Of a DNA stretch of 64,000 bases, positions 1-64,000 are shown one piece after another. The stretch is taken from the NCBI GenBank assembly GCA_034780895.1, contig JAUZTB010000062.1:14477471-14541470 (forward strand), in the 5' to 3' direction. Position 1 is the first letter of the stretch. Every line of letters begins with the position of its first letter. A program made the position numbers and the translations under genes. This stretch comes from Rhynchobatus australiae. Taxonomy: Eukaryota. The notes under the pieces were generated by a model. That model was not told the DNA's origin. It was given only the letters and a program-made list of their open reading frames with translations, and did no database searches.

Positions 1-3000
1 ATAAAACTAAAAAAAATTTGAAAATTGATAGTTTTATTGACATGATCCAGCTGGGAAATAGGTTAAAACATTAGAGGTAAAAATATAATTGAAAAGTGGG
101 GACTTCATGCAAAGTGCTTAAAGTACTGAGTTTTCAGTCTAAGCGCTCCATGCATTGCAGGCATGGACACCACATTGTAATCTTCATTCATTTATGCACA
201 GCTCACAGTAACAAAGGCCTGTTCATTCAGAAGAGGGTTCACAGCTTAAAGGGGTGGGTCAAGGCAGATGGTGGGAGCTCGCCTCAGTTGCGTCACCTTT
301 AAGAGGGTCCTTACCCATTTATCCATTAAATCTCTTGACTCTACCCTTGCCTCAGCGTGACACCCACCCCACCCTTCTCCAAGTTCACAACACCTCAATT
401 ACCACTTACCCCTCCCTCCCTCTCCCATCCACCGATCTGCTGGGGTGATTCAACACCCAACCACTGACCCCACTCCCTCAACCTCCAACACAAACACCTC
501 CAACCAGCCAACTAACAAACCCCTCCTAACTGCTGACCAGAATCTCTGATAACTGACCAACACTCCCAATGTCTCCAACTGTCAACCTCATACTCAGACC
601 CCTCAACCAGATATCAGTCCTTCTTACTAGCACCTAGCCACTCACTGATATCCTGACTATCAGTCCTCCCCAGCTGACCATCACAGATACTACCCCCTGA
701 CCATCAGGCCATGCCTTGACCAGTTATCCTACGTATTGACTTCTAATTCAACCAACCCCCCAACAGTCAACCCTCTTACCTTTCTTCACAACTTTCCCAG
801 TGGAGTGAGCAAAGGAAAGACCCTGAGAGTGCAAGGCCTGTTCAGGAGTGCGCACCTTGCCCACTACTGGAATTTTCCAGTGACAGGCTCTTGAACAAGT
901 GGTTTGTTGACCTGTCACATACAAGCCAAGTTTATTGTCATGTGCACAAATACAGTGAGGTACAGCTATGATGAAAAACTTGGTTGCAAACTGCCTGGTT
1001 TTCATGTCTTTACAGGCACCAACCAATTTCTAGACATGTCATTCTCCCAGCTGACGTGTCCTGCTCATGGCTGCTCTGTAATTGGCTGTTAAAACTGATG
1101 ACTTTCCCCCTTGGATTCTCGTTGCACTTTACCTCCTCTGGAGGTGTGATGTGACCAGCGGCACTAAAAGTGTAATGTTTCTGTTGACCAACCCTATTGC
1201 AGTACTGACTACCAACAGTCCCAGATTATTCATGCAATACATGTAATTTTTGGGTTCAAAAATAATTGACAAGATTTTCCTCCCTGAATTAGATTTTAAT
1301 TTCCGAAATTAGACAAAGGACATAGGCCCCACATTTAAAGATGGAACTTAAACCTAGGAAAATTTGTTAAAGACTTCTTCTAAAGACTTTCCATGCTCCT
1401 ATAGGGCCTCTTATATTGACAGAGGCAGTTTTCAGTTACAATGACATTGTTTTGCCATTTATCCGTAGCTGTGTAAAACTGTGCTCACAGTGCAAATATG
1501 CCAGTGATCACATAATGCTGGACCGTGTGGTATCTATTTTCTCAATCAATTAATTAAATTGCATGCTGCTTGTGTTCTACATTTTTCGTTCTTCTGTCAC
1601 ATAATTTCTTGAAGAGATTTAGAGCTTCTATCCGCATCACATGCACTTTTGTGTTTCAATAGCTCGTTGACCATTAATTCAGTTGCACATAGGCTTTTCA
1701 GAGAAAGTAATAAAAACACAGAACAGTCTCTGATGGTGATGTAGTCAGGAAATAAGCTAAAACTTTTTAATGTTTAATGATTGTCCTTTACTGGCTATTC
1801 TGCCTATGCCATCGATTTATAGTTAAATATCAGCACTTTTTAATAGCTTTGTGAAAGCAGTCTATGTTTTGATGCCCACAGCCATAGACAAGAATCAGCA
1901 GCTGACAAAGTCAGATTTGGAGTCTCTTGGTTGCTGTGGCTGGCGCACTGCCAGGTTTCAGAATGAGGGTGGTCCCATTGTACTCAGTGGCCCCAAGGTA
2001 GCTACAGATTAGAAATATTTTTCAGCTTTTTTTTGCCACCAGTAAGGTTGACTTCTTTTCAGTGTTTCTTAAGGCAGTTTTTCTTTATTTCAATCTAAGT
2101 CTTCAAGGACTGTTCAGCCTTGTTTAGATTTGTCATTGAATATCGGTCACTGTATGCTGGATGGCCTCTGTGATGCAATATAGAGACCTAACTGTAGATG
2201 GGTGCAGCGGATGTGAGGGGGTGGAACCTTCCATTTAGCTTGTGGAGTGACAGGTGGATGATCCAATAGCAGGTTTGAGTATATGATGTTTTGTGAGTAT
2301 TAGACTATTTATGCTTCCATTTGGAGTCAATGGATGAAACACACTGCTTCCTGTTTCACCCTAAATCTAATAGTACCCTTAAATTAATACTGAATCATTT
2401 CAACTTTGTCCAGCTGCATGCAAATATTGATTTAGCTGGGATCCCTTTGAACACAATCCTCTTTGTGGTTTGTAATATGACACTATACAAATTGTCAAAA
2501 CCATTTAGCCTCTATTTGTAGTGACGTTTTTTATGGAATAGAGTGACAGAGGGGAAGAGCTGTATCATAACAGGAACATTGGGATTAATAGGGAAAAGAA
2601 GACCTCTCTTGGTAAACCATTCTCTTCTGCTTCTGTAGTTTTATAACCCCTTGAGTGAAAAAACTCTTGCTGGCTTCACTTTTTACTGATTTCTTAACCT
2701 TTAATTTGAATCCCTGCTTATTTGTATCTTCATTGTAGTAAACAAATATTTTAATGTTCTATGTAATAAACTTTTTATTGATAACTTTGATGTTCAGTAG
2801 ATTGTTCACCAGTATCATATCCTTGGCTTCTTCACTGTTGTGAAGTATCTACAGAGCACTACAGATGTAAAATATTTAAAATACAACATAAACTATTTAG
2901 GGGAGTGAAGGGGTATTGCTGCAATATGACACACAGCCAAATGCTATTGGCTGAGCAGAGGCTTGAAGAAATGGTAACAGCTACTATTGAAGCTTTGGGA

Positions 3001-3384
3001 TATTTGTCACAAATGTTTCAAAGAATATCTTTATGATCATTATGGAAGCTCGGTGATGTATGATCAGTGCTGGAGAAGGAGCAAACCCTTCAGGAATCAT
3101 TTCCTTGTAGAGAATTCTTATAACCTCAATTAATAAAAAAAATTGTTTAGATTTATCTAGCCAATATCATGCTTCATTCGCAAAGTATTCTTTATTTTTC
3201 AAATAACAAAGAAATGCACAAGGATGCAGTAAGGGTGTTTCTAAAATATAAATTCCATGGTCTTAACACATACAAAGTTTCTGTTAAAATACTTCTGCTC
3301 ATCTGTAAATCTCCTTATAACCTACCTGTCTCTGCAACTTCCTCTGTGCCCAGCTCAACAATCTGCTTCAGAAACAGTAAATAA

Positions 3385-3750
3385 GAAGGGGCCAATAGTG
3401 GCACAGCTGGTCGAACTCCTTTGTCACAGTTCCAGTGACTTGGGTTCAAACCTACCCTCCTGTGTTGCCAGAAGGATTTTGAACATTCTCCCTGTGACTC
3501 TGTGTGTTTCCTCTCGGTGTTCCATCTTCCTTCCCACCCAAAGCCAATATGCGAAATGGCCACTGTGAATTGTCCTATGTGTGTTGGTGAGTGGAATTCA
3601 GTGGGGCGATATGGGGGGTGGAGGGGGTGAAGCAGTTGGGGGAAGTTGATGAAATGTGGGAAGAATAAATTTGTATTAGTGTAGGATTAGTATAATTGGG
3701 TCAGTGTGGACTGACTATGCTGAAGGGGCTTTCTCTATGATTATCTGATT
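3385..3750 (+). mobile_element. tRNA-derived V-SINE (HE1-like)
   Basis: A-box-like TGGCACAGCTGG, B-box GGTTCAAACC, V-domain-like CATTCTCCCTGTGACT..GTTTCCTC..GGTG.TCC...TTCCT.CCCAC, and a CR1-type tail. Confidence 0.75.
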
Positions 3751-3819
3751 TATGAGCTAGCTCCCCCCCTCCCCCCACTGGGGCAGGGGAGAGGTTTGTA
3801 GATTTTACATAATTCAAGG

Positions 3820-3902
3820 GAAAATTAGGAAAGATGTTCAACACAGCTTTGTGGGCCGAAGGGCCTGAATTGTGGCGTAGTTTTTCTATGTTTCTATGTT
3901 CT
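3820..3902 (+). mobile_element. CR1 LINE 3' tail fragment
   Basis: CACAGCTTTGTGGGCCGAAGGGCCTGAATTGTG..(TTTCTATG)n tail, nearly identical to 48505-48560. Confidence 0.7.
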
Positions 3903-6024
3903 CACCCATAACGTGGTATAGAACTCACTGTCTGAGAGGGAAGAAGTGGCAGGTATCTTCATCACATTTTAAAAATGAATTGGAAATGTACTTAGAGCCA
4001 TGACCTGCAGGGCTGGGACATGTGCTAAAGTTGTTAAGCCCTTCCAGGGCCAACACAGTAGGCCCTCTGTGTAATAAATGTTCTGTAGTTTCGAAGTCTT
4101 GCAGTTGTCATGCCCCTAAACTGTGAATCTCTTCAGAAATCTATCTATTCTTACTNNNNNNNNNNNNNNNNNNNNNNNNNNNNNNNNNNNNNNNNNNNNN
4201 NNNNNNNNNNNNNNNNNNNNNNNNNNNNNNNNNNNNNNNNNNNNNNNNNNNNNNNACTTAAGGCACCTCCTAAAAATCCATATCTTCAATCATCATGTTC
4301 AAGGTTATTGTTGTCATAGGGTCATACATACACAGGGTATAAATAAATGCCATGAAAGTTAGCTTTTTGGAGCAGCAGTACAGTACATTAAAATCACAAT
4401 ACCTTACATTATACCCGTGGTCTAACTTTTTCCTAACTGCCACTCCATGTCCCATCCTTGTTGTGAAGAAATATTGGATGTTATTCTACACTGGAGGTTT
4501 TATTGTGATTGTCCCTTATTGGACAAGCCTACACCCACTATTCTTGTCCTGTACCTAATCCCACTTTCCTCTGTGTTTGTTTTCTTGAAAGAAAAACCTT
4601 CCCCAAATCACTTAAAAATAACCGTATTTTCTAATCCCCAACTGTTTCGACTTTGGTTCTTCATTTGTCACAATACTTCGGCACTTCTGACTTGCTTAGC
4701 ACAAACTTAACGACCATCTTTTATTTCCTTTACTTCCTTCCATCCTAATCTACTCTCAACCCCAATGAATACAGTGTGGAATGTAATATCCATCATCATA
4801 TCTTGCTCTGTTTCATTCAGCACAATCATGCCTTTGCCGTGATACCAAATCCATCCATTAGTCCGTGGTCACCCTGAAGTGCAAAACTAACTACTGGCTA
4901 CTTTTCTCCTCTACAACCCATCTCCTTAAACATTTCTTCACAATCCCTTCCACTTATTCCACAAATTGGAGGAGCTCTTGGATTATACTCTTGCCTTGCA
5001 CTTCATCATTTACCTTGTCTGGGACTATTTCCTTGGATCTCTGGTGGTGACCTAGACTCCCACAAGTTTGATACCCATTCACCAGCACCGTGGAGATTAT
5101 CTTGGCCTTCTGGCAGGAGTCAGAATCTCCTAATGAGATGTGCTAATAGGGTCAGGAATAAAAGGATCTGTAGTTTGTGGGGATGGGAATGCGGTTAATA
5201 TAATTGGTTGCTCAGTCGCTCTCAAGGTTAAAAGATGGCCAATAATTATTGCCAATCATTGTCTAATAATTAATATCCTGAAATATTACAAGAAACAAGA
5301 ACCATTTTAGAAAGTTAAATATAAACAAGTAGCTTTGTAAATAATACTATCTCTGATAATCACATCAAAAAATATAATAAACTTAAATTGGATCCAATTT
5401 AATTAGGCAGTAGAAACCCCCCAATGGATGAAAATTTAGATATGAGTAACTCAGTTTGTAAGGTAGCCAAGGCCCAATTAATATGTTCATTTTTCAAGAG
5501 TAATTTGCTCAATCCCATATCGATCATTTATACAGATTTTTGTGGCACATGCTTCATATTAGAAATGCAGGCCTTGTTTCTGGTTTGCCACAGGCAGAAA
5601 CAAAAGATAACATGGTGGATTTTAAACTGCACTGGTGATGCATTGATGGATTGATTGGACTAAAGTTCTTTTATACAGTTGTAGCCATAATGCCCATCCT
5701 TCCTTCATTGCTGGAATGGATTATTTTGCTTTTATTGCATTGTAATAAGTGGGAGTTTGCTGAATGCATCTTACCCGCTGCGTTTCATACATTGCAACAT
5801 TACCACATTAAAGGATTGCAGAGTCTTCCAAAAGCTCCTGAAACGGGTGTGATAGGACTGTAGAAATAAGTATTGTTCTATTGCAGGCATTTGCTCCATT
5901 TGTCGGGGTCTGTTGCAGACTATTAATAAGAGATTGATTGCGATAATTACTTAACAGCTGTCATGAATCATAATTATCAATATTCCTTTGCAAAGGATAA
6001 GGAACTTTGTTTCCAATGAAGATG

Positions 6025-6420
6025 TTTAGAGGCCAGCATTTGTTCATTTCTAATTGTCCTTGAGAGATAGAGGTGACCCACATTCTTGAACCACTGCAGT
6101 CCACACTGCACTCCCACAGAGATGTTGAGTAGGGACTTAACAGGATTTAAATTAAGCAAGGAATAGTGATATATTTCCCAGTCAGGATGGTGTGTGACTT
6201 GAAGGGCAATCTGCCAGAGATGGTAATCTCATGCACCAACCCTTGTCCTCCTTGTTAAAAGTCACATATTTGGAAGCCTGAGTAAGTTACTGGTGCATTT
6301 AGTAGATAATCTACATTGCAGCCATCATGTGCAGTTTTGGAGGGGAATGGATGCTTAAGGTGGTACCAGTCCAGCAGGATACTTTATCCTGGACGATCTT
6401 GACTTTCTAGAGAGTTGCCA
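6025..6420 (-). mobile_element. Old CR1-group LINE (family B) 3' fragment
   Basis: Reverse complement resembles 27150-27360 and 28580-28850; related copies at 47535-47900 and 54200-54760. Confidence 0.6.
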
Positions 6421-7646
6421 GAGATACAGAGTCTTACAGCATGAAACCAGGCCCTTCAGTCCACTGTCCACATGATCCAAAAGGCACCCATTTACATTAA
6501 TCCTACATCAAGCGCATTTTATTCTCCCAATATTCCCACCATCCCTCCAGCTTCTGTCTTTCGTCTACAGACGAGAGGCAATTTACAGCAGCCAGTTAAC
6601 CAATTTATCCAAGCATTTGGAGAAGGTTCCATCATACTCCTAATCTGAGCCCTGTGAATCATGGAAGTGCTTTGGGGAATTGGGAAATGAGTTACGTGCC
6701 TTCTGATACCTAGCCTCTGTTTTACCCACAATATTTACTGTATGTGCAAGAGCAGGAGTGCTTCAGTAATGTAAACTTAGCACATTGGGAAAGGTGCAGA
6801 GGGTTGGTTTTTGATGTTTGGTTAAAAAAATAACAATTTACTTTATGCAAAATGTATTTTAATATTTTTCCATGATGAGAGTAATATTAAATAATAATTG
6901 TGGATTTTGAAATGATTGTTGATTCCTTTAAAGAATTACAAAATAAACATCATATGTAGATTATATTGTGCAGTAAGGTAATACACAATGTATGTGCAGT
7001 GAGAGTCCTGCTCTACTTGTATGTTTGACTTCAGTACACAAATCACTAAAAGTTTTGCTGTGAGTTAAAGCTGGAAGGCTAATGTGGGCAAGAAGGCTGT
7101 AACCTTCTCAACCACCTAATCTACCTATGCTGCTGCCTTCAAGGATCCTTGGACATGAACTCCAAGGTTCCTGGTATGAAATACTTCAGTCTTCCATGGG
7201 CTGTTTCTCTGGCGTCCTTTGTAATTCCAGTCCAAGTAATTGCATGGATATTTATTGCATAATTGGGAGTTGTGCAATGCTTAGTAAAGGCACAAATAAT
7301 GGAAGTTTTAAATTCTGCTGAATAACATTTTTATTGATTAGCATGTTGGCATTAAACTTCTATTCAACATTTAACAAATCTGTTCTGTAGAAGTTTTTTA
7401 ACCAGTATATTAAAAATGGAACCAAAGAGCATTTCACCAGTAATGAGTTTTCACATTTTGCTTCACTTATAACTTGGGCTTTGGGTGTTAATAATTATTA
7501 ATGATAACAATAGTGTTCACTAATAATTAGCAAGAGCCAAAGCCCAGCACCTGCCATAGCTTTCCACTGTGCATGTGCAACAGCTTGTTCATAACACACC
7601 CTCCTATACCCTAATAGAAATTAAGGATTTGTTTTGGTTTTGGTAG

Positions 7647-7694
7647 ATTTATTCATGCCGAGGAAGCCAGAGTGAAAAGACGAAGAAATTGTGA
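7647..7694 (+). CDS. WIPI1: Probable terminal coding exon of WD repeat domain phosphoinositide-interacting protein 1
   Basis: The T-rich acceptor ttttggtag is followed in phase 0 by IYSCRGSQSEKTKKL* (TGA 7692-7694). This resembles the recalled human WIPI1 C-terminus (IILCRGNQKGKTKQS*), and it lies convergent to ARSG as in human. Upstream exons were not found in the window. Confidence 0.72.
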   Translation: MYSCRGSQSEKTKKL

Positions 7695-8371
7695 GACTGA
7701 AAAAACACGATTAATATCATGAGTGAAGATAGAGATTATAAACAGCACGATCTGAAGAATGAAGAGCCTGAAATTGGTATGCATGAATTGGAGTAATACT
7801 AACATTCTGCATTTCATGTTGTGTTGCAGATAAAGGCTGTGAATGGTATGTTTGTGAAGGNNNNNNNNNNNNNNNNNNNNNNNNNNNNNNNNNNNNNNNN
7901 NNNNNNNNNNNNNNNNNNNNNNNNNNNNNNNNNNNNNNNNNNNNNNNNNNNNNNNNNNNNAAAAGAGCAAAACAAAACTTCAGTGAGTTAACCCTGTGTC
8001 TAACACCAGCTTCAGTTATTGCAGGGGATCCAGAATGGGTGTGTTAGCAGGAAGAACACATTGCTGAACTAATCAAGATTAGCATTGCCACAATGAAAAG
8101 AATAATTACCTTTCTTTTAGTATGGATTTAAAGTTATTATTTTTAAAAGTTTTATAACACAGCATTTACTTTTGAAAATCTCATCCAGCATGTATTTTAT
8201 GCTGTATATATCCTAAACATATATAAATATAGCAGTTAGTCAACTCAGGCGATGTCTCCTCTCAGCCAAGCAAGCTGCCTAGAGTGGTGGTCAAATATTT
8301 TAACATGTCAAATGAAGTTGCACAAAATTGTAATGTTCACCAAATAATGTTGTAGTAGCAGTAGTAGTAGT

Positions 8372-8377
8372 AATAAA
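8372..8377 (+). terminator. Candidate polyadenylation signal (AATAAA) for WIPI1
   Basis: AATAAA ~680 nt after the stop codon in AT-rich UTR-like sequence; not verifiable without transcripts. Confidence 0.35.
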
Positions 8378-8559
8378 GTGTTGCAATATCCATTGTCTCT
8401 AATTACTTCATCAAGTTAATGCACTATTATTCTCTAGAGTGAGTTTACTTTTCAGACATTGCACATATTTTATACAATTTTTTGCTTTATATTTTAAATC
8501 TGGTTTATTCTACAACACCAAGCAAATGAAGCCCTGCATCTGCATAACACAAACTACAT

Positions 8560-8990
8560 GAGATTGATCTTATTTAATTCTTTGATGGTACTTGGGCATT
8601 ATTCTGCCACGGGTTGGGCAGAAGGTGGTTATTAGGACAAGGTGGCTGGGTAGTTTGGAAGTTGAAGCCTTGCTTCTGCCATTTCCACTCGGCTTCTGTG
8701 ACTTGAGCTTCCCAAATGTTCCTCCTCTATTTTGAAAGGTCACGTCCAGGAATTCCCACATTGGTGGAGATGTTACACATTTTCAATGAGGCTTTGGAAA
8801 CATCCTTGACTCATTTGATCTACCTGTCTTGTCCTTTCTTGCCATGACAGAGCTCAGGATGGAGTGACTGTTTTGAGAGTCTAGAGCCAGGCATGTGAAA
8901 AGCATGCTTTGCCCATCGGAGCTAACTCAGTTTAATTAGGGACTTAATGCTGGGAATATTGGCCTGCAAGAGGATGCATTAGTTAATTTA
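8560..8990 (-). mobile_element. Degenerate RTE-clade LINE 3' fragment
   Basis: Minus strand reads LRWAKHAFHMPGSRLSKQSLHPELCHGK, similar to the RTE C-terminal QLRWAGHVxRM..R.PK...Y.EL..G.R motif, with stop codons. Confidence 0.65.
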
Positions 8991-9511
8991 TCTTGAGGTT
9001 TCCACTATTGCAAAAGCCATTCTTTAGCCAATGTGATTTCAGGAAGCACCTAGGAGCACCAGGTAGAGCAAAGGCTACAGGACTGGAGAACATCCTGGAT
9101 GTGCTACTGAAGACCTGTGCTCTGGTCATTGGCATCCACCTGACAATGTGATAAATTGTCTGGGTATGTCCTGCTCACAACAAGCAGGACAAATCCAATC
9201 TGGCTAATTACTGCCCAATCAGTAATTCAATCATCAGCAAAATAATGGAAGTATATCTATTCAGAGATGCTTATTAACACAGCTCAAATCAGTCATGGAG
9301 TTTCTTGCAATTTACTTTCCCAAGTACTCTAGCTACACATGTCCTTTAAAGCACAAGGTCATCTTTCTCCAATGAAGACTATGAGCCAACAGCAGAATCT
9401 CAATATACACAACGCAATTAGCAACACTTAAAGACATAAACTCTTCATGTGACACCTGTACATCTTAAAATCCAATGAGGCAAAAAGCAGACCATTCAGT
9501 TCAACTAGTTT

Positions 9512-9712
9512 ATACCAATTCCTGCCACTGCCTGTAAGGAGTTTGTACATTCTCCCGTGTTTGCGTGGGTTTCCTCCGGGTGCTCCGGTTTCCTCCCACA
9601 CTCCAAAGGCGTACGGGTAGGTTAATTTGGGGTTTAAAATGGGCGGTGTGGACTCATTGGGACAGAAGGGCCGGTTACCACGCTGTATATAAAATATAAA
9701 AAATATAAATAT
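9512..9712 (+). mobile_element. V-SINE, 5'-truncated, relatively young
   Basis: Clean V-domain GGAGTTTGTACATTCTCCCGTGTTTGCGTGGGTTTCCTCCGGGTGCTCCGGTTTCCTCCCAC with CpGs retained; A-rich tail. Confidence 0.8.
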
Positions 9713-10889
9713 TTTTAGACTAGAAGCATGGAATTGTTTCAGTTCATCCACTCAGTCCCATTCCCATGCTCTTTCCATGGGGTTCTATAAATTATTTTAC
9801 ATCGAGTACTAATCTATTTCTCCTTTGAAAGCCTTGATTGACTCTGTTTCTACCACCTTTGATTGCCTTGAAATTTGATTGCACCTTTATTGGTGGGACC
9901 TCCCATTTTTATTGGAAGAGGTTGCATGACGATTAACATCACACCATTGCTCTAGGTATGGTTTCACACTGAGTGGCAAAGGATTGCTCTGTTGTGGCAA
10001 GGAAACTGCAGGTGAACATCAGCTGTCTTACCTGAATCAACTTAAAACATACTGCATGATGGCCTTGTACTTCTCATTTAAGGATAATTACATTTTATAA
10101 ATATTTTGCAGAAAAACAATTTGCCTCTAGGACTGTAGGAAATTAAAGTGCATGCTTATAATTGGCAGAACTGGAACAGTAGATGTGAAGATATACAACT
10201 GTTACATGAAGTGTTTAAGTCTTAAAGTGTTTCTAATTGTATCATGTATACTAAAATTCTGCTTTTGGCTCATGGTTTGTTTGTGTAAAATATTCTATTT
10301 TAGGCTGATGACCTTCTAAAGGTATGTTCAATGTGGAAAAAGCTGGCATTAGGATCAATAACTGTGACATTGTGTTTTATTCCATTTGATTAAAAATCAT
10401 TCCCATTTGTAAGCATGCAGAGTTAAACATTTCCCTTTAAACACTTATAAAAGCTTGTAACCTTCATTTTTTTTATTCCAGTCATCTGTGATAAATGTAA
10501 ACAGCTTTGGAGCATGCATCAAAACAGTTCTGCAAGAAACCAATAAAATTATGAAGATTTTTGCTAAAGTTTTAACAAACATCTCTTCAGATTACTTATT
10601 ACTTGGTCAATGTGCATATAATTTTTCATTATTGCTTACGCAGTTAAAGTTATGTTTTCATTACTGGTTTTATAACAATGTGCAATGTAATTCCTTACCT
10701 CAGAGAGATNNNNNNNNNNNNNNNNNNNNNNNNNNNNNNNNNNNNNNNNNNNNNNNNNNNNNNNNNNNNNNNNNNNNNNNNNNNNNNNNNNNNNNNNNNN
10801 NNNNNNNNNTACCTCAGAGAGATGTTGATGCGGAGTCTTGAGGTGTATTCAAGGCTGAGAGAGAGAGCTTCCTGTTTCATGTAAACAGA

Positions 10890-12366
10890 ACTTGAAAAGT
10901 TCATTGGTTTACCCTTAATTTCTGTCCTGCTCTCAGTGTTACAAGGTTCATCTCTCTCTTCACTTTCTGGATTTCTCTGCCTCCATCTCAGGGGACAGTT
11001 TAGCAACTGACATCCATTACAATCCCTCAACTATCACAACTGTACTTCTTCCTATCCTACTTCCTGAGAGGATTCCATTCATTTTTGCCGTTCCTCTGAC
11101 TCTGCTGCATCTATTCTAATGATGAGACTTTCCATAAAGGTGTTGCTTATATTCCTTTTTTCTTAACCATGGCTTCCCCATATACCATAGTGGACACAGC
11201 CTTTGACTGTATCTCATTTATTTCCTGCATCTTTACTCTTATTCCCTCTTCTCCCAGCCAGAAAATTGGTAAGGTTCCCTAGTTCTCGCCTTCCACGCCA
11301 CCAGCCTTCGTGTTTAATAGATCAGTCTTTGTGATTTCTTTTTCTACAACAAAGTTACACGACCATGCACATCTTTCCCTCTTTTGGCATTCCAAAGGCA
11401 CTGTTCCCTTTGTGACTCACTGGTCTGCTCTTCCATCTTCACCAATCCCTCTCTCAAAACACTTTTCCATGCAACCACACAAGAGGCAACACCTCTTCCA
11501 TCTTCATCAATTCATCTTCACCAATCATCCTTCATCTTTCACCAATCCATCTTTCACCAATTCATCTTCCATCTTCACCAACACCTCTCCCATCTTGTTC
11601 CTTCGCACCATTCAGGGACTGAAACAGTCACTCCAGGTGAAGCAGCAATTCACTTGCAATTTTGATGGACATTCCTGACTTGTCCTCCTCTACAGTATAG
11701 AAACCAAACCCAGACTGAGTGACAGTTTTGCAGATACATCTGCTCATTCCGCATGTGCAACACTGAGCTTCCAGTTTCTTGTCACTTTGATTTTCCATTC
11801 CACTCCCACTCTGCTCCCTGCCTGTTCCAACAAAACCTGAGCAACAGCACCTCCTCTGACACATTGCTGCCTGTGGGACTCAATATTAAATTCAACAGTT
11901 TCACACATCTTACATTTCCTGTTCGGTATCAGAACTGGCCAGTTCGGCTGAAAAACTATCCACCTGTAATATTAAAACATTTTTTTTCTTTCTGTGGGCA
12001 TTTCCTGCTTTCTCCAGTGGGTTTCAGGCTTCAGTAACACCAGTTATCTGCATTTCACAGCTTTGACATTGCTCCTTTGTCTTCCATCTCTCTAACTGTT
12101 GTCATTAACCTAGCAACCAGATAGTTCAGTAAACATTGTGATCACCTGGGCATTCCTAGCTTCACCCTTTGACCTCACCATCCTTCCCCACACTCTCTGC
12201 AACCTAACACCGACTTGTTATCACACCTTCCAAGTTCTAATGAAATGTCCTCAACCTGAAACATAACTTTTTTTTATCTTTTTTCCACAGATGCTGCCTA
12301 ACCTCATGAGTGCTTCCAGCATTTTCTGGTTTTAGATTTCCAGCATTTGCAGTTTTGTGATTTTCA
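10890..12366 (+). mobile_element. Degenerate Penelope-like element (GIY-YIG region plus 3' terminal repeat)
   Basis: TIQGLKQSLQVKQQFTC and LLYSIETKPRLSDSFA (decayed LYIGET..RL..RF). It ends in the GATGCTGCCT..CC..CTGAG..TCCAGCA terminal repeat and splits a CR1 tail (10820-10860 and 12375-12515). Confidence 0.7.
11495..11585. repeat. Imperfect tandem repeat of (CCATCTTCACCAAT)-like units inside the Penelope remnant
   Basis: About 5-6 degenerate copies of catcttcaccaa are visible directly. Confidence 0.75.
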
Positions 12367-15300
12367 ATTATCTCAGGTTGACAGATTGTTGGACCACATC
12401 AAAAGCTGTGGGAATCAGGCAGGAAAGTAAAGTCAACGCCAGGATGAGATCAGCTATGATCTTATTGAATAGCAGAGTAATAGGGTAGTGTTGCTTCTAT
12501 TTTTCATGTTCTCATATCCACAAGTTTCCTTAAAGCATTTGTAATGAATTATTTGAAATATGCAGCAACTGTTTTTGTCCAGGTAAATACAAGAGGCAAT
12601 TTGTGTTCAGCAGCTGGACTCTCACCGAAGCAAATCCCTTAAAGAACTAGTGGCAGTGGCTGAGTGAGCAACAATGGACAGCAAAAATGGGGAAATCTCC
12701 TGCAAACAATATCATAGTTTGTTTATGTCAACATGTGCAAGTGAAAGGGTCTTAAATTTAACATTAACTACTAACTGGCGCAATCGAGCTGACCTTCCAA
12801 TCTGACAGCAATTTTGAGCAGTACAATTCACAAGAAGCAAGATCCTGTGAAGATCAAAGATCCCCTAACCTGCTGAAATTATACGTTTCCTTTCCTTCAA
12901 GTATTATCACTCTCCTTAAATCTGTGTCCATTATTCCCACAGTTCTTTGAATTTATTCTGGATTTTACCATTGCCGTGGCATTGAAATAGGCCTAATAGA
13001 AGTGACATCATTTGTACCTGTGCCCAGAGGGAATGATGCTTTCTGGCTTTCTCTGATTTCTTTGGTTTTGTCAAACATACTTCTCCTTCAGTATCTCTTG
13101 GCAAACTAAAAATGGATCTTTTTTTTGCCAGTGTAATGCTCCGAATCTTTAAGAACTATACGTATAGTTAATGCTTGATTTACAAAAGGGATAAACTTTT
13201 GCTAGGTACAGTGTCATAAATTGAAATGGCTGGGTAAATTCTTTATGAATGTTTCAGAAAAATGTTATTATCAATTTAAGAATAAATTCATTGATGTCCA
13301 AGGGTCAGGGATGGGGAAGGATTCAAAGCTGTATGATGCAAATGAAACCATGCAACCATTTAGGATAGAGGTGAGGTTTAGTGAATGAATGAGGGCATGA
13401 GGAGGGGGTGGGTTTTCCTATTCCAGAAGGAAATCGGGGCTACAGTGTATGTCACATACAGTATACACNNNNNNNNNNCCCACAAGCCCATGTGGCAGTC
13501 AGTATTGGAGAGCATCTTTGAGAGAACCTTTATCAACTCAGAGTGCAGATTGATATGCCAATGTGCAAAAATACAATCTTAACTTCCAGGAGAATTAGTA
13601 GATTGACCGTCACATCATTCTGCCACCTCTAAGGGTAGTAAAAGCACATCATCAGTTCAATGCTTGCAGGTTAAAACCATTTGTGTTGGATTGTTATGTT
13701 TAATAGGAAGAATAACAGGTGAGATAACAACTTGTAAGTTTGGGGGCCATTATCTATACATTTAGTAGTTGCACTGCTTTTGGCAACCAGTGTGGAGAGG
13801 GAATGGAAAAGATCAGGGTATACCCCAAAACTGAAAGGTGATACTGAAGAATGTGCAACAGGTATACTATAGTGCTGATCCAACAGGCTACCACTGGCAT
13901 GTTTAAGATCCTACAGAGTAAACTTGAACTTTCCATAGGAAGAGAAATGCTACATGAAGAAACCAAATTCAGGAGAGGTAGAGGAACTTAAGATCAAATA
14001 GCCAATAATAAGGTGAATAGTGGAAAGAACAATAGAATACTGAAAGAAGTCTTGTTATGTTTCACTGACAACCGTAATGCATCCGATTGTGTGGAGCAGG
14101 CAGACTTCAGAGTTTAGTGAGTAGAAATGAGTGCATAGACCACCTAATTCTTTTAAGGAAACTCTACACTAAGCATGAGGCTATAATGGAACAAAATGAG
14201 GGAAGATTCACTTTGGATTAGGGATGTTCCTTATCATACCATACTTATTTGTACAGAGAGTATATCATGAGTACAAATCAAATACTGCAGATGCTGGACA
14301 TTTGAAATAAAAAAAAGGGCAGTCTATGGAGGGATGAATGAATCAATTTTTTGGGTGGATGATATGACAAAGTACTCCTGCAATGTTTGGAGCTCGTAAA
14401 CAATATGCTGTGTCTAAGAGTACATTGCTAAACATGAGCATACCAACATATACAGGACAGAGAGAGACATCTAAATACTAGTTTAGGTTGGGTTAAAGCT
14501 GAAACACCAACACTGCTTGAACCAAATGACTCACTTTGGATTCTAATTTCCATATAATACAATAGAGTGATGAATAAAGATGCATATTTTGGTAGCCATG
14601 GGACATGGTGCGTTTAAAGAAACTGCAATCCCATACAGAAGAGAAAATGCAGGAGGAAAAGCTTAAAAAGTGTAAAATAAATCTGTGCATTTAATGTGAC
14701 CTTTAAAAGTGACTCATATTTTGTGAATGCAAATTGCAGAGTCTCTGTAATAACATTAGTAAATGGAAACAAACACTATCACTGGCATTTTTCTATATAC
14801 TATTCATTAATGCACGGCAAGAAAAAGTGAATCTCAAACATGTGTTTTTACTGAACGAAAGTCCAAAATGCCAAAAGGATCTTTCCTAATACATGCCTTG
14901 CGTGATGGGGCTGTTGACTCATTGTTGTGTAAGTGGGTGAAAAATGCCAGATGTAGAAAAATCAAATGACAAAGAGACTGGAATATTTTTTTCATTCAGC
15001 TATTTCGTTCCTTTCCAATTTTTTTTTCAGGTATAAGAACTGATTGGCCCAGATTTTATCACTGCCTGGATTCTCCATTGTCCCTCACTATTCTGGTTCA
15101 GATATGGAAGACCATGTTTGCTTACAAAAAGGACCTAATTGGTGAGGCTGTGCATGGTGCCATGACCACATGCTCTGGAACTGCTGAGAAAACCTTAGTC
15201 AAACGGCAAAGGCACTTCCCCAGCTTTGTCATCTGTTAAGACAGCCAAGCTTTTGCAAAACTTGTGAATATCCCTGGGTCTTCTTGATCCCCATGTTTCT

Positions 15301-16371
15301 GAACAACTACTTTGGGTAGAATAAGAATTAAAACTGAGATCTGTGGGCCTGAATTGCTCAGATGATACCCGATAATGCCACCCATCAACCTTACTCAACC
15401 ATTTACTTCATAAAGCATTTTAAACTTAGTGAATATAATTGATAAAATGCCAAGGAAAGCAGGAATGCCCGTGCTATGCATGGAAATTGGCTAATGAGGG
15501 CCACAGGGCTTTTCTGGTGGGCACAATATTGAGCAAACAGCAACTGTTACACAGTGAATAAATGCTGCCTAGGAAATGGAAAACAGATGTGGTTAAGCAA
15601 GTACACACATTTGCAAATGTGTGTTCTTGCTAAATCACATCTCCAGTTTACCCACCTAGAAAATAACAACACTATCACAGCAGCAGTTGTGAACCCTGAA
15701 TGCAGTGGGCTAGGTTGGAAGAAGTGCAAGTCAATCACTGCTTCACGTGGAAAGACTATTTGGTCCTTAGATGGTGGGAAGGGAAGAGGTAAAAGGACAA
15801 GTGTTGTAGCTCCTGCGGTTGACAGGGAAAGTGCCGTAAAAAGTCAGGTGGTTGGAGGGAACAGAAGAGCAGAAGAGTGGACGAGAAGGTCACAAAAGGA
15901 ATTGTCTCCACACAATGCTGAAAGGGGAGGAGAAAAGAAAGTATGTGCAGAAAAGAAAGTCTTTTTCCCACCATTTTGTAAATGCCTCCAGGTTGGGCAA
16001 ATAAAAAGTGCTTCGGGTCAGGTTCAGATTGACAGCAGTTAGGTCAGGTTTTCATTTTATGCTCGACTGTCGGGTTAACCATGAAGATGTACATTTTGAT
16101 CATGATTTCCCGTACTTTGGTGGTGTACTTCAATTTCCTATTGACCTCAGTGTTTGATGCCTGCATTGCTTGGACTGCTTAACACTGAGTCNNNNNNNNN
16201 NNNNNNNNNNNNNNNNNNNNNNNNTGTCATTTATAAAGGAAACATTATTGTCTATTTTTCCATCTTGTGTGTGATATTTTGTACCAATCCACTTTAAATT
16301 TTATCTGCTATTGTTCAACCATTCAAGTATTTTGTTTTTATAAGCTACTCCCTTTGCCTTTGAATTTTATA

Positions 16372-16735
16372 TCATAGAGTTATACAGCATGGAAATAGGC
16401 CCTACAGCCCAACTTGTCCATGCCGAACAATTTGCCTACCCAAACTAGTTTTATTTGCCTGTGTTTGGCCCATATCCCTCTAAACCTTTCCTATCCACAG
16501 CCCTCTAAATGTCTTTTATATTTTGTAATTGGACCCACCTCGAACACTTCCTCTGGCAGCTCATTCCATATACTCATCACCCTCTGTGTGAAAAACCTGC
16601 CCCTAAGGTCCCCTTTAAATATTTCCCCTCTCGCCTTAAACCTATGCTCTCTAGTTTTAGACTCCCCTACCCTGGGAAAAAGACTGTGACCATTCACCTT
16701 GTCTATGCCCCTCATGATTTCAAAAGGTCTAGGAG
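16372..16735 (-). mobile_element. CR1 LINE 3' end
   Basis: ORF 16491-16715 (MRGIDKVNGHSLFPRVGESKTREHRFK...FFTQRVMSIWNELPEEV) is the typical CR1 ORF2 C-terminus, followed by a 3' UTR. Confidence 0.9.
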
Positions 16736-17864
16736 GTCATAATATCAACTGAAAATCAACCAAGTATTTGAGTCTTGGATCAAAGTCATTTGTACAATGT
16801 AGAAATAGTTTTGGTCACTCTGGGCATTCATCTCATCATTTTACTTCATCTTATTATTACCTCCTCTCCCCAGAATCTATTTATTTCTCATTGGCAAACT
16901 AAATTCGTATCTGGACTTGGAATTTGAGTTTAACCAGCAATCTTTTGTATTTTATCACACCAGATGATTTTTGGAAATCTATATTTACAACATCTCAGAT
17001 TTTAGCTCAGTTGACTTGGGTTGTCACTTCCTGTGAATATTTTGAGTCAGTAACATTTCCTATCTTGCTTTGTTGTTCCCCAGAGAACCTTTAACCTTTT
17101 AACATAAGGGAAAAAATCTCCAAAACATTACAAAACATATTTGTTACTCAGGAAAATGAAAATGTACTCCAACAGGAGTGTCAAGTGCAGTGGGGCTATT
17201 CTAGCATTCAACTAATCCATTAAAAATAACAGAAGACTTTCAGCATTGCTGGGTGGTATTTGTGCTTACAATAGCTTCAAACAAGAAGCTTAATGGTTCT
17301 TCTGGAGAGTGAGACATACTATGCTAATAAATTCTTCAGCTGCCTAATATCAGCCTTAAAACACCCTCCTACCTATTGATAACAATGGAAAAGCAGATCC
17401 TTCATCTGCAATTTAATTTTGACCTAACCTGGTTTGGAACAGGCAGTGAGAGTTTGCTCCAGGTGATGGTTGTGGAAGCTGGAATTCGTCCGATAAGGCT
17501 GCAATTCAGATTTACCATGAGCTGATAAAAAAAAAATTCAGCCTTTTTCAAGGACTTCCTGGGCTGGAAGAATAAATATTGAGAGAGGAAATGGATCTCC
17601 ACACAAGTGATGGAGTGACAGAACACCTACCTTGTGATGACTGAATAGGTGCGAGGACAGCTTCCTTTTTTTGGCACTTCAGTGGAATACAGTGGAGAAC
17701 AACAGAAGGGAAGTGACAGTCAGGATCAGTACCGATTCTTCAAGAGCTAGGTATATACGCAAAAAAAAGTGACATTCCAAATGGTAGACGGTAAATGGTA
17801 ATTAAATATTGGGTCACACACACCATTCCCTAGATACCGTCTCCATCCTTTTTCCTGTCAATTA

Positions 17865-18556
17865 TCTAAAATTAAATCAGGATTTTTGCAACCTTGGTGA
17901 TATATTTAACCCTGGGCTGAAATTTGGATTTCAAATCCTTGCCATCTCTAGGACTGCCTATTTCCACTTCCATGACATTGTCTGACTCCTGCCTTCAGTC
18001 AGCTCAGCTGCTGCTGAAATGTACATTCACATGTTTGTTTCCTCCAAAGTCATCTTGGGTAAACTTTCCTCCTATTCTGCTTTAACATGAGGTCATCCAA
18101 AACTCTACTGGCTACATTCTGAATTCCTCACCTATCATGCTGGTGCTTGCTGACTTATGCTAGCTCCTCAGGTTAGCAACAGTTTGAAAATCACAAACCT
18201 GCTATAAAATCCCTAAACAGTCACATCCCTCCCCATCTCAGTGATCTTGTTGAGCACTACAACTTTCCAGGGTATCTGAACACCTCCACTGCATTCCTGC
18301 ATTTATTTGCTCCTTGATTTGTGGCTGTGGCTTCAGAAACCAATATCTGGAATTTTCTCCCTAAATTCTCCATCTGTCAATCCTCTCATAGCTCCCTCCT
18401 TTAAGCATACCCCCTTAACCAAATGTCTCTGATGATCTGCTTTATTATCTTCTTCAGTGGCTTACTGTTGATCTATTTTTGTTTGATATTGATGCTGTTA
18501 AAGGCCCGGAGAAACTTCTGCTTTGTTAAAGGTGCTATATAAGTTGCTGCTGTTCA
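17865..18556 (+). mobile_element. Degenerate L2-like LINE 3' end
   Basis: Pyrimidine-rich L2-type 3' region ending TGTTAAAGGTGCTATATAAGTTGCTGCTGTT. Confidence 0.55.
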
Positions 18557-18979
18557 CAGTAATATTTACCAAAAAAATTGCCAGAAGTTGCCCTCACAGA
18601 ATATTCTGCAAGTATCTTCCATACCTACTGCTGGTTATTGTCAAGCTCTTGAAGAACCTTATAATCCACACATAAAGGACAATGTGTGGAACTAGCAGGT
18701 GAAGACCCTGCCAGAAATGTCTATTCAAAATTACCATTTTGTTACTAACATTATGTTTTTTTCACCTTAAATATCTCACTCTAAATTAGGTATGGCTGTA
18801 AATTGGGTTGCACCTATCTTCAGTGTGCCAACACATAGCTGCATACAGGTTTAGCCCCCTCAATAATATGCAAAATGGGTGAAACACAAAGGTACGACAG
18901 TGCTAATTTTACACATGGAAAGAAGTGCCACAACATAACCTGGCAGGCTCCCAATGGGATCAGCCTAAATTCAATGCAG

Positions 18980-19197
18980 ACACAAGAGACTGCAGGTGCG
19001 GGAATCTGGAGCAACAAACAATCTGCTGGCAGAACTCAAAAGGTTGAGTAGCATCTGTGGGAGGAAGGGAATTGTCGACATTTTGGGTCGAAACCCTGCA
19101 GCAGGACTGAGGCAGGGTTTCGACCTGACATGTCGACGATGCCTTTTCTCCCACAGATGCTGCTCGACCTGCTGAGTTCCTCCAGCAGATTGTTGCT
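18980..19197 (-). mobile_element. Penelope-derived fold-back insertion with 15-bp TSD
   Basis: Inverted arms (~19018-19100 and ~19112-19195); flanks CTAAATTCAATGCAG 18965-18979 and CTAAATTCAGTGCAG 19198-19212. Confidence 0.8.
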
Positions 19198-19304
19198 CTA
19201 AATTCAGTGCAGCTGCAGACACTGTGCTGTGTAGCAATCACAGGTGGTGTCAGCCCTTGAAGGCACACTCTCTGCGGCATCAAGGAACAGCAACATAGAC
19301 TAGA

Positions 19305-20010
19305 GAAAAAAAGGACTGCAGATGAAATCTAGATGAAAAACAACAAGATGCTGGAGGAAGTCAGCAGGCCAGGCAGCATCTGTGGAGAAAAGCAGGCGGT
19401 CAACGTTTTGGGTCAGGACCCTTCTTCAGGACTGANNNNNNNNNNNNNNNNNNNNNNNNNNNNNNNNNNNNNNNNNNNNNNNNNNNNNNNNNNNNNNNNN
19501 NNNNNNNNNNNNNNNNNNNNNNNNNNNNNNNNNNNNNNNNNNNNNNNNNNNNNNNNNNNNNNNNNNNNNNNNNNNNNNNNNNNNNNNNNNNNNNNNNNNN
19601 NNNNNNNNNNNNNNNNNNNNNNNNNNNNNNNNNNNNNNNNNNNNNNNNNNNNNNNNNNNNNNNNNNNNNNNNNNNNNNNNNNNNNNNNNNNNNNNNNNNN
19701 NNNNNNNNNNNNNNNNNNNNNNNNNNNNNNNNNNNNNNNNNNNNNNNNNNNNNNNNNNNNNNNNNNNNNNNNNNNNNNNNNNNNNNNNNNNNNNNNNNNN
19801 NNNNNNNNNNNNNNNNNNNNNNNNNNNNNNNNNNNNNNNNNNNNNNNNNNNNNNNNNNNNNNNNNNNNNNNNNNNNNNNNNNNNNNNNNNNNNNNNNNNN
19901 NNNNNNNNNNNNNNNNNNNNNNNNNNNNNNNNNNCTGTGAAACGGTCACCTAGTCTGTGTTTGGTCTCACCAATGTAGAGGAGGCCCCACTTGGAGCACC
20001 GAATGCAATA
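19305..20010 (-). mobile_element. Penelope-like element 3' end (GIY-YIG endonuclease fragment plus terminal repeat), spanning a gap
   Basis: 20010->19935 encodes YCIRCSKWGLLYIGETKHRLGDRFT; the terminal repeat with hammerhead-like motif lies at 19305-19435. Confidence 0.85.
19397..19434 (-). ncRNA. Decayed minimal hammerhead-ribozyme motif
   Basis: CAGTC-CTGAAGA-A-GGGT(CCTG)ACCC-AAAAC-GTT-GACCG; G12 is replaced by A. Confidence 0.6.
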
Positions 20011-21659
20011 TTCAGGCTAACACAGTGAGGGGTAGGTGGTAGGCCAACAGAGCAGCAACTCTCAAGTGAACAGCTTGATATTCTCATTGACCAAACAGAT
20101 TCCACTCATGAGCAGATCATTGCCCTCAGGAGAAATTTCATGACCTCACAAGACATGTCAAGGTGAGCCACAATTAAAAATATTGCTCTCTCATCAGCCA
20201 CTTACACAGGAACTTACGCAAGTTATCATCACCTTGACCTCCATACAGACAGCAGTATAGGCCCAAAAGCATGGCTGAAGCTCTTCCTGTGGTATGTTAC
20301 AGATCTCAGTTATTGAAAATGCAGTGTCTGGGAGTTAGACCTGAGGCTGGGTCTGGAGTGACAGGATGGCTGACAGATGTAGGCCCAATTGTGTCTGTAA
20401 CATGGCTGGTGGGAGGGAATGGAGGAGGATTGGAGCTCTGCACTTTGGCAGTCAGAAGGAAGGAGAGATATTTGGGAGTGCTGTGCTTTGCTGGCAGGGG
20501 GAAGACTAAAGGATTGGAGCCCTGTGCTCTGGCAAGTTGGACGGGGGAAGAGGGATCAGAGTCAGCCTGAGGATGTTGGTGAAGAGAGATTGAGGCGGCA
20601 AAGAAAGAAATAATGGGAGTTGGTTGCAGATTGAGACCCCTACATGGTTAGACTGTAGATAACTGCTCTGCAAAGGGTAGATGCCACTCTTTAGCCAGCT
20701 AAAAAGCTAAAAGACAATGGGAAACAATCTCCACAACTGTTCCCTAATAAATGGCCCAGGAATTTCATGAACAAGCCTTGAGTTGGGATCTGTCCTGGTG
20801 CACAGATGGACTTACATGTACTGTCGAGTCTTCTGATGCATTGAATATCCTTCAAGTCACATCCTTATACTAACAATTTCCTGTTGAGATTAAATTCTCA
20901 TTGCGGCACATCAAGTGTTCAGGGGATGTGGAAGTACTTAGCTGCTTTGCTGCAGGAGTGTTCTTGCTTATTTAACGCAACTCAACATTGGACTTCCATA
21001 ATTTAAAATAAAACTGACTTCCTGAAACACGAATTCTCACATCCAAACATCTTGGCAAAACTAAAAGACTTTGACTCTAAATATTATGTTAATGCAGGAT
21101 ACTTTGACAGAGCAGGAAGTCAAAATGCTNNNNNNNNNNNNNNNNNNNNNNNNNNNNNNNNNNNNNNNNNNNNNNNNNNNNNNNNNNNNNNNNNNNNNNN
21201 NNNNNNNNNNNNNNNNNNNNNNNNNNNNNNNNNNNNNNNNNNNNNNNNNNNNNNNNNNNNNNNNNNNNNNNNNNNNNNNNNNNNNNNNNNNNNNNNNNNN
21301 NNNNNNNNNNNNAGATCCTGTGAGATATGATCTTTAAATATGGAAATTAATAAGAGCAATATGACTTAACAAATATGCTAAACATTCATCCCAACTTTTC
21401 CACCTGCATAATTTAAAAGAAAGTAATTGACTTACAATAGAAAAAATTAATATAGATCACAAGAAGAAAGATGATTATTTATGATGTAAATAAGCTCCCC
21501 GCAACATAAACTACCACTTGAGATATTGTTACTGGACTACAGTCCAGAGATATAAGCCCAGATTCAACAATGGCAGTTAGAAAATTTGAATGCAATTAAT
21601 TAAATAAATTCTGGAATGATAAAAGTGAGAATCAGTAATGATGGCCATCAAGCTACCAC

Positions 21660-23530
21660 ATGAATGTACAAATTAGGAGCGGACTGTAGCCACTCAGACT
21701 CTTGCTGTTTACTAAGATCACAGCTCCACCTTACTGTAACCTCCACTCCGCATTCCCATCTAGATACAGTAACCTTTCACCCCATTGCTTATCAACTATT
21801 TATCTACCTCTGTTTTAAAAATATTCAGACTCTGCTTCCACTGCACCTTGACTGAATTCCAAAGACACACAAACTNNNNNNNNNNCACCTTTTTTTAATC
21901 TTAAATGGGCTGCCCCTTATTTTTAAGGTGACCCTAGTTCTAGGTCACCTTCTTTTCCCAATTCTGATGAAGGGTGGCAGAACCGAAACATTGACTATTT
22001 CTCTTTACACGGACGCTGCTGACTTGCTGAGTTTTCCCAGCATTTTCTATTTTTGCTTCAGATTTTCATCATCTGCAGTTTCTTTGATTTTCATCAATCC
22101 CTAGTTCAAGACTTTCACACGATAGGAAACATCCTCTCCACACCTATCATGCCAAGACTTCTCAGGATCATCTATGTTTCAGTCATTTCCCTCTCACACT
22201 TATAATTGGAGCACATACAAGCCTCGCCTGTCCAACCTTTCATCATAAAACAACCCACCCATTCCGGGCCTTAGTCTAGTAAACCCTCTTTGAACTTCTT
22301 CNNNNNNNNNNNNNNNNNNNNNNNNNNNNNNNNNNNNNNNNNNNNNNNNNNNNNNNNNNNNNNNNNNNNNNNNNNNNNNNNNNNNNNNNNNNNNNNNNNN
22401 NAAACTCTCTGGTTTAAATGAGTCGGCAGTGATCTTATTGAATCATACAAAATTCTTTTGGAGCTTGACAGGGTAGATGCATGGATGGTTGTTCCCCTGG
22501 CTGAGGTCTTCTCATTGATCTAGCAATAGCTTAGGTCCAAGCTTTCTCATTGGTCAAATGTTTGGGGGTGGAGTGTGTCACATGTATGACCTTCCTGATT
22601 GGTTCCTTACTGACTTGCATATACACAAACATATGAATTAGGAGCACTAATTAGGAATGGGCCACTTGGCCCCTCAAACCTCTTCCCCTATTTGGTAAGA
22701 TCATTGCTAATGTGATTGTTATGCCAACTCCACATTCTCACCTCCCCGGTAACCTTTCACCGCCTTGTTTATCAAGTAACCTTCTACCTCCACCTTAAGT
22801 CTTCAAGGACTCTCCTTCCACCACCTTTTGAGGAAGAGACTTCCAGACTCACAGCCCTTTGAGGAAGAAAAATGTTTCATCTCTGACCTTGGTCTGGTTC
22901 ATAGATAGAAAAGGTTTAGAGGGATATGGCCAAATGCAGGCAAACGGGACTAGCTGAGGACGATATCTTGGTTAGCATGGATGACTTGGGTTGAAGGGCC
23001 TGTTTCCATGCTGTCTTAAATGGGTGATCCCTTATTTTCAGACAGTGACCCCCGACTTCTCGATTGTCCCACAGTAGGAAACATCCTCTCCATATTCACC
23101 CTGTCATAACCTTCAGGTCTTATGAGTTTCAATCATGTCACCTCTCATTCTTCTAAATGCCAGCAGATACAAGTTGTCCTACCTTTCCTGGTAGGACAAC
23201 CTGCCATTCCAGGTATTAGCTGACAAAACCAGCTCTGGATGGCTTCCGATGCATTAACATCCTTCGTTAAGTATGCAGATCAATACTGTACTGCAGTATT
23301 CACCACTGCCCTATATACTGAAGCATAACCTACTTCTGTATTCGATTCCCCCAGCAACAAATAACATTCTGTTAGCTTTTCTAATTACTTGCTATACATG
23401 CATAGTAGCCTTTTACAAATCATGCACTCATTCAGATCCCTTTACTTTTCAGAGCACTGCAATCTCACCATTTAAATAACAAGCTTTTTAAAATTTTTCC
23501 TGTCCAAATGGACAAATTCATTTTCAATAC
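21660..23530 (-). mobile_element. Cluster of two degenerate CR1 3' ends with nested insertions
   Basis: Related minus-strand segments at 21660-22300 and 22630-23520 (shared GGAAACATCCTCTCCA). A plus-strand CR1 tail lies at ~22900-23015 and a Penelope tail at 21944-22098. Confidence 0.65.
21944..22098 (+). mobile_element. Penelope-derived terminal repeat with hammerhead-like core, 12-bp TSD
   Basis: CTGATGA 21964-21970 and GAAA 21985-21988; flanks CCCTAGTTCTAG 21932-21943 and CCCTAGTTCAAG 22099-22110. Confidence 0.75.
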
Positions 23531-25495
23531 ATGGAAAGCCGTTCAGCCCATCGGGACCATGTCAACACTTGGAGCAATCCCTCCGGTCCTTTGTCTATTT
23601 ACTTCTTTTTAGCCTATTTTCTACCGTTTGCTCATCACCCCTTCCAGAGGCAATACACAGGTGCCAGTCAACCCACTACCCAGCACGTTCCCGAGGTACA
23701 GGAGGAAACTTATGCACCTGGGAGAATTTCACATTAATTATATTCCATTTGCCAGAACTTTTCCCATTCATTGAACCTATCTATATCCCTTTGTAGCCTC
23801 CTTATATCCTCAGATAGCTGTAAAAACTCACCTGATTCATTAATGGCTTTTAGGAGGGAATTCTGTTAAATACCGGGTCTGAGCTCCAAACCATTAGAAT
23901 GTGGTCGACACTTAATTGTACTTGATGAACCACTTAGATGAACAATAATTAGGAACAAACAATAAATGTTGACATTATCAACAAAGTCCAGACACTGTGA
24001 GCAAATAAAACAATAATATAAAGATACACAATTACCATGGTGTCTAACTATTAACCTGTTACCAACCTCCTGATATGAAGATTTAGTTTTATCTGAACAG
24101 ACCACCATGATTTTTGATCGCCACTTCTTATGATTTATATTCTACTCTCTTGACCAAATCATGCAATATGTTATAACCATTCTGACTGCTACTCTGTATT
24201 GGTTGGATATGTTGGGCATCAGCACTCCAGGATCTCTATCAAATTCATCCTCAGCTATTACAATACCATTTTTGGAATACGTACGTCAGCTTTTCATCAC
24301 TGTGTAATTCTTGTCTTCATTAAGTTTACTATGTTCACTTTCATAGTCTACAAAAGCCATTCTGTTTTTGAGCAGCCTCTTTAGCTTCCATCACATCTTT
24401 CACTATTGTATAATTTGCAAAACTGGCCATTTCCTACTTATTCATATTCAATAATTTTATTTAGTTACCTTTTCTCAAAGAAGGTATCTTACATGTAAAT
24501 ATTCTGAAGAAATAGTAATTCTGAGTATTTAGTGCTCCTGCATTTCAAGTGCATATGATTTCCCCTTCTCTGACTGCTGTGGAAATATGGAAAGGATTTC
24601 CTTTACCTTTTCTTTTATTGCTGTATTTCCCCTGGATCCAATCAACCTATTAATATATTATACTATTCATTCTTCCTACAGGATTTGTAAAGTTCACATG
24701 TTCTCTTGCCTCACTTTTTAGACTAAGCCTGTTCATTCCATGAATGTAGTTGATCTACAAGTTGATATGTTCAGCCTTTAAAAATGTTCCATACATATTG
24801 TGCTGGGATGTCCTTGAACTTCCTCCTCTTATTTATTTTGTTTAGTTGTTGCCTTCTGGTCCAGATACTTATTACTCCAAGACCATGTTAAAGTTTATTA
24901 TACTGGGGTTAGTATATCCAGCATGCTGCAGATTCCATGGCACAAGCATTTCCTATTAATTTGATGAATACCAGATCAAAATGTGCATTGCCCATTAATG
25001 CATTGGGTCAAGATTCAGTCATGCTATGAATTTAGTAACTGTCCACCTTCAGTACAGAAATATACAACAGAAAGTGGAAGCCCAAGGAATACCCAAAATC
25101 CTAAAATAGAACATTACAAAATCCTCACTGTAGGATACATCTAGTGGACATAAGTCCAATTTCTCCATCCACTCCCAATTCCCATCACACTGTTTCAAAA
25201 GTCCTGCTGCTTCCTCTCAGCAACCTTGGCTTTCTGCTCGTTACTGGCGAGCACCCTTGACTGACGCAAGCCTGCTGATTCCAATTGTATTTTGAGAGTC
25301 ATGCCCTTCCAATGAAAATTATCTAAAACATTCTGGTTATCACACTTTCATTGGCCACAATACATTTTCTTATTTAGAAAGTTATAATTAATTTAAATTT
25401 ATCTGTTTAAATATAAAGATATTTCTGTTACTTTAAGTACAGTACTCACCATACGACCTCTTTACTTGCTATTTTTTAACAGTTATTTTCTACAT

Positions 25496-25501
25496 TTTAT
25501 T
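25496..25501 (-). terminator. Candidate ARSG polyadenylation signal
   Basis: AATAAA on the minus strand ~60 nt after the stop codon; further candidates lie downstream. Confidence 0.3.
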
Positions 25502-25563
25502 GAAACTTCCAGTCATTTCACCAACTGTCTGGTGAAAACAATAATTAAAATATGAAAAGGGAG

Positions 25564-25841
25564 TCAGGTTATGTTCTCACACCTACACACTACATGCTTT
25601 GGTTGGCAGCATAGAATTACATCTGGATCATGTGAATAATCAGCCAAGGAAGTGTTATCTGTGGAGATATCCTGGAGGATGTTGTTCAGGACTGTCTTAA
25701 CCTGCAGGAACGCAGCATGGTACTCAGGATTAAGAGGATCCAGGGGTTGATGTTCAGCTGTATCGTTCAACAGATTGAAAATCAGAGGTGGGTCATGTTG
25801 CTGTTCTGGCCCCTTTCCACCTTTGCAAGCTTTGGCACCAC
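25564..25841 (-). CDS. ARSG: Arylsulfatase G terminal coding exon
   Basis: cattttag|GT; encodes (G)GAKACKGGKGPEQQHDPPLIFNL...ADYSHDPDVILCCQPKHVVCRCENIT* with the Cys-rich CC..C.C tail; TGA at 25566-25564. Confidence 0.96.
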
Positions 25842-27362
25842 CTAAAATGACAAGAAAACAACATGCTGTTACCATTCTTCCACAATCCTACGTCCCAGTT
25901 TTATGAGAATGAAACACCACATTCAAATGTCATCCAGCTAATATAATGTTGAAGGTGACTACATTACAACCACAGTTCTAGTCCCAATGCTTTCTCATTG
26001 TAAAAATGTGATGAAATTTTTGTTTGTTTTTCATTGTGATGGTTTCAGAAGTGGGGAGTTACTACTGTGCAGGAAAATGTTCATCACATGGCTTTAATCT
26101 GCAGTGTGGTCCTCCCAGGCTAAGTCGAATGATACTAGCATTTGAGACTGCGAGACAAAGCGTGGCTTGCTTTCCCATGCTTTTAGCTATCACGTTTGGC
26201 AATGGGACCTATGCTCCAGAACTAGGTCTGCCTCTAGCCAAGATGTTCCAGTACAGTTGCAGTGCTGACATCTAGCCAACAATGTGGAAATGAGTCCAGG
26301 TGTGTCCAGTTCACAAAACGCAGGACAAATCCAAATTGGGTATTTACCACTAATTAGGCAACTCTTTGTCACTGGCAAAATAAGGAAGATGTTATTGACA
26401 GTGCTATCAAATGGCACAAACTCACCAGTTTGGAATTGGCCAAACCAATCAGCTCCATACCTCATCACAGCCTTGGTTCAAACACAGCCCAAAGAGCTGA
26501 AGTCTAGAGCAAGTTAAGAGTGACTGTCCTTGACATTGACTGAGTATGGCATCAAGGCACCCAGGTAAAATTAGAGTCAAAGGAAAAGCACTCCATTAGT
26601 TAGAGTCATACCTTGCTCAAAGGAAGATGGTTATGGTGTTGGTGGTCAATTATCCCAGCCTTAAGATATCATTGTGGGAGTTTATCAGAGCTGTGCTTTA
26701 GGCCTAACTGTCATTATTTGCTTCATCAGCGATCATCATTCCACCTTAAGGTCAGAGATGGGGATGTTTGCTTATGTTTAAGTGTATTCATAAATCCTCA
26801 GCAAAGGAAGCAGACCAGGGCTGCATTCAGGAAGACTCAGAACCAGTCTATGCCTGATACAACAAGACCCAGTCAACATTCAGGTATGGACTGATAAAGT
26901 GGCAAGTAACATTTGCTCCACAGAAGTGCCCAGCAATGATCATCTCCACAAGAGACAGTCTAACCACCTATTGAATTACCATCCCAAAGTCCCCGACCAT
27001 CAATATCCTGGGCCATAAACTCAACTAGACCAGCCATATCAATACAGGAGCAGATCAGAGGCTGGATATCCCATGATGAGTACTAACCTACATGCCCAAG
27101 GCTTTTTCATCACTCATAAGCACAAGTCAGGAGCATAACTGAATGCTCTCCACTTACCTGGATGAGTGCATTGCCAACAACTCTCAAGAAGCTTGGCATC
27201 AACCAGGACAAAGCAGTCTATTTGATTAGTACCCCATCAACCACCCTAAACATCTATTCACTCCATTGGTGGCATACAGTGGCTACAATGTATACCATTT
27301 ACAAAATGCCCTGCGGCTACTTTCCCAGATACTCCAAAAGCACCTCCCAAATCCATGACTTC

Positions 27363-28576
27363 TGTTGTGACACACAGAAGCCATAACTGGGAAATATAAA
27401 AGTCTTTACTCACAAAGCATATCTACTGCAGAAGGAGATAGAGAGAGTCTAGCTCTCCTCACACAATGTTTTATAATTTATGAACAATAATAAAGACAAC
27501 AATAAACGATTAACTACAGATTCAATGGCTATAATTACGTACTTAACTTTAACATTTGGAATGTAGGCAGGTGACTTTGCAGAATTGCATATTTACAATG
27601 GGAGCACGTCCCAACTAGCAGAACCTCTTTGAATATTCAATATTAGTAGCTGGTCCAAAATCTTCTCAGCACAAGCTCCATACACCCAAAATATACCTCT
27701 TTTGTTATAGTGTTGAGGGATAGTTCCCTGAGTATAAAACTAGACAGAAGATTAGGTGACAAAACAGATCCTGTCCTGAATTGTGCATTAACTGGCAGGG
27801 ATACGCCTTTAACATTATGTTAATACAGGAGGACAAATTCCAGGGCAGAGTATGAGGTAAATGGCAAGGTACTTGGCAGTGTAGAGGATCAGAGGGATCT
27901 GGGGGTTCATATTTACAGTTCACTGAAAGTTGCCTCGCAGGTGGATAGGGCAGTTAAGAAGGCCTATGGGATACTAGCTTTCATAAATCGTGGGATTGAG
28001 TTTAAGAGCAGCGAGGTAATGATGCTGCTGTACAAAACTCTAATTAGACCACACTTAGAGTACTGTGTTCAGTTCTGGTCGCCGCATTATAGGAAGGATG
28101 TGGAGGTGTTGGAGAGGGTGNNNNNNNNNNNNNNNNNNNNNNNNNNNNNNNNNNNNNNNNNNNNNNNNNNNNNNNNNNNNNNNNNNNNNNNNNNNNNNNN
28201 NNNNNNNNNNNNNNNNNNNNTGAGGTGTGGTTTGATGGGCGGCACAACATGGTGGGCCGAAGGGCCTGTATTGTGCTGTATTGTTCTATGGTTCTCTGGA
28301 GATGGCCACATAAGGCCTTCCCTGATCTTGTCCTGAACCTTTCAATGACCACCAATTAACATGAACGTTCATCTACTGTCTTCCCCTGCATAGTTTCAAT
28401 GGGACAGAATTAGAATGTCCCACACCCAATGATTGGTTTCAATAGCCTTCAGGTATCAGTTGTAGTTAAATTGTGAATGGGTTTTATTTCCTTGACTAGT
28501 TCTGCAGTCTTGTGTGTCCTCATTTTAATTAATATATGCTGTCCATAATTTCAGTACTCCAGAATAACCTCTAACA
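27363..28576. mobile_element. Candidate solo LTR with 5-bp TSD
   Basis: Begins TGTT and ends AACA; flanked by ACTTC at 27358-27362 and 28577-28581. Confidence 0.6.
27845..28297 (+). mobile_element. CR1 LINE 3' end (gap-spanning)
   Basis: ORF 27941: DRAVKKAYGILAFINRGIEFKS..LYKTLIRPHLEYCVQFWSPHYRKDV; tail GGGCCGAAGGGCCTG..(TTCTATGG). Confidence 0.92.
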
Positions 28577-29327
28577 ACTTCTACCACCAAGAAGGAAAGG
28601 GACAGTTTTTGCAAAGGAGGACCACTATTTCCAGACTTTCATCCAAGTTGCACACCTAGCTGATTTGGAACTATATTGCTGGCCTTTCATTGCAGCTGGG
28701 CTTAAATCCTGGAATTCCCAAGAACATTTCTTTCATCGGAAGGGCTGTAGTAGTTCAAAAAGGCAATTCATCATCTCCTTCTCAAGGGCAATTAGTGGAT
28801 GGGCAATAAATTCTGGCCCTGCAAGCAATGCCCAAATCCTACAAAAGTGTATAGATGAAATGATGTGAAGTTTCTTGGACGTATGGATTAATAAAAAGCT
28901 ATGAGTTTAGTATATTGCATTGTGCCTTCGATTCATTGTCATGTAAGCATCATCAGAAACCTCAGTACCTTCAGCGAGTCCATAAGCACCCTTCCAGCTC
29001 AGTGCTGTAACTTGTAGCTTTTTAAATCAGTGTGACTTCACTTTGTGTTTAAAACTATAACAACTAAACAAAATATAACCCCAATCCTCTAAGGGAAAAA
29101 AAAATCAAAACCTCTGAAACATCACCAACATCATATGTGGGAAAGTTAAAAGATTGCTACTTATGTCAAAGCTTCCTGTGATTGTAATTAGCATATTTGT
29201 ATGGCTCATGTACCATTGTGACTGCAGTAATGATTTTCTGTCCATTACAATAATCTAAAATCAATCTTTAGGTAGAACCCTAAATACAAATGGTGTGCCT
29301 GCTGAAAGCATGGCCCATTCTCTTTAC

Positions 29328-29418
29328 CTGTCAAGTAGAAAGCCTTGTACTGCTTTAGACGGATAGTTTTCAGGTCGCCAAATTGTCCAGCTGCTCCACT
29401 GTTTGGATGGAAGAGAGC
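29328..29418 (-). CDS. ARSG: Arylsulfatase G penultimate exon (91 nt)
   Basis: gttccag|GCT...ACAG|gtaaag; encodes [30 protein letters not shown], with the ARSG-type [10 protein letters not shown] and YKAFY.TG; phase 0 to 1. Confidence 0.96.
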
Positions 29419-30370
29419 CTGGAACATCACGAAGAGTCAGGTTTTAGTTGTATTACCCATTACTAAGCAGATGAAGTTAGATGCTGCAGTACCAGGACAA
29501 ACTAAAACAGAAACTGCAATACATATTGATTTCACACTTTTAGTGATTCAGCAACTCCTAACTTAAGATCAGCTTTGTACCTGCATACGATTCATTCTAT
29601 TGCACTGTGAGAACTTATTCTGTGCTTTTGGATTTTGTCAGAATATTACAATGAAAAATGTAGTTTACTTAGTGCCTGAAATGTGAATGCGATGGGGTTT
29701 TGGGAAAAGAGGAAGGACAGTAAAAAATAATGATAATTTATGCTGTTGTAATAAGAAAGGGTAAATCAGATTTTCTTTGTAAACTTTGAAAGCCCCCAGA
29801 CAAGGAGAAAGACAATATGATAACATAGGAGAGAAAGGAGAGAAACCATAGATGATTATTATGAAACAAAAGAAAAAATAGAATAATTTTACTTGCAAAA
29901 TAAACCTATAAATGATGTTAGTAGTTTAGCAGCAAAGATAGATCTCTAACAAATAAATTATTACTTTGACAAATATGAAAACTGGATGCCTTTTCAGGTT
30001 TTACAATTAATTTTGATGCCTTTGGGATAGGAATCACAAATATCATCCAAGGGTTGTTGCTTCCAAACATGCTCCACAATATTTACTGTAAAGCACCAAT
30101 ACATGCCCTCTGCAGTCAGCCAACCAGCTGAGGCTCACAGTCTATGTTCACATTTGAAGACATGCTATGTTTAGAAGATATCACAAGTCTACATCACTTG
30201 TAGATAAATGGCATACCAAAAGTGATAGCCTGCCAGAATGAAATGGGAACAGAAATCAAAATATTTTTATACTGGCTGTATTTGCTTCTTAATTTGGTAC
30301 TAGAATGAGTTCTACCTTTTAAATCCCACTCCCAACTAAACCTACAGTGACCTAACTAGTGGTAGCAGTC

Positions 30371-30500
30371 AATTCGAGTCATGATTATTGTCTTATGCAC
30401 AAGTACGTGTATGCACTGGTGCAATGAAAAACTTACTTGCAGAAGCATCACAGGCACATATCATTAGAGGCACAACATTCAGAAGAAAATCATAAATTAT
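30371..30500 (-). mobile_element. Rex1/Babar-type 3' tail fragment
   Basis: Reverse complement matches 32856-32930 (TATGTGCCTGTGATGCT.C.GCAAG.AAGTTTTTCATTGCACC). Confidence 0.75.
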
Positions 30501-30595
30501 ACATAATTGCATGGGCAATGAGGCCACAAGTGTGATTACAAGTGCATCCCTGGTATCTGTTTGCCCTGCCCATGGCAACAAGTCTTCTGCTTTTT

Positions 30596-30679
30596 CAACA
30601 CACACAAAATGCTGAGTTCCTCCAGCATTCTGTGTGTGTTGCTCCAGATCCCAGCATCTGCAGAATCTCTTGTATCTTT
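30596..30679 (+). mobile_element. Miniature Penelope-derived fold-back insertion, 11-bp TSD
   Basis: Hairpin CAACACACACAAAATGCTG/CAGCATTCTGTGTGTGTTG; flanks TTCTGCTTTTT 30585-30595 and 30680-30690. Confidence 0.7.
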
Positions 30680-31319
30680 TTCTGCTTTTTGATGGGAATT
30701 AAAAAGGTCAGAGGAGTGAGGGACTTTATATTCAGGTCCTTCTAACCCTGGTATTGCTTTCTTAGGCTTTCGATGTAAAACAGTCAACATATTGGATGAC
30801 TTTGCATGTTTGTTTACTTGTGCTACATATCGTTGAATGTGTCCACATCCATCAGTACACTGTAGGTATAGTTCATCNNNNNNNNNNNNNNNNNNNNNNN
30901 NNNNNNNNNNNNNNNNNNNNNNNNNNNNNNNNNNNNNNNNNNNNNNNNNNNNNNNNNNNNNNNNNNNNNNNNNNNNNNNNNNNNNNNNNNNNNNNNNNNN
31001 NNNNNNNNNNNNNNNNNNNNNNNNNNNNNNNNNNNNNNNNNNNNNNNNNNNNNNNNNNNNNNNNNNNNNNNNNNNNNNNNNNNNNNNNNNNNNNNNNNNN
31101 NNNNNNNNNNNNNNNNNNNNNNNNNNNNNNNNNNNNNNNNNNNNNNNNNNNNNNNNNNNNNNNNNNNNNNNNNNNNNNNNNNNNNNNNNNNNNNNNNNNN
31201 NNNNNNNNNNNNNNNNNNNNNNNNNTTCAATTACCTCAATTTATATATTCGAGTGCTTTCCATCTCCCCAAATTCTCTCTTTCATATTCCAAATATCCTC
31301 ACATCAACTGCCCTGTAAC

Positions 31320-32955
31320 TTTTTCCTGTATAATTGCCCCCACATCTCCAGATGACTCTGTAAGTTCAGTCTCCAAGACTGACATCTGGGTATCCTTCAA
31401 GAGGGTGAATCCACAAAAGGTGGCGAACCTGGTTAAGTACTAAAGATTCATGTGGACCAAATGGCTGGTGTATTTACAGATATACTCAACCTCTTGCTTA
31501 AGCGGTCTGAGATTCTCACCTGCTTCAGAAAGGCATCCATTTTACTGGTGCCCAAGAAGAGCATGGTAACCTGTCTCAATGACTACCATCCAGTAGTGCT
31601 TACGTCAACTGTAGTGAAGTGCTTCGAGAGGTTAGTTATGATGCGAATCAACTCCTGCCTCAGAGGTGACCTGGATCTGCTCCAATTTGCCTACTGCCAT
31701 AACAGGTCAACAACAGATGTGATTTCTCTGGTTCTTCACCCGGACAACAGGAACTTGTACGTCAGGCTGCTGTTCATCGACAGCTCGGCATTCAACACAA
31801 TCATCCCATCCAAACTCATCATCAAGCTTCAAGACCGGGTCCTCTGTACCTCCCTCTGCAACTGGATTCTCGACTTCCTCATCAGCAGACTTTAACTGGT
31901 AACAGCACCTTCTCCTCGCTGATCATAAACACAGGTGCACCTCAAGGCTGTGTGCTTAGCAGAAGATGCCTGCTCTGCTCTCTATACACATGTGAATGTG
32001 TGGCTAAGTATAACTCCAATGGCATCTTCAAATTCGCTGCGAACTACTGTTGTTGGACGAATCACAGGTGGCAATGAATCAGTTTACCAGAGCAAGATAG
32101 GACACCTGCTTGAGTGGTGTCGGAAACAAGAACCTCTCGGTCAATGTCAGCAAAACTAAAGGGCTGATTGTTGACTTCAGGAAGGGGAAGGAAGGCGAAC
32201 ATGCACCAGTCTACATTGGAGGTTTGTCAGTGGAGAGGGTCAGCAGCTTTAAATTTCTGGGCATTAATATACTGGATGATCTGTCCTGGGCCTAGCACAT
32301 AGATGCAATCATAAGAAAGGCGTCTCAGCGTCTTTACTTCCTTAAGAGGTTAAGAAGGTTCGGCTTGTCACCAAACAAGCTTCTACAGATGTACTGTTGA
32401 AAGTATTCTGATTGGTTGCATCATGGTCTGGTATGGAAATCTGAATGCACAGGAATGTAAGAAGCTGCAGAGAGTAGTGGATTCTGCCTAATACATCGTG
32501 GGCATATCCCTCCTCACCATCGGTAGTATCGACAGAAGGTGCTGCCTTAAGAAGGCACCATCCATCATCAAAGATCCCCACCATCTGGGCCATGCCATCT
32601 TTTTGCAGCTACCATTTGGCAAGAGGTACAGAAGCCTGAAGTCCCACACCACCAGTTTGAAGAACCCCTACCTCCCATTGACCATTTGGTTCTTGAACCA
32701 CCCGGCAAAATCCTAATCATTACAGTTTAGTAACATTATGACCACTTTGATAACTTTGCATTAAAATGGACTTTGATTTTTTTTGTTCTAATTGTGTTCT
32801 TTCTTGTAAAAATTGTTTAATTTATATTTTCCCAGTGAATGCTGCTTATTTGATGCTATGTGCCTGTGATGCTGCAGCAAGCAAGTTTTTCATTGCACCT
32901 GTGCCTACATGCACTTCTGCATATGATAATACACTTGACTTTGATCTTTGACTTC
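31320..32955 (+). mobile_element. Rex1/Babar non-LTR retrotransposon, 5'-truncated with frameshifted RT
   Basis: CLNDYHPVVLTSTVVKCFERLV, LQFAY, VRLLFIDSSAFNTIIP, KTKGLIVDFRK and VERVSSFKFLGINI occur across broken ORFs; 3' UTR ends in (CTTTGA)n. Confidence 0.9.
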
Positions 32956-33069
32956 TTGAAAACCTCCTCATTCCTCCCACAGGTCATCACCAAAGTCCTT
33001 ACCAAATTTTCCAATGTCATCTTCCTCATGCAGAATACTTCTCATAATACATTACTTTTTTTGATTATT

Positions 33070-33385
33070 CAATGATGGGATGTGGGTGTTGCTGGCCAGG
33101 CCAGCATTTCCACCCATCCCTAATTGCTCCTTAGCCAAGAGGCTTGATGGATAATTTCAGAGGGAGGTTAAAAGTCAATCACATTCCTGTACATATAGGG
33201 TCATAATAAGGCCAAACCATGTAAGTACATTAGTGGACCAGATGGATTTTTATGATAATCTAGTAATTCCATGGTTACCATAACTGATAATAAGCATTTC
33301 ATTCTTTGAATATTTAATTATTTATTATTAAATTCTATGGATTCAAATTCATCTCCCTGGATTATTAATCCAGTGCTTTGAAGAC
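33070..33385 (-). mobile_element. Old SINE sharing a 3' tail with LINE family B
   Basis: Tail reverse complement GCAATTAGGGATGGG...AAATGCTGGCCTGGCCAGCAACACCCACATCCC resembles 28788-28840; the body resembles 21525-21655. Confidence 0.55.
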
Positions 33386-35249
33386 TAGTCCAGTAATTTA
33401 ACTGTTTTCTAAATATTGCCACTGATCTAAATAAGAGCAAGCAGTTTGGTGGCTGTTCATTAAATTTAGCAGTGAAGAGATTTAAGAAATGCTCAATTCC
33501 TGAAATGCATTCTCCACAGTTAGCACTGCAGATGTAATGACTGTTTATTTTCATTTAGTAGATCCAGTAGCTAATGATTTATAATGTACCAAATTTCAAA
33601 CAAGGACAATATAGTTGAATGGTTTGGATATTTTATGTGCTATTGCTATAAATAGGGTTCATCATCATAATGAGAACTGGGAGGGCTATCTTCACATGCA
33701 ATGTACTTCCTAAGAAAAACAAGCAAAATCTGATTCAATATTAGCTTCCTGGCATGCGAATGGGATAGGACCTGGGGCTGCTTCCGTGACGTGCCTGACA
33801 ACACAGAACTATTTTTGCTTTGCCTTGTTTAATTATTTTAGGTGAATGGATGCAAACCAATTACTGGTGAAGCACATCAAGTAAATCAGTTTAGTAATGG
33901 TTGTCTAACTCACATGTTCTCTGTGGTGGGATGGGACTGTGAATTGTATTACATGTTGAACACTTTCTACAGGGGCATCCATACATCAATTTGTTAATTA
34001 TATATTTTATCCTGATTTAAAAACATATTAATGTTTGAAGCTTCGAGACCAAACTAAGTGAGGGCCCAGCAGTACAAAGGCTCTGGGAATGTTTCTGGTA
34101 AATTACATTTTCAAATTGGGTTGGGTATATTAAGTAACCACATATTTTGGAAAGGTCAGTCCTGAACTGTATTTCATGGTAGATTATATGGAGTGTATAC
34201 TTTTATACATCTTCACTCTTGCTAAACTTACAACAGTGTGCGATAATCTGTCATCATTTTAAACATAATCCTCAGAAAGAGGAAGAAGGAGCCTTGAGTC
34301 AGGAACAAAGTTTCGATGCTTTCCTTGTCTATGTAGACATGAGGAGGAGGAGTGCTGGCCCCAGAGCCATAAAGAAATTCTGCCCCATCCTTCCCCACTA
34401 GGTCCCCTTTCTTCCTGGCCCAGATCAAAACACAAACACTTCTGTTGCTTGCTGTACACAGTCTTTCCAATTATGTCTTCAGAAAATATGCAGAAAGTTT
34501 CGACATCTAAATGTACAATACAGGAAATGTTCAGAACAGCCCAGGTAGAAACAGGTTCAGGCAGAGCATTCAACAAATCACTGGCTAAGCCTGATTAGGA
34601 ATGGGGATGACAATTATAGGAACAACTATAGCCAGTGATAGCCATGCATATAAATAGGACACATTATATTCTTGTATTAATCAGATTTTCACGGCAGTTA
34701 TGCTTGTCTTTCTGATTGGGTCTTAGCGGGATGTAAATAGACCAGGCTCAAATTGCATACAATCAAAGTGTCATGCAGCACAGATGCTGCTTGACTTCCT
34801 GAGTATTTTTAGCATTTATTGCTTTTATTTCAGGTGAAGGCAATCTGCCTATGGTGACTTTTTAAATACAGCTGTCTGATTACTCCCCTTCCCTTTCAAT
34901 TCTCCCTTAGTCCTACAACTTCCCCCCACCTGCCCACTTCCACTGTGTGCTCATTTCCTTTTTTAAAGTTACAAATGAATCTGTTTGACTGGAATGGTGC
35001 CAGGCAATCAATGAGTGAAGCGCTTCCAGGGAAATTATGCTGGGATTAGGAAACCTCGAGATTACTTAGTGCTCAAATCTGGGACAGAGGGAGGGTAAAT
35101 CTAGAGAGACTGAAGACCTGGTTCTGGGGTAAAGACTCTTGCATCTCCTTGCATTTTAATGTTCCTGAAACATTACAATATATCTGCTTGGCACTTTTCA
35201 TCGCCTCAGGGTTTTCCACAATAGACAACAAAAGAGATACTTTTGAAGT

Positions 35250-35575
35250 GCAATCATTGTTGAAATGTTGGAATGTGACAACAAATTTGTCAACATCAAG
35301 CACTCACAAATAACAATGAAATAAATGACCAGATCATCCAGGCCAACACTCTAGTGGTACTTAGAGGAGGTATCAGTGTGTTTTCCATGTTGACGCAGAG
35401 ATAAGTGACTGCTGTGGCATCAGGATAACTCCCTGCTCTTCTTCGAACAATACTGTGTGTGTTTTTTACATAAACATAAATGGACAGATGGCATTTTGGT
35501 TTAATGTCTGTGAAAGATGCCCCTTGAATATTGTAGTACCCCTCCATGTGCCAATGGAGCGTCAACCTAGAATGA
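35250..35575 (-). mobile_element. Deu-domain SINE-like remnant (SacSINE1/AmnSINE1 superfamily)
   Basis: AACTCCCTGCTCTTCTTCGAA...TTTTAC...GGACAGATGG...GGTTTAATGTC...GAAAGATG matches the recalled antisense Deu-SINE pattern. Weaker copies at ~12530-12770 and ~59265-59497. Confidence 0.5.
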
Positions 35576-38500
35576 AGGGTATATTGCGGTGGCCTGCTGG
35601 AGGTCTATTTATAGTAACTTTTATACTACCAATGGAAACTTCTTATCACCTTTAGTCCATCTTTCAGACAGCTCTTTGTCAATCCAGTAGGGCCTCCACT
35701 GTGACACTGTGCTCTGCATTGAGCTCGCTGTCCCAGCAGAAGCTTCTGGCCCTTGCACTGGTGGTTGGCTTCTGCTAAAGATGTCCCAGGCCGAGAAGGT
35801 ATACCTGGGCTTCTTGAATGACACAACCAGAACACAACACAGCCAAAATATGTAGAATTTGGCTGCAATTTATTTTAGTTTAGTTTCCAGACATACAAGT
35901 ACAGGAAAGCATTTTGTCTGAGGCCGATCCATTCTTAGTCAATCACTTGCAATTATAGTATCTAATAGAGGTTTGCTGGACAAACATTAAAATTCCTATG
36001 ATTTCCATCTTTATGGTGCAAGCACAAACAGAGCACATGTTCTTCATTTCAACTTTAAGATGGTGCCTGGCCTACATCTGGATAAAATGTCAATTAAAAA
36101 GTATGGATAGAACATTATTTTTTCATACTTGTTACCCTAATGTTATAAATCAAAGATAATATATATTTCTCAACATGCAATCATCCCTCCCACAGATTTT
36201 ACTAAAAAAGCCAGTATCATAGAATTTTATTGATCGTAGAGCTTGTTTTAAATGGAAAAATCAACATAAAGTTAACATGATATGAATGATCATTTAATCC
36301 TCTACAGCTTTTGTTACCAATATTGGACACCTTCCTTAACACTGGGCAGGACCTCAATGGCTGTGAAGGCCATTAAGGGGTGGGATCCACCACTTATAGT
36401 CAGAGAGGTTCTGTATTGTGCAAGGTCTCCTTGTCTCATTATGATCTGGTCTCTCTCCAGAGTGATGAGTGCAGATATTCACCAATCGTTGGAAGATCTG
36501 CCCCATTATGTGCCCAAGTTTCTGGAGAGTGTAATGAGCCACAACCCCCTGGCACAGCAGTAAAACAGGATAAACAAGGCCCAGTTCTCTTTCAAATATT
36601 TTGACCTTTATATTTGACCTAATCATTCTAGTTGCTGGTAAAACTGTACACAACAAATAATTAACAATATGATGTGTTTATGCACATACAGGATGATTTT
36701 AATGCCTTGGGATAAGGTAGAGATCTAGACTGAATCCATATGTGTTTTAGCATTATGTTATAATCATTTAGAATGTCATTTAGTTCTCTGAGCTATATTG
36801 CAGAACTACAGAATATACATAAAGGTAACAGTATTGTGTCTTCCAGGTGCAATGCCTAACACAATAACTGACCAGAGTTAAGAGTCAAGAAGAATAACAA
36901 GTGATCAAAAATTAACTGAATTTATGTGCACGGTGTTTAACAATGTGCCATAACAGAAATCAGAACAATATTTTTCATGAATTTGTCATAACTTTTCACA
37001 ACTTCTCGCTAGAAATAGCTTTGGTTTTTTATTAAAGAAGTCATCTGTCAAAGTTTTTGGATGATGTTGAATAGTTTATAGTTACATAAATAAATAAAGC
37101 ATAGTACAACACAGAAATTCAAAGCAGGAGTAGGCCATCTGGCCTTTCAAGGCCTATGATGTACATTGACCTTCAAATCTTTCTTTAAATTCCTTGTAAC
37201 AACTTTGATTAGTTTTTAATGAATTTACATTGCCCATCTCTACTCCCATCCGAGCCATATTTGTTCGAAATTATCTTGCCATAATATTTTTTCTATCTGA
37301 CAGTTATCTGATTTTATATCTGAATTCTCAATACTAATGAAATATTCCTGATATTATTCATTCATGATTGAAATCATTGATGAGTCATAAGGCGACAATA
37401 AGTTAGTACAATTCACAGACCTTTCTGAGTTTCTTCAGGCCCAGCTTTCACTAAGTTATCCAGGACTGTAGCAATCAACATAGTAATAGGAAAAGGCCAT
37501 TCAGCCCTTTGACCCTATTCTGTCATTCATGTAAATCATGGCTGATATGTTTCTCAACTTCATTCATTGGTCTTTTCTGACCATCTCACAATCCATTTAC
37601 CTACAAAAGGCTATCAATTTCCGTCTTGCAAATCACACTCGACTCGATCTCTTGTGACACAGAGTTCCAGACTGCACTTACTCCTTGTTTGAAATAGTGT
37701 TTTGCGATTTAAATCCTAAATTGGCATTGCTCAGATTTTAAGATTGTACCTCCACATTCTTTTTCTAAACCTTGGTTAGATCACACCTTACACTTTTAAA
37801 CATCAGAATAGTACTAGCTCGCAATATTTAAACATCTAAGTACCAGGACTGTTCAGGGTAATCAGCACTTCTAAGGATATTATCTTTATCATAGCGTTCA
37901 GTAGGCAAACTTAATTCCATTTGGGGTTGATAAAACCTTTGCACCACTGAAGCACTATTGCCTCATTTTTGAATTCCAGCCCTGAGCGCATAGTTCCAAT
38001 ATCTTGAGAGGACCAGATTGACAATGAGGTGGTCGCAAACTTCCTGAGAGTATTCCCACTGTGTTCCCAGCTGAGTGCCTGGAAGCCCGCAGCATTGTGC
38101 CAACTTCCTCGGGTTTTCTACTAGTTCTACTGAGAAAGCTGACCAATGAACCTGTGCCAGTTTAGACTTGGCGCAGGTTCCGCAACTCTATTCATTTCAT
38201 TGGAGAGGAATTGCCTTGAAAGAGATCGGAAAGCTTCAGGTAATCTTTATTTTTTGAATTATTTAATTTAAATATAGTTAATTGTTGTAAAAGAGATTTA
38301 ATTTATTAAATCATTTACATTTTAGCATATTAATAATATGATTAATTTGTAATTTCTTGAATGTTTGTCAATGTTTCTGAGTGCCAGTAACAATCACAGC
38401 AGGTCAAAATTTTTGATAGTTTAGACAGTTGGTAAGCTTGGTTGCAGTGCTTACAATTGGCATTATTATAATCCTAAATACAATTATTTCTGCTGCTGCT

Positions 38501-38879
38501 GCACTTGCTGCATTTGTGATCTGTGAGCCTTAGATTATATGTTCACCACAAAGCATCAATAATAAGGACTTAAGCAATTCTATCATGTGTGGTAATCATT
38601 TCTAGTTGCAAAGTAAACCAACCTGCAAGGTCTGTTTACTGAGAAGTTCACTGACATCAAGGAGTACAAGGAATATATCTTAGTGCTGAAAATTATTTAA
38701 ATAGAACTGTTAATTTATTGGTTAATCAGATATAGGAAATAACAAACTGAAAAATATTCTCCTTATTGGGTTGTGCCACACTGCACTGGGCACCCACAAG
38801 TGAAGTTTGGCCAATTTGTTTATATACAAAGGGCTGTTATCACTACAGATCTACCATCACAACAGCAGTGGGAAGTACA

Positions 38880-39350
38880 GCAATGGAGTAGCCAGCTACA
38901 TCGGGCAGGTCACATTTCTTGCGTGTCCAACACCACACTCCTAAAAATGGACACTGCACTCCAAGCTCTGCCAGAGGCAGGAACTGCCAGATGGACAGAG
39001 GTAGAGATTCAAAGATACAGTATATTCAAGGTCTCCTTAAAAAAATGCAACATCCCTACCAATGCCCAGGAAACTCTGGCTTGTGTCTGCTCAAAGCAGA
39101 GCACGGCATTTGGGATGGCATTGAGAACTTCAAGTCAATGCACTAGGAGCAAACAGAATATCCGTATATGTGGCAGAAAGAATTCACTACCTAACAAACT
39201 ACTCTCCCACATGCCCCATCAAGGACCTCCTGCTCTGTCTACAGAAGGATCTGCAGATCTGCAGTGCCCTTATCAGCTACTTTAGAAGTCTTAAAACCAG
39301 AGTGAAAGTAAGCTGCCCTTGATTCTGAGGAAATCCCGAAGAAGAAGAAA
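38880..39350 (+). mobile_element. Degenerate RTE-clade LINE 3' end
   Basis: QLHRAGHISCV (RTE QLRWAGHV-like) and FKVSLKKCNI; ends in (GAA)n. Confidence 0.65.
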
Positions 39351-40155
39351 GTGAAAGGAAAAGGGATTCATAAATAGAAAGCTGTGATACAATTGCATAG
39401 AGCAATAAAATATGGGTTGTGTTACCTAAAGGAGAAGTATTATGAGCTGTGGATTCAAGACATCAGAAAACTAGATCTTGGCTCTAATTTAGTTTGAGGT
39501 TTGATCAGCACTTTGAGAAAAACACACTGCCAACAATTGTGTTACTGCTACCAGCCTAATAGTCAGCTGTTACAGAATAGCAACATGACTAAATTACCCA
39601 GTGCCATTTTCTCTCTGCCTCCCTAACATGGACTACATCAGTAACCTAATCAAAAATGAATAGAATGGGGAAGAAATCTATCTTTGAATGTCAATGGAAC
39701 GAAACGTACAAAGCTCTCTATGAGCTGCCGATGTTGTCTTAAGTGCTTAATGCCGGCAACAAAAGATTTTGCCATGTATGTATTCTAATAAAGAGCTTAA
39801 ATGTGGAAAATTAGATTTTACAGCTGCTGAAAAAATGAAAAGTAATGGAGTATTACTGGAAGAGTTTACAGTTGGAGCAGTAAATACAGGGCTTGAGAGC
39901 CTTATCTGATGGCTCACAGATTGAATTATTTGTAAAACAGGGATTTTCCCTGATGATGTGGTCAAAATGTCCAGCAAAACAGATTAATTGGACATTCATA
40001 ATTTTGTGGGATCTTAATTCTATTCAAATTGTTTGCTCTATTTGCATACCAAACAAAACTGCATTCAACACGAAATTGGTTTGGTTGTGATAACGCACTA
40101 CAAAGATCTCTTTAAATGCCTTCTTCCTGGTTTGTATTAAAATAATAAATGTTAC

Positions 40156-40276
40156 CTTATGACTACTGTGGGATTGGCCAAGCAACACCTTTGTTATATC
40201 CAAACCGTCAAAACGTCTGTTTGGAGGCAGGCTTGCTCCTGCTAGCGGAATCAGGGTGGAAAATATATCCAGTGTG
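40156..40276 (-). CDS. ARSG: Arylsulfatase G internal exon (121 nt)
   Basis: aatttttgcag|...CATAAG|gtaaca; encodes (S)TLDIFSTLIPLAGASLPPNRRFDGLDITKVLLGQSHSSHK; phase 2 to 0. Confidence 0.95.
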
Positions 40277-40879
40277 CTGCAAAAATTAAATATTTTTAGG
40301 ATGAAACATTATTATTTTATAAGCTCAGAGTTTTAAGAATTAAAAAAAAACATTTTTACAAAGACAGTGATGTCCTTGATGAAAGTAGTAAGCATTTTTT
40401 TTAACATTTGAGTTTAGAAAAGCCTGCGTGTTGAACTGAACCTCTAATCAAGAATGTATTTGAACTCAGATCCAAGAGATAAAAGGACATGCTGACTTAT
40501 CTCTACTGCATGAATGAATCTTGAGTGAATTGGTAGACAAATACAAATGTAAAAGAGAGTTCAAATTTCAGAGAACTCTGACGTCAAAAATCCAAAAACT
40601 AAACAGATATCTAGGAGTGATTACAAATAAGTATTTGCTTTGATTTCTTTGCCAGCTTTCTCCTCCTCTCTAGTGAAGCCACTGGCTTTTGCCACAGTTT
40701 AAGTAATTTCTCTCACTGACACTTAAACAACATATTATATACGTATCAAAGAGTAATTCAGTGGATTATTCAACCGGACCACAAACATTTTGAAGAACAT
40801 TTTGGATAACTTGATTCTCCATCATGTCAGTGCAATCATGTCAGGGCAGTAAACTCAAATACTTTGGTTATTCTCCTAC

Positions 40880-40988
40880 CTAAGCAGTGAGCTGCTTGTT
40901 GTGTTAGTTGGGATTTTGCCTGGCCAATATGCTATTGCTGGTATTCGATGGCCACCTTCCCATGTAGTCCTTTTAGCTGAACTGCCAC
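40880..40988 (-). CDS. ARSG: Arylsulfatase G internal exon (109 nt)
   Basis: tttttgacttag|...CTTAG|gtagga; encodes (G)[35 protein letters not shown], with the sulfatase K.TTWEGG.R.P motif; phase 1 to 2. Confidence 0.96.
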
Positions 40989-41772
40989 CTAAGTCAAAAA
41001 CAAAATTTATTAAACATTAAATTAACCAATATCACTGTTAACAGGTCAACAATTTGCTTCTTAACAACTTCTAAATTTACCAAGATTCTACATTGAAAAC
41101 TGAAAATTCTGCACTTTGACCTCTCAACTATTTGCTCTTCCCCCACCAAAAAAATTTAGTTGCTAAGCAACTGTAAAATTAATTGGTTTACAATTCACCA
41201 ATTTGTACCATTAGGTTTTCACTGAGTGTATTAACTTACTCATTAACAAGGAGAGTTCCTCACTTGAACCCCTATCATGACACTGTTACATCATATGATA
41301 GCCAGATCTACTCCTACGATTGGGTGAGTGCTCTGAAAGCAACAAGTTACAATCTAATGGTTTACACAGTTAGGGTAGGGTTAGACCTAAGCACATCTAA
41401 CATTAGTTTTAAGGCATAAGGAATTTATTAATAGTTAAGATCAAGTCTTTCCTGATGGTTTTCTTGTTTTTGTGTTGGATAACATGTCAACAAACAACAG
41501 GAGTGAAATCCTTGTCAGGGAAGCTGAAGCTAAACCTTTTCTGAATGTACTGTCTCTCAATGAGCTAAAGTTTCTGGTCTTATGGTGTAATCATTCACCT
41601 GGTGAGGAGATTCTGCAAAGTAAATTTAGAAGAAGGATATGCAGACCCCAAGGGTTAAATTAGAAGGAAGGATGCCACATAGATGTATGGAATTTCCTGG
41701 TACAAAGGTATTTGAATAATTTAATTAAATTTTCAAGATATCATGAACAACTGATAGGATGGTTTATTTTAG

Positions 41773-41774
<2 letters not shown>

Positions 41775-41836
<62 letters not shown>
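41775..41836. repeat. (GT)31 microsatellite
   Basis: Perfect dinucleotide run. Confidence 0.98.
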
Positions 41837-41838
<2 letters not shown>

Positions 41839-41934
41839 CAACAAGGCCAGAGATAATACTCAGCCCTAAGTGCCCTTGAAAAAGTAATGGTCTCATAGTA
41901 TTGCCGGTAAAAAGTTCCAGTATTTAGACTCAGA

Positions 41935-42646
41935 GTTCAGAGTTATACAGCATGGAATCAGACCCATTGGCCCAACTGGTCCATGCCGACCAAGATGCCC
42001 CATCCAAGCTAGCCCCATTTGTCAGTATTTGGCCCATTACCTTCTAAACCTTTCCAATCCATGTACCTGTCCAACTGTCTTTTAAAAGTTGTTATTGTAC
42101 CTGCCTCAACCACTTNNNNNNNNNNNNNNNNNNNNNNNNNNNNNNNNNNNNNGTGTAAAAAAGTTGCCTCTCAACTTGCTATTAAGTCTTTCCCCTCTCA
42201 CTCTAAATCTATGCCCTCTAGTTCTTGATTCCCCAACCCTGGGAAAAAGACTGAGGGCATTCACCCTATCTATGCCCCTCATGATGTTATACACCTCTGT
42301 AAGATCACCTCTCAATTTTCTACGCTCCAAGGAATAAAGTCCTAGCCTGTCCAACCTCTCCCTATAACTCAGTCCCTCAAGTCCTGGAACATCCTTGTAA
42401 ATCTTTTCTGCACTCTTCCCAGTTTAATAACATATTTCCTATGGCAGGGTGATCAAATCTGAACACAATGCTCCAAGTGCACCCTCACCAGCGTTCTGTA
42501 CAACTGCACCATGACCTCCCAACTTTTATACTCAATGCCCTGACCGGTGAAGGCCAGCATGCCAAAAGCCTTCTTCACCACCCTGTCTACCTGTAACTCC
42601 ACTTTCAGTGAACCAAGTACTTGTACTCCAGGGTCCCTCTGTTCTC
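41935..42646 (-). mobile_element. CR1 LINE 3' end
   Basis: ORF 42106-42354 (DRLGLYSLERRKLRGDLTEVYNIMRGIDRV..LFPRVGESRTRGHRF) plus 3' UTR. Confidence 0.92.
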
Positions 42647-43919
42647 AGTGATGATAAAGGATACATTACTAAAATATATATCTAAAATGGATGTTCAATT
42701 ATCAACACTTATTTACTAGGCTTACACAGAAGACACCAGAATGTTGATGGTACTCAAAATTCTGGGCCTTCTATTCCCAAAGTGATTGGGAAGTTGAAGA
42801 CTAAGGGGTGCATTGTCTAAAAGTTAGAGCTGGTCCTTTTAGGAGTGAGGTGAAGAAAAATTACACAAAAAGGAATGGCAGAAGTTTTAAAAGGCTTTCC
42901 ACAAATGGATGCTGGATCAATTCTTACTTTTAAATTTGGGATTTTTATTTTTTAATGTTAGAAATTAAGGAATCTGGGCCAAAAACAGTTATATCGAGTT
43001 AGATTGAGGGCNNNNNNNNNNCTACTCCTGTTCCCATGTTCCTGGAGCAAACAAGCTGATACCGGAATCATGTGAGAGCTTGGGAAGGGTTTAATTCATA
43101 AAATTATCAGCATATTAGAAATGTGACACAACTGTTGACTTCCAGACTTGATCACCGAAGTATATTAATCAGTGAGATCTGGAAACCATGCCAGGAGTGG
43201 CAGGTTGATAATTTAAAAATGATAATAGCTCAGTGTTTCAAGTTTTGTGAGATTTAACCCAGGGTGCATAGGTTTACTATGTTTTCTGGAATTCGGCAAT
43301 ATTATGCAAGAGTTGACCAACGTGTTATGCACGATGGTGGTTCAAAAGCTGGCAATGTAATCTCAGAACAAATACTGCAGCTTCCCAGCTACTGTCCTGA
43401 GTTATTCTGCGAAATACTTACTTCATGGAAATTATGTTCAATATTTCCTTAAGGAGCTCTGAGAACTAGTGTTCACCTTGTCGCTCAGTACCAACATTTT
43501 TGGACCTGCTGACTGCATTCATTTAACAGGTCTCCACCAGATTTGTAAAAATTGGTGATGCTCACATGAGAAACATCAAAGGAGCTGGCTAGGCCACCAC
43601 AGGAGCTCCAGAATCCGCAGCGGGCTGCTTCTGACCAAGCTGAAAATTTACAACTGAGAGCAGCTCGTGACAGGGCCAGTTTGCAGCAGGCCACACAGAT
43701 AGAAAAAACAGATAGAGGCTCTGTTTCATCACGGAGGTACATAGCAGTATCTCAGCAGAATCAGGTTACAGCAGGTCTCTGCAACCTTCCTCAATACACC
43801 ATGCTTTCACTGGTCACAAAGACCACAACTTCTGTGTCTTGGGATAACTCCAGGGTTCTGCTGAACATAGCTGAAGGATTTCTCAGTTGTCACATATGAA
43901 ACTGACAACTGAGAAGAGG

Positions 43920-44190
43920 CCTTCTTATGCACAGGAGGCCATTTGGTGCATGGAGTCTGCACAGGCTCCCAGAGCAATCCCACCAATCTCATCCCTCCAC
44001 CTATTTTCCTGTAACTATTCTGTCTCACATGGCCATCAACTCCACCTAATTCTGTTGCCACCCAGCTACACTAGGGGTAATTTACAGACATTTACCAGCA
44101 TGCAAGTCTTTGGGAAATCCAAGCAGTCATGGAAAGAATGTGCAAACTTCACACAGACAACACACAAGGAGCTGTGCCACACCGGCACTA
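43920..44190 (-). mobile_element. Degenerate V-SINE
   Basis: Antisense V-domain GAATGTGCAAACTTCACACAGACA and a CR1-type tail. Confidence 0.6.
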
Positions 44191-45736
44191 ACGGCCAATC
44201 CATCTATGGGTAATCCATGGGTATCAGATTCACCAAGTATGATGGCTGCCAGAATGGTCTGAGCAGGTTCTCCAGGGAGAGTTAATTTGGTAATCATGAC
44301 AATCCCAAATCAATCTGGAGTTGGAAAGGATTCCAAGGCATTAACGTGCAGCTGATCTGCAACTACATGAAATATTTCTCCTGGTGTGTACAAGATACCC
44401 AGGGAGTTGTCATTGTTCCTTTAACCTCCAACACTCGACTTTCACTGATCTACTCAAACCACCAAATAGAATCCATGTGCAGGAAGACATATATTCAAAG
44501 GCCCGTGATATCATGCTCCTTGTGCTCATGCCAGACTCCTCCATACCATTCACAGGAGTGTGCACTGTAGCTGGGACACCTGCCAACATCTCACACAGTC
44601 TTTGTTGCTGCTCTATACGTATCTGATTGTCTAATGGAGCACCTGGTGCAGCATCTGCCTTCAGCTGAGCAAAGCCCTTCAAAGCAGACTTTGTCTGTGT
44701 CCAGTGTCACCTTTTGTGTCCACCAGCTGCCCACATATGCACACCATGTAGAAACCCACCCAGGTGCCTGATCAAGGCCATTGATGTGAGTATTTGTGAG
44801 ATCGGNNNNNNNNNNTCTCAGAAAGAGCGATGACCCCTGAGGAATCAAAACCCTTTTGCTTCAGAACTTGCGGAAAGGGTGAAGGTGCTGTTAAAGACAT
44901 TTATCAAAACTTTCAAAGTATTTCATTTCAGCCTGTAATTATGCAACTGGATCATTCCCATTTATTTGCCTCTCCTTAATGTTCTGTGCACTCTTTTCCT
45001 GGAGGGAGAGTGAAATAAGGATCATAAGTGAGATCAATATCATCTTGCACAGAAACAGAGGACTTACTGATGGACTGATGGCAAGTATGGGAATACATGA
45101 CATTGTTTAAAGATGAGGTCGATTGTCAGTGGTTATACTGATGGGAATCTCAAGAAACATTTATGCAGGGAAAGATCTGTGGATGTTTGGATAACAGGCT
45201 GAGGGCGTTGAGTAGTACTCATATTACGCTGTAGGAGCATGTTCCACTTTGTTCACCTTTCCTGATCATTACACTACTTGCACCATTGACTCCAGGAATC
45301 AATAGTAGAGTGCCACAGTTCTGCTGCCATAGATACTTGGCATTATTTGCAGGCTCAATTAGCTTCTCAATATGTAAGGAAATCCAAAACAAATATGGAA
45401 ATGTAGTGGCAAAGTTAAATGTACTCCATCAAACAATCTCACAGCAAAACAAAAATTGTCTATGGGCCAGTGGTAAGCTCCCCTACTTTGATCACATCAG
45501 GAAGTTAAAACCCACCCACACCCACTCCCCACCCCACACAATCTCAACAATGTCTGCTTCTAGTCTCCGTCCAATTAGCCTTTTTAAAGTACAAAATATT
45601 GAAGTACAAAAAAAACAAAGACATATCTGGATGTGCAGCTGTATCCCTGAATTAACATTTAATTTATGAGACTTTTCATCTAAGTATAGCTCTTCTTTTG
45701 GAAAAGCAGCTTCTCCATTGGTTATCTATTTATTAC

Positions 45737-45817
45737 CTTGTTGTGTCTGCCACGTTCCTTCAAATGGACCAACACTTCCAGAAAACTCGCATTTCTCAGA
45801 CCAAGGCCCATTGTCAC
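45737..45817 (-). CDS. ARSG: Arylsulfatase G internal exon (81 nt)
   Basis: ccatatag|GT...CAAG|gtaata; encodes (G)[26 protein letters not shown], with the metal-binding GDNG motif; phase 1 to 1. Confidence 0.95.
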
Positions 45818-48427
45818 CTATATGGGAAAAGAATTTATAAACAATCATACAGAGGTTTGTAAAATTGAAAATGCCAGCCACTAAGAGATATTTATAGAGA
45901 CAGTAAACCTGGGTAGTACATCACAATATGGTAAGATGCAAGCTTCTATATAACTCTTAATGCTTTGACTTTCTAATCTTAGACAAACTTTCAATGGAAA
46001 ACACCAAAGGAAACTAGAAAATTAGAACCATCACAACATCTTATTATTGTGTGAATTTGGATACTTGCCAGTATGAATTGGTGCCATATGCGAATGAGAT
46101 TTTCTAACACCAATCACTGATTTGCTTAAGAAGTGGAACTGTAAAAATCACTGCTGTTTTAACAATATTGTATCTCCAGTCCTAAAAAACTGACAATATA
46201 AGGAGAAGCCTATTAAAGTAAATTGAACAGGGATACCCAATTTGTTGGTACATTTCTGATTGTTTAGTCTTAGTTATAGTGCTAAATCATTGTTAGGCTT
46301 TAACATGGATAGTAATTGATGCTTGGACCTTAATGATGAGGAGATGTTATTTGAAATCTATCATTAACTTATTCATTTTAAATGTTCATCATATTTCCAG
46401 TTTCAATTCTTCTGTAGCTATAATGGAGCTTAGGTTGTGCCCCATATGTTAAAAACATCCACACATCCAAAAGGTGAATGCTTGCAAGAAGAGTAGTTAT
46501 CATAAAGATATTGGTCATCACATCTAAAGTGAAAATCTACTGACCCATGCCTAGATTGTCACTTAGAAAGACTCATATATTACTAGATAACAGGCACAGG
46601 AAAATTCCAACAACTGCATAAATTCCATCTCAAAAATATTACATTTTTGTACAATACTGCTGCTCTTTTTCATCATTCTAAAGATCTGCATTTGGCTAGG
46701 GAAGGAAGATGAATGATTCCCAATCTCAATAAGTCAATATTTTCAGACCAGCTGCTTTTCCATGAGAGAGGAAAACATAATGCACCAGATAGATCTATCG
46801 TGCATTCAGTCCTGATGGACTGACATAGGCAGAAGTGAATAAGCAGCTTTCTAGCCCAGGAAAAATGTCAAAGTCAGAGAGGCAATCAATGGAGTGACTG
46901 GAGGAGAAAACAATATTGTTGGATCTTTTGGGTTATACATAAAAATAATGAAATACACTACAGTTGAACTATACGACATCACTAACAACAAATGTCTTTT
47001 TAAAACAATTGTGGAATTGCTTACAGACTAAAATTAATTCCAATCCCTGCCTAGAAATTTGATCATATAGCCATGTTTATAAGCACAATGCAAAGGAATA
47101 CCAACACTAATGAGAATAAATCATGAAAACTTATTAATTACNNNNNNNNNNNNNNNNNNNNNNNNNNNNNNNNNNNNNNNNNNNNNNNNNNNNNNNNNNN
47201 NNNNNNNNNNNNNNNNNNNNNNNNNNNNNNNNNNNNNNNNNAGAATAAATCATGAAAACTGATTAATTACTTACCACATCCATCTTCACTTATTTGAGGT
47301 ATCACTCTAATCATGGGAAGTTTTCCCTTGATGCCCACTAATTTCAGTTTTACCTGGGCTCCTTGAAGCCATACATAAGACTTTTTTTTGAGTGAATGGA
47401 AGTTCTTTCCCTTATTTTTTTCCAAGGGAAAAATTCTTCATAGACTCTCAGAAATCAAATGGAACAGATCCTTCCTTTGGGCCTGATCCATTAGTGAGAA
47501 TATTTTGAAAAGTCAATATTTTAAAATTATTTTTTCATTTTTCTGGATCTGGGCACCGGTGGCATGACCGGCAGTTATTATCCATCCCAAATTGCCATTG
47601 AGAGGTTGGTGATGAGTAACCTTCTTGAATTATTGTAGTACTGCTGGAAAAGCTATCCCCACACTGTTGTTGAGTATAGAGTTCCAGGATTTGGACCCAG
47701 CAATGATGAAAGGAATGGCAATATATTTCCAAGTTAGGATAGTGTGTAACTTGGAGGGAACCCTGTAACCTGTGCTGCACCCTTGCTTCTGCTACCAAGA
47801 AGGTCACAGGTTTGGAAGGTACTGTTGGAGTAGTTCAAGTGAATAAATGTAGTATATTTTGTAGGTGATATGCACTGCAAACCTTTGTGTTCTGGTTTGG
47901 TGGTGAGAGTGACTGTGCTTGACATCAAGACAGCATGTGAGTATACAATGAAGGAGCCCTGCCAAACCTGAAGTCAGTGGGCATTAAGAGAAACATTCAG
48001 AGTCATACCTCAAACAAAGGAAGATGAATGTGGATGGTGATTAATCAAGTTTTCATGATTTACTCTCAAAAGTATCAGATTCGATTCCATTGAGCTGAAG
48101 AACAGTGCTACAATTAGCAGGCAATGGTAAAGCTCCTTGTTACTGATTACTTCATTACATATCTACCAGAAAATTAACTTCACCCTCACAACAGTTCCAT
48201 ATCCTCAACAGTGAGGAATTCAAAGGTGCATTGAAACAAAAGATGACTTGGAATGTGTTAATTTAAAACACATTCAATAAATAAACAAACAGAGATGACA
48301 CAGGCCAAGACCATTGATGCTGTGCTCCCTCCTTTATCCCCAAACTTCACCAATCACTCCATATGCATATGTCATTCATGAAGTTAGGCCAGAATGATTT
48401 AAGAAAAGACTTGAATGAATATTGAAT

Positions 48428-48562
48428 GAATGGATAGGTACATGGAGCTGAGAAAAATAGAGGGCTATGGGTAAGCCTAGTAGTTTCTAGGGTAGGGACA
48501 TGATTGGCACAGCTTTGTGGGCCAAAGGGCCTGAATTGTGCTGTAGGTTTTCTGTTTCTAAT
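48428..48562 (+). mobile_element. CR1 LINE 3' tail
   Basis: ATGGATAGGTACATGG...AGAGGGCTATGGG...GGGCCAAAGGGCCTGAATTGTGCTGTAGGTTTTCT. Confidence 0.75.
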
Positions 48563-50244
48563 ATAAATCACAAAGCAATAACGACAAAAGAAATTCAGCA
48601 ACTAATGATGTGAAAAAAACTTTTTTGTGTTTTCCTTTTATGTTAGCCCTCAATCTGGCTTGCTGGCCCTAGTACTTCTACGCAGTGTCCCCACTGTGGA
48701 TGCAGCCAAGTAAATGGAAGACTGCTCTTAAACAGTTGACTGCAGGCAGCTCTGGGTCAGCTAGTGACTACAGCACTTGTAATTACCTCAGAATACGTGA
48801 GAGGAGAATTGTTGGCATGCTGGAAGAGGACAGCACATTCCAGCTCCACAATGGCAGTGGAACTCTCCTGGCATACTACAGACCATATATTTGCCATGAG
48901 CAAGATCACACAGCTGCTATTAAAGCCTCCAGACCCATACCACCACGAATGATGACAAGAAGGTACTCCCAGGGATCAGTTCTTATTCTTGGAGAATAGC
49001 CTTCATCCTCAGCAACTTTCCCATGAAAACTTCTCTATTTCAGTTCTCATCTGAGTCCTCTGGTTCAGGACTGAAATGTGACCTCTTTTTTCTTTTCTCC
49101 CTCTCTCTCTCTCTGTCTGGCATGCTAGTTCCCCTATGCCTCTTGCCTAACTGTAGCTTGGTAATATCAGGTGCCTCGATGTGAAACATGTGCTTATGGC
49201 TAAACTTGTTTAACCTCTGGAATGCCACCTTCTGAACTGGTGGTGGACGGAGGGGTGGATGCGGGGTGAAAGGCAACAACATAATCTCTTCCACTCTGCC
49301 CCTTCCTTTGTAGTGGCACTCCTGTCTGGGATGGGTGGTATGTCCTGTATCATTGCAATAAAGATAAGAGCTTAATGCCATTATGTAGATTGGCCAATGT
49401 ACATAGAAATACACAAAGACTATTCATCACTATGATGGAAAGAAGCACGGTAAAGGTTAGTAGATACTCACATATGCACATCACATCAGCTCCAAAAGAG
49501 GTTATGACTCACGTAGCCTCAATACCCTCAGGGGTTAGACCCCCCCTCCTCCATCCTGGTGATCCTTTGGAATGGAAAGGATCTTCCAGTATTTTTTGCA
49601 AAAGGTATGCGTTGCAGACTAATTCATCCAAGGAGAGAACCAAGGGTGAAGTAGAATAGATTTCAAAGTGCGGTATTGACATAGCTGTATTAACTGAATC
49701 GTTGCCACTGCATGTGTAATGTGTGCTTTCAGGGCTTAAGTATGGGGGAGAGAGAGGGAGAGAGAGATGTTGAGATCCAAAGAATGTGACTAGTGCAGCT
49801 TTGTGTGTATTTGTGAGCTCCAATTCAAAGCACCAGGGAATGATATATCTTGAGAGGCCATGGTATTGCTTTATGCATTGTTCCCAAGTGCATGGCAATT
49901 TGCTTGTGGAACAATCTCTGCAGCTATTTTGTGTCACAGGGTCATCAGCTCTGCTGGTACCAATATTGCAGAGCTCATGGCTCCTGCACCGACTACATCT
50001 ATTAGGATAGTTGGATCGATTCAGTAAAACAAAGAACTTGTTCCTTACTGTGCAACAGTTGACCTTGCAGATATTTCACACTGAGAATAGACCTGTAGTA
50101 GTACTGCGTCTTAAGAGCAATTGTTCTTTAACAATAGAACCCTGACATCAATTATCACAGTAATGTTCAGCGGGTGGGCACCTTGAGCCACGAATTATAG
50201 TGTATTGTGCCTTCATAAGACAAAAGTAGCAGTCCACTCTCAAG

Positions 50245-50786
50245 ACACAAGAAATTCTGCAGATACTGGAATCTACACAAAAAGTGCTGGAGGAACTCAG
50301 CAGGTCAGGCAGCATCTATGGAGGGAAATAAACAGTTGACACCCTCTCCTACTGGATTCCTTCTTCTTCAGCCCTTTGTCTCTTCTACCTANNNNNNNNN
50401 NNNNNNNNNNNNNNNNNNNNNNNNNNNNNNNNNNNNNNNNNNNNNNNNNNNNNNNNNNNNNNNNNNNNNNNNNNNNNNNNNNNNNNNNNNNCAGTTGACA
50501 CCCTCTCCTACTGGATTCCTTCTTCTTCAGCCCTTTGTCTCTTCTACCTATCACCTTTCAGCTTATTACGTCTTCCCCCCTTCCCCCACCCAACTTCCCC
50601 ATCTCACCCAGACTCACCTTTCACCTGCCTGCGTGTGCTCCTCCACCTCCCTCCACCTTCTTCTTCTGGCTTCTGCCCTCTTCCTTTCCAGTCCTGATGA
50701 AGAGTCTTGGCCCAAAACGTTGACTGTTTATTTCCATCCATAGATGCTGCCTGACCTGCTGAGTTGCTCCAGCACTTTTTGTGTAT
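50245..50786. mobile_element. Penelope-derived fold-back insertion with 14-bp TSD and hammerhead-like motif
   Basis: Inverted arms ~50274-50340 and ~50720-50786; flanks AGTCCACTCTCAAG 50231-50244 and AGTCCATTCTCAAG 50787-50800. Confidence 0.8.
50689..50726 (+). ncRNA. Decayed minimal hammerhead-ribozyme motif
   Basis: CAGTC-CTGATGA-A-GAGT(CTTG)GCCC-AAAAC-GTT-GACTG; perfect stem I (CAGTC/GACTG), G12 replaced by A. Confidence 0.6.
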
Positions 50787-53395
50787 AGTCCATTCTCAAG
50801 CTTTTCCTATCAAATGCAATCCAACATGCATTTGCATGAAGAGCCAGGTATTGATTACTCAGCTAAAATTATTAGTCCTACTTAGGTGCAATCCAATTTC
50901 TCTGCAGCCACTTCTTCATTATTATCTTTCTTAAGTCCCAAATTCCCAGTTTTTTCTGTTCAGAGACTCTGCCTTCTTTTGTCTCTATATGCCCGTCTCA
51001 ATGCCTTCTGTGTAAGATAAGAAAGTTGTGCTCTTGTGCAATTTCTGTAAATTTTTCAAACTTCTGCAAATTATCTGCTGCACAAGGTACTGCCCCTGCA
51101 ACTACAGCAGCTATTTAAGGAGCTATATCCTCTCTGCCGCAAGATGGAAACTTCTTGTTGAGAGACACCAAAGATCACAGATGCTGCCTGAAATTATTAT
51201 GGTTGGAGAGAGAAGGGTACAATAGCTTTTTTCCATCAAATGGTGCCTTCCCCATCCCACTCTCCCCACCCCTCTTCCCCAACCTCCCACTTCCTCAACC
51301 CATTTCAGAATATAATTGAACCCATGAACACCACCTTGGTATTCCTCTTTTGCATTATTTATTTATTGTGGCAAGTTATAATAATTTTTATGTCTTGCAC
51401 TGTACTGCTGCTGCAAAACAACAAATTTCACTACATATTTGATGATAGTGAAGTAGGTCGCAAATTCAATCAACAACAGAAAAATGAAAGTGTTGTACAA
51501 AAAAAAATACAGGAAGCCATCTAATTTTATATTGTTTTTTTAGACAAACATAAGGCTAGATGACTTGCACAATTAGTTATGCTACTTAAATCCACATAAT
51601 TACAATATTACTTGCATGTTTGAGTGCAAGATGATAAATAATAAGACATCACATATTTGCTACAGGAGGACGCAGGTATTTCTCATCTTGATTCCTTTAG
51701 GAGAGGGCACATTAGATACTGGTTAGGACATCATTTTGACAGCAGGGAAAGGTGGACCTCAAAACATTCCTTTATGTCACAGGTAGGAATATTCCAATGT
51801 TTACTCTGCTTCCTTTAACCATCTGCTCACATAAAACTTTTGATCTGTCACAGACAATGTTGTAGAAACCACTTTGTGGTATTAAAGAACAGCTGAAAGT
51901 TGTGCAACCCAATGTTGGTAATAGCTGTATTTTGGCAACTCCCAAAAATGGCTAAAAGAGGTAATTAGATTCTTTACACTGGAATAGATACTGTATGCAC
52001 TGAACTCCCACCATTAAGTTTCACTGTATTTGACAGAACATAAAATGGGAGGTGGAATGAGGTACGCAGGCAACACAAAGAAAAACTAAAATAAAAATAA
52101 AGACACAAAATGAAAGATCTAAAAATGTCAAACTAGAATATTGTCACACTTTCAAGATTTATAACTGCAAATATTTAAAGTGCAATTCTAAATTATTTTT
52201 TAGTTTTTCAAAAATACTTGANNNNNNNNNNNNNNNNNNNNNNNNNNNNNNNNNNNNNNNNNNNNNNNNNNNNNNNNNNNNNNNNNNNNNNNNNNNNNNN
52301 NNNNNNNNNNNNNNNNNNNNNNNNNNNNNNNNNNNNNNNNNNNNNNNNNNNNNNNNNNNNNNNNNNNNNNNNNNNNNNNNNNNNNNNNNNNNNNNNNNNN
52401 NNNNNNNNNNNNNNNNNNNNNNNNNNNNNNNNNNNNNNNNNNNNNNNNNNNNNNNNNNNNNNNNNNNNNNNNNNAATAGATTTTTGTATCACCTAAAACC
52501 TATGAAAGTGCCAAACAAGGTTTCTTGAGGGAATACCTGTGACGATACTGCCATGATATGATGTAACATCCATTTATTTAATATAATGAAATGCATGCAC
52601 TAACTTTAAAAAACCACAACCTCAGGTCAAGTATGCTACTAAATACGAGAGGCTGATCTGATGGAACTGGGCGACCTTTACTTTTTGTTGAGAAAACTGG
52701 GTAAAGAGTCAAGGAACTTACTGTCCTTTACAAGCAAGACTGAAAAGATTAGAAAGAAATAACATAAAGCAGTAAGAGCAACTTCTCCAATTTGTTACTG
52801 AATAATGACAAAGGCCACCAGTTTTGGACTGGGAATCTATAACAAAAGAAAAGCAGGTACTTATGTGAACAGACAGCAGGTTATTGTGACTGGGATGTTG
52901 CAACAGCTTCTTGACCACGGCAAGGTCTATGAGCTTTGACTTAAATGACAGTAAGGGTATTGGTCTATAGTTATCAAGATTGGACTTTAGTTTCTTTTAG
53001 ATAAGCATAAAATTTGTTTCTTTCCATCACAGCAGGATAGTTTTGGCTGGCAGGAATGTTTACCTACATGACTTAGCAAAACAGTTAGCTTCTTGATGGG
53101 TTTTTGAGAAAATGCATTGTAGCAATAGAAGCCATATTTTGGGAAAAAATTCACTCCCAGTCAATGTGCCAGTGCACAATACAGTTGTGACTGTATGATG
53201 TGTGCTGCCTATGAATTTTGGATCCATTGACGAGTATAATCAGCAATAGCAGTGGCACATGTGTGGGGACAAGCTCTTGCCTACTGGCTCACCTGCCTGA
53301 AGGAGAGAGTGCTAGCAATTATTGGTGGGTTGTAACGAGTCTGCAACCAGTTGTGACACAGAGTTCATTGAAAGTGATAATCTGTTTATCCCTAA

Positions 53396-53542
53396 CAAGA
53401 CAGAAAATGCTGGAAACACTCATCAGTTCAGGCAGCAACTGTGTAAAGAAAAACAGAGTTAATATTTCAAGTTGAAGACTCTTTATCATTACTTGGAAAA
53501 GTGAGAAAGACGCTGCCTGATGTGCTGACTGTTTCCAGCATA
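53396..53542 (-). mobile_element. Older Penelope-derived fold-back insertion
   Basis: Arms ATGCTGGAAACACTCA.CA..TCAGGCAGC and GCTGCCTGA.GTGCTGA.TGTTTCCAGCAT; degenerate TSD TGTTTATCCCTAA / TGTTTACCCCTTAA. Confidence 0.6.
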
Positions 53543-56000
53543 TGTTTACCCCTTAATCTCCTTCTCATATCCCAATTTTCCCTCTTCCCATCACCTCTTG
53601 ATTTACAACCTGTAGATGATATAAGCCCACATCTGTAATCTGAATACCTCCCCTCACTATAATGTTCTCATTTTAAAAGTATTCCAAATTTCACGAGTGC
53701 CACTCTGTCAGAATTGCTGTGGTCACCTGTCAGCTAGTAGCTCAGACTGATGCCACTCGTTGCAAGATAGCGCTGTTCTATGCCAGCCCATGACAGCACA
53801 CAGCTGCTTCTGGTTACCTCCAGGTCTCCTTTACCAAAAGGTCAATCACCTTCTACCAGCTCGGCTGCCATAGTGCATAAAGCAGAAAAGGGAAAGACAC
53901 AAGGAAACCAGGTATATGCAAGGGTGATTAGTTGACAATTTNNNNNNNNNNNNNNNNNNNNNNNNNNNNNNNNNNNNNNNNNNNNNNNNNNNNNNNNNNN
54001 NNNNNNNNNNNNNNNNNNNNNNNNNNNNNNNNNNNNNNNNNTTAGTTGACAATTTTATCTTGAGTAGATGTATAAAAGTATTTAATGTTTTTGATTTGGT
54101 TTGGCTTACTATTCAACAATTTTGGTTATGCAAATGTTGAGCGATCAAAAATAGAGGAGTGGTTAGATATGAACTTTGAAATGGAACAACTTGTTTCTCT
54201 ATTCATTTGTGAGATACGGACAGTGTTATTTAAAGATCATCCTTGATGGCTCTTGAGAAAGTGGTGAGAGGTTACCTTCTCCATCTATCAGAGTGTTTTT
54301 GGTGAAGGTATTTTCACAATGCGGTAGGGTAGGGGGTTGCAGAACTTTGACCTAGTGACAACAAGTTTGTGCAGGTACGTTTTTAAGGACAGGACAATAT
54401 GTGGATACAACTTGTGCCACTGGTGATGCATGCTTGCAGTTACTGCTTTAGTAATTCCAGATAGAGAAGTTGTGGAATTTTCAGAAACTGCTGCAGAAGT
54501 TGTGATGACTTTGGTTATGCATGAAGGTACATACCGCAGCAAACTACACTGATGCCAGAGGGAGTGAACATTCAAGGAGAAGAGTGGGGTGCCTATTAAT
54601 TCAGCAAGTTGTTTTGCTCTAAATCACATCAAGTTTTTTTCAGTGTTGTCAGAGCTGCATTTATTCAGGCAAATGGAGAATATTCCAACTCACTCCCGTC
54701 ATGTCTTCTGGTTGTTTGAAAGGTTTTGGGATGTCAGGAGTTGAGTCGGACAATTTAGAGTATCTGGTCTCTGTTAAACTATTGCAGCCTAAGCCTGAAC
54801 AAAATCCTTCTTTTTCCTTCTCCTCCTCTGCTTTCTATTCTATAGATAAAGACTGTGTAAGGNNNNNNNNNNNNNNNNNNNNNNNNNNNNNNNNNNNNNN
54901 NNNNNNNNNNNNNNNNNNNNNNNNNNNNNNNNNNNNNNNNNNNNNNNNNNNNNNNNNNNNNNTAGATAAAGACTGTGTAAGGCACTCTAGGCAACGACAA
55001 AGCCAAGAGCTCCTCTTTGAAGCATATGCTGCATATCCAAGTTGGTCCAGGTATAGGAAACTATTTCAGGACTACTATGCTGGTTTCCAAAATGTTATGG
55101 GAGAGGTCCAGGAATTTTATTATAAGAGATTGCTGCTCTGGTTGCTGGACCCCTATCGACAGCAGGTTGCAGTGATAACTGCTTTGACGAACCTTCTGGA
55201 TGCATTGTTTCTTAATCCCATGCACATACTACGTGCATTCTCTGAAGTCTTTTGCAAGATAGCACATTTATCAAGAGCCCTAATCCCCTTCCAGTCCTCC
55301 CAAGGTGGACCTGTTTTTTCAACTATTTCCTCTCTTCCTAGTCATGTGGATTGACTTCAATGTCCCCAGTCCTTCTATAGAAAGGACTCAAATATCTTAC
55401 CTTTGTGAAAGCTCCTATTCAGTATAGTGCTTATAACTGCCTTAACTTCCTATCCAATCCCCTACTAACCTGGAAGTAAATACCAGGGGTCAGAGATTCT
55501 GCTACTAAAAGCAGATTTCCTGTGAATACTTCACACGATGGGTGAGCTGGATGGGGAGGCATCAAAATTGGCTTTGCAAAAGGACTGGCATCATCATCTG
55601 CTGATTCTACACGTGAGTGTAATGCACGTGGTACCACTGTATTCAATTTTCCAAGCTGATAACTCAGGCAACAAAAATGGGCTTGCAATTTGCAACAAAA
55701 CTCCAAGTAAATCAATATCCTAGCTCTTAAATTTTTAAACCCACTTAGAAGAGTATATGCATTTTCTACAAAATGGATAAAAGTAAAGGGGAATTTATGT
55801 AACTCCAAGTGTATAATTAGACTGTAATAAAGGAAAGTAGCAATGATGCTGGCATATTAGGGAATGCTGCACGCTAGATAAAATACTGAAACATTGTGCT
55901 ATTACCATGTAAAAATCATATCATTAATAGCTATTAACGTTAATAATGATCAAGATGTTAAATGTATCAGAATGATAAATGTGAATAAAACATTCCATAC

Positions 56001-56197
56001 CAGCAAACCACACTAGTGTGTTATTTTGAAAATCTGCATTAACTTCTTCCAGTATGCGGCCAATTGCGTGGTCCAGCTCTCGTAGGCCATTTCCATATGG
56101 ACCACGTGTAGAGGTGTTAGCAAACTGAGAATTGTACTGTAAAGGTACATGCATATGGGCTGGAGCAAAGTACAAGAAGAATGGATGCATACTCTCC
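56001..56197 (-). CDS. ARSG: Arylsulfatase G internal exon (197 nt)
   Basis: tttttcttag|...GCTG|gtatgg; encodes ESMHPFFLYFAPAHMHVPLQ...GPYGNGLRELDHAIGRIL...NNTLVWFA, with the sulfatase PFFLY and AHMHVP active-site His motifs; phase 2 to 1. Confidence 0.96.
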
Positions 56198-57542
56198 CTA
56201 AGAAAAACAGAAGAGGAAAGTCAACAGGATCATGAGATAAAAATGTTTTTTTTAATGTACAACCTGATAATGCAGCAACTAAGGCCTTGATGACGGAAGC
56301 AATTTGGTAATAGCAGGTTTGCCCAATAGTTAAACCTGTCTTTTTATCTTTCAAACATCAGGTCAAATTCAGCTCAAACTGATGGTACAAAAACATGTTC
56401 AGTTTACAGGTTCCAATACTTCTAACACAAATAGGTTTGGGGATCCTTAGAATATACCTTCGATATAAAACACAGGTCAAATTAAAGGTCATGAGAGGTC
56501 AGGGACTGACCTTTGGAGCTTCCACTCCACATAACTGAAACAGTGGATCCAATGAATAACTGGTCCATACAGATCAGAAATCTATCAAGTGTGATCTGTG
56601 CTCTTCACGAGGCAGAGATTGTGCTGTAATTCTTTGATCCTTGGGTTAAGAAAGGAAAAATCACTTCACCCCATACAATGGTATTTGTGCAAAACATGGA
56701 GAGGCCACCCAATAAAACAAGTCACTTTCATTCTACCCTGGTTCGTGGGGCATTCTTTTTCTACCTTACTAGGCTAGATTATTCATGAGGAAAAATGGGT
56801 GACTAATTACACTACTAACTGCTATTAGTAACATTCAAAAAAGCCATCATATTTACTCTTATTTGTAAACTTCTGTTCAATCCTCCCTGCAATGGTGAAC
56901 TGACCAGTTACAGCATATTATTGTGTAATGTCACATTCTCAAAGAAAACTAAACCAATATAAAGCACACACAAAGCAGCATTAGGATACAGAGTTTGGAT
57001 GTCAGATGGGACCAGGCCCACTTCTAAGTCTGGTGCACTTCTATTCTGGAGCCAAGCTCTTGGATGACACACAAGAGGTAAACAGGCAGCTGTGGAACAC
57101 TACTCCTGCTGGCAGGGGGAGAGGGGGTGGGATGTAGAATTTAGACTAAAATATAATTTAAAAATCAGTTTTATGTTGCAGATGAAATTTTGAGACTAAA
57201 ATAAAACTTTTCCTCACACATTCACTTTCTCTTTTCAATAGTTACTTGTGCCACGTACCGTTTCTGTCCAAGGGCATGGCCACTTCGGATGGCAATGCAT
57301 CCCTCAAAATTACCACCGTCATATTCTATTTTGTGAAGCACCAATGCCAATGACACAGTATCAGAAATATAAAGGTCTGAGTGAGAGATAATTGTCATGT
57401 GTTTGGTAGCTTCATGATTTTTATTTTAATTTTGTGTTAATTGATTACAACCAGGACTAGGATTACACCTTGAAGGTTAGATTTTGGTAAATTGTAGTAT
57501 TAGGTGTTATCTCTCCTGAATAATCGATTGGCTTTCACTCAC

Positions 57543-57680
57543 CTGGCCTTCTGAATGAAATGTAAAACTTTTTCTGTATATCTCTCTGTCAGACTGCTGA
57601 GATTAACAGGTTGTTCTACAATCTTTTGGTTTTCAAGGAGAGGCAGTGCTATATTTCCAGTACATGGATTGACCTTACAG
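57543..57680 (-). CDS. ARSG: Arylsulfatase G internal exon (138 nt)
   Basis: ttttctgcttcag|...GCCAG|gtgagt; encodes (S)[45 protein letters not shown], matching recalled [21 protein letters not shown]; phase 2 to 2. Confidence 0.95.
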
Positions 57681-58249
57681 CTGAAGCAGAAAACACAGTA
57701 AAATATATGTTAATTTGATTTGGGTTTCAAACAGAAATGTTAATGATTCAACTAAAAGATTCTAGAAGACTTGAAAAAAAACTTTTCACCATATAAACTT
57801 TGATGCAATTTCAAGGAACATTTTTACAAAGCCACACAAAGATGTGTTCATCACTTCACTAACAAATACAAGGTATATATAGATTTGATTACAATGATAA
57901 CATTGAACATGCTGTCTCATTAGTGGTAGCCAGTAAGTATGTACATGACTATTTTGGTACAGTAACTGGCATTCTGATAGATTTATGTACTTTGGGAGTA
58001 GGTCGATACTGATGACCACACAAACTCAATGTTTCAATTTAACTTTAGTGGCCCAGTTAAGCTCCTATCTCCTTCACAACTCATTTCTTAATAGTTAAAA
58101 TTTACATTGGATTCCCTGAAATTGGCGAGAACTAAGTTGGCAGTGTGACTCTTCAACTTAGCATTTTCTTTGCAGTCAAGGACTTTTAACTACATTTTAA
58201 CTACACTTTAAATACAAAACATTCATAACCAATGTTCAGTCAGAACTGC

Positions 58250-58850
58250 TGAATAGATGATCCATCTTGGCTTCCCCTGAAATCCCCACCATCACAGAAG
58301 CCAATTCAATTTACTCCACGTGATATCAAGAAATAGCTGAGAGCACTGAATACGGCAAACGCTGAGTCCAGACAGCACCCCCAGCAGAAGGACTGAAGAC
58401 CTGCACTCCAGAACCAACCATATCTCTAACTAAGTAGCATTAGAATGCTGCCATCTAACTAACAATGTGGAAGTTTCCCAGGTGTATCCTGTTCAAAAAA
58501 GCCAGTGCAAATCCAATCTGACTAATTACTGCCCAATTAGTTGACTCTGAATCATCAGCAAAGTGATGGAAGCTCATCAACATGCTATCATTTGACACCT
58601 ACCCAATAATTGGTTCACCGATGTCTTGTTTGGGTTTCACCAAGATCAACCTACTCTAGATTTCATCACAGCCTTTGTCCAAACATGGACCAAATAGATG
58701 AATTCCAGAAGGGAGTTGACAGCAAAGACAGCATTTAACTGAGTGTGGCATAAGGGAGCTTTGTTAAAATTCAGCTCTTTGGGCATCAAAGAGAAAATAG
58801 TCCAGTGGTTGGAGTCGTAACTTGCACAAGTGAAGATGGTTATGACCAAC
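58250..58850 (+). mobile_element. Old CR1-group LINE (family B) RT fragment
   Basis: KTAFN*VWHKGALLK (decayed KAFDRVWH); similar to 9100-9300 and 26240-26650. Confidence 0.6.
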
Positions 58851-59689
58851 TCATGGCATGGGACTCCATTAGGACATCTGATGCACTGTAACCACCTCTC
58901 CCAAGTTTCCCCTCACATCACCAGCAGTCTTTTATGCAGTTTGTCTGTGGATGACGTAGGGCAAGGTTGCTTTAGGTTTCCCACAATTCGGCAATGGATC
59001 TTGGCAGCTCTTGTCAGGTTCCATATCGCAGGGTGTTCACACCCTATCGGTGCTTCAACCCCCTCTTTGGTCATTTCATTTGAAGTTTTTAAGGTAGACA
59101 ATTGTTTTTGAAAGATTAGAGAAGTGAGTGCTATGGGGAGCTGGTATAGAAGAGGAATAGAGAACAGCATAGATCATCCATGATTATATTAAACAGTGGG
59201 CCAGATTTGGGGGGAGGGGTGGCCTACTCTTGCTCCTATTTTCTTGTGTTCATGAGATTTTTAGGCAAAATGATTGGTCATTAGCAATATGTGCACAGAT
59301 TACTTAGTGCACCAAAATAGTGGAAATCTAATTTCAAGGTAAAGGTCTCAGTTTGCTCCCTCATCTGGAAAAGGACACCACTTATGCTGCTGTACTGGAA
59401 TATCCAATTCTCATGCTCAAGTTGCTGCAGTAAAACTTTAATACACAAACTTCTGAGTCAAAGGTGAGAATGTTACCAATTGAACCAGAGCTGATTACAA
59501 GATTTGACAAAGTTCTGATGAAAGGTCAATATGAAATNNNNNNNNNNNNNNNNNNNNNNNNNNNNNNNTGACCTGCTGAATGTTTCTAGCATTTTCTGAT
59601 TTTATTTCAATATTTCCAGCATCTACAGGGGTTTTTGTTTTTCACTGACTGCTAGATCTACTGTGTTTTTAATCAGAGTGACAGATATT

Positions 59690-61685
59690 TAAAGAAAATT
59701 AAAATAAGAGAGGCAAAGGCAGCATATGAGAAAAGAGAAGCTGCCAACATAAATGGGAATCCAAAACAATTTTATAGGAATTTAAGGAGTAAGAGTGCAT
59801 GTAATAGTGGGGTTCACAAAGAAATGAGAACCTGCACATCTCTGCTGCGAGCACTGCTAAGTGAATACTATATCAGTCTGTAACAGGCAAGAAGTAATAG
59901 AGGAAAATAAAATAGTTAAGATGCTAGATGCATTAGAATTTGATGACATGGGAATATTGGAAAAGTTGGTTGAACTTAAAAGTAGATAAGTCACCATGAC
60001 TAGATGGAATGCATCCTACTAATCTGAGGGAGCTATGGTAGGAAATTGCTGGGACACTGACTATCTTACAGTGTTTATTAGANNNAGGGGGCGGCACCTG
60101 AGGATGAAGAGTAGCAAACATTACTCCCTTGTTCAAAAGAAAGGGATAAGGATAAGCCCTGCATCTACAGGCCATTCGATTTAATCTTGATCTTGGGAAA
60201 GCTTTTGAGAAACTTTGATCCACAACAGGATTAAAAGTCACCTGGATGAAAATGGAGTATTAAATCAAACAGCTATGGATCTGTTAAGGGATTTGTGTTT
60301 AAACAATCTGGTGGAATTTTTCTATGAGGTACTGGATAGAACTGATGTAGTCAATGCCCTTGATGTGGTGTGTGTGGCCTTCCAGAACGTTTTTTGAAAA
60401 AGTGCCGCATTACAGGCACCTCAGCAGAGTTGAAGCACAAAGCATAAAAGGAACATTGATTGGTATGAAGTTATCTGAGTAACTGATAATAAAGAGTTGA
60501 GATGAATGGTTGTTTCTTGGACTGGCAGAAAGCTCTCAGTGATTGGTGTTACGGGTTATTGCTTTTTTTTAATCTATACTAAGTATTTGGAGTTGTAACG
60601 TAGGTATAACCTAGATGTAGCCTAGTAACTTGGAGGTGCAAGCCACAATTTCTAAGTCTGCAGCAGACACAAAACATGGCACTACTTTGAACTGCAAGGA
60701 GTATAATGATAGAATGCAGTGGGATATAAACAGGTTGGTGAAATAGGCAGATGCATGGCAGATGAAGTTTAATGCAGAGAAATGGGAGGTAAAACATTTT
60801 AAGAGAGAGAGAGAGAGATCTTTATTAGTCAAATGTACATTGAAACACACAGTGAAATACATCTTTCGCATAGTGTGTTCTGGGGGCAGCCCACAAGTGC
60901 CACCATGCTTCTGGCGCCAACATAGAATGCCCACAACTTCCTAACCCGTATGTCTTTGGAATGTGGGAGGAAACCGGTGTAGGAAGAATGAGGAGAAACA
61001 ACGCAGATTAAACGATATGGTTCTAAAAGGGATGCAGGAGCATCTGGAGGTATAGTTGAAATATAATTGAAAGAGGCAGGTCCAACGGAGAAAGCAGCTT
61101 AAAAGGCAAATACAACTTTAGAATGTACCAGCAGAAGCATAGAGTGCACAAGCAAGGAAGTTATGTTGAACCTGTATAAAACACCTCAACTGGCCAGAAT
61201 TGTGTCCAATTCTGATTGCCTCATTATAGGAATGATGTAAGGGTTCACAAGAGGGTCCAGAAAAAAATTATGAGAATGTTTCCTGGGATGAGGGACTACA
61301 GTTACAAGGATAGATTTTAGAGGCTGGGACTTTCTTTAGAGAAGGCTGAGGGGAGATTTGAAATTTTGAAGGTTTAGCTGGAGTGGACAATTGGAGGTTG
61401 TTCCATTTGGTGGAGGGATGAAGGCCAAAAGTTGCAGATATAACGTGGAAGTGAAAAGAAATAAGAGTGACATGAGAAAGAACTTGTTTATGCAGCATGT
61501 AGATGGTATCTAGGACGCACTGCAGGTTCCATCATGGCCTTCAAGAGGGAATTGGAAAAATATACAGCAAAGAAAAATGTGCAAGGCTGCAGAGAAAAGG
61601 TGAGGGTGTGGAACAAGTGAGTTGCTCTACAGAGCGCTGACACAACACAATGGGTCGATTAGCCTCCTGCAACCTTTGTATGATT
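59690..61685 (+). mobile_element. Long degenerate CR1 ORF2 remnant with a nested minus-strand SINE (~60800-60978)
   Basis: CLNNLVEFFYEV..ALDVVCVAFQ (CR1 CLTNL.EFF..V..AVDVVY.DF.KAF) and WQMKFNAEKWEVKHF; many stops and frameshifts. Confidence 0.8.
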
Positions 61686-61833
61686 CTAGAATCTAAGAGC
61701 CAGAGTGATTTTCAGTTATGCGACCATGTCAGGAAATGCTCATGTGCAATGGTTAACTGCATATCTGAATTGCTACTCCAATTTACAGATTATTAGCAAT
61801 ATTACCTGTAATACAGATTATTAGCAATATTAC

Positions 61834-61945
61834 CTTTCCATTACAGAATCCCTGGGGCACGGTGCACTTGGAGGAATATCATACCCTGGATCATCTGTGC
61901 AACCCATGTCATTACTGTAAGGGATTCCAAAATAGTAATCAAATC
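61834..61945 (-). CDS. ARSG: Arylsulfatase G internal exon (112 nt)
   Basis: ttttattacag|GA...GAAAG|gtaata; encodes (G)[36 protein letters not shown], with the arylsulfatase [11 protein letters not shown] motif; phase 1 to 2. Confidence 0.95.
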
Positions 61946-63519
61946 CTGTAATAAAACAAATATTTAACAATATTAACCATGGCTTATGTTTGTTGAGAAT
62001 TTTTTTGCACACACCCTTTTACATTTATGTTGGAAGTCTGGTATATAATGCATATTAATCAGCTGTATTCATGGATTGCTGTATTTGACTGTCGGGTGTA
62101 GTTCTCGTTTAACGAGCAAACTATAGATCTTTAGTTTATTTCTCAGAAATTTACTGATGTTGAAGATTTCTAGCAGGAAGCTTAGCAGTTAAAAATTGTA
62201 TTCACAGCAAGGTCAAAATACTATGGTTTACCAGAACTGTCAATACTGGCTTCTCAAAGTGTTGGAGCAAGCTCAAGAGGCCTACTCCTGCTTCTGTTTC
62301 TTTGATAAACTAACCCATTTCACAGGAAAGTGACAGGACCAACAAGCATCATCTAACCACTCTGATATCTTACTCCCAACCCTTAATAGCACTTTTTTTT
62401 ACTGAACTTAGAACATCAGTTCCCCCCATTTCTGCCATATTTATTGTTTATTTTGTAGTGAACACAGAGACAAAATACATTTAATGCTGAAGTTATTTCT
62501 TTGTTTTCCAGATATTTCTCCAGTCATTTCTCAATGAAGCCCAATTTTAATTTTGCTACTCCCTTCTGTTTTACATTGTTCTTGGAATCCTTTTATTACT
62601 TCTTGCTTGTTTGATCAAAGAGGTGGATTTTAAGGAGATTTTAAAGGGAAAAAACAAGGTGCTGGTTATTGTAGAATCATGTCCCCATATGACTTATCAC
62701 CTTTCAACTTCTTCCCGTGTGGGGGACAACATCATGGTCTCAATACCACCTACAAAACTGTGGTGGTCATTTCCAAGGGTGGGCAATAGCACTTGTCAAT
62801 GACTTCCCACTTTATCTAAATATGAAATGATGTAATGGTGAGCTTCGGGGAAGCTGACAAGGGTCACCACAGGATGGCAGGAAGATTGTGGCAGCTAATT
62901 TTTGACGCAGAGCTTTGGTACAGTGCCTGTCAGCTCCATTCTTTTTTTTTACCGAATTACCTCTACACCCACCAAAAGCGAGTAGTTAAGTGAAATCCAA
63001 TCCATGGGTTAATTTCTTCATTTCACCCTTGTTCATTATCATCAATTTAGGAAAGTGACTGCTAATATAAGGGTGACGATTTTGTTTTCTGTCATTTGAA
63101 ATACTTAGAACAGGGCTATTTTGGCAGCATGGTTGATGAACAGGAGTAGGCTGCCTCTGCTACCTTGCTGCCTTTGCCATAATCAGAAAATTCATATTAA
63201 AATAAGTTTTAGGCTCTTTGCCAGAACTCATTGGCTAGTTGCCCAAGTACATCAAGCAGTTAAACTAGCAGTTACAAATTTCCTCCACTGCTGTGGCTGC
63301 TTCATTAGTGACCATGGCTCCCTGCAGCACAGAAAAGGTGAATGTGATCATTTATAGCCAACATGATTTAAATTTTCTGTGCTCTGTGGAGGTGGTCGAT
63401 CAGTCATCATGCTGGAAAAATTAAATCTAATCACTTTAATGCATGCACTGTCACTAATGCTTCCTCAGTCTATGATTCAGTTTTTCTCCTCCTGTTCCAG
63501 GCACCTCAGCATATTTTTT

Positions 63520-64000
63520 TAGTCATGGAGCAAAACAGCACAGGTTCAGGCCCTTCGGCCCAACGAATCCATGCCAACCACAGTGCCCACTTAGCTAGCC
63601 ACAATTGAGTCCCAGTTTCCTGCGTTCAGCCCACATCCCTCTAACCCAACCCCTCCATGTATCTATCCAAGAGCTTCTTAAATGATACCATTGTACCTGC
63701 CTCAACCACTTCCTCTGGCAGCTTGTTCCATATACACACCACCCTCTGCATGAAAATGTTGCCCCTCGGGTCCCTTTTAAATCTTTTCCCTCTCACCATA
63801 AGTCTATGCCCCCTAGTTTTGAATTCCCCTACCCTGGGGAAAAGACTGTTACCATCCACCTTATCTGTGCCTTGCATAATTTTAAACATTTCTATAAGAT
63901 TGCCCTTGATTCTCCTGCGTTCCAAGGAATAAAGACCCAGCCTAGCCATCTTCTCTGTAACTCAAGCCCTCTAGTGCTGGCAACATTCTCATAAAACTTT
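63520..64000 (-). mobile_element. CR1 LINE 3' end, runs off the window
   Basis: ORF 63641-63949: RLGLYSLERRRIKGNLIEMFKIM..LFPRVGEFKTRGHRL..WNKLPEEVVEAG..FKKLLDRYM. Confidence 0.92.

What the first reader, a model, noticed from the sequence alone, without database searches (positions are those of the whole stretch)
12230..59540. Dispersed family of minimal hammerhead-ribozyme motifs in Penelope-like terminal repeats
Seen: a recurring ~38-nt motif that reconstructs to CAGTC-CTGA(T/A)GA-A-GGGT(N4)ACCC-GAAAC-GTC-GACTG. Copies lie at 19397-19434(-), 50689-50726(+), 21959-21997(+), 19072-19109(-), 19107-19139(+, partial), 12232-12270(+) and 59511-59537(+, partial), each beside the same GATGCTGCCTGACCTGCTGAG..CTCCAGC repeat. 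Established: the hammerhead core is CUGANGA/stem II/GAAA/NUH, and Penelope-like elements carry minimal type I hammerheads whose palindromic stem III needs dimerisation. Inference: stem III here is reduced to the loopless palindrome ACGT and there is an extra A after the CUGANGA box. Individual copies look inactivated largely by CpG decay (CGAAA>CAAAA, ACGT>ACAT, GTCG>GTTG). About seven copies in 64 kb implies a very large genome-wide family, and some sit inside ARSG introns.
Basis: partly seen in the sequence, partly recalled or inferred. Interest (0 to 1): 0.72.

Follow-up and report, generated by a model that had tools for sequence, protein, structure and literature searches.

The report
Decayed Penelope hammerhead stumps, variant-core lineages
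These short repeats are worn end-pieces of a Penelope-type jumping gene carrying an already described miniature self-cutting RNA motif; none of the seven copies here is intact, so they are likely inert, and two abundant lineages spread with an altered catalytic core, which suggests the jumping gene may not need its own cutting to spread.

Summary
Real, but a known kind. All seven copies are at the stated places. The motif is the minimal, helix-III-less type I hammerhead of Penelope-like element (PLE) terminal repeats. Cervera and De la Pena 2014 already describe the loopless palindrome and the extra nucleotide after CUGANGA. In this 2.23-Gb genome the repeat lies about 300 nt behind RT and GIY-YIG remnants of Neptune/Nematis type. 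One exact intact form has 312 matches, control 0; about 2x10^5 core-bearing copies are extrapolated. CpG decay is symmetric (1148 CA, 1083 TG, 1390 CG), and 2 of 78 sampled copies are intact. Corrections: the seven come from four subfamilies, some apparent decay is inherited, and only two lie in the sulfatase (ARSG) introns, both antisense. Extras: lineages with U4A (2194 matches, control 62) and A9C (2185, control 129) cores amplified. Copy 5' ends cluster at the front of helix I (28 of 64), not at the cut site (1 of 64). The scan noted this family on other DNA many times (29 notes), including the 5' clustering and another core variant. Cleavage is untested.

The parts
11601..11735 (+). Decayed linker/GIY-YIG endonuclease remnant of the PLE, upstream of the 12232 copy
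   Evidence: tblastn with a genomic EN piece, E 9e-6; translation
12226..12362 (+). Old-subfamily pLTR end: dead hammerhead (G5A, broken helices) plus tail
18965..19110 (-). A9C-subfamily stump, left arm of a head-to-head fold-back; core further broken (A6C, G12A)
   Evidence: the pair is predicted to fold into one long hairpin, z -18.6
19107..19223 (+). A9C-subfamily stump, right (inverted, 5'-truncated) arm; A14C, helix III broken
19315..19435 (-). CUGAAGA/GUU-subfamily pLTR end: hammerhead with G12A plus tail; upstream part is N
19939..20010 (-). GIY-YIG endonuclease fragment (Cys-x2-Trp between the boxes), about 500 nt upstream of the 19397 copy on the same strand, across an N stretch
   Evidence: (Pfam GIY-YIG E 0.037, below cut-off)
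21953..22086 (+). Old-subfamily pLTR end: core letters present, but helix III non-palindromic and stems mismatched
50234..50340 (-). Inverted tail piece abutting the 50689 element
50547..50790 (+). Canonical-subfamily pLTR (3' UTR, hammerhead 50689-50726 with G12A and G10.2A, tail); intronic, antisense to the sulfatase gene
53349..53498 (-).
59511..59648 (+). Old-subfamily-like stump interrupted by N; in the intron between exons 57542-57680 and 61834-61946, antisense
25351..61946 (-). Host sulfatase gene (the name ARSG is recalled, not shown by a call). Exons seen: 25351-25839, 29326-29417, 40155-40276, 40880-40990, 55999-56196, 57542-57680, 61834-61946
   Evidence: Pfam Sulfatase E 1.5e-9 and Sulfatase_C E 4e-17; spliced contig of a relative, with CT..AC joints shown for the four 3' exons

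Best explanation
The repeats are 5'-truncated end-pieces of a Penelope-like retrotransposon, likely of the Neptune clade, whose terminal repeat carries a minimal type I hammerhead motif, and the copies in this window are decayed and likely inert. Shown: the order RT - zinc-finger linker - GIY-YIG - about 300 nt - hammerhead - tail; partial-tandem and inverted arrangements; several subfamilies; neutral CpG decay of the core. Inferred from published PLE work: reverse transcription starts inside the tail and runs through the ribozyme. The motif could cut only as a dimer (enzyme half of one copy, ACGUC/GAC half of another) or with protein help. Inferred here: most insertions were copied from RNA not cut at this site, and full self-cleavage by a lineage's own core was probably not required for spread.
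For: Anatomy matches the published consensus NNN CUGANGAH G..C GAAAN-palindrome-NUH NNN position by position. RT motifs (DKG, GVAMGT, RYIDD; motif names recalled), a C-x4-C-x2-C linker and a CCHH-type GIY-YIG precede the repeat on the same strand in L087, L094, L099, L104, L120 and L130. L290 has 3'UTR-[N]-tail running into the N-terminal/RT region, with a second repeat downstream; L283 has an inverted pLTR directly before N-term/RT/EN. Decay at C11.1pG12 is symmetric: 1148 CA, 1083 TG, 1390 CG, p=0.18. 2 of 78 anchored sample copies are intact; 112 covered the region and 34 could not be anchored. 5' ends lie within -11..+4 of C3 in 57 of 133 copies and near the cut site in 3 of 133; in young-type copies 28 and 1 of 64. 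U4A and A9C lineages number 2194 and 2185 exact matches against 62 and 129 for control substitutions and 3621 canonical. In the anole PLE, catalytic mutants insert normally in vitro (PMC11167929).
Against: No cleavage assay and no raw RNA reads. Pfam hits for RT (E 0.025) and GIY-YIG (E 0.037) are below the curated cut-offs, and four other pieces gave no relevant hit, so the protein assignment rests on motifs. Neptune versus Nematis was not tested by a tree. No single clean pLTR-ORF-pLTR copy was seen; the ribozyme place of L290 reads N. The youngest subfamilies (about 7% tail divergence) have canonical cores and the oldest (17%) also does, which argues that the core is under selection in most master elements. 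Religated circular RNA would also leave an uncut site, so the end footprint does not exclude cleavage.
Confidence: 0.85

Rival explanations
1. Cleavage is needed, but the U4A and A9C lineages are substrate-only passengers: they keep the ACGUC/GAC half and are cut in heterodimers by the enzyme half of canonical-core RNAs.
For: Both changes lie in the enzyme half. A15.1-C17 and GAC stay in the majority of these clusters and remain complementary to the canonical 5' arm. In the dimer topology one copy's core cuts the other copy.
Against: Needs trans pairing of two different RNAs through a 4-bp helix III and a 3-5-bp helix I. In RNAcofold the hammerhead dimer is 14-20 kcal/mol above the dimer MFE for the three genomic copies with a full helix I (two intact, one U4A). 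Same-strand neighbours within 600 nt are rarer than opposite-strand ones, 10 against 23.
Confidence: 0.15
2. U4A and A9C are active natural core variants. A9C could be a register shift, with C bulged after G8 and the next A serving as A9; activity could be rescued by protein.
For: All other core letters stay in the majority in these clusters. Natural active core variants exist, and U4C supports viroid infectivity (PMC3088659). The anole PLE ribozyme is protein-assisted.
Against: In a pairwise scan of a type III hammerhead, all single and double mutants in the CUGA-turn region except the C3/G8 swap had low activity (PMC9901934 passage). None of the 56 representative motifs of Fig. S3 has U4A or A9C, though that set is descriptor-biased.
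Confidence: 0.2
3. The intronic copies cut or regulate the host (ARSG) pre-mRNA.
For: Two of the seven, plus 53505, lie in introns of the sulfatase gene.
Against: 50689 and 59511 are antisense to the gene. The only sense core-spanning copy found (53505) has C3A and U4A. No copy has an intact partner, and the 19072/19107 pair is predicted to sequester itself in a hairpin.
Confidence: 0.03
4. The short pieces are a separate non-autonomous family (retrozyme- or SINE-like) rather than truncated PLE ends.
For: 42 of 83 pattern-selected copies not bounded by N start at the front of helix I or at an inverted junction. Few variant copies have EN homology upstream: U4A 4 of 37, A9C 3 of 36. PLE-derived tandem retrozymes are described, one chondrichthyan included (bioRxiv 2026.07.22.740005).
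Against: No tandem arrays were seen here. Each class has some copies joined to 3'UTR and EN. 5' ends grade from the motif into the ORF, and the tail continues into the ORF 5' region.
Confidence: 0.12

Closest known systems
Minimal hammerheads (min-HHR) of metazoan PLE pLTRs, Cervera and De la Pena 2014, PMC4209133 (read: parts 1-3 of 4 of the text, parts 1-2 of 3 of the supplementary PDF)
   Same: Type I; no helix III loop; palindromic 15.2-16.2; extra nucleotide after A9; G10.1-C11.1; U-rich 5' flank; mostly solo 5'-truncated copies; opposite-strand pairs; reported in fish Xena, Poseidon and Neptune elements.
   Different: No cartilaginous fish among its 40 species (six search terms gave 0 hits in the readable supplement). 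Its counts are 4,000-9,000 descriptor hits per vertebrate genome, not comparable with my estimate of about 2x10^5 mostly decayed copies. No U4A or A9C core in Fig. S3.
Neptune/Nematis EN+ Penelope-like elements, Craig et al. 2021, PMC8557442 (read: passages)
   Same: C-terminal GIY-YIG with CCHH motif, CX2-5CxxC linker finger, DKG motif, pLTR by partial tandem, adjacent inverted 5'-truncated copy, tail.
   Different: Clade not fixed by phylogeny here. Neptune is preferred because a 2026 preprint detected only Neptune and Poseidon in vertebrates and Poseidon lacks the linker finger.
Poseidon element PAc of Anolis, Frangieh et al. 2024, PMC11167929 (read: passages and second half of the main text)
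   Same: Hammerhead in the pLTR next to the ORF 5' end; internal RT start giving a tail; uncut RNA as template; no ends at the cut site.
   Different: Different clade, and tested biochemically; nothing here was.
Small dimer-cleaving PLE hammerheads, Lunse et al. 2017 (paper not held; seen only as a title and through the review PMC6765202, passages)
   Same: Helix-III-less variants proposed to cleave as dimers.
   Different: Could not check whether it lists shark or ray examples or these core variants.
Animal non-LTR retrozymes, bioRxiv 10.64898/2026.07.22.740005 (read: parts 1-3 of 5; supplements closed)
   Same: pLTR-derived, type I hammerhead, found in one chondrichthyan.
   Different: Defined as tandem repeats; the copies here are dispersed or inverted.

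Membership tests
min-HHR (type I) of metazoan PLEs | Core CUGANGA ... GAAA ... UH in the subfamily majority | tested here: met
   Met in canonical, CUGAAGA and old clusters; not met in the U4A and A9C clusters (anchoring favours core matches)
min-HHR (type I) of metazoan PLEs | No helix III loop, palindromic 15.2-16.2 | tested here: met
   CG with symmetric CA/TG decay products in all six clusters
min-HHR (type I) of metazoan PLEs | Extra nucleotide between 9 and 10.1; G10.1-C11.1 pair | tested here: met
   Extra A in all clusters; G-C in five clusters, G-U (19 of 38) or A-U (8 of 38) in the old one
min-HHR (type I) of metazoan PLEs | Helices I and II supported by covariation | tested here: inconclusive
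   One two-sided change (C2.1-G1.1 against U2.1-A1.1, 21 of 38) and two wobble changes; outer helix I pairs are lost in three clusters
min-HHR (type I) of metazoan PLEs | Self-cleavage after H17 as dimer or with protein | not testable with these tools
   Only contigs were offered, no raw reads
EN+ Penelope-like element | RT followed by C-terminal GIY-YIG with CCHH motif | tested here: met
   Motifs in order in several loci; Pfam hits below cut-off
EN+ Penelope-like element | pLTR by partial tandem, adjacent inverted truncated copy, tail | tested here: met
   L290, L296, L283; window 18965-19223 and 50234-50790
Neptune (or Nematis) clade | CX2-5CxxC finger in the RT-EN linker | tested here: met
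   C-x4-C-x2-C in L040, L104, L116, L120, L130
Neptune (or Nematis) clade | RT phylogeny groups with Neptune references | not tested
Non-LTR retrozyme | Tandem monomers each with a hammerhead | tested here: not met
   No tandem family of this repeat in the window; 10 same-strand neighbour pairs among 135 hits, no arrays
Rfam hammerhead families | Covariance model match | tested here: not met
   0 of 14 matches at E<=10 in the window; the window copies are decayed and intact copies were not scanned

The most novel reading that the evidence does not exclude
Whole PLE lineages with crippled hammerhead cores (U4A, A9C) made about half of the sampled copies: 54 of 112 fall in the three clusters dominated by these variants. 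They were copied from RNA that begins at the front edge of helix I and is uncut at the scissile bond. The motif would then serve PLEs chiefly as a 5'-end or protein-binding signal, with cleavage optional or supplied in trans by canonical partners, a genome-scale natural test of what the PLE ribozyme is for.
Probability: 0.35. Interest if true: 0.55.

Novelty: new member of a known kind. Interest (0 to 1): 0.3.

Why it matters
What remains useful is the open question of what PLE hammerheads do. This genome offers thousands of naturally amplified U4A and A9C cores beside canonical ones, plus a sharp 5'-end footprint. Together these make 'is self-cleavage needed for PLE spread, and can partners supply it in trans' testable with a few short transcripts. 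Three paper searches found no paper devoted to these motifs in sharks or rays (1 review with an incidental word; 1 preprint; 0). One search for U4A/A9C hammerheads returned an unrelated paper. Lunse 2017 and the preprint's supplements could not be seen and may bear on this.

Tried and rejected
(1) Excess G12A as selection against active ribozymes: 21 A against 3 T among 37 copies was query bias; genome counts are symmetric. (2) A 3' splice site as cause of the 5' pile-up: a pyrimidine tract plus CAG precedes the core, but truncated copies keep the A at -4 (22 of 32) and show no shared upstream exon; rejected. (3) Rfam: no hammerhead hit. (4) The bare core descriptor has no power in the window. 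(5) Cofolding: helices I and II appear in the monomer MFE of intact copies, but so does an inactive GAUG/CGUC pairing, and the hammerhead dimer is not the MFE; nearest-neighbour folding cannot score the core, so this is no verdict. (6) RNA: no RNA holder listed, contigs only; used only to place exons; depth over repeats not interpreted. (7) L119 as a tandem element: the upstream repeat belongs to a separate insertion about 1.7 kb away. (8) ORF start at the ATG after the ribozyme: frames differ between subfamilies on inspection; not pursued. (9) Atlas naming of the sulfatase exon and the PLE protein gave no result. (10) Lunse 2017 not held.
Full report
Observation. The seven stretches are present as stated. 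A profile of the repeat finds 11 pieces in the window and none in 20 shuffled windows. The window lies in a 2.23-Gb assembly with strong CpG depletion (o/e 0.19). A shark or ray is my inference from recalled repeat types and the scan's earlier notes; no call names the organism. In hammerhead numbering the best-kept family reads: helix I 5' arm, CUGAUGA, one extra A, a 4-bp helix II with a 4-nt loop, GAAA, C, G, U, C17, helix I 3' arm. One exact intact form has 312 genomic matches, control 0. Rfam gives no hammerhead match in the window.

What carries it. An intact copy (L040) follows a reading frame with a C-x4-C-x2-C finger and a GIY-YIG domain with two cysteines between the boxes and two later histidines. 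Searching with it gave 152 scored matches from 53,961 candidates. In fetched loci the order is RT motifs, linker, endonuclease, about 300 nt, ribozyme, tail, all on one strand. L290 shows 3'UTR, an N stretch where the ribozyme should be, the tail, then the N-terminal and RT region, then a second repeat. L283 and L296 have an inverted repeat in front of the same 5' region. These are the partial-tandem and inverted forms described for endonuclease-bearing PLEs, and the linker finger marks Neptune or Nematis (PMC8557442, passages). In the window, endonuclease remnants lie upstream of the 12232 and 19397 copies. Pfam support is weak: GIY-YIG E 0.037 and RVT_1 E 0.025, both under cut-off, and five of seven pieces gave no relevant hit.

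Abundance and decay. In 88 evenly spaced 10-kb pieces from large contigs (746,553 non-N bases) there are 135 hits, 69 spanning the core. That extrapolates to 3.4-4.0x10^5 pieces and 1.8-2.1x10^5 cores; small contigs were not sampled. At the CpG formed by C11.1 and G12, exact genome counts are 1390 CG, 1148 CA and 1083 TG, symmetric as neutral deamination predicts (p=0.18). In the unbiased set (the 88 pieces, 10 neighbouring pieces and the window) 112 copies covered the region, 78 could be anchored and 2 passed an intact test. No anchored window copy passed.

Subfamilies. Clustering 159 copies (that set plus endonuclease-selected loci) gave six groups. Old (54 copies, tail divergence 17%): canonical core, U17, 5-nt loop, U2.1-A1.1 in 21 of 38 anchored copies where the others have C-G. 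This is the one two-sided compensatory change found. Two A9C groups (22 and 12 copies, 12% and 17%): C at position 9 in 13 of 14 and 6 of 6. A CUGAAGA group (10 copies, 7%) with ancestral U17 (8 of 9). The canonical group (33 copies, 7.5%). A U4A-rich group (28 copies, 9%): A at position 4 in 12 of 20 (divergences). Genome-wide, U4A has 2194 exact matches against 62 for U4G, and A9C has 2185 against 129 for A9U (the patterns differ slightly in degeneracy from the three canonical ones). The variant copies have their own flanking signatures and unrelated insertion sites. A few retain endonuclease homology upstream: 4 of 37 U4A, 3 of 36 A9C, 2 of 19 old, and 27 of 80 canonical, the last inflated by selection. 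So these cores were inherited from master elements. The seven copies come from four groups: 50689 canonical; 19397 CUGAAGA by its sequence; 19072 and 19107 A9C; 12232 and 21959 old, with 59511 resembling old.

Ends. Among 133 sample copies with a usable 5' boundary, 57 start within -11..+4 of C3 and 3 near the cut site at +27. Among 64 young-type copies, for which the profile is most reliable, the numbers are 28 and 1 (p=1.5e-5). For old copies the boundary may be an artefact of upstream divergence. Of 90 pattern-selected copies, 41 continue into the pyrimidine-rich upstream part, 10 end at an inverted junction, 32 end in unrelated flank and 7 are bounded by N. The 32 mostly keep A at -4 (22) and half keep C at -5 (16), so the edge is the front of helix I. 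A transcription start or an RT stop there are both possible; neither is shown.

Host gene. Pfam places sulfatase domains on the minus strand. A spliced contig from a relative joins exons from 61834-61946 down to 25351-25839. The name ARSG is recalled. Only 50689 and 59511 of the seven are intronic and both are antisense; a further sense copy at 53505 is dead. The 19072/19107 pair is predicted to form one long hairpin (z -18.6).

Mechanism. Shown: identity, architecture, decay, subfamily cores and end positions. Inferred: RT initiates in the tail and copies through the motif, as in the anole element, where the ribozyme needs protein, catalytic mutants still insert and uncut RNA is the template (PMC11167929). 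Published min-HHRs do not cleave as monomers and only weakly as dimers. Mutations in the CUGA turn gave low activity in a type III scan (PMC9901934 passage), while rare active core variants exist (PMC3088659). The most likely reading is a known PLE ribozyme, inert in these copies, whose full activity was probably not required for each lineage to spread. Against this, the youngest and the oldest groups have canonical cores, and religated circles would hide cleavage.

Comparison and verdict. No cartilaginous fish is in their list, and Lunse 2017 could not be read. The scan holds 29 notes on this family in at least 16 genomes, three in this genome, with the 5' clustering and an A6C lineage in a ray already noted. 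A word search for U4A and A9C found no note. I had seen the variants and the clustering before these look-ups. Verdict: real, a new member of a known kind, interest 0.3; the variant-core lineages are the part worth a bench test.

Noticed in passing
window 15687-16005 (-): A third, frameshifted linker/GIY-YIG remnant of the same PLE type with no ribozyme or tail detected downstream.
   Followed up: partly
window 50333-50391 and 50492-50550: A 59-nt exact duplicate on both sides of a 100-N stretch, probably a scaffolding overlap; the inverted tail at 50234-50340 and the 50689 element are likely one insertion.
   Followed up: partly
window 18965-19223: Near-perfect fold-back of two A9C stumps that would give about 110 bp of double-stranded RNA if transcribed; the weak microRNA-family Rfam matches come from this hairpin.
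   Followed up: partly
all subfamilies, just 3' of the cut site: A second pyrimidine tract with CAG or TAG followed by ATG lies about 20 nt behind C17 and looks like a splice acceptor before a start codon; the tail behind it holds an inverted ATGCTG/CAGCA pair. Function not tested.
   Followed up: no
L059 and L235: Two truncated copies of different subfamilies share the same 10-nt 5' flank, hinting at insertion into another repeat or microhomology-guided joining.
   Followed up: no
window 16376-16793, 41939-42360, 63527-63955; 9130-9223, 26250-26635, 58433-58844; 31700-32940: Other dispersed repeat families; some translate to RT-like (LINE-type, recalled) fragments.
   Followed up: no
window 42000-55999 (-): The spliced contig implies one more exon of about 77 nt between exons 40880-40990 and 55999-56196 that was not placed.
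   Followed up: no
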